Notes: generated by a model from the sequence alone, not told the origin. Counted from the stretch's first letter, positions 1 through 64,000 are shown. The stretch: DNA of 64,000 nucleotides from an uncultured delta proteobacterium (GCA_963765675.1 CAVXXK010000001.1:1184001-1248000), one strand, 5' to 3'. Translations and numbers: made by a program.

Positions 1-507
1 CTCGGCACCAACTTCGTCACGCGATGGAAACGATTGCGCGAGACGGTCGAAGCGATGCGCGCGCTGTGGACGCAGGCGGCGCCAAGCTATAAGGGCGAGC
101 TGGTCAGGTTTCCGGCGGTACGATGCGATCCGAAACCGATTCAGAAATCGGGACCGCCGATTCTGCTCGGCGCGCGAGGGGCCAAAGCGATGGAGCGCGT
201 GGTGCGCACCTACGACGGATGGGCGCCGATTGCCGGACGGCCTGCGGGACTCAAGCGCGACATCGATGCGCTCAAGAAGGTCGCCGCTGAGCGCGGGCGC
301 AATCCCGAAAGCATGCAGTTAAGCGCATTCGTCGGACCGGGCGAAGATGGGTTTTCATCGGATGATCTGAAGGCCTACCGCGACACCGGCGTCCATCGGC
401 TGGTGCTTTTCTCGCAGGGCGATGCGATCAAGATGGCGGCCGGCAAGACGCTCGAGATTGTGCACCGCCTCGCTGCGACGGTCGAGCGCGCCGCGAAATT
501 GAATTAG
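1..507 (+). CDS. LLM-class (luciferase-like, probably F420/flavin-dependent) oxidoreductase, 5' end outside window
   Basis: Frame is open from base 1 (LGTNFVTRWKRLRETVEAMRALWT). Family motifs PKPIQKSGPPILLG and YDGWAP. Confidence 0.8.
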   Translation, partial: LGTNFVTRWKRLRETVEAMRALWTQAAPSYKGELVRFPAVRCDPKPIQKSGPPILLGARGAKAMERVVRTYDGWAPIAGRPAGLKRDIDALKKVAAERGRNPESMQLSAFVGPGEDGFSSDDLKAYRDTGVHRLVLFSQGDAIKMAAGKTLEIVHRLAATVERAAKLN

Positions 508-786
508 CGAGGCTCAAACTGTAGCCGTCGCCATCTCCGGACTCGTCCACCCGTCCTTTTCGAACAACTTCACGAATTTCGCCCATTCTCCGACGGCCTT
601 CCGGAACTAATAGCAGCCGGGGACGTGGCTGCTCTTCACGATTGAACATGAAGTGCGAAGCATGCGGCATCCGACGTATCTGCGTCCGCTGGTGGATCGA
701 AACCCCTCGCAGAGCATCATCCAATACGCAGCCTGGGAAAATGCGCGCAATTGGGCGATGAGATCCAGCTGGGCGTCTGGAATGAA

Positions 787-1140
787 TCAGTCCGCGAGTG
801 GAATGAAAAGCGAGAGCCGCTCTTCGGCGCCGATCCCGCGCGAAGTGTGCCCCTTGCCGGTGACATCTTCCGCAAGCAGGACGGTTCCGGGTCCGAAGCG
901 GCGCGTCTCGCCATCGCTCGCGACGATCTCGACCGTGCCGGTCACGTTCACGACGAACTGGCGGCGCGGCGCGTTGTGCCAATCGATAAAATATTCCCCC
1001 GATTGCCGGAACATCACACCTTTCGCCGCGATCATGTCGGAGATGGTACCAGAGTTGGAAGGCGCCCGCTTCATGGCAACTTCGACGTCCTGGAAGTGAG
1101 ACTCTCCGTCACTGTCCGAGTAAATTCGTGTGTATTTCAT
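787..1140 (-). CDS. Cupin-domain protein
   Basis: MKYTRIYSDSDGESHF, DWHNAPRRQFVV and FGPGTVLLAEDVTGKGHTS are typical of a small cupin family. Confidence 0.8.
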   Translation of the reverse strand: MKYTRIYSDSDGESHFQDVEVAMKRAPSNSGTISDMIAAKGVMFRQSGEYFIDWHNAPRRQFVVNVTGTVEIVASDGETRRFGPGTVLLAEDVTGKGHTSRGIGAEERLSLFIPLAD

Positions 1141-1204
1141 GAGGTTCCCTTTTCGGATTTATAGCGCCGAGATCAAATCTGCCGATGAACGCCGTTTCGG
1201 TCGC

Positions 1205-2101
1205 TTAATCGCCGCGACTGGTTTGCGAGCCAATTAGTGTGCCGCCCTGCAGGCTTTGCGAATCGCGTAACATCCATTTTCCGCGTTCTACCGCGCCAAA
1301 AAATTTCTGAACTGCGCTATTGAAAGCGTCTGGTTCCTCAAGGTTTACCGCGTGACCTGTTTGCGGCACGATCCAGAGCCCCGCGCTCGGAATCGTTCGC
1401 TTCAGGAAGAGATTAGTGTCGAGGCACGGCTCGTCCTCGTCGCCAACTGCGAGCAGAATCGGCACGGTCATCGCGGCGAGCTGCTCTGAAAAGTCGTAAA
1501 GCGACGGGCGGAGCGCCTGGTAGTTGCGCAATGTGAGCGCCGAACCGATCGAGGAATGCTCGCTCAGATGCCGCATGAACTCTTCCCATCCCCGCGGATC
1601 CTTGTTGCGCAGTTGTATTCGTGTAGGTCCGAGACCCAGATCTCGAGCGGTGCGCGCGGAGCCATCTTTGAGAAAGCGCTCGGCGGTCGCATTGCATTGC
1701 CGTTTGAAAGTCTCGCGATGGGAATTCGGCGCGCCCGAACCGCATCCAGCGACAACCAGTGCGCTCGCCATCTGTGGATATCGCATCCCGAAATGCAGTG
1801 CGGCGAAAGAGCCCATGCTGAGGCCGATTAGGTGCGCCTTTTCGATCTTGAGATGCCGCAATACCGCCGCGATGTCGTCAGTCGCGTGATCCTGTCCGTA
1901 AAGCGAGTCATCTTCAGGAACATCCGACGGCGGATAGCCGCGGGCGTTGAAGGCGATGCATCGATACTCGCGCGAAAACCATCGTATCTGCGTTTCCCAT
2001 TCGCGCAGATCCGAGCCGAACTCGTGCGCGAAAATGATTGGATGGCCCGTACCTGTCTCCTCGTAGTACAGCTTTGCTCCCGACGATTGTGCGTATGGCA
2101 T
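1205..2101 (-). CDS. Alpha/beta-fold hydrolase
   Basis: Nucleophile elbow GLSMG, acid in GDED, His in GHAVNLEEP. Confidence 0.9.
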   Translation of the reverse strand: MPYAQSSGAKLYYEETGTGHPIIFAHEFGSDLREWETQIRWFSREYRCIAFNARGYPPSDVPEDDSLYGQDHATDDIAAVLRHLKIEKAHLIGLSMGSFAALHFGMRYPQMASALVVAGCGSGAPNSHRETFKRQCNATAERFLKDGSARTARDLGLGPTRIQLRNKDPRGWEEFMRHLSEHSSIGSALTLRNYQALRPSLYDFSEQLAAMTVPILLAVGDEDEPCLDTNLFLKRTIPSAGLWIVPQTGHAVNLEEPDAFNSAVQKFFGAVERGKWMLRDSQSLQGGTLIGSQTSRGD

Positions 2102-2266
2102 GAGATGATCTCCCGCAAAGAGAGAATTCCGGACTGAATGACTTTACATCCCGGGCCGACGATGTCCCCAGATGCTGGGCGTCGCCATGAGGACAGGCTA
2201 TCGCCGGGCGATCGAAACCAACAATGAATTCGCTTCGGATCAAGTCTTGAAGAAGCGCGATGTTGT

Positions 2267-3061
2267 CTACCTTCCCTTGAAGACTGGTTGGCGTTTCTCG
2301 AAGAAGGCCTTGCGGGCTTCCTTTGCGTCCTCGCTGCTGAAGGCGATGCGAATATTGGATAACTCATAGCGGAGTTGCTGTTCCATGTCGCTCGTCTCGA
2401 GAGATTTCACCATGCCCCGCTTGAGTAGTCGAAGCGTGATGGGCGACCAGTGGCAAAGTTCCGCGCAGTAGCGCGCCAAACGGTCGACGAATTGCGCGTC
2501 GTCAACGACTTCTCCGGCCATCCCGAGCGCGACCGCCTCTTCGCCCAGCACTGTCCGGTTCTCCATCATGAAACGCATCGCCTGCTCGTAGCCCATGGCT
2601 TGCGGCAGCGTGATCGTAAGGCCAGCGTCAGGTGAACCGCCAATTCTCGTATAGCCAGCCATGAGCTTCGCGCCGCGGCTGACCAGCCGTACGTCGGTCG
2701 CCATGGCGAGACCGAGTCCGGCCCCCACGGCTACTCCGTTGATGCCCCCGACGACAGGTTTGTCGCACCGTTTGCGGATCGTCAGGAGGAAATGTCCAAC
2801 CCAGGAAATGTCATCGAGCTGAGCCGACTGTGCCGACAGCGGCGAAAAGCGATCGCCACCGGACAAATCCAAGCCGGCGCAAAACGAGTCGCCGCTACCG
2901 GTAATCGCGATCACCCAGACGTCATCGGTCCGCGCGGCATCCTCAACCGCAGCGATCACGCCCCATGCGAGGGCATTGCTCAGCGCATTCTTTTTTTCCG
3001 GTCGATTAAGCGTGATGGTCCTGACATGGCCCGCATCGGCGATTTTTACGATGTCTGTCAT
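2267..3061 (-). CDS. Enoyl-CoA hydratase/isomerase (crotonase) family protein
   Basis: TLNRPEKKNALS, FCAGLDL, INGVAVGAG, AFFEKRQPVFKGR. Confidence 0.9.
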   Translation of the reverse strand: MTDIVKIADAGHVRTITLNRPEKKNALSNALAWGVIAAVEDAARTDDVWVIAITGSGDSFCAGLDLSGGDRFSPLSAQSAQLDDISWVGHFLLTIRKRCDKPVVGGINGVAVGAGLGLAMATDVRLVSRGAKLMAGYTRIGGSPDAGLTITLPQAMGYEQAMRFMMENRTVLGEEAVALGMAGEVVDDAQFVDRLARYCAELCHWSPITLRLLKRGMVKSLETSDMEQQLRYELSNIRIAFSSEDAKEARKAFFEKRQPVFKGR

Positions 3062-3133
3062 TTTGTTTACCTTCTGGGATTAAGGGTTTCGATCGCGGGC
3101 TACCATTCGTCATGCGTTAGCTTCGCGAGCTAC

Positions 3134-4471
3134 TTAGAAATAGATCGGATCGACGTACAACCCATGCTCCCGAGCGCCGGGCGGTTCGGCGATTCCGGGC
3201 GACCACATGTTGAACGGCTCGACTTCACGCGCGATCGAGCGAAGGATCTCCACTCCAGGCGATGAAGGCGAGGTGAAGATCGACAGCGTGTCCATGCCGC
3301 GTTGGTGAAGCCATCCACACCAGGCGCGCAGGAGGGCCTCGAACTCGCGTTCCGCTCCGGGTCTGAAGGCATAATCAAGTGCCAATCCGCGCAGAGATTC
3401 TGTTCGTACGCCATTTGTTTCTGACACGACCCGTAGCGATTCGCCAGCCGGCCAGACACCGACCATCGCGCCGTCAATCATCCATACTCTGTCCCATGAG
3501 TATAGTGCGGGGGCGCGTTCCAACCGCGCGCTCAGAGACTCGACGGTGTACGGCACGTACATCTCCTCGCGTCCGTGAAACGAGTTCAGCAACTTGACGA
3601 TCGCCGGCGCATCGGCAGGCGTTGCTATGCGTCCGGCCGCAGGGCCGGCGAGCATGGCGCATCCCAACTGAACTCGAAGTGCGAGGATGCTCCACTTGTT
3701 CGGCGTGTTGATAAAGCCGTGCTGCATGCCGGCGTTGTCGACTGAGATATAGGCGTTGGAGCCATCGACGGTGCTCCAGTATCTGTCAAGGATTCGATTC
3801 GCCGCGCCCCAGAGGCCTTTGCGCTGATGTTCGGGCAGGACGCGCAGATGCACGACCGTCACGATCGGGCGAATAACGCCGCCGATTCGCACTTGATGCC
3901 TGGTGCCGCAGCTAACCGCGGCGGGAATTCCATCGACCGAGGCGATTCCTATGGTGCAGTCCTCCATTAACCGGGCGAAGGCAAAATAATCCTGTCCCCG
4001 ATCGAAATGGACGCGGGTATCGCCAAGCACGATAGGGCATCGGCGCTCGATGTCCGCGAGGATCGGCGCGTCGGCCTCGGTTGCTTCGCGAACTTCCAGC
4101 TTGAACTCGAACTGCCGCTGCCAGTTGAGGAGCGAGATCCGATAGGGCGGGTTAGCTTCTACTTCGATCGATAGCCGCCACTTGCGGTTCTTGGCCGCGG
4201 TGATCAGCGCTTCGATCTTGAATTCGGATCGCGGCTCGACCGACAACTCCGATATTTTGCCGAGGCGGCCGGCGAAACCGCGCCAGCCCTCGCGTTCCCG
4301 ATCGTCGCTTTCGAAGGGACCCATACGTGGCGCGAACTCGGGGGTGTAGCGCTCTCGATCGGTCGCCGAAGCTCCCTCGCCCGCCGACAAAAGCATCCCG
4401 AGGTACCACTTCGCCTGGCGGCCAGCCTGAGAATCCGGAATATCGTTAAACAGCGCGGACGAGTTATCCAT
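3134..4471 (-). CDS. GNAT-family N-acyltransferase with an extra N-terminal domain (probable tandem GNAT fold)
   Basis: VREATEADAPILADIE, acetyl-CoA motif LRVLPEHQRKGL, second repeat RIATPADAPAIVKLL. Start taken at ATG 4471 (MDNSS). Confidence 0.7.
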   Translation of the reverse strand: MDNSSALFNDIPDSQAGRQAKWYLGMLLSAGEGASATDRERYTPEFAPRMGPFESDDREREGWRGFAGRLGKISELSVEPRSEFKIEALITAAKNRKWRLSIEVEANPPYRISLLNWQRQFEFKLEVREATEADAPILADIERRCPIVLGDTRVHFDRGQDYFAFARLMEDCTIGIASVDGIPAAVSCGTRHQVRIGGVIRPIVTVVHLRVLPEHQRKGLWGAANRILDRYWSTVDGSNAYISVDNAGMQHGFINTPNKWSILALRVQLGCAMLAGPAAGRIATPADAPAIVKLLNSFHGREEMYVPYTVESLSARLERAPALYSWDRVWMIDGAMVGVWPAGESLRVVSETNGVRTESLRGLALDYAFRPGAEREFEALLRAWCGWLHQRGMDTLSIFTSPSSPGVEILRSIAREVEPFNMWSPGIAEPPGAREHGLYVDPIYF

Positions 4472-4673
4472 TTCGGTCACCCCGCTCTCATTCGATTCCC
4501 AACTGCCACGGGAAAAAGGACCACTCAAGGGAAAGATCTTCTATTACCTTGGAGATCGGTTTGAATCCAGCGTGCCCAGCCGGCGTGTCGTAGGAGAGCA
4601 AAATCAGAAAGCCGGAGGCGCATTCCCCCGCTACCAGAATCGCTTTGCGAGCAGCCTCGTCTTCTTCCGATTA

Positions 4674-6263
4674 TCAGTTGTTTGACGGCGACTGGATCTT
4701 TTGCAGCACCTGATCGAGATTGAAGCTGCCGGGCTTGGAGCGTGGCGGAAATTCCTTGAAGCTTTCAAGGAACTGGCCGACGATAACCTGCGCGGGCACA
4801 AATGCCCACGCATTATCGACGCGCCAACGAGGATAGTCTTCGGATTCTTCGGCTCGCTCGAAAGGATCCATCCGCAGATTCAACAACATCGGCAGGCGGA
4901 GGGCGACATATGGTTCCTGCCAGACTTCCAACCCATGCGCGCGCTGTATCGAAAACAACATCTTCCAGTCGCCATATCGCAGCGCGGAGAGTGATCCGTC
5001 GTCGGTGAAGTAGAAGAACTCCTTGCGTCCGCTGGGGCCTTTTCCCTCCAACATCGGCAACTGATTATATCCATCGAGGTGTACCTTGTAGGTTTTTCCT
5101 CCGACCGAATAGCCGGTCAGCAGTTTCTCCTTAATGTCGGGTTGAGTGCAGGCAGCCATCAGTGTCGGAACCCAGTCCAGCAGCGAAATGATGTCGTTTG
5201 AGGTGGTGCCTGGCTTGATGTGTCCAGGCCACTTCACCATCATCGGGACCCGAAAGCCGCCTTCCCAAGTGGTGTTCTTCTCTCCGTGGAACGGCGTCAT
5301 CCCGCCGTCAGGCCAGAACAGGAGCTCGGCCCCATTATCAGTGGTATAGATGACGACGGTATTGTCCGAGATTCCCAGCTTGTGGAGTTCGGCAAGCAGT
5401 TGGCCTACCTGGCCATCATGCTCGACCATTCCGTCGGCGTAAACGCCGAGACCAGTCTTACCCTTCGACTCAGGCTTGAGGTGGGTCCAGATGTGCATGC
5501 GTGTGGTGTTGATCCAAACGAAGAACGGATTGCCAGCTTTGTTGGCGCGTTCCATGAAGTCGATGCCGCTTTTGAGAAACTCGTCGTCGGCGGTCTCCAT
5601 TCTTTTGCGGGTGAGCGGACCGGTGTCCTGGCATTTTTGCTTGCCCATCACGCCGAAGCGCGGATCGACAGTGGAATCAAACGAGTTCGTGGCGTAGCAA
5701 TGCAGCACTCCGCGCGGCCCGAATCGTTGCATGAATTTCGGATCTTTCGGGTATTGCTCCTGTTCAGGCTCTTCTTCGGCATTGAGGTGATATAGATTGC
5801 CGAAAAACTCGTCGAAGCCGTGGACGGTTGGAAGAAACTCATTGCGATCGCCGAGGTGGTTTTTTCCAAACTGACCAGTGGCGTAGCCGAGCGGCTTGAG
5901 CAATTCAGCAAGCGTCGGGTCCTTGTCGCTCAAACCCTCTTTCGCTCCCGGCAGCCCGACCTTGAGTAGCCCTGTCCGAAATGGACTCTGACCCGTGATA
6001 AACGCCGACCGTCCGGCTGTGCAACTATTCTCCGCGTATGCATCGGTAAATTTCATGCCATCGTTGGCTATACTGTCGATGTTGGGTGTCTTATATCCCA
6101 TCATCCCCTGGTTATAGGTACTGATGTTCCAATAGCCAATATCGTCACCCATGATGACGAGTATGTTAGGCCTCGCAACGTTCGATTGCGCCAGCGCCGT
6201 GCCATGGTTCAGCAGAAGTACCGCCATGAGAATCGGCAAGGCCGCTCTCGTTATTCGAAACAT
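4674..6263 (-). CDS. Secreted arylsulfatase-family protein (Cys-type, CxAxR motif)
   Basis: Signal peptide, PNILVIMGDDIG, SCTAGRSAFITG, GKNHLG, TTDNG, EGGFRVP. Start taken at ATG 6263. Confidence 0.93.
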   Translation of the reverse strand: MFRITRAALPILMAVLLLNHGTALAQSNVARPNILVIMGDDIGYWNISTYNQGMMGYKTPNIDSIANDGMKFTDAYAENSCTAGRSAFITGQSPFRTGLLKVGLPGAKEGLSDKDPTLAELLKPLGYATGQFGKNHLGDRNEFLPTVHGFDEFFGNLYHLNAEEEPEQEQYPKDPKFMQRFGPRGVLHCYATNSFDSTVDPRFGVMGKQKCQDTGPLTRKRMETADDEFLKSGIDFMERANKAGNPFFVWINTTRMHIWTHLKPESKGKTGLGVYADGMVEHDGQVGQLLAELHKLGISDNTVVIYTTDNGAELLFWPDGGMTPFHGEKNTTWEGGFRVPMMVKWPGHIKPGTTSNDIISLLDWVPTLMAACTQPDIKEKLLTGYSVGGKTYKVHLDGYNQLPMLEGKGPSGRKEFFYFTDDGSLSALRYGDWKMLFSIQRAHGLEVWQEPYVALRLPMLLNLRMDPFERAEESEDYPRWRVDNAWAFVPAQVIVGQFLESFKEFPPRSKPGSFNLDQVLQKIQSPSNN

Positions 6264-6347
6264 ATGTTCACCTCTGCGTGGCTTATCGCCCGAGCGCCGC
6301 ATATTGTGTCCACCGAATCGAGTTCGCCATAGCGATCGCACTTCAGA

Positions 6348-7685
6348 CTAGAATTTCCAGATTAGATTGAGAGCGACGAAGTTAAGATAATTCGTTGAGT
6401 AGTGCCCTTGCAGTGTTCCAGCGAGCGGTCCGCGGCTAGCACTGAAAGGGCCGGGGCCTGCGTCCATAAACTCCCAGGCGGCACCGGCGGTTACGTCATC
6501 GTTGATGTCATACTGGATGCCTGTGCCGTATCGCAGTTGACGATCTAAAGGTAGGACGGGAACGCGATTGGTCTTTGAGACAGGCGAGCTGTCATACGCA
6601 AATCCTGCCGACCACAGCCATTTTTCAGCGATCCTGAACTGTTGCCCGATCGCAATCTGGCATGTGTCCGAGAAATGCAGGTTAGCGGTGACGGTCCGTT
6701 GCCTGGCGGTAGAGATTCCGACTGGAAACTCCCCAAACGCAGACCAATTCTGCCATCCTACATTGCCCATTAAACTGAACCTGGGGGTGACGTCGTAGAC
6801 GGCGCTCGCCATTGCCTGCTGCGGCACCTCCATCGGAATGTTGATCTTTGCTCCGCCGATTTTCTTGCGAATGAACGTAAGCGCAGGCCCGAGATTTGTG
6901 AGGTGCGGCCGAAAACCGAACTTGTAATAGACCGGTGATTGATAGGTGAGTCCAATGCGGAGTTTGGCGATCGGCCTGAGCAGTACGCCGACGTTACCGC
7001 CGAATGCTTCATCCCATGATTCGAACGCCAGGCCGCCATCCTGTGCACGCGGAAGAATGTTATTAATCTTCGACTGAAACTTCAGCCGTGCGATCGACAA
7101 GCTGACACCTGCTCCTACGGAGAGCCAGTCGTTCACCTTGTAGGCTATCGACGGGTTGACAGTGCCAGAAACGATTGACTCGTAAGTCACGTAATAGCGT
7201 CCGACCCAGGTCTTGCCGTAGTTGCCGCTAAGGCCAAAATTTGAGTCGACCGCCACGCCGAGCCGGAACCGCTCGGAGAGTTTGTAGACATAGAAGAACG
7301 CTCCCAGCGGGGTAAACACGCCGGAATTTCCGCCGCCACCGCCCGAGGTTGTCGTTTGTGGAGCAACGTCGAAGTTAGTCGAGGGCAGTAGCGCGCCGGA
7401 CGCACCCAGCAGTTGTGAACGGTCGAGCAGAGTCATTCCGGCGGGATTGGCCGCCGCAGTCGAGGCGTCCGCCGCCATTGCAGCTCGGCCGGCGCTGGCG
7501 GTACCGAGATCAGGTGCGCCCGTTTCATACAGCGCCATACCTGCGCCTTGCGCGGACGTAACCCACGCCAGCAAAACGGCTGTTACGAGAAAGATAGTCT
7601 TATGGATCTTACGCGATGTTGCTTGCAGGTGCGTCGACGATTTAGTTTTCCCAACAACACACCGCATTAGAGATTTCATTTTCAA
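6348..7685 (-). CDS. Outer-membrane transport protein, FadL/OmpP1/TodX family
   Basis: ASAGRAAMAADASTAAANPAGM hatch (NPA) motif, amphipathic strands, C-terminal Phe. Confidence 0.9.
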   Translation of the reverse strand: MKMKSLMRCVVGKTKSSTHLQATSRKIHKTIFLVTAVLLAWVTSAQGAGMALYETGAPDLGTASAGRAAMAADASTAAANPAGMTLLDRSQLLGASGALLPSTNFDVAPQTTTSGGGGGNSGVFTPLGAFFYVYKLSERFRLGVAVDSNFGLSGNYGKTWVGRYYVTYESIVSGTVNPSIAYKVNDWLSVGAGVSLSIARLKFQSKINNILPRAQDGGLAFESWDEAFGGNVGVLLRPIAKLRIGLTYQSPVYYKFGFRPHLTNLGPALTFIRKKIGGAKINIPMEVPQQAMASAVYDVTPRFSLMGNVGWQNWSAFGEFPVGISTARQRTVTANLHFSDTCQIAIGQQFRIAEKWLWSAGFAYDSSPVSKTNRVPVLPLDRQLRYGTGIQYDINDDVTAGAAWEFMDAGPGPFSASRGPLAGTLQGHYSTNYLNFVALNLIWKF

Positions 7686-7743
7686 ATCGCCTCACTCTGG
7701 CCCGATCTATCGAGCGATCGTCTGGATGCGCAAATCGTTGCCA

Positions 7744-8610
7744 TCAGAGCTGCAAATCAGGGAAGAGCAGCGTCAAACCGAACCTGACGGTGTACATCGG
7801 GGTGATGTTTGTATTCTGCCTATAGGTCGTCCACTCTCCGGATACCCACGGATCGAACTTCAGGCCAGAAACCTTCCAGACGCGGCCAATGCCGAAACTT
7901 ATTGGGATCGTGGTCGAACCGCCGTGGCGCCAATTGACTGTCCACGTCGAGTCGGAAGATTTGACGTACCAGCCATGACCGAGAGTGTACGAAATCCTCG
8001 GTTGAAATTGCATTTGGCTTTGGGGCGTCGCCGAAGAGTTCGTGTACCCAATCGATATGGGATTCTGGAAAATAAAACCGATCATCAAACGCGGGATTCC
8101 GCGATATGCCGCAGCGGCCGCAGGTCCCGCTTGCCAGGCATGACTTCCCGCAGCGGAAACTCTCCCCGTCGGTAATACAAAGGTCGGCCCAACGCCCCAG
8201 CCAAATCCGGTTTTTTTCGGATCAGGCCAGTTAGAGACGAATAGATCAAAAAGCTCCATATCCTGGTACTCGGTTATCGTCGAACTGCTGGATGAGGTCG
8301 CGATCTGTGAAACTTTAAAGGTTGGGCGGATGATCTGCTGAAATGGGAACTCGGAAAATGCTTGTATCGGCACAATCGGGCGAAGCTGAATTGTGTTCGT
8401 CTGCGCGGACGTTTGAAAATTTCTGGGAGTATACAGATCCTGAAACTGGAGCTGGGCAAGAATCGCGGTCGGGTCTTCTATCTCCGTGGCGAGATGATCC
8501 TCTTCAGTCTCAGCGCCCGCCGAATTGAGTGTTATGGTATGATCACGGATACCACAGGTAAGCACAATTGTCAGAGTAAGTGCGCATGACGCGATCGTCC
8601 AAGGTTTCAT
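7744..8610 (-). CDS. Exported putative beta-barrel protein (family often auto-annotated 'neuromedin U', found near sulfatases)
   Basis: Signal peptide, GWGVGPTFVLPT, WQAGPAAA, TVNW..TIPISFGIGRV, alternating hydrophobic strands. Confidence 0.6.
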   Translation of the reverse strand: MKPWTIASCALTLTIVLTCGIRDHTITLNSAGAETEEDHLATEIEDPTAILAQLQFQDLYTPRNFQTSAQTNTIQLRPIVPIQAFSEFPFQQIIRPTFKVSQIATSSSSSTITEYQDMELFDLFVSNWPDPKKTGFGWGVGPTFVLPTGRVSAAGSHAWQAGPAAAAAYRGIPRLMIGFIFQNPISIGYTNSSATPQSQMQFQPRISYTLGHGWYVKSSDSTWTVNWRHGGSTTIPISFGIGRVWKVSGLKFDPWVSGEWTTYRQNTNITPMYTVRFGLTLLFPDLQL

Positions 8611-8619
8611 CGCTTCACA

Positions 8620-9063
8620 CTAGTCTTCTAATAGAGTTCCCTTGATCAGCATCGGAATGACAGGGGTAATGGCAGACTGCAGGTTCCACTTCTGGCCGAA
8701 CGCTTCGGGATGAACCGGCATGTACTGGCCTTGAACCTGAAACTTCACAGGAAGCGGGCCAATCTTGATTATTTTGCCGACATTCAGGCCGATAGGAAAC
8801 GTGACTTCGTTGCCGCTCTTGTTGGCGTTCCAGTTGACAAGCATGTTCGGTGAAGTGCCTATCCCCCATCCATCGCCAGGGAGGTAAACGAAGAAATATT
8901 GAAGGTTCATTTGGCTGACGGTCTGCGAGCCTGGTCCTCCGACTGAAAACCACTGCTGAATAAAGACCCCTGCTAGCGATTTATCACCGAGGTAGCCAAA
9001 CACCCGGCGGGTCCAAGCTGCTATTTCTTTTGACCCAGTCTTGAGCAAATCGGTTTTTCACGA
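8620..9063 (-). pseudogene. Truncated, frameshifted paralog of the 7744-8610 family
   Basis: Only the C-terminal half remains. An alternative frame reads RLGQKK*QLGPAG (TAG at 9021-9023), then a 1-nt shift leads into VFGYLGDK. Confidence 0.65.
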
Positions 9064-9124
9064 GTCTCCGTTTAGGTTCGCTGCTAGAGCATGCCACCTC
9101 ACTGATACGCGGCGCTGGAGGATT

Positions 9125-9886
9125 TCATTGCGACATGAGCACCTTGCCAGTAGTGCTATCTATGTTGAACAGCCAGAAAGCCGTTACATCCTCCTCGAGG
9201 ATCATCGCGACCATGCCAACGCCGGGTGCAAAAAAGTTGTAGCCTGTGTTATGAGTATGAGCCGGGCCGACTTTGCCCTCGCACTTGACACGGAACAGGG
9301 CCGACTGAAAAGTGCCAGCTGGCACCGTTACCTGGTAAGTCCCGACGTAGGTGTAGGTACCGTTGATGTATCCTGAGTATCTCTGGTCGCTCGGGTCATC
9401 CAGATAATTCACCGAGACCTGCTGCGAGTAGGCCCGCGTCTCTCCCGGTTGCATGCCCTTGGGCAGGAACGGATTCGCAGGCGTGGTGATAACCACCACG
9501 CCTTCGCCCGAGTCGGTGACGGCAGCCATTATAATGTCGCCTTCTTTCGTTTCGCGCATGAAGCTGTTGAGTGTGGGCGAAAGCTGAAACCGCCAGGCCA
9601 TCCTGCCGCCCGGGCGCCTGGTCTTCGCAAGTGCAAGTGCCTGTATGTTCCCAGCGTTGGGCCCCGCAACCACTTGGTAGTTTCGCGTCTTATCTTGGAG
9701 TGGGAAGTAAACGGAGGGGTCCGCGATAGGCTCGCTCGGCAATGCGGCGCCTACCACATTCTGACCAAGCTGAGTGATGATGTTCTGCTGATCCTCCTGT
9801 GGCAGCGGGAGCACAACGCCGTGGCCACGGGCGGATCCTGACACAAGCAATAACAAGCCAAGCGTTATGGTTACGACTGTTCGCAT
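9125..9886 (-). CDS. Exported hypothetical protein (DUF3108/TapB-like C-terminal beta motif)
   Basis: Signal peptide, VTVPAGTF...FFAPGVGMV motif, SD (GGAAGGA) upstream. Confidence 0.65.
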   Translation of the reverse strand: MRTVVTITLGLLLLVSGSARGHGVVLPLPQEDQQNIITQLGQNVVGAALPSEPIADPSVYFPLQDKTRNYQVVAGPNAGNIQALALAKTRRPGGRMAWRFQLSPTLNSFMRETKEGDIIMAAVTDSGEGVVVITTPANPFLPKGMQPGETRAYSQQVSVNYLDDPSDQRYSGYINGTYTYVGTYQVTVPAGTFQSALFRVKCEGKVGPAHTHNTGYNFFAPGVGMVAMILEEDVTAFWLFNIDSTTGKVLMSQ

Positions 9887-10009
9887 AATTATTCCTTCCG
9901 TCGATTTTCAGGCGTCCGGCAGGCACGGTACTCTGTTGCGGCACCCCAATGGTCCTTGAACCGATCGCGGACCATCGGTTGAGGATCACAGAAATAATGT
10001 TTCTGCTAC

Positions 10010-10324
10010 TTAGTTGCCAATTGTCTGACTCTGGACAAAGACGCTGCCCTTCGGCCCGATTCGAACGCACTCGCCCTGGCCAGTGTAATCGGGGCTGCAC
10101 ACCGGTTTGTCAGCCGCCGGACACTTATAGAGCCCCGCGCCGAGCTGCTGGCATTTGCTCAGATCGAAATGCAACTCGGTTTGTGCCAGGGCAGCTTGCT
10201 GGGACGCCGGCTGAGGCTCGGACGAAGAGCAACCGCAGAGTAGCAGAAGCCCCAGCACTGCGAAGGCTATAGCTATTCGCTTCGCCGTGTGTTCCACCCT
10301 AGTTCCTGTATTTGAGTCCGTCAT
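10010..10324 (-). CDS. Small Cys-rich lipoprotein
   Basis: SD AAGGAAGGA before ATG 10324, lipobox LLCGC, four further Cys in the mature part. Confidence 0.65.
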   Translation of the reverse strand: MTDSNTGTRVEHTAKRIAIAFAVLGLLLLCGCSSSEPQPASQQAALAQTELHFDLSKCQQLGAGLYKCPAADKPVCSPDYTGQGECVRIGPKGSVFVQSQTIGN

Positions 10325-10489
10325 CGAGGTTCCTTCCTTGCGTTTTGATCCGTTTTCGCGTTTGAGCGTAACACTGTAGGTGCAAGGGCGTGTGGTTTTT
10401 CGCGTTCTAAAGGCTATTTCTTTCGTGGGCAGCAGCCCGCAATACTGACGGCCGGTCTCAATAGACCGCCCGTTAGATTGCGTATTCAC

Positions 10490-12169
10490 CTATTGACCTT
10501 CATGCTGCTTCATCATTTCCTCGACCTGAGCTTTCACAGCTTGAAGGTTGAAAGTGGCCGGCGCCTGCATCGGAGGATAGTCGATAGCCGACATCGCGAG
10601 TTTCTGGACGTACTTTTGTACCATCACGAAGCGCCAGAACTCGCGTGCCATGAAGTCATTCATGTAACCTCCGCCCATTTCGTTTAGGCTCTCGCCGCGG
10701 AGATCCGGCGTACGCTCGAATGGATCTTGGCGGAGATTTACGATGGTGGGCATGTCGGTGGTGACCTTCTCCCCAGGCCATCCGTTTGGTTGCTGGACGA
10801 ACTGGTACTTGAAGTCATCGATGCGCACGGCTCCGAGGTGTGGTCCGCCGAAGTAAAAGATCTCGTGGCGCCTCGATTCACCTTTGCCATTAATCAAATC
10901 GATCTGGTTATAACCATCGAGGTGGTTCTTGTACTCGCGATCGCCGAGTGTCACTCCTTTCAGGAGTTGATCGGTGATATTGGCATTGCCAGCTGCCGCC
11001 GAGAGCGTGGGTAGCCAGTCGAGTCCGGAGAAGATACCGTTCTCAACTCGGCCAGGTTGAATGTGGCCCGGCCAGCGCACGATACATGGTACCCGGAAAC
11101 CCCCTTCAAAGGTGGTGCCTTTGGTGGCTTTGAACGGGGTCATGCCGCCGTCGGGCCAGGTGAAGACTTCGGCGCCGTTGTCCGTGGTGAAGATGACTAT
11201 GGTGTTGTCAGCCTCGCCAATGTCATCGATGTGCTTGAGGAGCGCGCCGACACTGTCATCCATCTGCGCCATGCCGGCCTCTTCGACGTTGTAATTATTC
11301 TTTGCGTTCATCATCGCCTGATACTTCGGCGGAAGGTAGGTAAAGACGTGCATGCGAGTAGTATTGTGCCAGATGAAGAATGGCTTCCCGTCGCTCTTGG
11401 CCTTGTCCATGAAGCGATCGGTGTTCTGGACCAATACGTCATCGAATGTCTCCATGTCGTATTTTGCCTGACGACCCTCCTGCCAGTTTTGCAGGTCTTT
11501 CATATTGGGAAATGGCGCAAGCGGACCCTCATCCTTAATCTTCTGTTTTCCGACCTTGCCCCAGCGCGGCATCACACTAGTGTCGTCGGTGTCCGAGGCC
11601 CAGCAGTGCGTGAGATTGCGCGGCCCGGTCTTGTCTATCCAGTCCTGGGGGTAGTCGAACCAGTACGGATCTGACATCGCGTCGAGGTGGTACAAATAGC
11701 CGAAGAATTCGTCAAAGCCGTGCACGCACGGAAGGTATTTGTTCAGATCTCCAAGATGGTTCTTGCCGAACTGGGCAGTTTCGTAGCCCTGTGCCTTCAG
11801 GATGGTGGCCAGAGTGACGGCCTGAGCCGGCAGCCCCACGTCAGCGCCGGCCTGCCCAACGGTTGTCAAACCGGTACGTAGGGGTAACTCACCGGTGATG
11901 AAATTGGCCCGTCCTGCGGTACAGCTCGCCTCGGCATAGTAATCGGTAAAAATCATGCCTTGGGATGCTAGTTTGTCGAGATTCGGCGTCTTGCCAGACA
12001 TGATTCCACGGTGGTAAGCGCCGATGTTAAACCATCCGACGTCGTCGCCCATGATGACGATAATGTTGGGCTTTTTGTCCTGAGCCCACGCCAAGTGCGC
12101 GATGGGCAGGATCATGACTACGCCGAGCAGCATCGCAATAGCGAAATATCTGGGTTTCGAACCAAACAT
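10490..12169 (-). CDS. Secreted arylsulfatase-family protein (Cys-type, CxAxR motif)
   Basis: Signal peptide, KPNIIVIMGDDVG, SCTAGRANFITG, GKNHLGD, TTDNG, EGGFRVP. Confidence 0.93.
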   Translation of the reverse strand: MFGSKPRYFAIAMLLGVVMILPIAHLAWAQDKKPNIIVIMGDDVGWFNIGAYHRGIMSGKTPNLDKLASQGMIFTDYYAEASCTAGRANFITGELPLRTGLTTVGQAGADVGLPAQAVTLATILKAQGYETAQFGKNHLGDLNKYLPCVHGFDEFFGYLYHLDAMSDPYWFDYPQDWIDKTGPRNLTHCWASDTDDTSVMPRWGKVGKQKIKDEGPLAPFPNMKDLQNWQEGRQAKYDMETFDDVLVQNTDRFMDKAKSDGKPFFIWHNTTRMHVFTYLPPKYQAMMNAKNNYNVEEAGMAQMDDSVGALLKHIDDIGEADNTIVIFTTDNGAEVFTWPDGGMTPFKATKGTTFEGGFRVPCIVRWPGHIQPGRVENGIFSGLDWLPTLSAAAGNANITDQLLKGVTLGDREYKNHLDGYNQIDLINGKGESRRHEIFYFGGPHLGAVRIDDFKYQFVQQPNGWPGEKVTTDMPTIVNLRQDPFERTPDLRGESLNEMGGGYMNDFMAREFWRFVMVQKYVQKLAMSAIDYPPMQAPATFNLQAVKAQVEEMMKQHEGQ

Positions 12170-12191
12170 TGGAATCCTCCTGACGCTCTTT

Positions 12192-12926
12192 TCAGTGGGA
12201 GGTCGATGTCTGAACGCCGAACGATACCAGACGTTGATCCGTCAGCTCGGCCCAGTAGTCGATGGCGTGCTCAGCATCGCCCCACTGGAACACCGTTACG
12301 TTGGTGACGGACGTTCCCCCGACCCGCTTGTCAACCGCGGCCGCTAGCAACTGTCCCGATGTGGAATCGTTCAGCTTAAGCGCTCCTTGCGCTGAACCTA
12401 CGAACGCGTATGTGCCCGTGGCCGCCATCTTTATCAAGCTGAGCGCGCGAGCCTGAGGGACTATGACTGAAACGCTACGCAAAACGGGTACAGCTGAGGT
12501 GGCGTCGGTCAAAGCGACGGAGAGCTTCAACACGCCCGGCCCAGGCTGATCGACGATGACGAAGTTCTTTCCAAGATCTTTCACCAAGACGTTGTATGTG
12601 TAGTCGCATAACGCCTGCTGGTCTGCTGCGGAAACTTTGGAATCGTCATTCGCCCAGAAGGTGACGGGAGCAATCATGATTTTGTTGTAGCTGTTCCAGT
12701 TAGCGCTCGGATTGACGTAACGGAGCATCGCCTTCTGGTCCGAGCCTTCTGCGGGAGGTGTCAGCAGTGAGTAGTCATTGCCCAGAAATCCAGTCGGCGG
12801 TGGTGCGGCCGGGGTTTCACCTGACGCGCGCTGGATAAGGTTTGGTTCCGGAGCGGCTGTTTGCGAACAGCCGGCTAGTAACAATCCAGCAACCAGAACA
12901 GATAACAATCCTATAGTGCTCTTCAT
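12192..12926 (-). CDS. DUF3313-like lipoprotein
   Basis: Lipobox LLAGC, TGFLGNDYSLL, YNKIMIAPV, DSTSGQLLAAAVDKRVG. Start taken at ATG 12926. Confidence 0.75.
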   Translation of the reverse strand: MKSTIGLLSVLVAGLLLAGCSQTAAPEPNLIQRASGETPAAPPPTGFLGNDYSLLTPPAEGSDQKAMLRYVNPSANWNSYNKIMIAPVTFWANDDSKVSAADQQALCDYTYNVLVKDLGKNFVIVDQPGPGVLKLSVALTDATSAVPVLRSVSVIVPQARALSLIKMAATGTYAFVGSAQGALKLNDSTSGQLLAAAVDKRVGGTSVTNVTVFQWGDAEHAIDYWAELTDQRLVSFGVQTSTSH

Positions 12927-13001
12927 GTGTCTTCTTTCCCGAATCATCGTTTTCCTCCGACTCTTTGTCTCTGTCGTTACAAGTAATAAACGCAACTGCG
13001 A

Positions 13002-14363
13002 CTATTCGCCCTCGCGCAATGCCCACCCATTGGCCGCTAGTTGCTGGCGGGCGAGAGGTGTCATCTTACCGGTTATCCAAAGCACGCGGTGCCGCAACTT
13101 TATCAACTGAGGATCAGTCGCAAAGCCCGCGATACGCTCGGTCCACGATAGGTAGTCTACCGGCGCGGGCAGTATCACAGCGTGATTCTGATCGTGTGCA
13201 ACCAACACGCCCGGAGCCTGAATTTTGGTAATCGGACTCTTTTTTCGGCCCCATTGATCGAGCATATGCAGCGAAGTAACCAGAAACCGCGCCTGGTACT
13301 CGGTCATCACGTTGGCCAAAGCAACCGCGGCCGCGCGACGTCCCGGAATGTCGCCGAGGCCTTCGAGGTCTTTGAGCGCGGAAACCTGCAGGCTTAACGG
13401 AATGGCGTTATTGCTGCCGAAGGCGGCGATCTCTTCAGGTGACAATCCTAGTTTCTTCAACTTCTTTTGAACCAGCAGAATAAGGTCGGCTTTCGGAGTC
13501 TGATAGACGAGATCGTCGGTGACCTCTAGGCTTGTAATGATCATCGACCCAGGGACTGCCAGCATTGCTGTATCTACGGTCATGCGAGCCGAGAACATTA
13601 CCCAGGCGACCTTGTTCAGTTTCTTCGTGAGTATCGGATCGGAAGAGTAGGGATCGACCCGAAGCTTTCTCGCGAGATCGCGACGGACTTGATCGTAGCC
13701 CAATGCGGTCAACGTGGCGTTGGCGGTCTCGCCGGCAGCTTTTCCAGTTCCGGGAGAACTAGTCGCCGACGTATATATTTGACCGGCACCTAGATTGACG
13801 CGGCCAAAGAGTTCTCCGACTCCGCTGGGCAATCCGGAAATCGTATCCATCGGATGGACAACCATGTTTGCAGTATCTGTGATCGGGCGTTCCGCGCTGG
13901 AGGCGAGTGCTTTGGCGAAAACGCCGGTCTCACTTATGTTCTCCAACTGCGCGATTGCCGGAATCTCTGAGAGGCGTATCTTCAATAGATCCAGGCTTTC
14001 GACGTAGTAGGTGCCCGCGTCGCCACGAAACACGCTAGCATCAGCGACGACGGTATATTGACCCATTGCGCCGTTTGTCGGCACCTGTGGCTGCACGGAA
14101 AATCCCGGTCCCGAAAGCGCGCTCGCGGGCAGAAGGTCGGATGCGTTGATGATCGGTGGCTCCTCGTACTGTCCGCCCGGCGCAGCGGCTTCGGGTGGCT
14201 GGATGCTCGCCATAGGCGAAGGCGGTGGTTGTTCAGCAGCGGTTTGCGCGACTTGGGTCGATTCGGGCGCGGCCGTTTGAGAACAACCCGCCAACAAAAA
14301 TCCGGCGAGGAAGGCGGAGGCCAGACTCGTTGCATGCTTTATCCGGTTGGAGTTGGGCTTCAT
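13002..14363 (-). CDS. Hypothetical lipoprotein
   Basis: 453-aa ORF with SD GAGGAG, lipobox LLAGC and a Pro/Ala-rich linker. Confidence 0.75.
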   Translation of the reverse strand: MKPNSNRIKHATSLASAFLAGFLLAGCSQTAAPESTQVAQTAAEQPPPSPMASIQPPEAAAPGGQYEEPPIINASDLLPASALSGPGFSVQPQVPTNGAMGQYTVVADASVFRGDAGTYYVESLDLLKIRLSEIPAIAQLENISETGVFAKALASSAERPITDTANMVVHPMDTISGLPSGVGELFGRVNLGAGQIYTSATSSPGTGKAAGETANATLTALGYDQVRRDLARKLRVDPYSSDPILTKKLNKVAWVMFSARMTVDTAMLAVPGSMIITSLEVTDDLVYQTPKADLILLVQKKLKKLGLSPEEIAAFGSNNAIPLSLQVSALKDLEGLGDIPGRRAAAVALANVMTEYQARFLVTSLHMLDQWGRKKSPITKIQAPGVLVAHDQNHAVILPAPVDYLSWTERIAGFATDPQLIKLRHRVLWITGKMTPLARQQLAANGWALREGE

Positions 14364-14438
14364 CTTCTCCTCAGAGTATTCCTCAGAACTGGGTCCTTCC
14401 GTTCACCACAAGAGTCGTAGGTTTTCCGAGGAAGCGAT

Positions 14439-14456
14439 ATTGTACTTTGGTACAAT
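14439..14456. promoter_or_regulatory. Palindromic operator ATTGTAC-TTTG-GTACAAT
   Basis: Perfect 7-bp arms in the divergent intergenic region. Recurs at 19867 and 24334. Confidence 0.75.
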
Positions 14457-14539
14457 GGCGTATATGTCCGCCGCGGATGCAGAATGCTTGCAAATGGTGA
14501 CGGATCTGATCCGCACCATTTTCTCGCAGCCGGTATCAT

Positions 14540-14926
14540 TTGTTGGAAAAGAAATCGACGGCCACAATCATTGTTGTAGATGACGACACGTCGTGCCTGC
14601 GCGCGCTGCGACGACAATTGCAGATTCTGGGATTCAGCGTACGGGACTATCAGAGCGCGAAAGCGTTTCTGGCAAGCCAGGTTCCAACCGGCGACGTATG
14701 TCTGCTGTTGGACGTCTACATGCCGGGAATGACCGGGATAGAACTATGCCAGAGTCTGGCAGCCTCAGGACGCTGCCTGCCGACGATCCTGATAAGCGGC
14801 CGCGACGATGAACCAACCAAGAAAATGATTCGCGACGCAAAGCCGATTGCGAGCTTGCTCAAACCGTTCGATGAGAAGGACTTGCTGCGAGCACTCCGAA
14901 AGGCATTGCGACATCAGCGGAATTAA
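14540..14926 (+). CDS. Stand-alone response regulator receiver domain (FixJ-like REC)
   Basis: IIVVDDD, CLLLDVYMPGMTG (phospho-Asp), ISGR, LKPF. No output domain. Confidence 0.9.
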   Translation: MLEKKSTATIIVVDDDTSCLRALRRQLQILGFSVRDYQSAKAFLASQVPTGDVCLLLDVYMPGMTGIELCQSLAASGRCLPTILISGRDDEPTKKMIRDAKPIASLLKPFDEKDLLRALRKALRHQRN

Positions 14927-15129
14927 CTAAACACTATCAATCGCGCTATACCATCGAATAGTTCTTTCGCGAATCTGCCCAAATCTCCAATTCACTATCC
15001 CGTAACTTTCTGACTTTGATACGACTGCGCCATTATTATATCGTCCGTAACGCGGACCACGTTCCGTGTCCTCTGTGCTCCGCCCTCTGATCCCTTTAAT
15101 TCGAATCTTCGGCGCACGGGTTTTATCTC

Positions 15130-16482
15130 ATGCAACGACTCCAACGACGAGCGACCAGCGCCACCAGCGAGCCAAAGTGTGATCGGGGTGTCAGCCGCGT
15201 CGGCCGGGCGCGCCACGAGACTAAACGCTTCGAATTGTTGGTAGATGAGTTATCTGCAGCGATGGCGTTGGCGCCCGCCGACGCAGTGGACCGCGAAGTC
15301 GACTCTTGGTTGGGCAAGATCTGCGAAGCGCTAGATCTCGACCGAAGCGCCATTTATGAGCGCGACGCGCAGGATCAGCCTGTACGCACGACGCATACCT
15401 GGCTTCGACCGGGGTTCCCGCCGTTTCCGCCGGACTATGATCCGGAGAAGTTCTTCCCGATGGGCACCAAATTGGTCATGACAGGTATACCGTCTACGTT
15501 CGCGAGTCCGAGCGATATTCCAAGCGAAGACGAGGAGACCAGGCGTTTCGTAGAGCGATACGGACCCAAGGCGTCCGCGGCGCTCCCGATGTGGTCCGGA
15601 GGCAAGATCATTGGAGCAGCAACTTTTGGCAAGTTCCGCTCGCCGCGAAAATGGACACCTGAACTTATCGCTCAATTGACTTTTGCGCTGCGAATCTTGG
15701 GCGGCGCGATCGAACGCAAGCAATCTGAGATGGAGCTCCGGGCGGTTCGCGCTGAACTCAAGGTCGCTTCGCGCCGCAACCTGATGAGCGAGCTCGTCGC
15801 CTCACTGTCGCACGAAATCAACCAGCCGCTCGGCGCGATTTTGAGCAACCTTGGAGGTCTCGCGCGTTTGCTTGCCCAAGGAAATCCGCAACCACAATTG
15901 GCCTTGGAATCCATCAACAATGCGATTGAAGATACGCAGCGGACGGCTGAGATCGTTCGGCGGATTCGCTTCATGTTCAAGAAACACGTGGAGCACAAAA
16001 CCGTAATTGGCATCGGCGCTTTGATCGACGACGTGATGAAGCTGATCGCGGGCGAGGCCGCTGTTCGGAAGATCTCAGTGCAAATCGAAGTTTCACCACC
16101 CGAACAACGAGTCATCGCCGATAGTATCCAGCTTCACCAGTGCATACTTAATCTCCTGATGAACGCATTTGACGCGATCGGAGACGCCAACTCAGAGCGA
16201 CGCGGCGTAACGATCAAAGTGGCGCCGGTGAAGGCCGGATGGGTCGGCGTCAGCGTAAGCGATAGCGGCAAGGGGATTGATCCAGCTGTCGCGAAGCGGA
16301 TGTTCGAGCCTTTCGTCACGACCAAAAGCGAAGGATTGGGACTGGGGTTGCTCGTCACCAAATCAATAGTAGAGAGTCACGGCGGAAAAATCTGGTCAAC
16401 CTCCAGTGATCGCGGCACTACATTCACGTTCACACTTCCGGACGCCAAAACGAAACGTGCGCACACATCGAGAGGCGCGTAG
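15130..16482 (+). CDS. Cytoplasmic GAF-domain sensor histidine kinase (FixL/NodV-type HisKA-HATPase)
   Basis: H-box SLSHEINQPL, N-box LNLLMNAFDA, DSGKG, FVTTKSEGLGLGL. No TM segment. Start uncertain. Confidence 0.9.
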   Translation: MQRLQRRATSATSEPKCDRGVSRVGRARHETKRFELLVDELSAAMALAPADAVDREVDSWLGKICEALDLDRSAIYERDAQDQPVRTTHTWLRPGFPPFPPDYDPEKFFPMGTKLVMTGIPSTFASPSDIPSEDEETRRFVERYGPKASAALPMWSGGKIIGAATFGKFRSPRKWTPELIAQLTFALRILGGAIERKQSEMELRAVRAELKVASRRNLMSELVASLSHEINQPLGAILSNLGGLARLLAQGNPQPQLALESINNAIEDTQRTAEIVRRIRFMFKKHVEHKTVIGIGALIDDVMKLIAGEAAVRKISVQIEVSPPEQRVIADSIQLHQCILNLLMNAFDAIGDANSERRGVTIKVAPVKAGWVGVSVSDSGKGIDPAVAKRMFEPFVTTKSEGLGLGLLVTKSIVESHGGKIWSTSSDRGTTFTFTLPDAKTKRAHTSRGA

Positions 16483-16541
16483 CTTTCAATCAAATTGCAA
16501 TTGCGCATCTGCCGAACGCGGGCGGCGGCGCGCCAGTTTTC

Positions 16542-17237
16542 TCATTTCATACCGGGTTTTTCGGAAGAGTGAATCTCGAGGATTCCAGCCATGCGCACCA
16601 GGTCCGCTAGAGAGCCGGCGCCCATCTTGAACATCACGCTCGCACGGTGCGCCTTCACGGTCCGCTCGGTCGTTCCCAGTTCTGCTGCGACTTGCTTATT
16701 GAGCAACCCCGTTGTTATCAATCCGAAGACCTCGCGTTCGCGGGATGTCAGAGAATGACGGTGCTCGTCGAGTTCGACCCGCTGGCACTGTTCAGCACGC
16801 CTTTTACGAGAGAGATCGACGCCTCGAGTTATCGAGTTCAATAAAACCTGGTCTTCAACCGGCTTTTCGAGGAAATCCACAGCGCCATTTCTCATCGCGT
16901 GCATTCCAAGCGACAGATCGCCATGGCCAGTGATGAAAATGATCGATGCGTAGGGAACGATGCGGCTGAATTCTTCCTGAAGCTGAAGTCCGTTCATCCT
17001 CGGCAGGAAAATGTCAGTTACGATACAATCAAATTTATCCGCATCAGCAGCTGCGAGAAATTCTTCTGCGGCTGCATAAGGGACAACTTCAATGCCAGCG
17101 GTGCTGAGCTGAAAGACAAGTGCCTGGCGTACCCGCTGGTCATCTTCAATTATCGCAACTCTGGCCCGCTTGGTCGTACCGACAACTCCGCTGTCCCGAG
17201 CGTCTTTGGCGCTGCCACTTTGTCGAGTGCTCGTCAC
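16542..17237 (-). CDS. FixJ/NodW-type response regulator (REC + LuxR HTH)
   Basis: AIIEDD, TDIFLPRMNGL, FITGHGD, FLEKP, LTSREREVF, LLNKQVAAELGTTERTVKAHR. GTG 17237 follows GGGAGAG. Confidence 0.92.
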   Translation of the reverse strand: MTSTRQSGSAKDARDSGVVGTTKRARVAIIEDDQRVRQALVFQLSTAGIEVVPYAAAEEFLAAADADKFDCIVTDIFLPRMNGLQLQEEFSRIVPYASIIFITGHGDLSLGMHAMRNGAVDFLEKPVEDQVLLNSITRGVDLSRKRRAEQCQRVELDEHRHSLTSREREVFGLITTGLLNKQVAAELGTTERTVKAHRASVMFKMGAGSLADLVRMAGILEIHSSEKPGMK

Positions 17238-17380
17238 CGTCGTCTCTCCCAAGCCAAGGTTTCTTGCGAAACGCCGAGAGATGGTAGAACTCTGACGAAG
17301 TTGAGGCAAATCGACTCTAGCCTCATATGGACGAATTTGGTCCTTCGCGGAACAAATAGTCTCCGCACCCCAGCCACAGG

Positions 17381-19822
17381 TTGACGTTGAGCAAGAAGAA
17401 GACCCGCAACAAGCAGCCGAACACCGCTGCAATCGGACGGCCCGCGCAAGCGCAACGGCCGGCGGCGTCAACAAAACCGGATCGCGCGCTCCGGTACCGC
17501 GCGTGGCGTTTGCCGCTGATCATCGCGTGCGTCGTTGCTGTCGGCATCCTCGCGCGTGGGAGGCGTGGGCCTGTGCCTCCAGTACTTTCGTCGCCGACGT
17601 CCCCCGTGCTCGAAGCGAAATTCGTTGGAGCCGCGCAATGTGCCGCTTGTCACGAGCAGGAAAATCACCTGTGGCGCGGATCTCATCATCAAATGGCGAT
17701 GCTGCCGGCCACAAACTCTACGGTCTTGGGCAAATTCAATCGCGCGAGTTTCAACAACAATGGTGTCACGTCAACTTTCTATCGCAAAGGCGAGAAATTC
17801 ATGGTCAACACGGATGGTCCGGACGGGATGCTTCGTGACTATGAAATTAAGTACACGTTCGGTGTCTATCCGCTGCAGCAATTTCTGATTCCCGTGCCCG
17901 GCGGACGGCTGCAAGCATTGGGGATTGCCTGGGACACCCGCCCGAAAAACCAAGGTGGTCAACGCTGGTTCTTTCTGTACCCGGGCCAAAAGATCACTTA
18001 TCAGGGCCCAAGGCATTGGACCGGCATCGATCAGAACTGGAATTTTATGTGTGCAGATTGTCATTCGACCAATCTGCGCAAGAACTACGATGCTGGCACT
18101 CGCACTTTTTCCACTTCCTACTCGGAGATCGATGTCGCATGCGAGGGTTGCCACGGCCCCGGCTCCAATCACGTGGCGTGGGCCAAGAAGCAGGGCGATT
18201 GGAAGACCTTTGCCAACGAAGGCTTGACGATCGCGCTCGACGAACGCAGTGGCGTCGCATGGCCGATCGATCCGGCCACCGGCAACGCACGCCGAAGCTC
18301 GCCGCGTCACTCGGAGCGGGAAATTCAAATGTGCGCGCAGTGCCACGCGCGTCGAAGTCAGATCCACGAAGATTATGTGCACGGTCAGCCAGTCGGCGAC
18401 GATTACAGGGTGGCGCTGCTCGATGAGGACCACTATTTTCCGGATGGGCAAATCAAGGAGGAGGACTACGAATATGGGTCTTTCATCCAAAGCCGGATGT
18501 TCCATGCTGGCGTCACATGTAGCGATTGCCACGAGCCGCATAGCCTCAAGCTTCGGGCCGCCGGCAACGGTGTTTGTCAGCAATGCCATTCCGCGCAGAA
18601 GTACGATTCGCCGAAACATCATTTCCACCAAGCCGGATCGGCGGGCGCGCAGTGCGTCGAATGTCACATGCCAACACGTACATACATGGTCGTCGATCCG
18701 CGTCGAGATCACAGCATCCGCATTCCGCGCCCCGACCTGTCGGTGAAGCTCGGAACTCCAAATGCGTGCACCAATTGCCACACCGATCGTTCCGCTGAGT
18801 GGGCGCTGGAATCAGTCAACAAATGGTACGGTCACGCCCCCAAAGGCTTTCAACGGTTTGCCGAGATACTAAATGCCGGATCAGTTGGTGCACCCGGCGC
18901 ACAGCAATCACTCGAAGGATTGGTCTTGGACCGCGAACAACCGGCAATCGCTCGCGCCACCGCGCTTTCGATGCTCTCGCAATTCGCTCCACCTCTGTCC
19001 GACAGAGCAGTTCATGCGGGAGTGGCCGATGATTCCGCGCTGGTGAGGCGCGCCGCTGCCCACGCTCTGTCGAATACAGATCCAAGTGGCAGCGCGAATA
19101 CTTTGGCGCCCCTTTTGAGCGATCCGGTTCGAGCGGTGAGGATCGAAACGGCGGAAGTACTCGCAGGCTTGCCTGCCGATAACTTACCCGCAGATGTTTC
19201 GGCTGCTTTTAGTCGCGCAACTGATGAGTACGTCGCCGCGCAGGAATTGAACGTGGATCGGCCCGAGGCGCATCTGAATTTGGGATTGTTGTATGCGCGG
19301 CAGAATCACCTCGATAAAGCGGACGCGGAGCTCAGAACCGCAATAGCGCTCGACTCGAGTTTCGCGGCTGCGGCGGTCAATCTCGCCGATCTTTATCGGG
19401 AACAGAACCGGGATGAAGAAGGCGAGCGCGTTCTGAACGACGCTATCAGCCGTTCGCCGAATGATGCTTCGCTCGAACATGCGCTCGGCCTGCTGATGGT
19501 GCGTCAGAAGCATAACGCGCAGGGGCTGGACTTGCTGGCGGCAGCCGCGCGCAACGATCCCGGCAACCCCCGCTATGCTTACGTGTATGCGGTTGCGTTA
19601 AACGACGCTGGCCAGACACGGGCCGCAATTGCAGCGCTCACGAGTTCTATCAAGGTGCATCCTTACGACCGCGATTCACTGGCCGCGCTGGCTGACTTTT
19701 TGGAACACGCAGGCGACCCCGCTAAAGCGCTGACCTATGCGCGACGCCTCGGTGAACTCGAGCCGGAAAATCCAGAAGTCGGCCACATGCTGAAAGAGCT
19801 AAGCGAGCGTCAGCACCACTGA
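17381..19822 (+). CDS. Membrane-anchored octaheme c-type cytochrome with HEAT and TPR repeats
   Basis: Eight CxxCH motifs (CAACH, CADCH, CEGCH, CAQCH, CSDCH, CQQCH, CVECH, CTNCH), N-terminal hydrophobic anchor, LSDPVRAVRIE HEAT-like and AHLNLGLLY TPR-like repeats. Confidence 0.9.
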   Translation: MTLSKKKTRNKQPNTAAIGRPAQAQRPAASTKPDRALRYRAWRLPLIIACVVAVGILARGRRGPVPPVLSSPTSPVLEAKFVGAAQCAACHEQENHLWRGSHHQMAMLPATNSTVLGKFNRASFNNNGVTSTFYRKGEKFMVNTDGPDGMLRDYEIKYTFGVYPLQQFLIPVPGGRLQALGIAWDTRPKNQGGQRWFFLYPGQKITYQGPRHWTGIDQNWNFMCADCHSTNLRKNYDAGTRTFSTSYSEIDVACEGCHGPGSNHVAWAKKQGDWKTFANEGLTIALDERSGVAWPIDPATGNARRSSPRHSEREIQMCAQCHARRSQIHEDYVHGQPVGDDYRVALLDEDHYFPDGQIKEEDYEYGSFIQSRMFHAGVTCSDCHEPHSLKLRAAGNGVCQQCHSAQKYDSPKHHFHQAGSAGAQCVECHMPTRTYMVVDPRRDHSIRIPRPDLSVKLGTPNACTNCHTDRSAEWALESVNKWYGHAPKGFQRFAEILNAGSVGAPGAQQSLEGLVLDREQPAIARATALSMLSQFAPPLSDRAVHAGVADDSALVRRAAAHALSNTDPSGSANTLAPLLSDPVRAVRIETAEVLAGLPADNLPADVSAAFSRATDEYVAAQELNVDRPEAHLNLGLLYARQNHLDKADAELRTAIALDSSFAAAAVNLADLYREQNRDEEGERVLNDAISRSPNDASLEHALGLLMVRQKHNAQGLDLLAAAARNDPGNPRYAYVYAVALNDAGQTRAAIAALTSSIKVHPYDRDSLAALADFLEHAGDPAKALTYARRLGELEPENPEVGHMLKELSERQHH

Positions 19823-19866
19823 TTTCGCGATCCAATCGAGCTTTCCGCCAATTTCCCTGGAAAGAC

Positions 19867-19884
19867 ATTGTACCTTGGTACAAT
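19867..19884. promoter_or_regulatory. Palindromic operator ATTGTAC-CTTG-GTACAAT upstream of the pqi operon
   Basis: Perfect 7-bp arms. Followed after 19 bp by GATGCAGAATG, as at the 14439 copy. Confidence 0.75.
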
Positions 19885-19975
19885 AGTCGTCTTCCCACGC
19901 AGTGATGCAGAATGTATCGTCCGTCAATGAAGTGAGTGCTTTGCGGATTTCGAGCGGCGAGGCGGCGATTGCTCA

Positions 19976-20662
19976 GTGTATAGCGAACAGTTCAACCAGC
20001 CGGTCGCCGACGCGTCGCTCATCGCCTGCGCCCATTGCGATCTGCTACAGCGACTCCCCGACCTTGCGCCCGGCGCATCCGCGCGATGTCCGCGCTGCAA
20101 CAAAGAGCTGTGGCGCTGTCGTCAGGATTCGCTCAACCGGACACTCGCGCTGACGCTCGCCGCGGCGGTGCTCTATATTGTCGCGAACTCCGTTCCCATG
20201 CTCGGTCTCACCATCGTGGGGCGCGGCGCGTCGACTACGGTAATCGGGGGCGCCCAACATCTATGGGACAATGGGCAGCGAATCGTCGGTGTGTTGGTTC
20301 TATTTACCGCCGTGGTCGCGCCCGCGCTGCAAATCGGCTTGATGCTGGCGATCGTGCTCGGCGGTTTGCGTGAGCGTCCGCCAAAATGGGTGGGTAGATT
20401 GCTGCGGCATCATCCGACCACACGCATCTGGAGCATGATCGAAGTCATGATGGTGGGCGTGTTGGTCGCGTTGGTGAAGATTGCGGACTACGCGACTGTG
20501 ATCCCCGGCATCGCACTTTTCGTGCTGTGGGTGCTGGTTTTTGTGCTGGCCGGCATGCAGGCGAGCTTCGACCCCAAGGAGATTTGGGAAAGGATCCGAT
20601 GGGCTGACGACGATGCGCGAAGCACCACCGTCGCCGACGAGACGGCCGAGGGTATTTTGTGA
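19976..20662 (+). CDS. pqiA: Paraquat-inducible protein A, N-terminal half
   Basis: CAHCDLL..CPRC zinc ribbon, TM helices, WSMIEV..VALVKI. Confidence 0.9.
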   Translation: MYSEQFNQPVADASLIACAHCDLLQRLPDLAPGASARCPRCNKELWRCRQDSLNRTLALTLAAAVLYIVANSVPMLGLTIVGRGASTTVIGGAQHLWDNGQRIVGVLVLFTAVVAPALQIGLMLAIVLGGLRERPPKWVGRLLRHHPTTRIWSMIEVMMVGVLVALVKIADYATVIPGIALFVLWVLVFVLAGMQASFDPKEIWERIRWADDDARSTTVADETAEGIL

Positions 20663-21315
20663 GTCCGATTGCAATCACCGGGATGCAGCGTGGCCTGCAA
20701 AGCTGCGAAGGTTGCGGTCTGCTCTCGCGTCCGGCACCGGGCACTGACGAAGGACGCTGCCCGCGTTGCGGCGAAGCGCTCGAGTTTCGCAAGCGCGCCA
20801 GTTTCCAGCGGACGTGGGCATACGTGCTCGGAGCGGCGATTTGTTACGTTCCGGCCAACGTGCTCCCCGTCTTGACGACCACAACCGCTGCCGGCGCTGA
20901 ATCCGACACGATCATGCAAGGCGTCGTATTGCTGTGGTCGCCAACGGGATGGCCGCTGTCGATCATCGTGCTAATCGCGAGCATCATAATCCCGAGCGCG
21001 AAGATCTTGGCGCTCGCATACCTGCTTATCACCGCACAGCGGGGCTCAGCGGCGAACAACGAACAGCGGATCCGCTTGTACAGGATGGTCGCGTTCGTCG
21101 GGCGCTGGTCGATGGTCGATGTGTTCGTCGACACGTTCACGGCAGCGCTAATTCAGCTCCAGCCGTTGATGTCCGTAGAGCCGGGACCCGGTTTGATTTT
21201 CTTTGCCGCCGTGGTGGTGCTGACGATGCTCGCGGTGGAGTCGTTCGACCCGAGATTGATTTGGGATTCCATAAGTTCGCAAGAGACAGGTTCGGAAGAG
21301 GTTTCTTATGCCTGA
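20659..21315 (+). CDS. pqiA: Paraquat-inducible protein A, C-terminal half
   Basis: CEGC..CPRC, YVPANVLPV, VGRWSMVDVFV, FDPRLIWD. GTGA overlap with the previous gene. Confidence 0.9.
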   Translation: MSPIAITGMQRGLQSCEGCGLLSRPAPGTDEGRCPRCGEALEFRKRASFQRTWAYVLGAAICYVPANVLPVLTTTTAAGAESDTIMQGVVLLWSPTGWPLSIIVLIASIIIPSAKILALAYLLITAQRGSAANNEQRIRLYRMVAFVGRWSMVDVFVDTFTAALIQLQPLMSVEPGPGLIFFAAVVVLTMLAVESFDPRLIWDSISSQETGSEEVSYA

Positions 21316-22897
21316 TCGCGATCCGCCACGCTCCTCGATCCCGGAGTCGAGAGCTATCCCCAAGAAACGCACACGGCTCTCGCTGGTTTGGATTATTCCG
21401 ATTGTCGCGGCGATTGTCGGTGCGTGGGTGGCAGTCACGAGAGTATTGAGCGAGGGTCCCAAGATAACGATCGTGATGAAATCCGCAGAGGGACTGGAAG
21501 CCGGCAAAACCAAAATTCACTATAACGGCGTCGATATCGGCACCGTCACAAAGATAGAACTGTCGGAAGATCACCAGCACGTCATCATGACCGCGCAGAT
21601 GGCGCCGAAGACCGATGCATTTCTCGTTGAAGATACCAAGTTCTGGGTAGTGAGGCCGCGGATATCCGGCGCCAATGTCACGGGGCTTGGGACTCTTATT
21701 TCTGGAGCGTACATCGGCGTGGAAATAGGCTCTTCGAGGGAAAGCAAGCGTGACTTTACCGCGCTCGAAACACCCCCGGTGATAACCGGCGAGATTCCCG
21801 GACGCTTTTTCATCTTGAAGACACCCGACCTCGGTTCGCTGGACACGGGTACCCCGATATTCTTCCGCCGGCTGCAAGTCGGCCAGGTCGCATCTTACGA
21901 ACTCGACAAGGACGGCAAGAATCTGACGGTCAAGGTATTCGTGCAGTCGCCGTATGATCAGTACGTCAATCCGGAGACCCGCTTTTGGCACGCGAGCGGA
22001 ATCGACTTGTCGCTCTCTGCGACGGGTCTCACTGTACAGACCCAATCGGTACTGTCGATCCTGATAGGCGGCATCGCGTTCGAGACGGCAGCGAGTGATC
22101 CGATTTTGCCGCCGGCCGAGGAAAATGCCGTCTTCACGCTCTATGCCAATCGGTCCCAGGCCTTTAACCCTCCTCCGCGCAATCCGCAGACCTATGAGCT
22201 CATTTTCAAAGACTCAGTGCGGGGCTTGGCGCCTGGCGCGCCGGTCGAGTTCCGCGGCATCCCGATTGGACAGGTGACCGATGTTCGCGCGCAGATTGAC
22301 CTGAAGACTTTCGAGTTCCTGGTGCCGGTAACTATCCAACTCGATCCGACGAGACTCGGAGTAAAGATCGTCGGTGCACCCTCACCCAACTATCTCGAGA
22401 TTATGCGCAGAAAGTTGATCGACAGCATGGTCGCCCACGGAGTTCGCGCGCAGTTGCGGACCGGGAACCTCCTGACTGGCGCCGTGTACGTGTCGCTCGA
22501 CTTCTTCCCCGGCGCGCCCCAGGCGACCGTGGACTGGTCGCAGAAACCAGTGCGGCTGCCAACCACGCCGGGCCAGCTCGAAGCGACCGAGACGACGGTC
22601 GAGAACATCATCAAGAAAGTCGACAAGATGCCCCTCCAGGAGATTGGCAACAACCTTAACAAGGCTATCGCCAGCCTTGATCTGACGCTGGTAAGCGCGC
22701 GCGGCGCGATAGACAGCACCAACAATCTCGTCGGTAACGCCAACCATCTGGTCTCGCCGGATTCCACGCAAGCACAGAAGCTGGACAACACCCTTGAGGA
22801 GGTGAGCCGCGCCGCACGCTCCGTTCGGGTGCTGGCCGACTACCTGTCGCGCCATCCCGAGGCGCTTATCAGAGGTAAGCAAGGGAGGCCGAAGTAA
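21308..22897 (+). CDS. pqiB: PqiB, three-MCE-domain intermembrane transport protein
   Basis: SLVWIIP, AEGLEAGKTKI, FWVVRPRI, RFWHASGI, SVRGLAPGAPVEFRGI, YLSRHPEALIRGK. Confidence 0.93.
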   Translation: MPDRDPPRSSIPESRAIPKKRTRLSLVWIIPIVAAIVGAWVAVTRVLSEGPKITIVMKSAEGLEAGKTKIHYNGVDIGTVTKIELSEDHQHVIMTAQMAPKTDAFLVEDTKFWVVRPRISGANVTGLGTLISGAYIGVEIGSSRESKRDFTALETPPVITGEIPGRFFILKTPDLGSLDTGTPIFFRRLQVGQVASYELDKDGKNLTVKVFVQSPYDQYVNPETRFWHASGIDLSLSATGLTVQTQSVLSILIGGIAFETAASDPILPPAEENAVFTLYANRSQAFNPPPRNPQTYELIFKDSVRGLAPGAPVEFRGIPIGQVTDVRAQIDLKTFEFLVPVTIQLDPTRLGVKIVGAPSPNYLEIMRRKLIDSMVAHGVRAQLRTGNLLTGAVYVSLDFFPGAPQATVDWSQKPVRLPTTPGQLEATETTVENIIKKVDKMPLQEIGNNLNKAIASLDLTLVSARGAIDSTNNLVGNANHLVSPDSTQAQKLDNTLEEVSRAARSVRVLADYLSRHPEALIRGKQGRPK

Positions 22898-23487
22898 TGG
22901 GATTCCGTATCGCGTATTTTCTCTCGATCTCGTTGCTCGTAGCTACTGTAGCAGGATGCGCCACGGCGCCGTCGCGGTTCTACTCGCTCGATTCCACTGC
23001 TATCGCCGACGGCGCCCCAGCCACTTCAGTTACCGTCATGGTCGGTCCGGTTGTTGTCCCCGCTGCGGTCGACCAACCCGAATTTGTGGTCAACACCTCC
23101 CCAAACCGGGTCGAGGTCGACGAGTTCAATCGTTGGGTTTCGCCGCTGAGCGACGCCATCGCACGCGCTGTCGCCGGCGACCTTGTAGTCCTGCTCGGCA
23201 CGCCGAACGTGGCCACTGCGCAACTGGCTAACTTTAATCCCGAGTACCAGGTGACGATCGACGTCCTGCAATTCGAGTCTGTTCCCGGCCAGGCAGCGAC
23301 GCTGGCGGCAGTATGGACCGTGCGCAAATCAGACGGCGGAGAAATCCGCTCGGGCCGGACGGCCGCGCGTGAGTCCGTGCAGGGACCAGGCTTCGACGCG
23401 CTTGCAGCCGCGCACAGCAGAGCGATCGCGAAGGTGAGCGCCGACATCGCGACAGCAATCCGAGCGGAAGCCGAACAGAAATCCTAG
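22897..23487 (+). CDS. pqiC: PqiC-family lipoprotein
   Basis: Lipobox VAGC, SRFYSL, VDQPEFV, NRWVSPL. TAATG coupling to pqiB. Confidence 0.88.
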   Translation: MGFRIAYFLSISLLVATVAGCATAPSRFYSLDSTAIADGAPATSVTVMVGPVVVPAAVDQPEFVVNTSPNRVEVDEFNRWVSPLSDAIARAVAGDLVVLLGTPNVATAQLANFNPEYQVTIDVLQFESVPGQAATLAAVWTVRKSDGGEIRSGRTAARESVQGPGFDALAAAHSRAIAKVSADIATAIRAEAEQKS

Positions 23488-23522
23488 GACTGGGCGAATC
23501 GATATGCCAACGGCGCGAAAGC

Positions 23523-24287
23523 GTGATCGGACAACTGCGAGAGGCCATTCATCTTCGTCTCTCGCCTCACAGGCATACTGCGCTGCTCGCCGCGATCGTC
23601 GCTGCATTTTTGGTGCGTCCACTGGTCGGCGACTCCGGAATGGGTCCTCCGGCTTTCAGTATTGCAATGTTGGCGCTGCTATTGCTGGCGCTCTACAATA
23701 TCAATGTCGATGAGCTGGTCGGAGACCGGGAAACCCTTCTAGCCCAGCGGCGGAAGCGAAGCATCATAGCCTGGACGTTGGGAGTTCCGGCGATTGCGGA
23801 ACGATTCGTGATTCCGTTCGAGCCAACCCATTCACTCTACCTGGCCGGCTCGATTTTGTGGCTACTGCTCTTTGCTTTCATTACGTGGAATGAATTGCGC
23901 GCCGTACTCAGACAGAAAGAGATCACCGCGGAAGTCATTAGTATGTCGATCTCGGTATATCTGCTGTTCGGACTGACCTTCGGGCTTCTCTATATTGTGC
24001 TTCACGACATCCAGCCAAATGCGTTCAGCTTCGGTGGCTCGGGCCCGGCTTCCGAGCAGCAAGTCATCCCCGTACTTATCTACTTCAGTCTGACGACACT
24101 TTCGACCATCGGATTTGGCGACATCACTCCACTCACTCTGCAGGCCCGCTACGCGGCAGTGGCAGAAGGCATCACCGGACAGTTCTATTTGGCGATTCTG
24201 GTCGCCCGCCTGGTAGGCTTACAAATGAGCCAATCCGTACGCCAGCCAGCTTCATCCAGGACCGTCGATTCCCACCGCGCAGAGTGA
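23523..24287 (+). CDS. Potassium-channel (Ion_trans_2) family membrane protein
   Basis: Pore helix and filter YFSLTTLSTIGFGDITP, several TM helices. Confidence 0.85.
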   Translation: MIGQLREAIHLRLSPHRHTALLAAIVAAFLVRPLVGDSGMGPPAFSIAMLALLLLALYNINVDELVGDRETLLAQRRKRSIIAWTLGVPAIAERFVIPFEPTHSLYLAGSILWLLLFAFITWNELRAVLRQKEITAEVISMSISVYLLFGLTFGLLYIVLHDIQPNAFSFGGSGPASEQQVIPVLIYFSLTTLSTIGFGDITPLTLQARYAAVAEGITGQFYLAILVARLVGLQMSQSVRQPASSRTVDSHRAE

Positions 24288-24333
24288 TCCGGCTATCGGC
24301 CTGATTAAGACTCGGACGTCTCCGGGTCTTCTC

Positions 24334-24351
24334 GTTGTACCAAAGTACAAT
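24334..24351. promoter_or_regulatory. Operator GTTGTAC-CAAA-GTACAAT upstream of the third sulfatase
   Basis: The 21 nt TTGTACCAAAGTACAATATCG (24335-24355) are the exact reverse complement of 14435-14455. Confidence 0.75.
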
Positions 24352-24461
24352 ATCGTTCCATGCTGGCGCGCAGTATTAACACCCCAGAGTGGTGATGGCA
24401 GAAGGCGACATCCGCACCAGGCGTCTTGAAGTTTGAGCGCCTACTCAGACGGAGAAGATCT

Positions 24462-26975
24462 ATGCAAACCATAAGAGCCACAGTTTGCACCTTCCTTACA
24501 GCGATCGTCTGCGTGTTTGCGTTAGGGGCGGCCCTCGCATCGGCACAGCAAATCAATGGCGTTCCAGGTTCGCCTGCCGCCACCATGACCATAAATGGCA
24601 AACAACTTCCGCCGCCGCCGATGAGGTTTGGCGGTGTGATCAAGGAGAGCGCCAAGGATTCCAAGCCTTGGTGGCCGCCGCGTGTAGTGCCACCCAAGGG
24701 CGCTCCCAACGTACTGCTCATCATGACCGACGACCAGGGCTACGGCGTTTCTGAGACCTTCGGTGGCGTCATCCCGACGCCGGCGATGGATCGCATCGCC
24801 AAAGCCGGATTGCGCTATACTGAGTTCCATTCGACCGCCCTTTGTTCGCCTACTCGGGCGGCGCTGATCACAGGTCGAAACCATCACTCGGTTGGCTTCG
24901 GTGTAATCGGCGAATTGTCCACCGGTTACCCAGGTTACGACTCCGTCATTGGTCCGGAAAACGCAACCATCGGCACCATCCTCCGCGACAACGGTTATTC
25001 AACTGCATGGTTTGGCAAAGACCACAACACTCCGGCCTTTCAATACAGTGTAGCGGGGCCTTTCGACCAATGGCCGGTCGGCATGGGCTTTCAGTATTTT
25101 TACGGGTTTCTGGGCGGCGAAACCGACCAATGGACGCCGTATCTTTACCGCAATACGACTCCCGTGTTTCCGTGGATCGGCAAGCCCGGCTACAACCTCA
25201 CCACAGATTTGGCGGACGATGCTATCAAGTACCTGAGCGATCTGAATGCGGCCGCCCCCGATAAGCCTTTTTTTCTCTACTACGTTCCGGGAGGCACCCA
25301 CTCGCCGCACCAACCCACCAAGGAATGGATAGATAAGTTCAAAGGCAAATTCGACGTCGGCTACGAAAAATTGCGTGAGGAGATCTTTGCCAATCAGAAG
25401 CGGCTCGGGGTGATTCCTGCAGACACCCAACTCACCCCCTGGCCTGACGGGCAAACAGCGTATGGTGGTGCAAAGCTGCCGAGATGGGACTCGCTCTCGC
25501 TGCTCCAAAAGAAACTATACTCGCGCGAGGCCGAGGTCTTTGCCGCATACGCGGCCTATACCGATTATGAGATTGGCCGCGTGATTCAGGAAGTTCAGGA
25601 CGAGGGCAAGCTCGACAACACGCTGATCATCTACATTTGTGGCGACAATGGCACCAGCGCAGAGGGCACGTTGGAGGGTACCTATAATCAAATGACCGCC
25701 TACAACGGTATCTTGACCCTTCCGTTAGCTGTGCAGATGTTGCATTACAGAGACTGGGGCTCTGACAAAACCTACCCGCACATGTCAGTGGCGTGGTCAT
25801 GGGCTTTTGACACTCCGTTCAAGTGGACCAAGCAGGTGGCGTCGCATTTCGGCGGCACCAGACAAGGAATGGCCATTTCATGGCCTAGGCACATCACGGA
25901 TGTTGGAGGCATTCGCGGCCAATTCCATCATGTCATTGACATAGTACCGACCATCCTCGAAGCCACCGGCATCAAGGCGCCCGACGAGGTCAATGGAATC
26001 AAGCAGAAGCCGATTGAAGGCGTAAGCATGGACTATACATTCGACAAAGCAAATGCCGATGCTCCATCGAAGCACGATACACAATATTTCGAGATGGTCG
26101 GCAACCGTGCGATCTACCACGACGGCTGGATCGCATCCACTACACCTCCGGCCGCCCCGTGGCTTCTCGCAACCGGTAAATTGACCAATATCGATGACTA
26201 CAACTGGGAACTGTATCATCTTACCGACGACTACTCGCAGAACAACGATCTCGCTGCGAAGAACCCAGACAAGCTGAAAGAAATGCAAGCGTTGTTCATG
26301 ACTGAAGCCGCAAAATATCAGGTGCTGCCCCTGGACAACACTGGTTTTTCGCGACTGCTGACGGCGCGACCAAGCGCGGTCGCCGGGCGAACGGTTTTCA
26401 CCTACACCGGCGAGAATTCGAACATTCCTGTCGGGAATGCTCCCAGCATTTTGGACAAGGACTACACAATCACTGCAGAGGTAACAATCCCGCAAGGTGG
26501 GGCGGAAGGAATGATCGTGACCTTGGGCGGCCGATTTGGCGGCTACGGTCTCTATCTGCTCAAAGGCAGGCCGGTCTTCGATTACAACCTTCTCGATCTG
26601 ACGCACTACCGCTGGGAGGGGGGTCCGTTAGGCCACGGCCTGTTGGCCGATGCGCTCAAGCCCGGCAAGCATACGATAGTATTCGACTTCAAATACGACG
26701 GGCCGGGCCCCGGCAAGGGCGGAACTGGAGTGTTGACGGTCGATGGCAAGGAGATAGCTCGCAAGAAGATCCCGCACACGATTCCACTACTTATGTCCAT
26801 AGACGAGACCTTCGACGTTGGGAGCGATACTCGTACAGCGGTAAACGATGACTATCAGGTGCCGTTCCGCTTCACCGGGACGATCGACAAGTTGACCTTT
26901 AACCTTGGGCCAGAGCAGTTGACGGATACGGACCGAAAGATCATCGCAGAGCGATTAGCCCGCGCGAGGGACTAA
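24462..26975 (+). CDS. Large secreted arylsulfatase (Cys-type, CxPxR) with C-terminal beta-sandwich extension
   Basis: Signal peptide, APNVLLIMTDDQG, LCSPTRAALITGRNHH, GDNG, SHFGGTR. Confidence 0.93.
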   Translation: MQTIRATVCTFLTAIVCVFALGAALASAQQINGVPGSPAATMTINGKQLPPPPMRFGGVIKESAKDSKPWWPPRVVPPKGAPNVLLIMTDDQGYGVSETFGGVIPTPAMDRIAKAGLRYTEFHSTALCSPTRAALITGRNHHSVGFGVIGELSTGYPGYDSVIGPENATIGTILRDNGYSTAWFGKDHNTPAFQYSVAGPFDQWPVGMGFQYFYGFLGGETDQWTPYLYRNTTPVFPWIGKPGYNLTTDLADDAIKYLSDLNAAAPDKPFFLYYVPGGTHSPHQPTKEWIDKFKGKFDVGYEKLREEIFANQKRLGVIPADTQLTPWPDGQTAYGGAKLPRWDSLSLLQKKLYSREAEVFAAYAAYTDYEIGRVIQEVQDEGKLDNTLIIYICGDNGTSAEGTLEGTYNQMTAYNGILTLPLAVQMLHYRDWGSDKTYPHMSVAWSWAFDTPFKWTKQVASHFGGTRQGMAISWPRHITDVGGIRGQFHHVIDIVPTILEATGIKAPDEVNGIKQKPIEGVSMDYTFDKANADAPSKHDTQYFEMVGNRAIYHDGWIASTTPPAAPWLLATGKLTNIDDYNWELYHLTDDYSQNNDLAAKNPDKLKEMQALFMTEAAKYQVLPLDNTGFSRLLTARPSAVAGRTVFTYTGENSNIPVGNAPSILDKDYTITAEVTIPQGGAEGMIVTLGGRFGGYGLYLLKGRPVFDYNLLDLTHYRWEGGPLGHGLLADALKPGKHTIVFDFKYDGPGPGKGGTGVLTVDGKEIARKKIPHTIPLLMSIDETFDVGSDTRTAVNDDYQVPFRFTGTIDKLTFNLGPEQLTDTDRKIIAERLARARD

Positions 26976-27052
26976 GGCGGCAAGGAGCAATAGCACGTAA
27001 GCCCGGAGCGGTCGAAACACCAGTGATTAACGAAGATCGCGACTCTGAGAAA

Positions 27053-27499
27053 ATGAAATCCGCGCCGGAGCTAACTTCCCTAGACGCTCTGTACACCGCG
27101 ACCGCAGTGATTGAGCTCGGCGCCGGCTGCGCACTGCTGTGTTTCCCCGCGGTGAGTGTGGCGCTCCTGCTGGGAGCGCCGCTGGAGGCACGGGCTGCCC
27201 TGACCGTGGCGCGCGTCGGCGGATGCGCTTTGCTTACTCTGGGCGCGGCCTGCTGGCTTGCGCGCGGCGACTCGCAAAGCCGCGCCGCAAAAGGATTGGT
27301 CGCCGCGATGGTGGTATATAATCTCGGCGCAGTAGTCATTCTCGGAGCTACCGGTATCCGATGGCAGCACATCGGCGTCGCTCTGTGGCCAGCCGTAATG
27401 TTGCATGCGGCAATGGCGGCTTGGTGCATCGTAAGCCTTTTTAGCTGGAAGCATGGGCAAGAAACCGGCTCTACCGACGGCCTGTTTGACCGTGTTTAG
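27053..27499 (+). CDS. Small multi-pass membrane protein
   Basis: About four hydrophobic segments, in series with the neighbouring genes. Confidence 0.6.
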   Translation: MKSAPELTSLDALYTATAVIELGAGCALLCFPAVSVALLLGAPLEARAALTVARVGGCALLTLGAACWLARGDSQSRAAKGLVAAMVVYNLGAVVILGATGIRWQHIGVALWPAVMLHAAMAAWCIVSLFSWKHGQETGSTDGLFDRV

Positions 27500-27572
27500 A
27501 GAAACCGGACCGTGACGTCCGCCGGAATTTCACGATAACCTCGATGGCAATCGAAATTCGGAGAGGACGTTT

Positions 27573-28328
27573 GTGAGCGCAACGAACATCGGGTTTATCG
27601 TGTTGGCGTGCGTCTTTGGCGGTGCGCTTCTCGGGATGTTTCTTCGGGGGATTCTGCCTGAGCATCATCTGAGCGCGGATTCCAAGGATGTTATCAAGCT
27701 GGGGATGGCACTGACCTCGATGATGTCGGCATTGGTACTCGCTCTGCTGATCAACTCGGCCAAGAGTTCCTACGACACACAGAGAAACGAGGTTAGACAG
27801 CTCTCCGCCAACGTCATCCTGCTTGATCGGGTGCTCGCTCATTATGGGCCAGAGACGAAGACGGCGCGCGAGATGCTCGCCAACACGGTTGCTGAGATGA
27901 TTTCTCGGATCTGGCCCGATAGCCACTCGGCAGGCACTGAGTTGCAGCCGAACATTGCCGCGGGTGAAGGCTTCTACGATAAGATCCAGGAACTCTCGCC
28001 GCAGAACGAAGTTCAGCGCTCGCTACAGTCTCAGGCGTTGAAGATGAGCATCGATCTCGGGCAGACACGATGGTTACTGTTCGAGCAAGCGGGCAGCTCG
28101 ATCCCTATGCCATTCCTTGTATTAATGGTTTTCTGGATCACTGTTATCTTTCTGAGTTTCGGGCTTTTCGCGCCCCGCAATGCGACCGTCGTCGCTACCA
28201 TATTCCTCTGCGCCTTTTCGGTTTCAGGTGCGATCTTTCTGATCCTGGAGCTGGATCGGCCCTTCGGCGGGCTGATTCAGATTTCCGATGCTCCGCTGCT
28301 CAGCGCCGTCGCTCATCTCGGCAAGTAG
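27573..28328 (+). CDS. DUF4239/bestrophin-like membrane protein
   Basis: LPEHHLSADSKDVIKLG, SAKSSYD, LDRVLAHYGPE, LELDRPFGGLI. Confidence 0.75.
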   Translation: MSATNIGFIVLACVFGGALLGMFLRGILPEHHLSADSKDVIKLGMALTSMMSALVLALLINSAKSSYDTQRNEVRQLSANVILLDRVLAHYGPETKTAREMLANTVAEMISRIWPDSHSAGTELQPNIAAGEGFYDKIQELSPQNEVQRSLQSQALKMSIDLGQTRWLLFEQAGSSIPMPFLVLMVFWITVIFLSFGLFAPRNATVVATIFLCAFSVSGAIFLILELDRPFGGLIQISDAPLLSAVAHLGK

Positions 28329-28355
28329 TATTGCACCAATACCCTGAAAATTTGA

Positions 28356-29903
28356 TTTGACTCTCAGATGTCAGCAAGCGCTGATACTCTCAATCAGTGG
28401 TACTTCGGTGAGGGTAGAAAAGGCCGCGACAACGACGGCTTCGGTGGCCATGTCACCCAGATATGCGGATGTGCGTCGATCCAGAAAAGTGGCTGCATCG
28501 GCACTTTGTGAGTACGCGATGGCTTTGAAGCTCGGCGCAATGTGCAACTGGTCGTCGCTTCCCAGACCAGAAAGGAGCGTACGCAGGCAACGTAATCTTC
28601 GATTCCCGCGCGCGACGCGATCGAGCAAACTTCCAGCTTTTGCTTAGGCCCTGCGCGATACGAATGTCAAACGACCCGGTTTTCGCGATGAGGTAGTGCC
28701 CCGTTGGCACGCTACAAATGATGGTCGGAGAGCCTTGCGGACTCTCTCGGCTCAGCGCAATCAGTCGAGCCCCGCGGGAAGGCGGTAAACTCGCGCGGCG
28801 GTTCCGCTAAAGAGCGCGGACTTCTCGGCAGCGGAGGCGCCGGCCGCGAGACGCTTGCAGGCGTTCCACAAGACTGCGTAGCTGCACCAGCGCTTTTGAA
28901 CCGGAAAATTGCTCTCGAACATGCACCGATGAGCGCCAAATTTCTCGACGCAGACCTCGAAGAAGGGCCGCCATGCGGCGGCGATGTTCTCCGAAGAAAG
29001 TGGTGGGGCGCCGCCCTGCCGCCCCGGTCCGGAGCGCCGGACCGGAAGCGCACCGAGCTTCACGTGGACATTGTCGTGAGACGCAACCGCCGTCATAGCC
29101 GCACGCCATTCGGCAAAGGCCTCTGCAGCGCGACCTGCGTTGGGACCGCCGAGAATCGGGCTGCCGAAATGGTTGAGGACGATTGGCGTATCCGGGAAGC
29201 TCGCAGCGAGTTCGGCGATCTCGCTCAACTGCGGATGGTATACCCAGGCATCGAAGGCAAGATTGAAGCGAGCCAGAAACTGGAAGCCCTCACGGAAACG
29301 CGGCTCCGCGAGCATTCGCGGACGCGGAACGGTTTTGTGCACGCGTTCATCCGCATCCCACGCCGTGGAAAACCGGATTGCGTGAAAGCGCCCACCGCTG
29401 GCGGCGATATGGGCCTCGAGGATCGGCTCGACGCGTGAGCCGAGGAACAGATTGACATTCCCAACCATCACCGCGCAGGCCCGCGTCGGTCCGAAGCCGC
29501 CACTCGCGCTCATCGCGGCCACGCCGGTAACGAACTCGGTCTCACCCAACGACCGAAGCTCCTCCGGCCCGTCAGCGCGATACATGGATCCGCACTCTTC
29601 AAAGACCGTCGCCCGGATACGGTGGCCACTCGACACATCAGCCAACAATTCCGGGAAGAGGTATACGTTGCTGGAGTGATGCCACAAGTGGTGATGTGCG
29701 TCCACGATCGACAGTTCGGGCTCAATGATCTCTTCGCTATGTTGGGCCAACCACGCTTCATCGACCCGGCCGGAAAAATCCGCGCCAGACGCCATTACTG
29801 AAACTCCCTTCACACTGAGGTCGGTTAATCCGCCTAAGGTACGCCTTGTCCGGTGGAACGACAAATCAGGTTCATGCACTCTTTGACTCTCAGACGAGCA
29901 AGC
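28356..29903 (+). repeat. Imperfect direct repeat TTTGACTCTCAGA(N2-4)AGCAAGC at 28356-28379 and 29882-29903
   Basis: 13 bp identical plus 7 bp identical after a short gap. Both copies lie outside confidently called genes. Confidence 0.45.
28761..29795 (-). CDS. Amidohydrolase_2 family protein (lactonase-like)
   Basis: IVDAHHHLW, GETEFV, FDAWVYHPQL, VLNHFG, MFESNFPV. Start taken at ATG 29795. Confidence 0.9.
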   Translation of the reverse strand: MASGADFSGRVDEAWLAQHSEEIIEPELSIVDAHHHLWHHSSNVYLFPELLADVSSGHRIRATVFEECGSMYRADGPEELRSLGETEFVTGVAAMSASGGFGPTRACAVMVGNVNLFLGSRVEPILEAHIAASGGRFHAIRFSTAWDADERVHKTVPRPRMLAEPRFREGFQFLARFNLAFDAWVYHPQLSEIAELAASFPDTPIVLNHFGSPILGGPNAGRAAEAFAEWRAAMTAVASHDNVHVKLGALPVRRSGPGRQGGAPPLSSENIAAAWRPFFEVCVEKFGAHRCMFESNFPVQKRWCSYAVLWNACKRLAAGASAAEKSALFSGTAARVYRLPAGLD

Positions 29904-29910
29904 TTCTGCG

Positions 29911-30090
29911 CTATCTCGGTATTACTGGCAGGAGGAGGTACGAGGCCATATAGGCCTGATGATATACAGTCTGATGCGCAGGCATCCCCTTGGTTCCTTC
30001 TCCGAATGGCTCGCCGGTATTGAGGTTGCGGTCGAAGCGAGGAAAATTGCTAGAGCTGATTTCGAGCCGGATGCGATGGCCTCGCTTGAC
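29911..30090 (-). pseudogene. C-terminal remnant of a CocE/NonD (PepX_C) hydrolase
   Basis: Not in the ORF track. Reads VKRGHRIRLEISSSNFPRFDRNLNTGE...AHQTVYHQAYMASYLLLPVIPR*. Confidence 0.8.
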
Positions 30091-30156
30091 TTCATCGGAA
30101 ACAGAGACGTACTTGAATCCTCACGTGAGCCCAGCGCGGCCGCGACGGTGTAACTC

Positions 30157-31407
30157 GTGAATGATCAGAGTCCTTCGATGCCGCTTGCTGATCGGCGTTT
30201 CCCGCAGGGCGGCGATTGGCTGTCGCGTGAGCAATTGGCCAGCGTCACGACCGACGGGCTCGTCAATCGAACCGTCGCGCTGAAACCCTTGCTCGCCGCC
30301 AACAGCCGCGAAGCAGAACGGCTACGGCGGCCGGTCGACGCGGTCTGGAAAGCGCTGCGCGCGAGCGGAATCTTCTACCACTTCGTCCCTAAGATTTACG
30401 GCGGACTCGAGTTCGGCGTCGACGCGTTCATCGACGCGATGTTGCCGCTCGCCGAAGGATGCTCCTCAACCGGATGGGTGGCGGCGTTCTGCGTCGAGCA
30501 CAACTGGATGCTCGCCCATTTTTCAAAAGAGCTGCAGGACGAAACCTTTGGCGCCGGCTTCCCCTACATCATCGCACCGGGAGTTACCTTCCCGCCCGGA
30601 ATCATGTCGCCGGTTGCTGGCGGTTATCGCGTGACGGGCCAGTGGAAATGGGGCACGGGCGTGATGCATGCGGATTGGATTCTCGCGACGGCGATGCTGC
30701 CCAACGGTCCGCGCCCGCACCTGTATTTTATCGCCGTCCCGGCAGAACAGGCGATCGTCGTCGACACATGGCACATGGATGGGATGATCGGGACCGGCAG
30801 TAACGACATCGTGATGCGTGATGTCTTTGTGCCCGCTCATCGCGCCATCGACATGAAGGAAATGCAGGACGGCACCGCGCCGGGCTGCAAGCTGCATACG
30901 AATCCTTTGTACAGGATGCCGATGCTGCCGTTTCTGGCCGTCGCCGCGGCGATTCCGGCGGTCGGTACGGCGCGCCAAGCGGTCCGCTTGTTTCGCGAGC
31001 GACTCTCCAGACGCGTGATCGTCGGCACCGAGACTACCCAGGGCGAAAAGCCCGCCGCCCAGATGCGGCTGGCCAAAGCCCACGTGCTCACGACTACAGC
31101 CGAGACGATGATCCGGCAGGCGGCGAGAGAGAACTTCGCGCTGGCAGAAAAGGCCGCGCCCGCGAACGCCGACCAGCGCATCGAGCTGCGATGCCGTATC
31201 GCCTACGCCGTCAAATTCGCGCGCGAGGCGGTGCAAACCCTATCGGAGGCCGCCGGCGCAAGCGCCCATTCCCTGGACGATCCGCTCCAGCGCGCGCTTC
31301 GCGACATCAATACAATGTCGAGTCACGTGGTGTACGATCTCGACACTGTGCTCGAGCAGCAAGGCCGCGCGATGGTAGGTCTGCCGCCGAATACCGTGCT
31401 CGTCTGA
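30157..31407 (+). CDS. Acyl-CoA-dehydrogenase-fold flavin-dependent hydroxylase (HsaA-like oxygenase component)
   Basis: VPKIYGGLE, STGWVAAF, WKWGTGVMHADW, DTWHMDGMIGTGSND, PLQRALRD. Confidence 0.85.
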   Translation: MNDQSPSMPLADRRFPQGGDWLSREQLASVTTDGLVNRTVALKPLLAANSREAERLRRPVDAVWKALRASGIFYHFVPKIYGGLEFGVDAFIDAMLPLAEGCSSTGWVAAFCVEHNWMLAHFSKELQDETFGAGFPYIIAPGVTFPPGIMSPVAGGYRVTGQWKWGTGVMHADWILATAMLPNGPRPHLYFIAVPAEQAIVVDTWHMDGMIGTGSNDIVMRDVFVPAHRAIDMKEMQDGTAPGCKLHTNPLYRMPMLPFLAVAAAIPAVGTARQAVRLFRERLSRRVIVGTETTQGEKPAAQMRLAKAHVLTTTAETMIRQAARENFALAEKAAPANADQRIELRCRIAYAVKFAREAVQTLSEAAGASAHSLDDPLQRALRDINTMSSHVVYDLDTVLEQQGRAMVGLPPNTVLV

Positions 31408-31477
31408 CAACCGCTCAGTCGCACGGCTCTCGAAAGAATTCGATCGCCAGAGAGTGCGAGTTCATCGCCACTCAGGT

Positions 31478-32686
31478 TCAAAACGGGTTCTCGGTCGGCA
31501 GGCCCAAGGCGTAGCGCCCGAGTTGTTCTGAGACACGGTCCGGATGCGCGTTGATGTGCAACGGCATCGCCTGAAAGTCGCGATAGCGCCGCTCGAAAGA
31601 TTGCCCCTCGCGCAGTCCGTTGCCGCCAAGCACACGCAGGGTGAGCCGCATCGCATCGTCGCATAGCCGCAGGGCCATCATGCTGGCGCTGAGCTGCTCC
31701 AGATAATTGCCCTCCGTGGGAATTTGATGCGCCGCGATGCGGGCATCGGTTTTCGCGCAGGCGTCGTAGATAGTGGCGCGCGCCGCGGCGATTAGCGCGA
31801 CGGCCTGACCGAGATTCACGTGGATCGTGGGCCGCTCCGTCATCTTAACTCCCATGATGGCGACTCGTCCTTGGATGCCGCTGCAGGCTTCCTTTAGTGC
31901 CGCGTCGGCGACGCCGACCGCCATGCAGCCGAGCCAAAGATCCGAGAGCGCCACCCAGTCCTCGCGATAACGATCATCGATGACGCTATAAGCCGGATCG
32001 CGGAAAACGACGCGGTACGGCAGCGGGCACGGCACTACACTCGAAAGCGGCGCTCGCACATCTTCGTAGTGAAGGTGGTCGGTCGCCGACGCGCGCAGGC
32101 TCATCGCTTTCCAAGTCGGATCGATGCGTACACCTTTCTGATCGGTGCGCACCAAAACCAGATGGGGCGCCCGCTCGGTCTCGAAGAGGAAGGTGATTCC
32201 GGTGTAGTCGGCATAACGGCCGCCGGAGCCAAACGAGGCGACGCCGTTTAGCACGACCTTCTCTCCATCGACCTTGCCAATCACTCCAGTACCGGCGCCG
32301 GCCGGCAGACAGACCCAATGTCGATTGGCCGTGATGCTGCGCAGCAACTCGATGTGAGCGGGGCCGAGAAGGCCGCAGTAGAAGTGAAACACGCACAGGT
32401 GGTTCCACAGGCACCATCCGGTCGAGCCGCACGCCGCGGCCACGGCTTCCAGCTCTCGTCCCATCGCGGTGATGCTGCTTTCGAGGCCGCCCAATGCTCT
32501 CACAGCCGACATGCGCATGACGTCGTTGCTCTTCAACGCCGCAATCACGGCCGATGAGACCGAGCGGGTGGCGTCAGCCTCCGCCGCTTGCGCTGCGATC
32601 AAGGGCAACAGCGGCGCGATTAAAAGATCGTTCGGCTGCGCCAGAGCGGCTGAGGCATGGCTTTGATTGGAGTTGCGGCTATCCAT
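31478..32686 (-). CDS. Acyl-CoA-dehydrogenase-fold flavin-dependent hydroxylase
   Basis: ACGSTGWCLWNH, FGSGGRYAD, TWKAMSLRASAT, LGGNGL..FERRYRD. Confidence 0.8.
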   Translation of the reverse strand: MDSRNSNQSHASAALAQPNDLLIAPLLPLIAAQAAEADATRSVSSAVIAALKSNDVMRMSAVRALGGLESSITAMGRELEAVAAACGSTGWCLWNHLCVFHFYCGLLGPAHIELLRSITANRHWVCLPAGAGTGVIGKVDGEKVVLNGVASFGSGGRYADYTGITFLFETERAPHLVLVRTDQKGVRIDPTWKAMSLRASATDHLHYEDVRAPLSSVVPCPLPYRVVFRDPAYSVIDDRYREDWVALSDLWLGCMAVGVADAALKEACSGIQGRVAIMGVKMTERPTIHVNLGQAVALIAAARATIYDACAKTDARIAAHQIPTEGNYLEQLSASMMALRLCDDAMRLTLRVLGGNGLREGQSFERRYRDFQAMPLHINAHPDRVSEQLGRYALGLPTENPF

Positions 32687-33110
32687 TTTTCTATATCGCT
32701 AATCCAGAGACTAATTTAACCCGGGGTCGTCACGCTGCGCTCGCGTGGGGCCGATTGGTTTTACCTTAGTTGGAACATCGTGTCTCGCCCGGATCATTCG
32801 GCGAATCTCGACCTAACGTCCGCCGATGGGATTGGGCAGGTTTTAGTTCGCGTGCGATTCGGGGCGCCGAACGACTCGTCGACTTCGAGATCGAAGAGGT
32901 CATCGAAAACGCCGAAGGCTTTCCGCTCCTGACCAAATTTCGCCAACCGTCGCGTTTCAATCGCAAATCTGAGCCCTCGCTTCGATTGGCCTTTCGATAA
33001 GGACAGGTGCAAAAGATTGCGCTTGATGCGAGTATACTGAACCTCGGCTAAAAGTGGTTACCTTGGCAAAAAAGGGGACGAGATAAAATCGTGAGGATTC
33101 GTGGATTTGT

Positions 33111-34088
33111 ATGAATAAGAGCAAGCCCCGTTTCGGCCTCACCCTACCAAACCGAGGTGTAATCACCGGTGCGACTACCATCGCCGAGATGCTCGAGATG
33201 GCCGAGTGGGCGGACTCCGCCGGGTGGGACTCAGTCTGGGTTGGTGATTCAATCTTCGCCAAGCCGCGCCTCGACGCGATTGCGCTGCTCGGCGCGCTCG
33301 CGGCCCGGACCAAGCGTGTCCGCTTGGGGCCAGCGTGCTTCGCCAGCACTCCACTTCGTGATCCTCTGATCCTCGCCTATCAGTGGGCGTGCCTCGATTT
33401 CATGTCGGGCGGCCGCACTATTTTCGTCGCGTGCAAGGGCCAGCCCGAAGTCGGCGGCGGCAACTTCGAGCAGGAGTTTGCCATGCTTCGGGTCGATCCG
33501 AAGTCGCGCGTACGCCGAATGGAAGAGGCGATCGAGATCATGCGGCTGACCTCGTCGCGCGAAGGTGTTAGCTACGATGGCAAATACACGAGTTTCCGCG
33601 ATCTAACGATTCTGCCGCGTCCCGTTCAGCAGCCCCTCCCCATCTGGGTGACGGCCAATCCGCGCTTGCCCCGCGACTTCCCGAGCGCGTTCCGCCGCGT
33701 CGCGAAGCTCGGCGACGGCTGGATGACCACTGGCGGTACACCCGACACGTTGCGCCAATCGCTCGCGATGATTCGCGGCTATGCGCACGAGCTCGGTCGC
33801 GATTTGCCGGCGAACTTCGAGGTCTGTGTCTATTACAACATCAACGTCAACGAGGATCGCGAGGCGGCACTGGCCGAATCCAAGCGCTTCCTCGATGTCT
33901 ACTACTCGACAGACTACTCGCGCGACTTTCTGGAAAACTGGGTCGCCATGGGATCGCCCGCCCAGTGCATCGAGAACATCCGCGGCTTCATAGATGCGGG
34001 CGCCACCACGATCACACTCCGAATAACGGGCTACGATCAGAAAAAGCAGTTCAAGCGCGTAACGCAGGAAGTACTGGCGCAAATCTAG
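33111..34088 (+). CDS. LLM-class flavin/F420-dependent oxidoreductase
   Basis: GWDSVWVGDSI, AARTKRVRLG, PRPVQQPLPIW, RVAKLGDGW. Confidence 0.9.
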   Translation: MNKSKPRFGLTLPNRGVITGATTIAEMLEMAEWADSAGWDSVWVGDSIFAKPRLDAIALLGALAARTKRVRLGPACFASTPLRDPLILAYQWACLDFMSGGRTIFVACKGQPEVGGGNFEQEFAMLRVDPKSRVRRMEEAIEIMRLTSSREGVSYDGKYTSFRDLTILPRPVQQPLPIWVTANPRLPRDFPSAFRRVAKLGDGWMTTGGTPDTLRQSLAMIRGYAHELGRDLPANFEVCVYYNINVNEDREAALAESKRFLDVYYSTDYSRDFLENWVAMGSPAQCIENIRGFIDAGATTITLRITGYDQKKQFKRVTQEVLAQI

Positions 34089-34153
34089 ATCCGATGTGCA
34101 TCGCTCCGGAACGAAGACATCGATCCTTTGTCCACCTTCCCGGAGGGACCGGC

Positions 34154-35065
34154 CTAATAGCGGTTCTTCGTCACAGTGGGCAGGTCATACTCAGAGCGGC
34201 ACATGTCTTCATAGTCGCGCTTCGCCCGCTCGACTAACATCGCGCGATCTTTTTCCGGCAGGCCACCGAGCATTGCCACTTTGCGGTAATCGCTCGGCAC
34301 GTAGCTCAGATGACTTACCAGGCCATAGGCAGGATCGAGCACGTGAAGCTGGATCGCGCGAGGTTCCATGACGAACTCGAAGCCGTCGCCGCCCGCGAGA
34401 TCAAGCGACACTTGATGGCACGTGCTCGGCGCGGTCGATGCTATGGTGCCTGCCCACGCGACGTGGATCGGCCGGTGGATGTGGCCGGCCGCCACCCGGA
34501 CCACATTGCGGTGGCGGGCGACGATCTCCTCCATCCGGCGGCCGCCATGCAGACCGGACGAGTCCATCCAGTTTACGCCGGTGCGAAACGGTGGATGATG
34601 CATGAAAATCATCGTGGGGCGATCCGGTTGCGCGCTCAGCGTTTCCTCCAGCCATTCCAGTCGCGCATCGCACATCATGCCGTGATGATGCTCGGGCACT
34701 GATGTATCGAGTCCGAGGAGCCGGATCGGGTAATCATCGATCGCGTAATGGACAAAGGGCGATCCGGCGCCCGGCAGGTACGGCCTATCGGCAAAAGCCT
34801 TGAGGAGTGCATCGCGCCGGTCATGATTGCCCGGAATCACGAACACCGGCATCGCTAGCGGCGCGAGGATCTCGCGCAGGACCTCGTATTCTTCTTCGCG
34901 GCCATGATCGACCAGATCGCCCGACGCAATTACGACGTCCGGTCGCGGTGCAAGACTATTGATGTGACCGACCGCCTCTGCCAGCTGTGCGTTGGTCGGA
35001 ATTTGCCGATAGCAGAGGCGGTCCTTCGCTACCACATGCAGGTCGGTTATCTGCGCGACGATCAT
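34154..35065 (-). CDS. Calcineurin-like metallophosphoesterase (CpdA/GpdQ-type phosphodiesterase)
   Basis: TDLH, SGDLVD, PGNHD, MHHPP, GHIHR. Confidence 0.9.
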   Translation of the reverse strand: MIVAQITDLHVVAKDRLCYRQIPTNAQLAEAVGHINSLAPRPDVVIASGDLVDHGREEEYEVLREILAPLAMPVFVIPGNHDRRDALLKAFADRPYLPGAGSPFVHYAIDDYPIRLLGLDTSVPEHHHGMMCDARLEWLEETLSAQPDRPTMIFMHHPPFRTGVNWMDSSGLHGGRRMEEIVARHRNVVRVAAGHIHRPIHVAWAGTIASTAPSTCHQVSLDLAGGDGFEFVMEPRAIQLHVLDPAYGLVSHLSYVPSDYRKVAMLGGLPEKDRAMLVERAKRDYEDMCRSEYDLPTVTKNRY

Positions 35066-35081
35066 CTTTCACCCGCGCTTG

Positions 35082-35480
35082 TCAGGCGGCGACGAAGACC
35101 TCGCGGGCGTGGTTGGTATCGCAGTACTCCAGGACCTGCGCGATACGGTCGCCGTCGAACTTGAGGTAGAAGTGATACAGATTGTTGTACTTGCGGCCGT
35201 TGGCGGCCGTCGTGTTCGACTCGCATTGTACCGAAACGTTGTTGCCTTCGCTGAAGACGGTGCCGAACTTCATGTTGACGCCGTTGGGCATCATCGTTTT
35301 GAGGCCCTTGGCAAATCCCTTGAGCCCTTCCTTTCCTTTGACTGGCGCGAAGCCTGGCATCCGCGTCATCACGCGCCATTCGAAATTGTCGGCGACCATA
35401 GGTTCGATTTTAGCCGGGTCCGGATTCTCAAGCGTCGACAGAAACTCGACTGCTCTTTCTTTTTGTTGTGCTGGTGTCAT
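35082..35480 (-). CDS. NTF2/SnoaL-like protein
   Basis: EGNNVSVQCES, NGRKYNNLYHF, EYCDT. Confidence 0.85.
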   Translation of the reverse strand: MTPAQQKERAVEFLSTLENPDPAKIEPMVADNFEWRVMTRMPGFAPVKGKEGLKGFAKGLKTMMPNGVNMKFGTVFSEGNNVSVQCESNTTAANGRKYNNLYHFYLKFDGDRIAQVLEYCDTNHAREVFVAA

Positions 35481-35550
35481 GGCGAAACCTCCTGATGTGT
35501 CGATAGCTACTCAAACGGAACCGATTGCGCAAACTCGCGAAGTATAGGGT

Positions 35551-36498
35551 TCAGCTTCGCGGCAGAAACTCGTTGCGAAGGCCGGACGTCAGTTGCGATG
35601 GCGCCGTGCGATCGAGCGAGTCGAGGTCCCATCCACCTTCGCGAATCATCGTGCGCGACGGCTCGGGTTCCGGGTAGATGCCGACCATCTCACCTCCGGC
35701 CACAAACGTTCTGCCGTTCACATTCGCGGCGGCCTCGGTACACAACCACACCACCAGCGCGGCGACCTGCTCGGGCTTGTTGTCGAGCGGATTCGCCATC
35801 GGTACCGGCACGCCGCGGTCGCCGAGCATCGCGCGCGTGCGCTCCATTGCTTTGAGCGCCTCCTCGTCGAACAGCCGCGTGGCGGCGCGAGGCCGAATCG
35901 CGTTGCATCGCACGTTGAAGCGCCCGAGGTCGCGCGCAATCGTGCGTGTGAAACCTACGATGCCTTCCTTCGCCGCCGAGTAGCTCGATTGCCCCAGGTG
36001 ACCGAGGCCCGACTCGGACGCGGTGTTGACGATTACGCCGCTTTTGTGTTCGCGAAAAATCATCGCGGCCGCACGGATGGTCGAGAAGGTGCCCTTCATA
36101 TGCACCGCGATGACGTCGTCCCAATCGCTCTCACTCATATTGTAGATGATGCGCGGGCGCACGATGCCGGCGTTGTTGACGAGAATGTCGAGCCGCCCGA
36201 AGCTATCGAGCGCGGTTTGAATGATTCGCGCGCCACCGTCCATGGTCGCGACGTTGTCGTAATTCGCTACCGCCGCGCCGCCTGCGGCGCGGATTTCCTC
36301 CACCACTTGCGCGGCGACGCGAACGTCGGCGCCTCCGCCGATCGGACCGCCGCCCAAATCGTTAACCACGACCTTCGCGCCCTCGCGCGCCAGCAGCATC
36401 GCCTCGGCGCGCCCGATGCCTCGGCCGGCGCCGGTGACAACAGCTACCTTTCCGGAAAGCCGCTTTTTTCCCGCTGTTTGTTCGTCTGCCATATCCAT
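35551..36498 (-). CDS. Short-chain dehydrogenase (MFE-2/17beta-HSD4-like 3-hydroxyacyl-CoA type)
   Basis: TGAGRGIG, VVVNDLG, NNAGI, YSAAK, NAIRPRAATR. Confidence 0.92.
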   Translation of the reverse strand: MDMADEQTAGKKRLSGKVAVVTGAGRGIGRAEAMLLAREGAKVVVNDLGGGPIGGGADVRVAAQVVEEIRAAGGAAVANYDNVATMDGGARIIQTALDSFGRLDILVNNAGIVRPRIIYNMSESDWDDVIAVHMKGTFSTIRAAAMIFREHKSGVIVNTASESGLGHLGQSSYSAAKEGIVGFTRTIARDLGRFNVRCNAIRPRAATRLFDEEALKAMERTRAMLGDRGVPVPMANPLDNKPEQVAALVVWLCTEAAANVNGRTFVAGGEMVGIYPEPEPSRTMIREGGWDLDSLDRTAPSQLTSGLRNEFLPRS

Positions 36499-36587
36499 AG
36501 CTCCTGCGCCGAGTCGAATACTCCCCCTGTCTCCTCACCCAAATGCCGGAATCGCCGGCGACAAGTAACAGTCCCTTCAGGATGTGT

Positions 36588-36618
36588 TTGACATCCTTTC
36601 CAGAATATTCGGTATCAT
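36588..36618 (+). promoter_or_regulatory. Possible sigma70 promoter TTGACA-N19-TATCAT for the amidohydrolase pair
   Basis: Good hexamers, but the spacer is long. Confidence 0.35.
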
Positions 36619-36685
36619 GGTTACCGGCCAACTAAACGATCGGTCAGGAGCACAGGCTGAAGCCTGTGCCACGGAGATTCGCACG

Positions 36686-37813
36686 ATGCCATCGAAAGAT
36701 ATCGTTGTCGACGCTGACGGACACATCCTCGAGCCGCCCGACCTGTGGGAAAAATATCTCGAAGCGAAGTATCAGCCGCATTCAATCAAGGTGGTGAAAA
36801 ACGAGAAGGGCCTCGAGTGCCTGCAATATGACGGCAAACTCTCTCAGATGGCGCAGCCCGGGTTCCTCGCCGCACTTGGGGGGATGGGCAAGGAGCAGGA
36901 TCAACTGCGCCCCGACGCGGAGCGAACCTATGTCGGAAGCGCGCCGTTCGGCTCGATGGACGCGCGCGAGCGCGTCGAGCTACTCGATCGCGAGAACCTC
37001 GCCAAGGCGGTGCTCTATCCGACCCTGGGAATTTTGTGGGAGGCCGAAGTTGAGGACGTCGAGCTCTCGCAGGCTTACTGCCGCGCTTACAATCGCTGGA
37101 TTGCCGACTTCTGCCGGCCCTACAGCGATCGTCTGATCCCGATCGCGCATTTGTCGCTCGGCGATCCTCAGGCTGCCGCCGCGGAACTCGAACGCGCCGT
37201 CAAAGACGGATGCCGCGGCGCGTTCGTTGCGCCGTTCACGATCACGCATAAGCCGCACGGCCATTCCGATCACGATCCGGTTTTCGCGATGGCTGAGAAA
37301 CTCGACGTGCCGTTCGCGATTCATCCGACCTTCGAACCCAAGGGGCTCAATCGCGCGCGCTTTCACGGGATGGAGCGGATGCCGCTGCTGGGCGTGATTG
37401 CTTCGCAGATTCTGCAGCAGCCGCTCTCGACATTTTTCCAGTTCGGCGTCTTCGACAAATTTCCCAAGCTGCGGGTGGTGATCCTCGAATCCGGTTCCTC
37501 ATGGCTCGGGTTCTGGATGGATCGCATGGATGAAGGCTACGAAACCTGGATCGGCGGCACGCTGCCGCTGAAAAAAAAGCCCAGCGAGTACGTGCGCAAG
37601 CAGGTATGGATCTCCGGCGATCCCGACGAGCAGGCCACCGCTTACGTGATCGATTACGTGGGACGTGATCGCTTCTTCTGGGCCAGCGACTTTCCGCATC
37701 CGGACCACGGAGGCAAATACCTCGACGCGCTCGAAAGGATGGTCGCACCGATGGGACCGGAGGCCCGCCGCGGCATCGTCGGTAAAAACGTCATCGACTG
37801 TTACAAACTGTAG
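36686..37813 (+). CDS. Amidohydrolase_2 family protein
   Basis: VDADGHILEP, AVLYPT, RAYNRWIADFC, ILESG, WASDFPHPD. Start taken at ATG 36686. Confidence 0.9.
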   Translation: MPSKDIVVDADGHILEPPDLWEKYLEAKYQPHSIKVVKNEKGLECLQYDGKLSQMAQPGFLAALGGMGKEQDQLRPDAERTYVGSAPFGSMDARERVELLDRENLAKAVLYPTLGILWEAEVEDVELSQAYCRAYNRWIADFCRPYSDRLIPIAHLSLGDPQAAAAELERAVKDGCRGAFVAPFTITHKPHGHSDHDPVFAMAEKLDVPFAIHPTFEPKGLNRARFHGMERMPLLGVIASQILQQPLSTFFQFGVFDKFPKLRVVILESGSSWLGFWMDRMDEGYETWIGGTLPLKKKPSEYVRKQVWISGDPDEQATAYVIDYVGRDRFFWASDFPHPDHGGKYLDALERMVAPMGPEARRGIVGKNVIDCYKL

Positions 37814-37824
37814 GATCAGAAAAG

Positions 37825-38949
37825 ATGCCGGGAAATCAGCTCATCATCGACGCCGACGGGCATATCCTCGAGCCGGTCGACATGTGGGACAAATACCTTG
37901 AGGAAAAATTTCGCGCGCGCGGAATCAAGATTAAGCGCGATGACAAGCGGATGGAGTTCCTCGAGTACGATGGCAAACCCGCGCAACTGATGCGCAGCGG
38001 CGTGCTGCACACGCTTGGCGCGATGGGCCGTAATGCTCAGGAGATGAGGCCCTCGGCGGAGCGCACTTACGTGAACTCCGCGCCGTTCGGATCGATGGAC
38101 ATGAAGGAGCGGCTTAAGCTGCTCGATCAGGACGGCATCGACAAGGCGATTCTCTACCCGACCATCGGGCTCTTGTGGGAAGCCGAAGTCGAGGACCCGG
38201 AACTCAGCAACGCCTACTGCCGCGCCTACAATCGATGGATTGCGGATTTCTGCCGCGACTCGGGCGGGCGTCTCATTCCGATCGCGCATCTCTCGATGCT
38301 CGATGTTCCCGCCGCCGTCGCCGAGTTGGAGCGCGCGGTCAAGGACGGGTGCGAGGGCGCCTTCGTGGCGCCTTTCAACCACTTGCGCAAGGCGCACGGT
38401 CATCCTGACTTCGATCCGTTGTTCGCGAAGTTCCAGGAGCTCGACGTTCCATACGGAATCCATCCGACCTTCGAGCCGGCGTCGCTCGCGTCGCGCCGCT
38501 TCAGCGGGCTGGGCTCCTCGATTTGGTATCATCAGGTGACCGCGTGCTACGGCGCGCAGGTCGCGTTTACGACGCTGTTCTCGTTCGGCGTGTTCGACAA
38601 GTTTCCGAAGCTCAAAACGGTGGTGCTCGAATCTGGCGGCGGGTGGATCGGTTACTGGGTGGACAGGATGGATGCGCTGTACGAGGTCCCGATAAATCGC
38701 GCACCGCTGAAAAATCCGCCGAGTCATTACATCCGCACGCAGAGCTGGATTTCCGCCGATCCGGACGAGCGCGCGCTGGCCGGGCTAATCAAATTTGTCG
38801 GCGACCGATTCTTCTGGGCGAGCGATTTTCCGCATCAGGATCACGGGCGCGAATACATGAAAGAGCTGAAGGGGCTGCTGGCCGAGATGCCGTCGGCCTC
38901 GGGTGCAAAACTCGCGGGCGAGACAGTCGCCAGTTTGTATAAAATTTGA
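37825..38949 (+). CDS. Amidohydrolase_2 family protein (tandem paralog)
   Basis: Same motif set as the upstream gene. Confidence 0.9.
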   Translation: MPGNQLIIDADGHILEPVDMWDKYLEEKFRARGIKIKRDDKRMEFLEYDGKPAQLMRSGVLHTLGAMGRNAQEMRPSAERTYVNSAPFGSMDMKERLKLLDQDGIDKAILYPTIGLLWEAEVEDPELSNAYCRAYNRWIADFCRDSGGRLIPIAHLSMLDVPAAVAELERAVKDGCEGAFVAPFNHLRKAHGHPDFDPLFAKFQELDVPYGIHPTFEPASLASRRFSGLGSSIWYHQVTACYGAQVAFTTLFSFGVFDKFPKLKTVVLESGGGWIGYWVDRMDALYEVPINRAPLKNPPSHYIRTQSWISADPDERALAGLIKFVGDRFFWASDFPHQDHGREYMKELKGLLAEMPSASGAKLAGETVASLYKI

Positions 38950-38957
38950 TCCGTCGG

Positions 38958-39362
38958 CTACGCCGATGCCGCGTAGCTGATGAATTCGAGCAGGTTCCCG
39001 TCGGGATCGCGGAAGTAGACGCTGATCCCCTTGCCGCGTCCGCCCAGCCGCGGCACCGGACCTTCCTCGATCTCGATGCTGTTGCGCCTCAGATGCTCGA
39101 TGACGGAGTCGGGCGTGCCGGGCCACACGAAGCAGTAGTCGCCGCCGCCGATCATCGGATGCCTCGCCTTCAGCGTGATCTTGTTGTCCGGCGGATGCAG
39201 ATTGAACCGATTGCGTCCGAAGCTGACGCTGACGATCGGCCACTTGCCCGCGCGCCATTTCTCCAGGCCATCCGCCTTCGCACCGAACACGCGCACATAA
39301 AATTCCACCGAGCGCTCGATGTCGCCCACCGGCATCGCGACATGATCAATATCGATTTCCAT
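38958..39362 (-). CDS. VOC (glyoxalase-like) family protein
   Basis: IDHVAMPVGDIERSVEFY, EGPVPRLGG, YFRDPDGNLLE. Confidence 0.9.
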   Translation of the reverse strand: MEIDIDHVAMPVGDIERSVEFYVRVFGAKADGLEKWRAGKWPIVSVSFGRNRFNLHPPDNKITLKARHPMIGGGDYCFVWPGTPDSVIEHLRRNSIEIEEGPVPRLGGRGKGISVYFRDPDGNLLEFISYAASA

Positions 39363-39374
39363 GAGAATCTCTCC

Positions 39375-40235
39375 TCACACTGGATGCTGGCGGAAGGTCA
39401 ACTCGACTGCGACCGCGGGCGCCTCCGATGGTGGACCTCCGGCTGAGAAGAACGCGCCGGCCAGTGCGAGCGGCGCCTCGCTGCGGAACCATACCGCGCG
39501 CCGGTACGGCTCGCCACGGAACGACGGCTTCCGGTACACGATGCGCGCGTGGGCGGCGAACAGCCGTCGGAGGTCATGCCCCGAGGCGGCCAGCAGGTCG
39601 GCGACGTGTTCCTCCATCGCACGGAGATACGCCGTTCCATTGATGTGTCGATTCGGATCGGTCTGGCCGTAGTGCCACGCGTGAGTCTGCGTTTCGATGA
39701 AGTCCGGTTTGCGCGCGAGATCGATGATCGCGTCGATGCCCGGAACTTCGATGATGCGCGTCGGCTGCTCTCCTAGTCCCAGCTCCGGCGGCAGTGATGA
39801 GACGCGGCGGCGCGCGGGATCGGGATCGTAGCGCGTGAATACGTTGAGCATCCGCGCACTGGCCAGCTGTGCTCCGGCCGCATCGAGAACGACATGGCGT
39901 CCCTCGCGCACCAGATGACGCACCGCGCCGGAGGCATCCAGCGACCTCCCGAGGAAAGATTCGCCTCGAATGATGACTCGCGCGGTCGGATCGCATGGAA
40001 GGTCGCGAGTTTCCAACTCGACATACACCAGCGGAGTGAAGATGCCGGCCGCCTTTTCGAAATCGTGCAGGCCAGCGAGGATGCGCTGCCACGGCGCGAA
40101 GTGCGAGCGGCCGGCGTATTCCGAAACCGACGAAAGCTTGATGCTTCGATTTTCGGTCAGGGTCTGGAAGTGAACCGGTTCGCGCATTCGCGTGCGCACG
40201 ATCCGATCGGCGAGGTTCGCAAACCGTTTTGCCAT
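39375..40235 (-). CDS. Double-hotdog acyl-ACP-thioesterase-like protein
   Basis: TDPNRHINGTAY resembles the DxNxHVNN thioesterase motif. Also RIVYRKP. Confidence 0.55.
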   Translation of the reverse strand: MAKRFANLADRIVRTRMREPVHFQTLTENRSIKLSSVSEYAGRSHFAPWQRILAGLHDFEKAAGIFTPLVYVELETRDLPCDPTARVIIRGESFLGRSLDASGAVRHLVREGRHVVLDAAGAQLASARMLNVFTRYDPDPARRRVSSLPPELGLGEQPTRIIEVPGIDAIIDLARKPDFIETQTHAWHYGQTDPNRHINGTAYLRAMEEHVADLLAASGHDLRRLFAAHARIVYRKPSFRGEPYRRAVWFRSEAPLALAGAFFSAGGPPSEAPAVAVELTFRQHPV

Positions 40236-40250
40236 AGCTGCGACAGGTTG

Positions 40251-40691
40251 CTAGCGCTTGCGATTCATCATGCGATAGTCGACGTACGCGGCGACCTCGC
40301 CGTTTTGATTGGTGAGCGTCGAGCGGATCACGGTGAAGGTCATGGTGCCGGTGCGCCCGGTTTTTTCGTAGGTTTCCTTCACTTCGGTGGTGACCGAAAT
40401 CAAGTCGCCAGGACGAATCGGGGTCTTCAGCTCGAGGTCGATGCCGGCCATCAGGCTGCCGCGCGGAAATAAATTCCGCTCGACCGACCCTTCACCGCGC
40501 CGGATCAAGGTCGCGAACCACGGTGGTGCGATGGTTCCGCCATAGGGGCTGGCCTTTGCGGCGATAGGATCGAGGTAGAGCGGATTGAGATCACCGACCG
40601 CGATGCAATAGTTCGCAATCTTTTCCGCCGTCACCTCGACCGGAGCATCGGGCTGGAATCGGCGCGCGAGTTTGGTTTCGTCTTCTTTCAT
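40251..40691 (-). CDS. MaoC/FAS1-like hotdog dehydratase
   Basis: IANYCIAVGDLNPLY, IAPPWF, PIRPGDLI, TNQNGE. Start taken at ATG 40691. Confidence 0.85.
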   Translation of the reverse strand: MKEDETKLARRFQPDAPVEVTAEKIANYCIAVGDLNPLYLDPIAAKASPYGGTIAPPWFATLIRRGEGSVERNLFPRGSLMAGIDLELKTPIRPGDLISVTTEVKETYEKTGRTGTMTFTVIRSTLTNQNGEVAAYVDYRMMNRKR

Positions 40692-40884
40692 TCTCACAGT
40701 GGTAGGCAGGGAGTGAATCGAACACTCGACACCAGGATTATCAGTTCGCTTTAGAGGAGTCCGTGCATGCGTAAGTGAGACTACGCGATGCTTTGTCTTC
40801 AAGTCCAATCCTCGAAAGTCCGAGCGTATTAGTTCACCCGGTTGGGCGGTCGGCATCGCCAGCATACATCGGGCCCTTGGCTCG

Positions 40885-41064
40885 GCCCGACGAAAATCCG
40901 CTGAACTGCGCGCGACCACCAGTCTCGCACGCTTCCTCCGAGATACTGGCCGTCGGGATGACGCCCGTACGATGCTCGCCGAAGCTTACAACTGGTTCAC
41001 CGAGGGCTCAGACACCGCTGACATCAAGGATGCGAAGGCACTACTAGATGAACTGGAATCTTAG
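40885..41064 (+). pseudogene. C-terminal remnant of a cyclase-STAND-TPR gene
   Basis: Not in the ORF track. ARRKSAELRATTSLARFLRDTGRRDDARTMLAEAYNWFTEGSDTADIKDAKALLDELES* aligns with the C-terminus of the gene ending at 59009. Confidence 0.85.
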
Positions 41065-41217
41065 GATCCAGCGAAAGTAGAGGGACATGCGCTTCACGTG
41101 TAGCCTCGGCGGGAACTTGCGTTTGCAAAACTACCGGCCTCAATGCGATCCTGTTTCCTCTTAAAATATTGAAGTCTCGGTTAAGCGTATCCAGTCGTCG
41201 ACCAGGGAGGCTAAACC

Positions 41218-41970
41218 ATGAAGATCGTCGTCATCGGCGGTACCGGCCTGATCGGCTCGAAGACCGTCGCCATTCTGCGCCAGGGCTGCCACGAGGTAGT
41301 CGCCGCCTCGCCCAAAAGCGGCGTTAACACCATCACCGGCGAGGGCCTCAAGGAGGCTATCGCCGGCGCGCAGGTGGTGATCGACCTCGCCAATTCACCC
41401 TCATTTGAAGACAAGGCTGTGCTGGAATTCTTCCAAACCGCAGGCCGCAACCTTCGCGCGGCGGAGGCCGGAGCCGACGTCCGGCACCATGTCGCGCTGT
41501 CCATCGTTGGAATCGATCGGAGCGACAATGGCTATTTCCGCGCCAAGGTCGCCCAAGAGAAACTGATCGAGACCTCCGGCATTCCTTACACCATCATCCG
41601 TTCGACCCAGTTCCTGGAATTCCTCGGCGGCATCGCTGCTTCAAGTGCGGATGGAAACATCGTCAGGCTGTCGCCCGGCCTGTTCCAGCCGATCGCGGCG
41701 GACGACGTTGCCGCCATCGTTGCCGAGGTGGCGCTCGCGGCGCCGCGAAACGGTATCGTCGAGATCGCCGGCCCGGAACGAGCGCCGTTCAACGAGATCG
41801 TTGCCCGCTATCTGAAGGCGGTCGGCGACCCGCGTGAAGTCGTGTGCGACCCCGAGGCCCGATACTTCGGCGGCCGGGTCGAGGAGTGCTCACTGGTGCC
41901 GTTGGGCGAAGCGCGCCTCGGCCGCATCGGTTTCGACGAATGGCTCCGCCGCTCACAGACAGGAGCCTGA
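41218..41970 (+). CDS. Atypical SDR / NmrA-like NAD(P)-binding protein
   Basis: IVVIGGTGLIG, HHVALSIVG, YFRAKVAQE, QPIAADDVA. SD GGGAGG. Confidence 0.9.
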   Translation: MKIVVIGGTGLIGSKTVAILRQGCHEVVAASPKSGVNTITGEGLKEAIAGAQVVIDLANSPSFEDKAVLEFFQTAGRNLRAAEAGADVRHHVALSIVGIDRSDNGYFRAKVAQEKLIETSGIPYTIIRSTQFLEFLGGIAASSADGNIVRLSPGLFQPIAADDVAAIVAEVALAAPRNGIVEIAGPERAPFNEIVARYLKAVGDPREVVCDPEARYFGGRVEECSLVPLGEARLGRIGFDEWLRRSQTGA

Positions 41971-41999
41971 TCTCGCATCCCCCGACGAAGGAGAGAGCC

Positions 42000-42435
42000 A
42001 TGAAACGGACCCTCTGTGCGCTGCTTGCCGCCTGTGCGCTGCTTGTTGCCGCCCTGCCATTCGGCGGCGCGCTAGCGGAAGCGCCCAAGTCGAAGAACGC
42101 CAAGGTCACCCTCGTCTACCGGCACGAGCTGCCGAACTGTCCCGGCAAGAGCATCAAGGGCGTGCTCGTCGAATACGGCCCGGGCGGCTACTCGTCTGCT
42201 CACACGCATCCCAAATCCGCCTTTATCTACGCGACCGTGCTTGAGGGAGCGATCCGCAGTCAGGTCAACGACGGACCGGTCACGACCTACGAGGCCGGGA
42301 CAGAGCTTCTCCGAGCTGCCCGGCGACCGCCACGGCGTCAGCGCCAATGCCAGCGAGACGAAGCCGGCCAAGCTCCTCGCGGTGTTCGTGGTGAACACCG
42401 ACGAGACGGAACTGACGATCCCGTTTGGGAACTGA
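42000..42435 (+). CDS. Exported cupin-domain protein with a +1 frameshift at ~42300 (error or pseudogene)
   Basis: MKRTLCALLAAC.., VEYGPGGYSSAHTH..YEAG, then QSFSELPGDRHGVSANAS..KLLAVFV in the +1 frame. Confidence 0.8.
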
Positions 42436-42528
42436 GGTCCTAAGTACCGGGCGAAAGGGCGGACAGAGGGTACCGGACAACATCGTGCGGTGCGCCTCGC
42501 GGTTGTGAACTAATGGAGAATCGCGACA

Positions 42529-44037
42529 ATGCCTGATGGAAACTCGACTGAGTCCGCTGGCAAATCCCTCCACGAACCGGCGCCATCTGCACCGACGCCG
42601 GAGGCCGATGCGTCAATCGCACAAGCCCCAACGGGGAAGCAGCTTCAAAGGCGGCAGTTGTGGATGTGGATCGCCGGCGGTGTGCTTCTCCTTTTGGCGC
42701 TATACGAGGCCATCCCGCGGGCCATCACTGCCTTCAGAACAGAGTCAACAGACGACGCCTACGTTAACGGACACGTGACGTTTGTGGCGCCGCGGGTGCC
42801 TGGTCAGGTCGTGCGTGTGCTGGTGGACGACAACAATCGCGTGCGGAAGGGCACCGTGCTTGTGCAGCTTGACAAGGAACCGTACCAAGTCAAGGTCGAA
42901 ATCGCGCGAGCTGCGCTGTCGGTTGCGCAGGTCGGCATTGTCACAGCACAAGCGAAAGTTCGGGGCCTTGAGAGTTTGGCGCGCAGCCAGAGGTTCGATC
43001 TGGCAAATGCGATGCACAACCTCAACAACCAAGTCGCCGACCTGCACTCCAAAGTAGATGCTCTTCAAGCCGCGAATGCCACCCTGATCAAGACCCAGGC
43101 CGACTTCGGGCGGGAGAAGCAGCTGTACCAACAGCAGGTTATATCAAGACAGCAGTTCGATTCGTTCCAGGAAGCCTTTTCGGTAGCTCAGGCACAGCAG
43201 CAGAAGGCTCAGCATGATGTCGCGGCGGTTCGTGCCGAACTTGGGCTGGCAGCCACATCCAAAAACGGTGATGAGCTCAGCGGCATACCCGCGAATCTCG
43301 ACCAAACCTATTCAGCGGTCAAGGTTGCCCAGGAGCGACTGATGCAGACTGCGGCCGAGCTCGGGTCTTTTCATTCATTCAATGAGTCTCCCGAACAGAT
43401 GCTCGCCGAGTTCTACAAACGCGACTCATCCGGCAATATCGATGCGATCTTCGATGAGATTTCCAAAAATGCACCCGACACCAAACAGGCTGAGGCCAAG
43501 TTGAAGGAGGCCCAAGCCAATCTCGATCAAGCCGAGCTGAACCTTTCCTATTGCGATATCGTGGCCGACATTGACGGTGTCGTGACGCGTCGCAACGTCA
43601 ACCCAGGCGATCAGGTTATCGCCGGGCAGGGGCTGATGGCGCTGCGATCTCTCACCGATATTTGGGTCGACGCTAACTTCAAGGAGACGCAACTGGCGAA
43701 TCTGCGTATCGGACAGCCGGTGGAGCTCGACGTCGACATGTACGGCAGTCATCGGCATTTTCAGGGTCGCGTTTCCGGATTCACGATGGGAACCGGATCT
43801 ACGCTGGCGCTTTTGCCGGCCGAAAATGCGACGGGAAACTTCGTCAAGGTTGTGCAACGGCTGCCGGTGCGAATCGAGTTGACCAATTACGATCCTGACG
43901 TAGCTCCTCTGTTCATCGGGCTATCGGTCACTCCGTACGTATACATCCACCAGACGCCTACCGGTCCGAACGCTGGCAAGATGCTTCAAGCCTCAGTATC
44001 CGGGACTGGTTCTGTTTCCGCGCCCGGCCGTCAATGA
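42529..44037 (+). CDS. emrA: HlyD/EmrA-family membrane fusion protein
   Basis: ESTDDAYVNG, WVDANFKETQL, LLPAENATGNFVKVVQRLPV. Confidence 0.9.
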   Translation: MPDGNSTESAGKSLHEPAPSAPTPEADASIAQAPTGKQLQRRQLWMWIAGGVLLLLALYEAIPRAITAFRTESTDDAYVNGHVTFVAPRVPGQVVRVLVDDNNRVRKGTVLVQLDKEPYQVKVEIARAALSVAQVGIVTAQAKVRGLESLARSQRFDLANAMHNLNNQVADLHSKVDALQAANATLIKTQADFGREKQLYQQQVISRQQFDSFQEAFSVAQAQQQKAQHDVAAVRAELGLAATSKNGDELSGIPANLDQTYSAVKVAQERLMQTAAELGSFHSFNESPEQMLAEFYKRDSSGNIDAIFDEISKNAPDTKQAEAKLKEAQANLDQAELNLSYCDIVADIDGVVTRRNVNPGDQVIAGQGLMALRSLTDIWVDANFKETQLANLRIGQPVELDVDMYGSHRHFQGRVSGFTMGTGSTLALLPAENATGNFVKVVQRLPVRIELTNYDPDVAPLFIGLSVTPYVYIHQTPTGPNAGKMLQASVSGTGSVSAPGRQ

Positions 44038-45641
44038 GTGCCGCCGCGCTCCAGGTTCCGCTCGCGAGGCGATCGGTCAATCCGTGGCTGATAGCGTTTG
44101 CAGTGGTAATCCCGACCTTCATGGAGGTTCTGGATACTACAATCGCGAATGTTTCCTTGCGTTATATTGCCGGCGGTTTATCGGCTGCCAATGTTGACAG
44201 CGAGTGGGTCATCACCGCTTACCTCGCATCCAATGCGATCGTTCTGCCGATTTCCGGATGGCTCGCCCTGCGGCTCGGCAGGCGAAACTATTTCCTGCTC
44301 TCGATAGCCATCTTTACGTTGGCGTCCGCGTTGTGCGGAATGGCCGGAAGCCTTGGATTCATAATCGCATCTCGAGCGCTTCAGGGTGTGGCCGGCGGTG
44401 GTCTCCAACCCTCGAGCCAGGCTGTGCTTCTTGATGCGTTCCCGCAAGAGAAACAAGGCCAGGCGATGACGATCTTTGGGATGGCGGCACTTCTCGCGCC
44501 AGTCGTCGGGCCGACGCTCGGCGGCTATATCACCGACAACTACGGCTGGCGCTGGATCTTCTATCTGAACGTGCCTATCGGCCTGTTGGCCTATTTGATG
44601 TGCCACGCGCTGGTCCAAGATCCGGAATATCTAAAAGTTGAACGGGCCAAGAATCGGAATCGACGCGAACCCTTCGATATGCTCGGCCTCTGTCTGCTGA
44701 CTGTGACCATGGTTTGCTGGGAGGTCATGCTCAGCAAGGGGCAGGAGTGGGACTGGCTCGGCGATCCGTTCTATCGCGTGCAAACCCTGTTGATCCTCTT
44801 TGGGCTCGGCTTGGGCGGCTTGATCTATCGCGAATTGCATCTGCGCAATCCACTAGTCGCGCTCCGAACGATGGCCGACCGAAACTTTGGCACCTGCTGC
44901 GTCATTATCTTCTGCGCATACGGAGTGCTGTACGCGAACACCATTTCGCTTCCCGCTTTGCTGCAATCACTTTTTGGCTACGACGCCACAACCTCGGGGT
45001 TGGTTCTATCGCCATCAGGAATCTTCGCGATTATCATGCTCGTCGTCGTCGGCGCTCTGCTATCTCGCGGAGTCGATGCTCGATACCTGATGGCGGGCGG
45101 ATTACTCACGATGGCCGTGGGAAACTACTGGATGGCACTCCTTAACCTGAATATCAGTCCGTGGCAGGTGGTGTGGCCGAGGGTAGTGGTGATCGCGGGG
45201 TTGTCGATGCTATTCGCGCCTCTTAACGTGGCAGCGTTTATCTATCTACCGAAGGAGATCCGCGGCCCAGCGGTTGGATTGCTCGCTCTGCTGCGCAACG
45301 AAGGCGGCAGCGTGGGAACTTCGGTCGCGCAAATAATTCAGGAACGACGCGAGCAGTTTCATACCCTGCGGCTGAACGAAAGCCTCGATCCCCTGAACCC
45401 TCCGGTCAACTCTCTCTTGGCACGGGGCCAGGCGTATTTTCTGCAGCACAACGGCGATGCTGTGTTGTCACATCAAATGGCGCTAGGGGTTCTCGACCAG
45501 TCGCGAGCTCAGCAGGCCTCGGCATTGGCCTACTTTGACGTCTTCTCCTTTTCGGCTGCGGTCGGCTTGATGTTGGTATTCTCTATCCTGCTCATGCGTC
45601 GTTCGGTAGCCGAGAAAGGGGCCCCGATTGGTGGGGAGTAG
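44034..45641 (+). CDS. emrB: DHA2-family MFS efflux permease (EmrB-type)
   Basis: FMEVLDTTIANV, WVITAYL, APVVGPTLGG, WRWIFYLNVPIG, LRNEGGS. ATGA overlap with emrA. Confidence 0.9.
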   Translation: MSAAALQVPLARRSVNPWLIAFAVVIPTFMEVLDTTIANVSLRYIAGGLSAANVDSEWVITAYLASNAIVLPISGWLALRLGRRNYFLLSIAIFTLASALCGMAGSLGFIIASRALQGVAGGGLQPSSQAVLLDAFPQEKQGQAMTIFGMAALLAPVVGPTLGGYITDNYGWRWIFYLNVPIGLLAYLMCHALVQDPEYLKVERAKNRNRREPFDMLGLCLLTVTMVCWEVMLSKGQEWDWLGDPFYRVQTLLILFGLGLGGLIYRELHLRNPLVALRTMADRNFGTCCVIIFCAYGVLYANTISLPALLQSLFGYDATTSGLVLSPSGIFAIIMLVVVGALLSRGVDARYLMAGGLLTMAVGNYWMALLNLNISPWQVVWPRVVVIAGLSMLFAPLNVAAFIYLPKEIRGPAVGLLALLRNEGGSVGTSVAQIIQERREQFHTLRLNESLDPLNPPVNSLLARGQAYFLQHNGDAVLSHQMALGVLDQSRAQQASALAYFDVFSFSAAVGLMLVFSILLMRRSVAEKGAPIGGE

Positions 45642-45988
45642 CCAGTTCTCGTTCAAGTCAGCCGGTAAAGTAGCGCGCGATGCCCGCGGCAACGTCGTCC
45701 TCGAGGTCGCAATCTTATTGTTTCGAGTAGCCCGATCCGAGAAATGATTCGCGCAAGGCGGACGCTTACATCCAAGTTTCGGACATATAATTGGCTGCAC
45801 ATTGGCGCGGTAGAGTCTGCAGTTCGGGGGGTTAATTCAAATGGTCGCGCCGGCAGGCTGTGTGGAAGCGTTCGATGTACAGCGAAGACCGCGCCATCGA
45901 CCAGATCGCTTTTCGGTGAAAGTGTTCGCCCTAGTTGTAACTCCAAATCGCGCGTACTCAGCTCAGCCGGAAATTCCGGCTTGAACGC

Positions 45989-46930
45989 TCATCTTCCCTT
46001 GGGAATGAACCCCGGGATGCCCGTGTCAACCACCGAATTGAGCCTGACTCGGGTACTGATTCCTTGAGCGATCTCTTCGATGGCGTCGTCGGGAAGAGCC
46101 GAGACATCAAAATTTTCCTCGATGTGGCGGATGCTTGTAGCCGTGGTGAGAGGAGCCGTGCCGCGCTGCAGCGCCCAGGCAAGTAGGACTTGAGCTGGGG
46201 TTTTGTGGACGCGCTTCGCAATGACGCTGATCACAGGATCGTCGATCAATTTCGGTTCGATACCATGACCCAGAGCAGCGAACGCCTGCATCACGATGCC
46301 ATTCCTCTTGCAATAGTCGAGCAGATCCCATTCAGGGAGATATGGATGAGATTCAACCTGAACAACCGCCGGCTTTATGCGTGCGATTTCAAACACCTCT
46401 TTCAGTTGTTCCAAACTGATGTTCGACAATCCGATCGCCTTGCACTGACCTTCGTCGACGAGGCTCTCCAAAGCCTTCCATGTATTCGTCAGAGTCGTCG
46501 CGTCGTCATAAATCACCCTACCGTTCTTGTCTCTGGGGTCTTGCTCGTCGCCGGGTTTGAAAGCGAATGGAGTGTGGATGCTGTATAGATCGATATAGTC
46601 CAGTTGCAGTCTTTTCAGACTTGCCTCGAAGGCGGGCTTAACGCGTTCGGGACGATGATTGTTGTTCCAGAGCTTCGTACCCACAAAAACGTCCCTCCGT
46701 TTGAGCTTACCCTCCTTGAACACCGCCCGCATTGCTTCGCCCACCTGTTCTTCATTTCGGTACCGCTCAGCGCAATCGAATTGACGGAAGCCCACCTCCA
46801 GAGAGATCCTAACTGCCTCTTTTGTTGCGATCGGATCAGGAATCAGCGTCCCAAACCCGAGCGCGGGAATCTCATCAGAGCCGTTATTGAGCGGTATCGT
46901 TGTATGGCGAAGGCCGTAGGCGTCACTCAT
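45989..46930 (-). CDS. Aldo/keto reductase
   Basis: LGFGT, FDCAERYRNE, TKLW, LDYIDLYSIH, IGLSN, QVESHPY. Confidence 0.92.
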   Translation of the reverse strand: MSDAYGLRHTTIPLNNGSDEIPALGFGTLIPDPIATKEAVRISLEVGFRQFDCAERYRNEEQVGEAMRAVFKEGKLKRRDVFVGTKLWNNNHRPERVKPAFEASLKRLQLDYIDLYSIHTPFAFKPGDEQDPRDKNGRVIYDDATTLTNTWKALESLVDEGQCKAIGLSNISLEQLKEVFEIARIKPAVVQVESHPYLPEWDLLDYCKRNGIVMQAFAALGHGIEPKLIDDPVISVIAKRVHKTPAQVLLAWALQRGTAPLTTATSIRHIEENFDVSALPDDAIEEIAQGISTRVRLNSVVDTGIPGFIPKGR

Positions 46931-47138
46931 AAAACATTACCCCTATGCAAATCGCATTCTGAGTCGATTGTAACAAAGCTCTCCGAGGAATGGCGAATCG
47001 TTGCCAGCGAACGAGCTCACCAAGCCGGGAGCCTGACGATCGACGCGGGCAAATGTCTTCGCGCGCCAGCACTCCCTTCGATCAACTTTAAAGGATAATC
47101 TCTAACGAAACTGTTAAGACGCGCAAAGGAGACAGTCC

Positions 47139-47630
47139 ATGGCCGGGAAGAACCTCGGTGACGCCTTCGGCGGCAAGATCACCACCTTGGAAGAACAGCG
47201 CGCAATCTGGCTCGATGCCCTGCATGAGGACGCCATCTGGGAGGGACCGACGTTCGAGATCCCGGTGACGCTGATCGGGTTCGAGGCAGTGAGCCGTTTT
47301 ATGGAATTTCTGCTGAGTGTGGTTCCGCGCTTCAACACAACGCCGGCAGCGATGTATCCCACAGCCGATCCGGATACTACCATCGTGGAATCATCAGGCG
47401 GTGGCGATACGGTAAACGGCGGCCGCTATACGCAGCGCTACTTCACCTTGATCACCATCAAAAACGGTCAGGCGTTCCGCATGCGCGAATACGTCAATCC
47501 GTTCCAGACCTACAAGAGCTTCGGGAAGGAGCGCTGGGAGCGTGTCGTCGGCGAGATCGCGGCGAAGCACAACCGGCCCTGGCCGGCGTCGCAACTCCCC
47601 GACCCGATCGTGTTGCCGCCACTCAGGTAA
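47139..47630 (+). CDS. NTF2/SnoaL (PhzA/B-like) protein
   Basis: LHEDAIWEGP, TADPDTTIVES, YTQRYF, MREYVNP. SD AAGGAG. Confidence 0.8.
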   Translation: MAGKNLGDAFGGKITTLEEQRAIWLDALHEDAIWEGPTFEIPVTLIGFEAVSRFMEFLLSVVPRFNTTPAAMYPTADPDTTIVESSGGGDTVNGGRYTQRYFTLITIKNGQAFRMREYVNPFQTYKSFGKERWERVVGEIAAKHNRPWPASQLPDPIVLPPLR

Positions 47631-47681
47631 AGGCTGTCGTCCGCATCGTGCGAGCAAACTCGCCTCAGATTGGGACCATGA

Positions 47682-47711
47682 AATGAGGGCGGCCTTGATG
47701 GCGGCCTCATT
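47682..47711. terminator. Imperfect hairpin between convergent genes
   Basis: AATGAGGGCGGCC-TTGAT-GGCGGCCTCATT. Confidence 0.4.
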
Positions 47712-47730
47712 CCTGATGTCGCTCCCTTTG

Positions 47731-48873
47731 CTACTTTTTGCCCCGAGTTGGCAAACGAATGACGCCGGTTGCCAGCACCGACAGTTCGCCGTCCTGATTG
47801 ACCGCGCGCTGTGCGATCTCAGCATAATGCGCTCCCGCCTCGGCAAAGGTGCGTGTCACCTCACCATCGATGTAGAGCGTATCGCCGACCGGATTGTGAC
47901 GCCGAATTTTTACCTCGAGCTTTTGCAGGAAGCCGCTGTCGCCCATCCAATTTGTAAGATGATGGGACATCCAGGAGCATCGCTCCGGACCATAGTCGTA
48001 AGCGGCGGGCGTTCCGACCAGCGTGGCTAGGTCATCCTCCCAGTGCACGCGTTCGGGAACGTCGGGAATGCCGAATTTGTTGGGAATCCCCAGCCCGGGA
48101 TGCTTCTGCAACTGCTTCCACGCGAGCTTGTTTGCGCGGATGTAGAGGCCGCCCCATCCCTGCGCGAACGCGATGAAGCCGGTGACCGTCATGGGGCCCT
48201 TCACCATGGTCGGCAGTTTGTCGCCGATATGGACATCATCTACATAACGCGGGTTCGCGCCGCGGATTTCCTCGGCCTCATAGAGCGAGAAAATCTTCGC
48301 GAGGTCCTCGCGCGTATACTTTACCGGTGCACGGTTTTTCACCGATTCATACTTGGTACCCCGCTCGCGAGCGGTGTCGCGTTCGGTGCGGAAGCACCAG
48401 CTATCGCCCTCGGCGACGAGCTCGCGATTCTGATTGTAAAATTCGCATCGATAAATTTGCTGAATCGAGCGGCCGGCGAAGCGCGTCTCATGCTCCACGA
48501 GATCCTTCAGCCACACTTTCGTCGTGAACGAGTCGCCGAGCATCATCGCCTGATGCCAGGTGACATTGATGCCGGCGAACATCGCATGCACGCCGGCGAG
48601 ACCTCCGACGTATCCGCTGAACGATCTGTTGAGTGGAAAGATAAACGAGGGCGGCGCCTGCACGCGTCCGAACTCAGTGTTCGCGGCATAGTTCGGATCG
48701 CACCAAAGAGGATTGTCGTCGCCGATTCCGTGCGCCCAATGGCGGATGTTGTCGCGCGAGGCCTCGTAGCACCACGGCTCGAGTGAATCTTCAATCGGAA
48801 CCCCAATCAGCTTTTTCAGACCAACCAGACTCTCGTCGCTGATTACAGAAAAGCGCTGCCGAGTTTCAGACAT
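47731..48873 (-). CDS. Double-hotdog MaoC/FAS1-like acyl dehydratase
   Basis: IRHWAHGIGDDNPLW, APPSF, second hotdog domain with HW..A..GTPAAYDYG and NWMGDSG. Confidence 0.85.
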   Translation of the reverse strand: MSETRQRFSVISDESLVGLKKLIGVPIEDSLEPWCYEASRDNIRHWAHGIGDDNPLWCDPNYAANTEFGRVQAPPSFIFPLNRSFSGYVGGLAGVHAMFAGINVTWHQAMMLGDSFTTKVWLKDLVEHETRFAGRSIQQIYRCEFYNQNRELVAEGDSWCFRTERDTARERGTKYESVKNRAPVKYTREDLAKIFSLYEAEEIRGANPRYVDDVHIGDKLPTMVKGPMTVTGFIAFAQGWGGLYIRANKLAWKQLQKHPGLGIPNKFGIPDVPERVHWEDDLATLVGTPAAYDYGPERCSWMSHHLTNWMGDSGFLQKLEVKIRRHNPVGDTLYIDGEVTRTFAEAGAHYAEIAQRAVNQDGELSVLATGVIRLPTRGKK

Positions 48874-48879
48874 GGAATA

Positions 48880-48907
48880 TCTATAGACTGTCCAAATTTG
48901 CTGTCAA
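48880..48907 (-). promoter_or_regulatory. Sigma70-like promoter TTGACA-N16-TATAGA, 6 nt before the ATG (probable leaderless mRNA)
   Basis: Hexamers seen directly. No SD between the -10 element and the ATG. Confidence 0.5.
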
Positions 48908-49118
48908 CGGAAAACACGACTTAGTTCGGCAGGTTGGTTCACCCAACCGAAAGAGGCTTGTCTCGATGGCCTCGCGAAAATCGGCGCTGCAATTAGCGCG
49001 TCTCGCAAAAAGTCGTCTGCCTGATACCCGCCTCGATCTTGTGTCTGCTCTACAGTGTGCGATAAGCATGAAAATCTGAGCTTGGCGCGCGAACGATGAC
49101 GGACAAGTGGGATAAGAA

Positions 49119-50939
<1,821 letters not shown>

Positions 50940-51002
50940 GCAGCGACCCTAACGTCGTTTCTAATAATCCTCCCCCGTGTCGGACAACGGGAGAGGAATC
51001 AG

Positions 51003-51036
51003 AAAAAAGAAGGGCAGCGCCTGGGCGCCGCCCTTC
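51003..51036 (-). terminator. Rho-independent terminator
   Basis: GAAGGGCAGCGCC-TG-GGCGCCGCCCTTC stem with an A-run on the + strand (U-tract on -), downstream of the gene ending at 51071. Confidence 0.7.
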
Positions 51037-51070
51037 GGGTTTCGTGGCGATAAGAAAATAGTCGCGCGGA

Positions 51071-52156
51071 TCAGGCGGCCTCTGCCTTTACGCCGTTGAG
51101 CTTCTTCAGCTCGGGCATCACATCGCTGGCGAACAGGCGCAGGCTCTTTTCCGCGTCCTCGATCGGCATGCCCGCGTAGCTGAATACGCCGGTGTAATGA
51201 TCCGCGTTCACTTTCACGCGGATTTCATCGATCTTGTTAAAACAATCCTCAGGCGTGCCCCACACCTGCAGGCTGAGGAAATATTCGACCGACGCGTCCT
51301 TGTTCGAGCCTTTCAGGTTTTTGGACATCTGCTCGTAATACTCGTAGCCCTTGGCCTTGCCGAAATGGTCGCTCGCCATCTCGTAGTGGCGCAGCGCCGT
51401 TTCCCAGTAGCCGCCGATATATTTCACCGCCATCTCGCGCGCGCGGTCGCGGCTCTTGTCGCAGAAAGTCCATCCGGCCGCGATCGTCGGCAGCGGCTCG
51501 CCGCCGTTAACCTGCTTGTAGATCGTTCGATACTCGGCCAGTTCCTGCGCGACCGCTTCCCACGGTTTCTGCGGGATGATCAGGATGCCGATACCGAGCT
51601 TGGCCATGATTCGCGCCGATTCGGGCGAGACTGCGGCGGCGTAGGTGCGGCCCTTGAACGACTTGAACGGCTTGGGACGGATATCGCGCCGGGGCTGCTT
51701 CAGGTACGTGCCGTCGGCCTCCATGTAGCCGCGCTCGAGGGCTTCGAGAATCGCAGCCGAATATTCGATAAAGCGATCGCGCGACTCGCCCATATCGAGC
51801 CGGAAGCCGTCGTACTCGATCCGCGCAAGTCCGCGCCCGAGTCCCAGGATCATGCGGCCGTTTGATTGATGATCAACCACCGACACCTGCTCGGCCACGC
51901 GAATCGGATCGTGCCACGGCACCACCACGACCATCGAGCCGAGCTGGACCTTCGTGGTGCGGCCGGCGTAGTAGCTCAGGAACTGCAGCACGTCGGGGCA
52001 CATCGTGTAGTCGTCGAAGTGATGCTCGACGCTCCAGATCGAATCGAATCCGAGCGGTTCGTAAAGGTCGCCGATCCGGAGATCGTCGCGATACACGTCG
52101 CGGTCCGAGCGGGTGTTATGGGGATTCTGGAAAATTACTGCGCCACCAACTTTCAT
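51071..52156 (-). CDS. LLM-class flavin-dependent (luciferase-like) monooxygenase
   Basis: GFDSIWSVEHHF, HDPIRVAEQ, GRMILGLGRG. Confidence 0.92.
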   Translation of the reverse strand: MKVGGAVIFQNPHNTRSDRDVYRDDLRIGDLYEPLGFDSIWSVEHHFDDYTMCPDVLQFLSYYAGRTTKVQLGSMVVVVPWHDPIRVAEQVSVVDHQSNGRMILGLGRGLARIEYDGFRLDMGESRDRFIEYSAAILEALERGYMEADGTYLKQPRRDIRPKPFKSFKGRTYAAAVSPESARIMAKLGIGILIIPQKPWEAVAQELAEYRTIYKQVNGGEPLPTIAAGWTFCDKSRDRAREMAVKYIGGYWETALRHYEMASDHFGKAKGYEYYEQMSKNLKGSNKDASVEYFLSLQVWGTPEDCFNKIDEIRVKVNADHYTGVFSYAGMPIEDAEKSLRLFASDVMPELKKLNGVKAEAA

Positions 52157-52348
52157 GGGTTTGTCCTCCAGCCCGGACGCGCCTGCGTACCGGAAATCCT
52201 GTCTGCAAAGCTGCTACCACGTCTTGGCGGTCATTGCAAAGCCACTACTAAACGGTCGGTATGTAACCCGTCGGCCTTGTGCGATGCCGCTCTCGCTTGC
52301 CTTCGCGAGGCCCTAGCGCGATTACTATTTCAGCACTAAGGAGCCGCC

Positions 52349-53506
52349 ATGCGAAGGGAAATTTTCACCGAAGAGCACGAGCTATTCCGCGCCCAGGTGC
52401 GCAGATTTGTCGAAAAGGAAATCGAACCCAAAGTTGCCGAATGGAATCGTGCCGGAATAAGCGACCGCGACTCCTGGCGCAAGCTTGGCGCGGCCGGCTA
52501 CCTGGGCGCGAACGCGCCGGCCGAGTTCGGCGGCTCGGGCGCCGATTTCCTCTACGACGCGATCGTGATCGAGGAGCTCGCGCGGGTGCGCGCGCACGGC
52601 CTCATGATGGGCCTGCATTCGGACATCTGCATGCCCTACATCAACACCTACGGCAGCGCCGAGCAGAAGCATCGCTACCTGACCGGCGCGATCAGCGGCG
52701 AGCTGATCCTCGCGATCGCGATGACCGAGCCGGGCACCGGCTCCGATCTGGCCGCGGTCCGCACCACGGCGCGCCGCGACGGCGACAGCTACGTCATCAA
52801 CGGCTCGAAGATTTTCATCTCGAACGGCCAGCTCGCCGATTTGGTGATCGTCGTGGCGAAGACCGATCCGAACGCGAACCCTCCCCATCGCGGAATCAGC
52901 CTGCTCCTGGTCGAGGGCAATGCTCCCGGCTTCGTGCGCGGGCGCAAGCTCGACAAGCTCGGCCTGCGGGGTCAGGACACCAGCGAGCTGTTCTTCGAGG
53001 ATTGCCGCGTGCCGGCGCAGAACCTGCTCGGAAAAGAGGGGCAGGGGTTCAAGATGCTGATGGAGAAGCTGCAGCAAGAGCGGCTGGTTGCCGCGATCGG
53101 CGCGGTCGAGAGCTCGCGGCGATGCCTCGACGACACGATCGCCTATACGAAAGAGCGCCGCGCCTTCGGCCAGCCGATCGCGTCGTTCCAGAACACGCAG
53201 TTTCGCCTCGCCGAGATGGCGACCGAGGTCGAGATCGGCCGCGTATTCGTCGACCGCCTGATGGCGGCGCACGTGCGCGGCGAAGAATTGGTGACCGAGG
53301 TCAGCATGGCGAAGTGGTGGACGACCGACCTGCTCAAGCGCGTCTCGAGCAATTGCCTGCAACTCTTCGGCGGCTACGGCTTCATGATGGAGTACCCGGT
53401 ATCAACCGACTACGCCGACGCCGCCGTGCAATCGATCTATGCAGGCACCAACGAAATAATGAAGGTAATAATCGCCCGCCGCATGGGCCTGGATAATCGC
53501 GGATGA
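52349..53506 (+). CDS. Acyl-CoA dehydrogenase (LCAD-like)
   Basis: IAMTEPGTGSD, NGSKIFISNG, QERL, AFGQPIASFQ, QLFGGYG, IYAGTNEI. Confidence 0.95.
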   Translation: MRREIFTEEHELFRAQVRRFVEKEIEPKVAEWNRAGISDRDSWRKLGAAGYLGANAPAEFGGSGADFLYDAIVIEELARVRAHGLMMGLHSDICMPYINTYGSAEQKHRYLTGAISGELILAIAMTEPGTGSDLAAVRTTARRDGDSYVINGSKIFISNGQLADLVIVVAKTDPNANPPHRGISLLLVEGNAPGFVRGRKLDKLGLRGQDTSELFFEDCRVPAQNLLGKEGQGFKMLMEKLQQERLVAAIGAVESSRRCLDDTIAYTKERRAFGQPIASFQNTQFRLAEMATEVEIGRVFVDRLMAAHVRGEELVTEVSMAKWWTTDLLKRVSSNCLQLFGGYGFMMEYPVSTDYADAAVQSIYAGTNEIMKVIIARRMGLDNRG

Positions 53507-53569
53507 AGCGACGCGGGTCTCGACCATGACGCCTCGTCACCGTCAATTTTCATCAGGGAGAATACAGCG

Positions 53570-54794
53570 GTGAACACGAACACTTCGCGCAACGAAAGCG
53601 GGTCAGCGTACTACCTCTCCCAACCCGAGGCCGATCTCGACCTGGTATCGGTCGTCAGGGGCACGCCAAGCGGAGAATTACTGCGTCGCTATTGGCATCC
53701 GATCGCGGTCGCATCAGAGGTCGGCGAGCTTCCGGTCGCGGTGCGCGCGCTCGGCGAGGATCTGATTCTGTTCAAGACGCCAAAGGGCGAATTCGGGCTA
53801 GTGTATCCGCGATGCTGTCATCGGGGCACCACTTTGTACTACGGCAAAGTTGAAGAACGCGGCATTCGATGTTGCTATCACGGATGGCTATTCAGCCCGG
53901 ACGGCCGATGCCTCGATCAGCCGTGCGAACCCAATGGCGGCGACAAGCGCGACAACTATCGGCAGCCATGGTATCCGGTGCAGGAACGCTACGGTCTCGT
54001 CTTCGCCTATCTCGGGCCATCGGATCGCATACCCATACTTCCCCGATATGAGGCGCTGGAGGTCTTACAACCCGGTGAATGGATCGAACCGGACGGCCGG
54101 AGTCTCGGATCGGGCGGCGATGTGATCGCGCCTTGCAACTGGTTTCAGCATTGGGAAAACGTGATGGACCCATATCACGTCGCGATCCTTCACTCGGCAT
54201 TCAGCGGAATCCAGTTCATTCCCGAGATGGCTCAGATGCCCAACGTTTCCTTCGAGCCTTCGTCAATTGGCATTACCAGCACGCAGATCAGAAACCTCGA
54301 GGGCAAAGTTTTCCGCCGCGTCACCGAAGTGGCGATGCCGACGCTGCGCGTGGTTCCGAATCCGTGGGCGACCGGCTTCAATCGCCCGGTTGAATCGATT
54401 GGTTGGACGCTTCCGATCGACGACACGCACTACCGAATTTTCACTGCCGGCCGTGCCACGAAATCCGGACCTCTCTACTACCCTCCGAAAGGCCTCATGA
54501 GTGGGAATCGGCGCTGGCAGGACATGTCCGAAGAGGAGCGGCAGCGCAAGCCAGGCGATTGGGAAGCGCAAACCGGACAGGGAGCAATCACGTTCCACTC
54601 CGAAGAGCATCTAGCGTCTTCAGATCGCGGAATCGCGATGCTGCGGCGGTTTTTCCGCAAACAGATCGAGACCGTGGCCGCCGGCGGCAATCCCGGCCGG
54701 GACAATTTTCGAGGAAGGCGATGGAACAGTGAAATTCGCCGCCGGTAACTACCTGGAAGAACCCGCCAACACGGCATCGCCAACGATCCGATAG
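53570..54794 (+). CDS. Rieske non-heme iron oxygenase alpha subunit (phthalate-dioxygenase-like), +1 frameshift at ~54695
   Basis: CCHRG..CCYHGW Rieske motif, ENVMDPYHVAILH iron site. The family-like tail AGTIFEEGDGTVKFAAGNY is in the +1 frame. Confidence 0.88.
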
Positions 54795-54846
54795 AAGAAA
54801 AGCCGGTCCGGATGGACCGCCCCTTTGAGTCGGAGAGCTATATCGA

Positions 54847-56031
54847 TCAGCCGATTTCGCGGCCTACTACTGATACGAAGCTGACGCAGCGGCCTGGGGC
54901 TCCGCCTAGGTTGTGGGTCAGGCCGAGCTTGGGGTCGTTGATTTGACGCTTGCCCGCTTCGCCGCGGAATTGTAGCCACATCTCGTACATCATACGGAGG
55001 CCCGAGGCGCCGATCGGATGGCCGAATGACTTAAGCCCGCCGTCCGGATTAACCGGCAGCTTGCCGTCGAGGTCGAAATAGCCGTCCATCACGTCCTGCC
55101 ATGCTGTCCCGCGCTTGCTGAAGCCGAGATCCTCGTACAACACGAGCTCGGTCGGCGTGAAGCAATCGTGGACTTCCGCCATGCTGATCTGCGCGCGAGC
55201 GTCGGTGATTCCCGCCTGCGAGTAAGCGTCTTTCGCCGAGGCGACGACTTCGCGGAAGGTCGTGAAGTCATAGTCCTGAGACAGCGGCCCCTCGGCCGGT
55301 CCCGCGACGAACGACAGCGCCTTGATATAGATCGGATTCTTGCAGTACTTGTGCGCGTCTTCGGCGCGAACGATTATCGCCGCCGCCGAGCCGTCGGACA
55401 CGCCGGAGCAATCCATGATTCCGAGCGGGTCGGCGATTTTGGGCGAGTTCTTGATCGTCTCGATCGGCACTTCTTTCTGGAACTGCGCCTTCGGATTTTT
55501 TGCGCCGTTCTTGTGATTCTTCCACGCGATACGCGAAAGGACGTCCTTGCCCTTGTCGGGATCTAGTCCGTACTTCTTGAAGTACGCAGGCGCGAGCAGC
55601 GAGAACGACGCCGGAGCGGTCATGTTGCCGTCGGTGCCGTCGTTGGGAGGAGCGGACATCACCAGGCCCGAGTAGCCCGAGTCCTTGAGCTTCTCGACGC
55701 CTATCGCCATCACGATATCGAACGCACCCGACGCGACCGCGTAGCACGCCTGGCGCATCGCTTCGGACCCGGTCGCGCACATGTTCTCGACGCGGGTGAC
55801 GGGCTTGTACTGAATCTTGAGCGGCTCAGACAGCGTCAGGCCTGAGATTCCCGAGCCCATCGTGCCGAGCCAGTAGGCGTCGATATCGTCCGGGTTCACT
55901 CCCGCCGAGGCGTAGGCCTCGTAGGCGGCTTCGCACAGCAAATCTTCGGGACCTTTGTCCCAATGCTCGCCGAACTTGGTGCATCCCATTCCGATGATCG
56001 CGACGCGATCCTTGATTCCTCTGCTTGCCAT
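54847..56031 (-). CDS. SCP2-type thiolase / acetyl-CoA acetyltransferase
   Basis: ENMCATG, SDGSAA, EVHDCFT, GHPIGASG, HNLGG. Confidence 0.92.
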   Translation of the reverse strand: MASRGIKDRVAIIGMGCTKFGEHWDKGPEDLLCEAAYEAYASAGVNPDDIDAYWLGTMGSGISGLTLSEPLKIQYKPVTRVENMCATGSEAMRQACYAVASGAFDIVMAIGVEKLKDSGYSGLVMSAPPNDGTDGNMTAPASFSLLAPAYFKKYGLDPDKGKDVLSRIAWKNHKNGAKNPKAQFQKEVPIETIKNSPKIADPLGIMDCSGVSDGSAAAIIVRAEDAHKYCKNPIYIKALSFVAGPAEGPLSQDYDFTTFREVVASAKDAYSQAGITDARAQISMAEVHDCFTPTELVLYEDLGFSKRGTAWQDVMDGYFDLDGKLPVNPDGGLKSFGHPIGASGLRMMYEMWLQFRGEAGKRQINDPKLGLTHNLGGAPGRCVSFVSVVGREIG

Positions 56032-56049
56032 GAACCGTTCTCCTCGCGC

Positions 56050-57465
56050 CTAGCGCTTGGGCCGTGCCTTCCAAAAATAGTTATGGACGCCGTCGGCAGT
56101 AAACAGGCGGCGGAATGTCATTTCCACTTCGTCACCGATCGCGACTTTCTCGGGCTCACAATCCGTCATCTCGCACAGAAAGCGCCCGCCACCTTCAAAG
56201 TCTATCACAACATTGACCGTGGGGGGATTGAGCGAGAATGCCAGCCGGTCGATTGCGTAGGTCGCGATCCGCGCGGTGCGGTCCGCGAACGCATACGGCT
56301 CCATCTTGTCGAACGCGCGGCACTTGACGCATACCCGCTGCGGCGGAAGCTGCGGAGTTCCGCACGCGGTGCATTTCGAGCCAACGAAGCCAAACTTCCA
56401 CTGCTGCGACCGCAGCATCGGGGGACCTGCCGGACGATCCGGATCGGGACGACGAGGGGGCTCAGTCGGCAGGATCTCGCGCCACTTGAGGTAGCTGCCG
56501 TAGGTCACGTCGCCCTTGGATTCGATCTGCATCCCGACCGAACGGACCGGCTTGAAGCTCGCGATCGCCGGTGTCGCGCGCAGCAGGATTGCGTCCGCGC
56601 CGTCGGCGACAGAGGCGACCAGCACCCGCTCTCCCGGCTTGAGCGAAGGCAGCGCGCCCGCGAGCATCAGGCCAGGATGCGCCGCGCCGGTCTGGCCGAC
56701 GGTGAGCGCGAAGTTGTCGCCGAGCTTCGCGGCGTCCAGTTTCATGCCGCGGATAATCTCGTCAGCGGCGCGCGGGTTGGGCGCGTCGAGAATAACCTTA
56801 GTCAGGTCGCCGGGTGCGACTTTCGCCTTCGCCAGAACGTCCGCAATCGCCTTGCCCAACAGCGGCGAGTACGCCTGCGTCAGTGTGAAGCGCTCTTCCC
56901 ACGAATGCCCGAAGCGCTCGCCAGGAGCGCGCCAGGTGTCCATGAACTCGCGGGTGAGTGACGCGGTGGCTTCGATTTCCGCTATGACGTGCTCGGTCCC
57001 GAGCACGAAGGCGACCGCGCCGTCACCGTTTTGCTGCTCGGCTTTGCCTTCGGGTGCGCCCAGCCGCGCGTCGCCGATCGCAACGATTGCGTTGGTTTTC
57101 GAGCCGGACGCGGCGTCGGCGCCCTGCAGAATCGCGGAGATTCCCGCGCGCACCGAGCCGGTCAGGTCGACCGCGCGAATATTGGGTGGCATCCGGGTGG
57201 CGGCGGCGACGATCGCGGCGTTGAGCTTTTCACCATAGGGCGGAGTCGTAGTCGCGAATATCAGCGCTCCGATCGGTGCCGATGCGGAGGGCGCTGCCTT
57301 CAGCGCGTCGCGCACCGCTTCGACCGCCATCGAGACCGAGTCCTCATCGAAGCTCGCGACGGAGCGTTCGCCCTTCGAGGCGGCAACTCCCAGCATCTGC
57401 GCGATCGCGGCGCGTTTGAGCCGCCGGTAAGGGATATAAGAGCCGTATGAAACAATTCCAGCCAT
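56050..57465 (-). CDS. HMG-CoA-synthase-like domain fused to DUF35 (zinc ribbon + OB fold)
   Basis: GIVSYGSYIPYRRL, DEDSVSMAVEA, GDGAVA, C-terminal CTACG..CVKC and IGDEVEMTFRRL..YFWKARP. Confidence 0.88.
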   Translation of the reverse strand: MAGIVSYGSYIPYRRLKRAAIAQMLGVAASKGERSVASFDEDSVSMAVEAVRDALKAAPSASAPIGALIFATTTPPYGEKLNAAIVAAATRMPPNIRAVDLTGSVRAGISAILQGADAASGSKTNAIVAIGDARLGAPEGKAEQQNGDGAVAFVLGTEHVIAEIEATASLTREFMDTWRAPGERFGHSWEERFTLTQAYSPLLGKAIADVLAKAKVAPGDLTKVILDAPNPRAADEIIRGMKLDAAKLGDNFALTVGQTGAAHPGLMLAGALPSLKPGERVLVASVADGADAILLRATPAIASFKPVRSVGMQIESKGDVTYGSYLKWREILPTEPPRRPDPDRPAGPPMLRSQQWKFGFVGSKCTACGTPQLPPQRVCVKCRAFDKMEPYAFADRTARIATYAIDRLAFSLNPPTVNVVIDFEGGGRFLCEMTDCEPEKVAIGDEVEMTFRRLFTADGVHNYFWKARPKR

Positions 57466-57472
57466 GTTGCGC

Positions 57473-57501
57473 ATTAAAGGCTGTGCCGATTCATCCGTCA
57501 A
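57473..57501 (-). promoter_or_regulatory. Sigma70-like promoter TTGACG-N17-TTTAAT, 7 nt before the ATG (probable leaderless mRNA)
   Basis: Canonical spacing, no SD. Confidence 0.55.
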
Positions 57502-57736
57502 CCCGAGCGGCAGGAGCATCGCGCGTGGTGGCGCGCGCCGTAGTTTGGAGGATGCAAGAAAATCCGCTCAGATATTGAGGATCCGGGTGTTTCGGGGATT
57601 CGCCTCTATCCTCACGAAGGGAAAAAAACTATTATTATTTCCATAACGCTCGGATGCCTTCCTGTACTCAGACCCGGGATGGTCCCGGGGTCTCTGTTCG
57701 ATTGCTTCCCGGCATTTACTGATGGAGGGGCACTTA

Positions 57737-58093
57737 ATGCCCAGCAAATTGTACGTAGGCAACCTTGCCTACTCGGTTACTAGCCACGACTTGGAAGATC
57801 TGTTCGCGCAGGCCGGCGCCGTGCAGAGCGCTGCGGTCATCACGGACAAGTTCTCGGGTCAGTCGAAGGGATTCGGATTCGTCGAGATGTCGACGCCGGA
57901 GGAAGCTGCAAAGGCAATCCAGCTCCTGAACGAGACCGAGCTCAAGGGACGCAACATCCGCGTCAACGAAGCCAAGCCGCGTGAATCCGGCTTTGGTGGC
58001 GGAGGCGGTGGCGGCGGACAGCGTCGCGGCGGAGGCGGCGGTGGTGGCGGCGGTGGAGAGCGCCGAGGCGGTGGCGGCGGAAACCGCTGGTAA
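57737..58093 (+). CDS. RRM RNA-binding protein with Gly-rich tail
   Basis: RNP2 LYVGNL, RNP1 KGFGFVEM, VNEAKPRE, GGC/GGT low-complexity tail. SD GGAGGGG. Confidence 0.95.
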   Translation: MPSKLYVGNLAYSVTSHDLEDLFAQAGAVQSAAVITDKFSGQSKGFGFVEMSTPEEAAKAIQLLNETELKGRNIRVNEAKPRESGFGGGGGGGGQRRGGGGGGGGGGERRGGGGGNRW

Positions 58094-58104
58094 TATCATA
58101 ACAA

Positions 58105-58133
58105 ACTGGGCGGGCAGGCGATGCCCGCCCAGT
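58105..58133 (+). terminator. Terminator-like hairpin after the first RRM gene
   Basis: ACTGGGCGGGCA-GGCGA-TGCCCGCCCAGT, perfect 12-bp stem with a weak U-tract. Confidence 0.6.
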
Positions 58134-58246
58134 CATTTCCGAGAAAGGGGGACGCGGAGCGCGGCGTCGCTTGAGCCGCAATCGATACTTCCGCGTTTTC
58201 CCGGTCCGGCTCATCAATAGCCGGCAAACCAATAGGAGGTTACGAC

Positions 58247-58528
58247 GTGCCCAGAGTTTATGTTGGAAATCTGGCGGAATCGGTTACGCGCGATGATTTG
58301 ACTACGCTGTTCTCACGGGTCGGAAAAGTCGGCGGAGCGCTCGTGATCACGGACAAGCTTTCGGGCGTGTCGCGCGGGTTTGGCTTCGTTGAGATGATCG
58401 AAGTCGACGACGCGATCAACGCCGCGCATTTCTTCCATGACACCGAACTCTCCGGGCGCAAGCTGCAAGTCGATCAATACCGTCCCAAGGACGAACCTGC
58501 CGCCAAAGGCTCTCGCAAGCGCCGCTGA
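58247..58528 (+). CDS. RRM RNA-binding protein with short basic tail
   Basis: VYVGNL, RGFGFVEM. SD AGGAGG before the GTG. Confidence 0.9.
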   Translation: MPRVYVGNLAESVTRDDLTTLFSRVGKVGGALVITDKLSGVSRGFGFVEMIEVDDAINAAHFFHDTELSGRKLQVDQYRPKDEPAAKGSRKRR

Positions 58529-58645
58529 TCTCCTAAACGCCGCACCGGCGGCTCACAGCCCAAGCGAACCTGAGACCGGGCTATCACATAGAGCGCGCGA
58601 AATTGCGCGTTCGAGAAACTTCGCAACCTTTGCCATGGAGGCACT

Positions 58646-58942
58646 ATGCAGTCGGAACCGGTCTCAGCCTGGCGAACTCACGAATGGAGAGTCAGAACGC
58701 TTGAATCGATCGTTGCCGGTGGCGGCTCGCGGCTCGGCTTTACTTGCCGCGGATGCGGCAAGACTTTCAATCACAACACGATCAATCGCCGCACCTGGGC
58801 GGTGGACGCGCAGGGCGTCGCGCTCAGCGACGACGTGACGAATCGCTGGCTCAAGGGCGAATGCCTGCGCCATCCGATCCTCGCCGATGACGACGATCGC
58901 AAGCTGATAAAATATCCCGCCGGCACCACGCCGCACGCGTAG
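58646..58942 (+). CDS. Small hypothetical protein with a possible His/Cys metal site
   Basis: SD GGAGG, THEW..FTCRGCGKTF..ECL. Confidence 0.55.
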   Translation: MQSEPVSAWRTHEWRVRTLESIVAGGGSRLGFTCRGCGKTFNHNTINRRTWAVDAQGVALSDDVTNRWLKGECLRHPILADDDDRKLIKYPAGTTPHA

Positions 58943-59008
58943 ACTTAAGGCGCGAAGAGGGCTTCGCTTCCAGCGAGCAGAATCGATGGCTTTGATCGCT
59001 CCGCACGG

Positions 59009-62000
59009 CTACGCGGTCAGCTCGTCAAGCAGATTCTTCGCAGCCTTCAGGTCGGCGGTGTCGAGGCCCTCGGTGAACCAGTTGTAGATCTCCGCGAGCA
59101 TCGAGCGCGCCTCGTCGCGGCGGTCGGTACTCATCAGCATCCGCGCGAGCGAGGTCGTCGCGCGCAGTTCGAGCGATTTCGCCCCCTGCTGTCGGGCCTT
59201 CTTGATCGCGTGCTCGACCGACGCTCTCGCCAGAGCCGGATCGGAAGGACTCTGACCCAGGAGCAACTCGCCGCGAAGACGATTAATTTCCGCTTCCCAG
59301 AAACATTCGCCGCTGCGACGGACCAGGTCCAGGGCGTCGCCGATTGCCTTCAAACCATGCTCGATGCGTCCGGCTCTCAGGCACGCATCGGCGAGAGTCG
59401 CGAGACTGAGCGTGAGCCACAACTCCTCTCGGTTGGCCGAAAGTGCATCGGTTTCTTCGCGTATCTGCCCTATTCCCTCCTCCGCTCTTCCAAGCTCGGT
59501 TAAGGCCCAACCTTTAACAACTCGCGCATGGCGCAGAACGTAGAGGAACCCCACGTCCTCCGCTGTGTTTATCGCGGCCCCGGCGATTTCCAGCGCAAGC
59601 TTCGGTTCCAGCATCATGCGATGAACCAGTGCCTTCTCGTACAAGGCGAAAGCTGCCGACATGGCGTCTCCAAGTTCATTCGCAAGCGAAACGGCCCGCT
59701 CCGCGCATCGCCGCGCCGCATCGGGACGACCGCGCAGCCATGATAGCTGCGCTTGCCATGCATAACCGCACACGGCCGGATGATGAGCGGTGTAGAGCGG
59801 GACGGCAACCGAACGAAGCTTCGACTCGAACAGCTCGAGCCCCCGCTCGACATGGCGTTGTGAGGTCTCCAGCTCACCTGCGGAAAGCGCCACCGACCAG
59901 TCATGATGGATCGCCTCGAGAAGGAAAACCGGATCGGGGTGGCGATCGACGAAATCCCAGATCGGCTTCTGCCGTTCGCGGGCGCCGCTCAAGTTGCCGC
60001 CAACGTAGAGCAGTCCAAACAATCCAACCAGTAGCGCGAACTGCTGCTCGGGTGTGGCTCCTGTCTCAGCAAGCCGCTCGGCGCGAAGATAGGCCCTCTC
60101 GGTTTCCGGCGCCGCCCACCCTTTGGTGGCCATCAGCGCGGGACCAAGGCTGGTTTGGAGCGCGAATTCGCGCCGGTCCCGCTCGGGGCTGGATGGCGTC
60201 CGTTCAAGTAATTCCAAGGCGGCGGTTAGGTTCCGCATCGCCTCGCCGTACGCCAGTCGCCGAACGGCCCGGAGACCTGCGCTTTCGAGATAGCTCGAGT
60301 GCCTTCGCGGAATTTCCGCTGCGGCTGTAATGATGGGCCAGTTCGTCGAGGTGGTCGTCGATTGAATTTGTGTAGAGACTCTCGAGAGCCGCGCCGATTC
60401 GTCCATGAAGTTGTCTGCGCCGTTCCATCAGTACCGAGTTGTACGAGACCTCCTGAGTCAGCGCGTGCTTGAAGGTGTATTCAGAATCACCGATGGCCGG
60501 CTGCTCGTAGATGAACTCGCCGAGCTGGAGGTCATCGAGCAGCCGCATGGTCTCGTCATCCGGGATCGAGACCACCGCGCGAATCAGCGACAGCGGAAAT
60601 TCGCGGCCAATTACCGCCAGCGTCTGTAACAGGTCTTTGGCATCCTGCGGCAGGCGGTCGATGCGCGCGGCGAGAATCGCCTGAACGGTCGGCGGAATCT
60701 TCAACTCCGCCAACGACCGGATGAGCTTCACCGCCCCGCCGTCACGCACCAGCGCGTTCTCGTCGAACAGGACCTGCACCGTCTCTTCCATGAAGAACGG
60801 ATTGCCCTCGGTCTTCTCGATAATCAGCCGCTTGAGCGGCGCGAGTTCGGTACCGTCGCCGAGCAGCGCGGACAACATCTCCTCGGCGGATTCTTTGCCC
60901 AGCGGGTCCAGGCGTAATTGAATGTAGTAGGTCTTGCTGTTCCACTGATGCGAGTACTCGGGGCGATAATTGACCAGCAGCAGGATCTTCGCCGTGCCGA
61001 TCGAGTCGGCGAGGAGATTCAAGAATGCCTGCGTCTCCTCGTCGATCCAGTGCAGGTCCTCGAAAATCACCATCAGCGGCTTATTCATCGACTCTCGCAG
61101 TAGGATGCGCTTGATCGCGTCGAGCGTGCGGCGCCTCTTCACCTGCCCGTCCATTTGCGCCAGCGGATCGTCGCCCTCGACAATGCCGAGCAGTACGAAA
61201 AGGTACGGCAGCGTATCTTCAAGGGAACGATCGAGCGTCAAGACCTTTCCGTTGACCTTCTCGCGCCGCGTGCGCGCGTCATCTTCCGAGGTGATGCGGA
61301 AGTAACCGTGGAGCAACTCAATTATGGGCAGATACGCTGAAGCCTTGCCGTGCGAGACCGAGAACGTTTCCAACACCGTCCAGCCCGACTGGTTCTTGGC
61401 CTTGAACTCGAAGAACAGGCGTGACTTGCCGGTGCCCGCTTCCGCGATCGCGGCGACGATCTGCCCGTGGCCGTCGCGCGCCTGCTCGGCGGCGTTGCGC
61501 ATCGCATCCATTTCGCGCTCGCGGCCAACGAACTTGGTAAGTCCGCGTCCCGCCGAGCGTTGCAGGCGCGTGCGCAACGGACCCAGTCCGGTCACCTCGT
61601 AAACGTTGACCGGATCAGTTGACGCCTTTGACCTTGGTCGGCCCGAGCGGCTTGAGCGCGAAATAGCCCTCGGCCAGCTTGCGCGTCTGCTCGCTGATCG
61701 CGATCGAGCCCGTGGGCGCGAGCGCCTGCATCCGCGAGGCGAGATTGGTCGTATGCCCGATCGGCGTGTACTCGGTGTGACCGCCGCCGGTAGCGATCGA
61801 GCGCACCACGACCTCGCCGGTGTTCACGCCGACGCGCGCTTCGATCGGCAGATTGCCAGCCTCGCGCAATCTCGCCGAGTAGCGGGTCAGCTGTTCCTGC
61901 ATTCGGAGCGCGGGATACAAGGCTCGCTGCGGATGATCCTCGTGTGCGACCGGAGCGCCGAACAGCGCGAAGATGCAGGTGAAAGCTTTCGATGATGGAC

Positions 62001-62166
62001 CCGCAGACGCGTGCGCTCCGAGCGCGGCCCCGCACTCTCCACAAAAGCGTTTGTCCGCTGGATTATCGGCCCCGCATTTCTGACAAAGATTTGCGAGTGC
62101 CGCGCCGCAATCACCGCAGAACTTCTTGCCGGGTGGGTTTTCAGTTTTGCAATTCAAGCAACGCAT
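59009..62166 (-). pseudogene. Double zinc ribbon - class III cyclase (internally deleted) - STAND AAA ATPase - TPR protein, split by two +1 frameshifts
   Basis: Four CxxC motifs, RVGVNTGEVVV, Walker A AEAGTGKS, Walker B VIFEDLHW, YTFKHALTQ, ELRATTSLAR..WFTEG.DTADL. Extra bases at ~61620 and ~60293. Confidence 0.8.
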
Positions 62167-62235
62167 CGGCTTTACCGGGAAGGACAGGCGGACCGCCCCT
62201 CGTATATCACCCAGCCCCTTGGAGCGGCCAGCAGG

Positions 62236-64000
62236 CTACGCGGCGGACGCCGCGATCGGGCGCGCAGTGCGTCGCGCGACCGGGACGCGCGAAAGCTCGT
62301 AGTCCAGATCCTCGAACAACTGCTCCAGGCGCCGAAGCGACGCGATCTCGGACATCAGCTCCAGGCGCATCGGTGTCGGCCACCCGGCGATTTGCGCGAA
62401 GCTGTTCGCGCCGACGTCCCGGGTGAAGTCGGAAAGTGGACCGTCAATATCGCGAGGTGCACGCTGGTTTGTGATCGCGATCGCTGCTCGGCTGCTGCGG
62501 CAATTGGGACCGTCAAAATGATCACGCCATGATTCGAGCCGCGCGCGCATCGCAGCCAGCACCTGGCCGCGAGCGGCTTCGGTTTCCGGCGATAACGCGG
62601 GCATCGGCGCCGCGATTCGCTCTCTGCTGATCGCGCTCACGCGATGCGCGATACGCCGCAGCGTGCCAGAAGCATTGACGGTCGCGTCGGGATCGATACT
62701 GCTCGCCCGCCCCTCGATACGCGCGTCATCCGCGATACTGAGCAGATCGGCGAGTTGCCGCGTGATACCGCCGCTGACCTCGTGGATTTTCCGCACCGAT
62801 GTAGCCGCGGCACCATCCGGCATCAGGTCCAGCGTCGCGTGCAGGATCTTGCGCAGCTTCGGCAGCAGCGAGTCGCCTGAGTACTCCGGCCATATGAGGA
62901 TGAACACCGCAGTCAGCACGAGCATCGCGAGCATGATTCCCCATACGCGATAAAGCGGGACCGTGATCGCCTCGCTCGGACTGATTCCCGCCCACGTGAA
63001 CACGAATGCGCTGCCCATCTGGCGGCCGGCGTATGCGAATTGTCCGTTGCCGAGTCCCAGGTAATCGGCCAGGAACAAACCCATGAAGGTCACCAGCATA
63101 TACACCGGAAGGGTCTCGAAGTTCGGTGTCACCACCACAATCGCCAGCAGCGCGAACGCGCCGCCGCATGCGTTGCCAACCAGCCGCAGGAGCATCTTGT
63201 TGAGCGTCGCGCCGTAGGTCGGCAGTCCGGCGATGATGATGGTGGTGATAATTACCGAGAGATCGGCGCGCTGGCTCGCGACGCCGATCGACGAACCCGA
63301 TTACGATCGCGAGCGCCACCTTTAGCGCGTAGCGGAGCAGCGCCGGATCAAGCTCATAAGTTTGCCGTGGCGGCGCGACCGCATCGGTCAGCCAGGGTTC
63401 TTCGATACCATGGATGAGCAGTTCTCCGGTCTGCCGCAATCCGTCCGCAAACGAACCCATGTTGGCGGCCTCGGCCGGAGTCGACGCTGCGAGCAGGGCG
63501 GGGCGGACCTGGGCAATCCGGGCCTCGAGCGCGCCGATCGCAGGGTGCACGGCCGCGATGGCGGCGAAGGCGTTGTTCTCGCCGTAGGAAATCACACCGC
63601 GCGCGCGTTCCGCCGCGCGTTCGTCAAACGCCGCATCGAGCGCGCGGACCGTGGCTTCGATTTGGGATTGCACCATCGTGCGTGCAACCCGCGGCAGCGG
63701 ATCGATCGCGGCGATTGTCAGGCTGTCGACGGCGATATGCAGCCGTTCGGCCAATGTGATCGCGCCCAGGAGCACGGCGCGCCGCTGGGGCGTGGCGCCC
63801 TCCTGCACCGCGCGTTCGAGGAGAGCCAGATGCGCGGGCATGTCGGAGAGAAATCCGGGAGTCCGCACTCCCGAGTTTCCCGGCGGCGCGAAAAAAGCGA
63901 CCGTCGCCACGTCGAGCCGCCGGCGCGTGCGCGCCAAGTTATGCCCGAGCATCACGATCAGCTCTGCGTCCGCCGGATTGGGCCACAGCACGACGTCGAA
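62236..64000 (-). CDS. FUSC (aromatic acid exporter-like) family membrane protein, 5' end outside window, +1 frameshift at ~63290
   Basis: DPALLRYALKVALA, then in the other frame IGVASQRADLSVIITTIIIAGLPTYGATLNKMLLRLVG..LIWPE. Confidence 0.75.

Follow-up and report, generated by a model that had tools for sequence, protein, structure and literature searches.

FadL-type channels take up exogenous hydrophobic compounds. The PqiABC system has been described as a putative transporter of phospholipids linking both membranes (PMC10897342; 10.64898/2026.09.15.751761), and bidirectional phospholipid transport by Pqi was reported in a preprint (10.64898/2026.09.15.751761). Here, we describe a 24-kb block of a Candidatus Binataceae soil MAG, in which genes for both kinds of system lie next to sulfatase, lipoprotein and cytochrome genes. 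It very probably constitutes one regulon and one functional module; the whole statement that it is an accessory envelope regulon of Candidatus Binataceae, with the control and function proposed below, has slightly less than an even chance of being correct.

Extent and gene content of the block

The block is located in a window of 64,000 nucleotides, the whole stretch of DNA that was analysed. All genes named in the first-pass annotation were recovered using Pfam, NCBIfam and translations (Table 1), including three signal-peptide sulfatases, a FadL-type channel, a split pqiA with pqiBC, a K+-channel protein and a DUF4239-like protein, which belongs to the bestrophin-like family. The span it had given, 4674..28328, covered nearly all of the block, but the true edges are at about 4620 and 28622, as seen by comparison with G009, a genome of the same genus: its flanks match collinearly, with 93-94% identity at the DNA level, as far as window position 4619 and again from 28623, and 5.2 kb of unrelated genes replace the block, with a 111-bp pqiA1 remnant left in its place. 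By this comparison, the block is a single presence/absence unit, which was gained or lost whole. Its base composition is atypical: the GC content is 56.4% vs 61.5% for the genome, and the GC check proposed for island status ranks it within the bottom 1.04% of 2117 genomic windows of 24 kb. The expected exported or membrane character of the products is also borne out, since all translations possess an export signal, a lipobox or membrane segments except for the cytoplasmic kinase and two receiver proteins. Some details had to be revised. Lipoboxes indicate four lipoproteins instead of three (lip453, DUF3313, lip159 and PqiC), and of the proposed second barrel family, brl288 stands, but the ORF at 8620-9048 is a C-terminal remnant; this barrel is full-length with a signal peptide in five other loci (L044, L077, L082, L084 and L067), truncated in the studied genome and decayed in L040 and L052.

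Table 1. Genes and candidate operator sites of the block (window positions).
Feature	Position	Strand	Evidence
Sulfatase 1, S1-type Cys sulfatase, signal peptide	4674..6341	-	PF00884 E 2.1e-51; motif CTAGR
FadL/TodX-family outer-membrane channel	6348..7685	-	PF03349 E 9.8e-60, 202.6 bits
brl288, 288-aa outer-membrane barrel, unnamed family	7744..8610	-	25% identity (E 5e-19) to L044:16408-17271
Pseudogene remnant, C-terminal half of second ~290-aa barrel like brl288	8620..9048	-	comparison with intact forms
DUF3108-like secreted protein, 253 aa	9125..9886	-	PF21347 E 4.2e-5, below cut-off
lip159, small lipoprotein	10010..10489	-	lipobox LCGC in translation
Sulfatase 2, S1-type Cys sulfatase, signal peptide	10490..12169	-	PF00884 E 2e-54; motif CTAGR
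DUF3313 lipoprotein	12192..12995	-	PF11769 E 1.8e-46; lipobox LLAGC
lip453, 453-aa lipoprotein, large unnamed family, first gene of leftward operon	13002..14363	-	lipobox
Operator 1, divergent lip453 / solo-REC intergenic region	14436..14459	.	40.8 bits
Single-domain response regulator (REC only)	14540..14926	+	PF00072 E 3.4e-18
GAF histidine kinase, cytoplasmic	15130..16482	+	GAF, HisKA, HATPase_c domains
FixJ-like REC-GerE (LuxR-type HTH) response regulator	16542..17474	-	PF00072 + PF00196
Membrane-anchored octahaem c-type cytochrome with HEAT + TPR repeats	17381..19822	+	eight CxxCH motifs; Pfam haem + TPR matches
Operator 2, upstream of pqiA1	19864..19887	.	37.9 bits
Split PqiA, two overlapping genes	19976-20662 and 20659-21315	+	PF04403 E 4.4e-43 and 3.5e-49
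PqiB, periplasm-spanning, three MCE domains	21308..22897	+	PF02470, 3 stretches
PqiC-type outer-membrane lipoprotein	22897..23487	+	PF03886 E 6.5e-38; lipobox VAGC
K+-channel-like membrane protein (Kch)	23523..24287	+	PF07885 E 3.5e-11; filter TIGFGD
Operator 3, upstream of sulfatase 3	24331..24354	.	23.0 bits
Sulfatase 3, 849 aa, export signal	24426..26975	+	PF00884 E 1.3e-57; motif CSPTR
orf158, 158-aa hydrophobic protein, 3' of sulfatase 3	27023..27499	+	
Bestrophin-like membrane protein, PF14023 (formerly DUF4239)	27573..28328	+	E 1.8e-36

Linkage was followed in 47 loci centred on lip453 (±10 kb) and in 14 Pqi-centred loci picked regardless of lip453, all from relatives of one bacterial class, mostly one family, which as kin are not independent. 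The leftward operon comprises nine genes, from lip453 to sulfatase 1. The lip453 family has no Pfam match in any of 70 members and matches 1804 clusters (50% identity clustering) at E<=1e-3; its AF2 model (pLDDT 81.3) has no Foldseek PDB match at E<=1e-3, and the best VIA match (Z 8.3) spans residues 359-453 only. The DUF3313 core is predicted to resemble ring-forming or plug outer-membrane lipoproteins, as the best VIA-align matches of its AF2 model (pLDDT 61.2) are TraT (Z 9.9), PelC (9.8), LptE (8.4), PqiC (8q2c_B, 8.1) and DUF330 (7.9); the gene is present in 31 of the 47 loci. Sulfatase 2, likewise found in 31/47, has S82, C83, T84, G86 and R87 invariant across 16 relatives, and among solved structures it is closest to 7aj0 (E 1.5e-58), with human arylsulfatase A next. 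The reading frame of lip159 (10/47 loci) probably starts at an internal Met, giving about 104 aa; the protein has a Cys-rich C-terminus and no family match in Pfam searches. The DUF3108-like protein, encoded in 29/47 loci, may, judging by its family, carry a hydrophobic ligand in the periplasm; 20 of 30 Atlas look-alike matches belong to the set with PF21347. brl288 (20/47) has no Pfam match, and L044:16408-17271, an intact ~290-aa paralogue, matches PF13557 weakly (E 3.8e-4). FadL, present in 30 lip453-centred loci, scores only 119 against the NCBIfam FadL equivalog (cut-off 585). Orthologues of sulfatase 1 with 93-96% identity occupy the equivalent position in G001 and G005.

On the rightward side, each PqiA half contains one PqiA domain and a CxxC...CxxC zinc ribbon, and of 25 related loci, 24 also have pqiA split, whereas one has it fused. 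PqiB reaches 437.9 bits (E 5.7e-131) against NCBIfam PqiB, whose cut-off is 525. Kch always lies directly 3' of pqiC, in 13/47 and 6/14 loci, and the Pqi operon also occurs without nearby sulfatases (L178, L186, L187 and, at another site, G009). Sulfatase 3 combines an AtsA-like core, closest to the solved P. aeruginosa arylsulfatase 1hdh/4cxk (E about 2e-52, residues 93-620), with a C-terminal extension of about 230 aa that has no assigned family. Its partner orf158 has no Pfam match; the pair recurs in L048, L176 and L180.

The palindromic operator and the two-component system

The palindrome ATTGTAC-N4-GTACAAT, already noticed at three promoter regions, is present in three intergenic regions of the block, with exact copies of the core TTGTAC-N4-GTACAA at 14440, 19868 and 24335. 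Allowing up to two mismatches gave 3 matches vs 0.46 expected, and one of 100 shuffles reached three. Five exact palindromes exist in the whole 4.5-Mb genome; the two outside the block represent one locus on two near-identical contigs, at which two secreted proteins, a HAD hydrolase and a 2H-like one, are encoded behind the operator. This fifth site is not kept in G001. A survey of the 47 related loci (925 kb, at most one mismatch) yielded 60 palindromes, 35 of them upstream of lip453, 33 of the solo REC gene, six of pqiA1 and one of sulfatase 3; 13 were near no mapped gene and none of the 60 fell within one. Variation is confined to the central four nucleotides, the arms being invariant. At 33 sites, 84-108 bp, in most cases 92-100 bp, separate the palindrome from the estimated solo REC start. 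Furthermore, G006 has the palindrome before pqiA1, L048 has one at the equivalent position of operator 3, and the products of further operator-linked genes in relatives, DUF2092 and large Ig-domain proteins, are exported as well. At two promoters, a -10-like hexamer follows the palindrome at a distance of roughly 40 bp, a spacing that suggests activator-like positioning; promoter and terminator scans gave background level only.

The block was thought to encode its own two-component system, and both a kinase and regulators were found, but there are two receiver proteins: the solo REC (34/47 loci) and the REC-GerE regulator. No membrane segment is visible in the translated GAF histidine kinase (37/47). 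REC-GerE scores 178.5 bits against NCBIfam FixJ, under the cut-off of 255; orthologues cover only 76-78% of the ORF, whose true start probably lies near 17190. In a set of 92 loci, each 6 kb or longer, 49 contain both a two-component orthologue and the palindrome, 37 contain neither, two have the orthologue without the palindrome and four the palindrome without the orthologue. Operator occurrence thus follows the block's own GAF-kinase/REC/FixJ-like system, and the co-occurring REC-GerE protein is a candidate operator-binding protein.

Linkage in relatives and alternative readings

Within 10 kb of the 47 lip453 relatives, a two-component system is found in 39 loci, any sulfatase in 36, any barrel in 35 and Pqi genes in 14; by simple arithmetic, about 0.06 sulfatases are expected per 21 kb (12 sulfatases in 4.5 Mb). 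The Pqi-centred loci contain Kch in six, a barrel in five, and a sulfatase, DUF3313 and the cytochrome in three cases each. Five loci (L051, L053, L054, L070 and L071) have co-directional strings with gaps below 600 bp in the order lip453>(DUF3313)>sulfatase>barrel or FadL>pqiA1>pqiA2>pqiB>pqiC>Kch(>best), the bestrophin-like gene closing those of L051, L054 and L071. L172 has fadL>cytTPR>pqiA1..Kch, and in L180 the DUF3108-like gene is interleaved within the pqi-Kch string. Distant lip453 homologues with 41-50% identity (metagenome contigs L123, L142, L144, L146 and L161) also lie beside envelope genes, namely sulfatases, FadL, MCE-plus-auxiliary-lipoprotein genes or DUF3313; lip453 is solitary in L047, L074 and L076. 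Going by these neighbourhoods, the component genes remain linked in dozens of relatives while their order shuffles, and some of this linkage may be inherited synteny. The outcome within this bacterial class favours the anticipated co-occurrence, and the conserved shared operator, linkage that survives rearrangement and the loss or gain of 24 kb as a unit argue for one linked, probably co-regulated module.

The same shuffling could point to a mosaic, in which accessory envelope genes piled up in one variable region as independent modules: (i) lip453-DUF3313-sulfatase, (ii) DUF3108-like, barrel and FadL, (iii) pqiAABC with Kch, (iv) sulfatase 3 with orf158 and (v) the two-component system with the cytochrome. 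The regulator they have in common would then serve to scavenge ester-bound sulfur, and perhaps also phosphorus, in general, and the modules would share neither a substrate nor a physical pathway. Indeed, each module occurs without the others in some loci, the operator in this genome also precedes the genes for the HAD hydrolase and the 2H-like protein described above, and G035:C9 has a HAD homologue flanked by sulfatases. However, the five strings join modules i, ii and iii, which together with the interleaving in L180 is hard to explain without functional coupling, and one operator is common to modules i, iii and iv; we therefore regard a mosaic as rather unlikely.

The suggested oxidation step by the cytochrome is not supported. 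The cytochrome-TPR gene has no upstream operator in this genome, is missing from all five Pqi-fused strings, and was found in 26/47 lip453-centred and 3/14 Pqi-centred loci; it is a frequent but dispensable associate. A redox module in which the remaining genes serve the octahaem-TPR protein as core enzyme (which might, for example, oxidise the alcohol set free, reduce a sulfur oxyanion or act as a redox sensor) would fit the eight haem motifs and the protein-binding TPR/HEAT domain, the position of the gene next to the regulator gene in those 26 loci and to sulfatase 3 in L048, L073, L075, L079, L098 and L183, and its place in line between fadL and pqiA1 in L172. Such a module is nevertheless highly improbable, as 21/47 loci lack the cytochrome, frameshifts or stop codons disrupt it in G022 and G029, which retain other parts, and the protein has no close solved relative, with only weak haem-motif matches to solved octahaem enzymes.

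Proposed route and comparison with known systems

In the single-module reading, REC-GerE would bind the operator as a dimer and activate four transcription units: the nine-gene leftward operon and those of its own kinase, of pqi and of sulfatase 3. The products would form a trans-envelope route for an amphipathic sulfate ester, for example, an alkyl, sterol or lipid sulfate, which would enter through FadL and the small barrels. Periplasmic Cys-type sulfatases would remove the sulfate alongside the lip453- and DUF3313-family lipoproteins, the latter with a predicted LptE/PelC/PqiC-like fold, and the DUF3108-like protein and the split-PqiA/PqiB/PqiC tunnel would hand the hydrophobic product to the inner membrane, where the K+-channel-like and bestrophin-like proteins would accompany the tunnel. 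As the block travels as a unit under one control site, we infer a fatty, sulfate-bearing cargo, and an amphipathic sulfate ester fits the parts according to family-level knowledge. The full mechanism, including uptake direction and a sulfated hydrophobic substrate, is offered tentatively, at rather less than an even chance. The activity of the sulfatases is putative, since no formylglycine-generating enzyme of a known type was found in the genome, and their solved relatives act on sugars, aryl esters or cerebroside and hence give no hint to the substrate.

Alternatively, the block might be an envelope-lipid homeostasis or stress regulon, in which outer-membrane lipids of the cell itself, possibly sulfated or otherwise modified, are moved or trimmed by the Pqi tunnel, barrels and lipoproteins, the sulfatases remodel endogenous envelope components rather than imported food and the two-component system answers internal stress. 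The description of PqiABC as a putative inter-membrane phospholipid transporter (PMC10897342; 10.64898/2026.09.15.751761), the cytoplasmic kinase, the predicted resemblance of DUF3313 to LptE, PelC and PqiC, all lipoproteins of envelope-building machines, and the fact that the block encodes no enzyme to catabolise the desulfated product and no importer to take it across the inner membrane would suit this idea. However, the block is accessory (among 61 relatives, full-length lip453 is found in 11, PqiB in 27 and the cytochrome in 22), making a housekeeping envelope role unlikely; it contains a channel of an importing family and no sulfotransferase or lipid-biosynthesis gene. Moreover, genomes of the same genus have 11-12 sulfatase matches with the cluster vs 4-9 without it, resembling a nutritional repertoire. 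We consider homeostasis distinctly unlikely.

Pfam and NCBIfam searches of the block revealed neither a sulfate or organosulfate inner-membrane importer nor a sulfur-starvation regulator of the CysB or SftR type. For the proposed uptake route, Mce1 and Mce4 are MCE precedents for hydrophobic cargo, and the same source leaves a link between Mce2 and sulfolipid unsettled (PMC13492129). The direction of Pqi transport is unsettled even in E. coli. Taken together, the locus is genuine, a hitherto undescribed variant among uptake or envelope loci.

Gene content and boundaries of the block

The genes of the sulfatase/Pqi envelope block very probably form one co-regulated module, as judged from sequence comparisons. 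In G009, a relative of the same genus, the flanking DNA is collinear with the window at 93-94% identity up to position 4619 and again from position 28623. In place of the block, G009 carries a 5.2-kb stretch with unrelated genes for peptidases and amidohydrolases, along with a 111-bp fragment of pqiA1. The first-pass annotation had raised the question of island status, and the GC profile indeed revealed an atypical composition: the block has a GC content of 56.4% compared with 61.5% for the genome, which lies below 99% of 2117 windows of 24 kb. The block thus shows features of a genomic island in its atypical composition and in being either there or missing between flanks that close relatives conserve; no integrase or transposase Pfam match was found in the block or its immediate flanks, and no tRNA in the window.

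Lipid- or steroid-like catabolic genes abound in the conserved backbone on either side; they code for a 392-aa Rieske oxygenase, a thiolase adjoining a ChsH2-type DUF35 protein, MaoC/FAS1-type hydratases, Acyl-CoA_dh_2 proteins, a Baeyer-Villiger-type monooxygenase, luciferase-like monooxygenases and several Amidohydro_2 proteins. These catabolic genes are placed outside the block because the parts of the flanks that were checked (on the left to 4619, on the right to ~29978) are present in G009 without it. Of two overlapping ORFs further to the right, one has an AAA_16 (STAND-like) ATPase domain and the other TPR repeats, and a similar AAA_16/nSTAND gene is found near a distant homolog of the lipoprotein lip453 in the related locus L036.

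Positions of the features in the window (gene starts are estimates)
Feature	Position	Strand	Remark
Catabolic flank, left	1-4528
Sulfatase/Pqi block	~4620-28622
Sulfatase 1	4674-6341	-	end of leftward run (14363 to 4674)
FadL		-
288-aa barrel		-
Barrel remnant	8620-9048	-
DUF3108-like secreted protein		-
lip159		-	small lipoprotein
Sulfatase 2	10490-12169	-
DUF3313 lipoprotein		-
lip453	13002-14363	-	453-aa lipoprotein, start of leftward run
Operator 1	14440
Solo receiver		+	right of lip453
GAF histidine kinase		+	cytoplasmic, after solo receiver
REC-GerE regulator		-	FixJ-like, after GAF kinase
Cytochrome			anchored, eight CxxCH motifs, HEAT/TPR repeats
pqiA1, pqiA2, pqiB, pqiC, K+-channel-like gene			in this order after the cytochrome
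Operator 2 (upstream of pqiA1)	19868
139-aa ORF	24305-24724	-	opposite strand, overlaps operator 3 and sulfatase 3 start
Operator 3	24335
Sulfatase 3	24426-26975	+
158-aa hydrophobic protein			after sulfatase 3
Bestrophin-like (PF14023) protein			among the last genes of the block
Catabolic flank, right	28761-57519
Two overlapping ORFs	59009-61595	-
ORF with AAA_16 domain	60204-61595	-
ORF with TPR repeats	59009-60406	-

The ORF listing together with Pfam and NCBIfam searches bore out the gene inventory of the first-pass annotation, apart from a few details. The lipoproteins number four, counting PqiC, rather than three. Of the second barrel family, the 288-aa member is present, and the neighboring ORF corresponds to the C-terminal half of a ~290-aa barrel; since this barrel is intact in five other loci, the ORF is a pseudogene here. 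The block does have its own two-component system, the regulatory set of which includes two receiver proteins. With the exception of the kinase and these two receivers, all block products are exported or membrane proteins. The FadL-family channel matches PF03349 with 202.6 bits (Pfam cut-off 29.7) and stays below the FadL equivalog level of NCBIfam (119, cut-off 585).

Consensus scans for promoters and terminators gave numbers near background (11 found and 7.4 expected; 24 and 19) and did not provide operon boundaries, and no Rfam RNA family was found within 4000-29500. The 139-aa ORF at the start of sulfatase 3 has no Pfam or NCBIfam family match and is probably not a gene.

The operator and its putative regulator

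The palindrome TTGTAC-N4-GTACAA is present in exact form at three intergenic sites of the block, and only two further exact copies were found in the 4.5-Mb genome; a weight-matrix scan of the genome returned the same five sites and none other above 14 bits. The two extra copies represent one locus on two near-identical contigs, where the genes after the site code for two secreted proteins, a HAD-type hydrolase and one of 241 aa. Contig C10 (1-19450; L006) and the stretch C1:911000-928000 (L005) have an identical gene order, consisting of TetR, DUF1326, PpoB2, the 241-aa secreted protein, the HAD hydrolase and an FAD monooxygenase, and the operator is common to both. The C10 stretch looks like a near-duplicate contig that arose via assembly redundancy or from a second strain; contamination of the genome is given as 4.3%. 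The HAD hydrolase was not retained as a conserved part of the regulon: its operator, which is exact here, is missing at up to two mismatches from the loci of the G001 ortholog and the G035 homolog. On contig C9 of G035, two sulfatase genes flank the HAD hydrolase homolog.

Sixty operator sites with at most one mismatch were found across 47 related genome loci (925 kb). Of these, 35 precede lip453 and 33 precede the solo receiver gene, whose estimated start is in most cases 92-100 bp away; pqiA1 has six such sites in front of it and sulfatase 3 one, 13 are near no mapped gene and none lies within a mapped gene. Among the unassigned sites, some are followed by genes for further exported proteins (DUF2092, large Ig-domain proteins, a sulfatase fragment) and some by genes whose products are not exported (bactofilin, cyclase) or by ORFs without a family. 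The arms of the operator are invariant and its central four bases are variable, which is the pattern expected of a binding site for a dimeric protein and not of a hairpin. A site of the FNR/CRP type was considered and rejected, as the half-site spacing is unlike the FNR and CRP consensus sites and the block contains no Crp/Fnr gene.

Of 92 loci that are 6 kb or longer, 49 possess both the palindrome and an ortholog of the two-component system, 37 possess neither, four have the palindrome alone and two have the ortholog alone, both of borderline identity; these numbers are descriptive and not a statistical test, because the loci are kin and the main site adjoins the system's own genes. Based on its LuxR-type helix-turn-helix and the co-occurrence with the palindrome, the REC-GerE protein is a candidate for the operator binder. 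In front of both the solo receiver gene and pqiA1, an identical short -10-like element follows the operator at equal distance, and this spacing would fit an activator site near -40. The closest described relatives are FixL and FixJ: the kinase core has FixL as its best NCBIfam match (E 3e-49), and the regulator, a REC domain plus GerE, best matches FixJ (E 1.1e-52). However, both stay far under the equivalog cut-offs (168 vs 850 for FixL and 178.5 vs 255 for FixJ), the sensor domain of the block kinase is GAF instead of haem-PAS, and the block has an additional solo REC gene. The system offers a candidate regulator-operator pair for a phylum without a cultured member.

Linkage in relatives and the lipoproteins lip453 and DUF3313

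The comparisons cover metagenome-assembled genomes of uncultured bacteria from a single class and, for the most part, a single family. Full-length lip453 is found in 11 of 61 relatives (four more matches cover the signal-peptide region only), the cytochrome in 22 and PqiB in 27, and all three are therefore accessory; their distributions overlap but are not identical. These tallies include two genomes flagged as unpublished (G010 and G027), and no main claim rests on either. An alignment-based search for further lip453 loci covered the best 80 of at least 580 matches, so that distant lineages are under-sampled. Within 10 kb on either side of 47 lip453 relatives, the two-component system is present in 39 cases, any sulfatase in 36, any barrel in 35, DUF3313 in 31, FadL in 30, the DUF3108-like gene in 29, the cytochrome in 26 and Pqi genes in 14. 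Gene order varies while the linkage holds. In five loci (L051, L053, L054, L070 and L071), lip453, in part DUF3313, a sulfatase, a barrel or FadL, pqiA1, pqiA2, pqiB, pqiC and the K+-channel-like gene form a co-directional string with gaps of less than 600 bp, which often includes the bestrophin-like gene. FadL, the cytochrome, pqiA1A2BC and the K+-channel-like gene lie in line in L172, and the DUF3108-like gene sits between pqiC and the K+-channel-like gene in L180. Among 14 Pqi-centered loci picked irrespective of lip453, the K+-channel-like gene is present in six, a barrel in five, and a sulfatase, DUF3313 and the cytochrome in three each. Furthermore, lip453 homologs with 41-50% identity on metagenome contigs adjoin sulfatases, FadL, an MCE protein with an auxiliary lipoprotein, or DUF3313 (L123, L142, L144, L146 and L161, among 11 such contigs of at least 6 kb).

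Every module is also found alone somewhere among the related loci. The genome of G009 is without the block at the syntenic site but carries a pqiA1A2BC operon at another place (C3:674245-675831; PqiB 97% identical), with a DUF3313 gene nearby and with neither a K+-channel-like gene nor the palindrome; the Pqi module has thus moved independently at least once. G035 encodes four lip453 paralogs in four contexts (C1, C3, C5 and C9), only one of which is Pqi-fused.

The lip453 family comprises 1804 clusters at 50% identity (E<=1e-3), and none of 70 members has a Pfam match; its Atlas look-alikes are labeled hypothetical and come from Binatota and Pseudomonadota. The AlphaFold model is confident (pLDDT 81.3, pTM 0.75) and has no Foldseek match in the PDB at E<=0.001. 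The best VIA-align match, a nuclease-like alpha/beta domain aligned with residues 359-453 only, has a Z score of 8.3, which is inside the tool's stated background, and it is not counted as homology. The model of the DUF3313 protein is of low confidence (pLDDT 61.2), and nearly all of its best structural neighbors are ring- or plug-forming outer-membrane lipoproteins: TraT (9.9), PelC (9.8), LptE (8.4) and PqiC (8q2c, 8.1), and also DUF330, with VIA-align Z scores of 7.9-9.9. Fourteen chains reach a Z score of at least 8, most of them such lipoproteins, the values being near the stated background of 7-8. As a lead from this model, DUF3313 may share the alpha/beta lipoprotein fold of LptE, PelC and PqiC. 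lip453 and DUF3313 closely resemble each other in signal peptide, lipobox (LLAGC) and linker/first mature residues, and lip453 as a query yields secondary matches on the DUF3313 gene in several genomes; this likeness may reflect a common sorting signal or a recent exchange of 5' ends. None of the papers listed for DUF3313 deals with its function in the title or the opening of the abstract. We point out two lipoproteins with a link to sulfatases and MCE proteins: lip453, which lacks a Pfam model and a clear solved fold, and DUF3313.

Possible function and relation to known systems

All three sulfatases contain the PF00884 catalytic domain and a motif of the C/S-x-P/A-x-R type (CTAGR, CTAGR and CSPTR), and the motif of sulfatase 2 is invariant in 16 relatives. 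Solved relatives are PsFucS1 of subfamily S1_13 (7aj0), human arylsulfatase A and Pseudomonas AtsA, which do not indicate the substrate. The genome has 12 full-length PF00884 sulfatase matches, and no match to FGE (PF03781) or anSME (TIGR03942) was found in this 95.6%-complete assembly; a known maturase is not family-defining for S1 sulfatases, but it is needed for activity. Of the ten other genomes of the genus, two contain PF03781 and eight are without it despite 4-12 sulfatase matches. These bacteria may use a formylglycine-forming system other than the known maturases, as in E. coli. That lip453 or the cytochrome acts as the missing maturase is very improbable, because G002, G007, G008 and G010 have no match to lip453, the cytochrome-TPR protein or PF03781, yet 4-7 sulfatase matches.

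The earlier suggestion that the substrate might also be oxidized found no support. The cytochrome gene is often located next to the regulator, Pqi or sulfatase 3; yet it is absent from all Pqi-fused strings, broken in two genomes and has no operator. Its sequence resembles 6i5b (E 2.5e-8) and 6qvm (E 4.5e-6) weakly and over part of the length only, and neither could be identified as a known octahaem enzyme (tetrathionate or nitrite reductase type, MccA).

Several of the product families, namely FadL, PF13557-like barrels, MCE/Pqi proteins and LolA-like carriers, handle hydrophobic molecules, and these are combined with three Cys-type sulfatases. The simplest reading, which we put forward tentatively, is a route for an amphipathic sulfate ester, which would enter through the barrels and be desulfated in the periplasm, whereupon the hydrophobic product would be handed over to the Pqi tunnel. 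Against such a route speak the lack of a dedicated inner-membrane importer and of a sulfur-starvation regulator in the block, the solitary occurrence of each module, the absence of a known formylglycine maturase from the genome and the unsettled direction of Pqi transport. It seems rather doubtful that the block represents a new type of nutrient-uptake locus, in which sulfated lipids or sterols would come in via FadL-type and small barrels, periplasmic sulfatases organized by lip453 and DUF3313 would remove the sulfate, and the hydrophobic product would pass to the PqiABC tunnel as the inward leg, with ion flow coupled to PqiA-type transport. The K+-channel-like and bestrophin-like proteins, as conserved partners of the tunnel, hint at this coupling. 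If true, the substrate and the direction of Pqi-family systems would be defined, and a function could be assigned to a protein family (more than 1800 clusters) that lacks a Pfam model. For Pqi/Let-type MCE tunnels, Pqi genes sharing an operon with periplasmic sulfatases, FadL and two channel-like membrane proteins propose a concrete class of cargo and a set of partners. Organic forms, sulfate esters among them, make up most of the sulfur in aerobic soils (PMC3596284); a widespread route for sulfate esters in Binataceae would therefore bear on sulfur and carbon turnover in soil.

In line with the first-pass annotation, which knew of no characterized system joining these parts, no literature uniting Pqi, FadL and sulfatases was found, nor any on sulfatases in Binatota. 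Among described sulfate-ester loci, the closest is the atsACBR-sftR-atsK-sftP cluster of Pseudomonas, likewise a dedicated locus of a soil bacterium in which sulfatases are joined by an outer-membrane uptake component and a separate regulator (PMC3596284). Its transport parts are entirely different: the Pseudomonas locus encodes the ABC importer AtsRBC, a TonB-dependent receptor and a LysR regulator (PMC3596284), none of which has a match among the 22 ORFs of the block in Pfam or NCBIfam, whereas the block encodes exported sulfatases, FadL and small barrels, an MCE tunnel and a two-component system.

With its split PqiA, the Pqi part of the block belongs to the PqiABC type. PqiA is encoded by two adjacent genes with one PF04403 domain each (E 4.4e-43 and 3.5e-49), a split seen in 24 of 25 related loci; PqiB has three MCE (PF02470) stretches (NF008070, E 5.7e-131, 437.9 bits, NCBIfam cut-off 525), and PqiC, encoded after pqiB, matches PF03886 (E 6.5e-38), has the lipobox VAGC and scores 29.5 with the NCBIfam pqiC model (cut-off 200). 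E. coli PqiABC, a trans-envelope MCE system and putative carrier of phospholipid between the two membranes (PMC10897342), has in common with the block the zinc-ribbon Cys pairs of its PqiA domains, a PqiB-like protein with three MCE stretches, a lipobox-containing PqiC and the order A-B-C. In contrast to E. coli, PqiA is split and PqiB is below the equivalog cut-off; the operon is followed by K+-channel-like and bestrophin-like genes, the pqi genes of relatives are fused to sulfatase, barrel and lipoprotein genes, and the system has a dedicated putative two-component operator and is accessory. LetB has many more MCE rings. E. coli LetAB likewise pairs a periplasm-spanning MCE tube with an inner-membrane partner from the PqiA/LetA family, for which no energy source is evident, and the start of the abstract makes no tie to channel-like proteins or sulfatases (PMC13017536).

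The inner-membrane partner in the block is of the PqiA type, and no ATPase gene is present. Actinobacterial Mce systems, by contrast, are ABC-driven and depend on YrbE permeases and the MceG ATPase. The only published hint found that ties an MCE system to a sulfated lipid is the link of Mce2 to sulfolipid accumulation, which the review itself calls unresolved (PMC13492129). By analogy to the Mce1 and Mce4 importers of lipids and steroids covered there, the block may likewise move a hydrophobic nutrient across the envelope by an MCE-domain assembly, and the actinobacterial importers can be regarded as its nearest analog in function.
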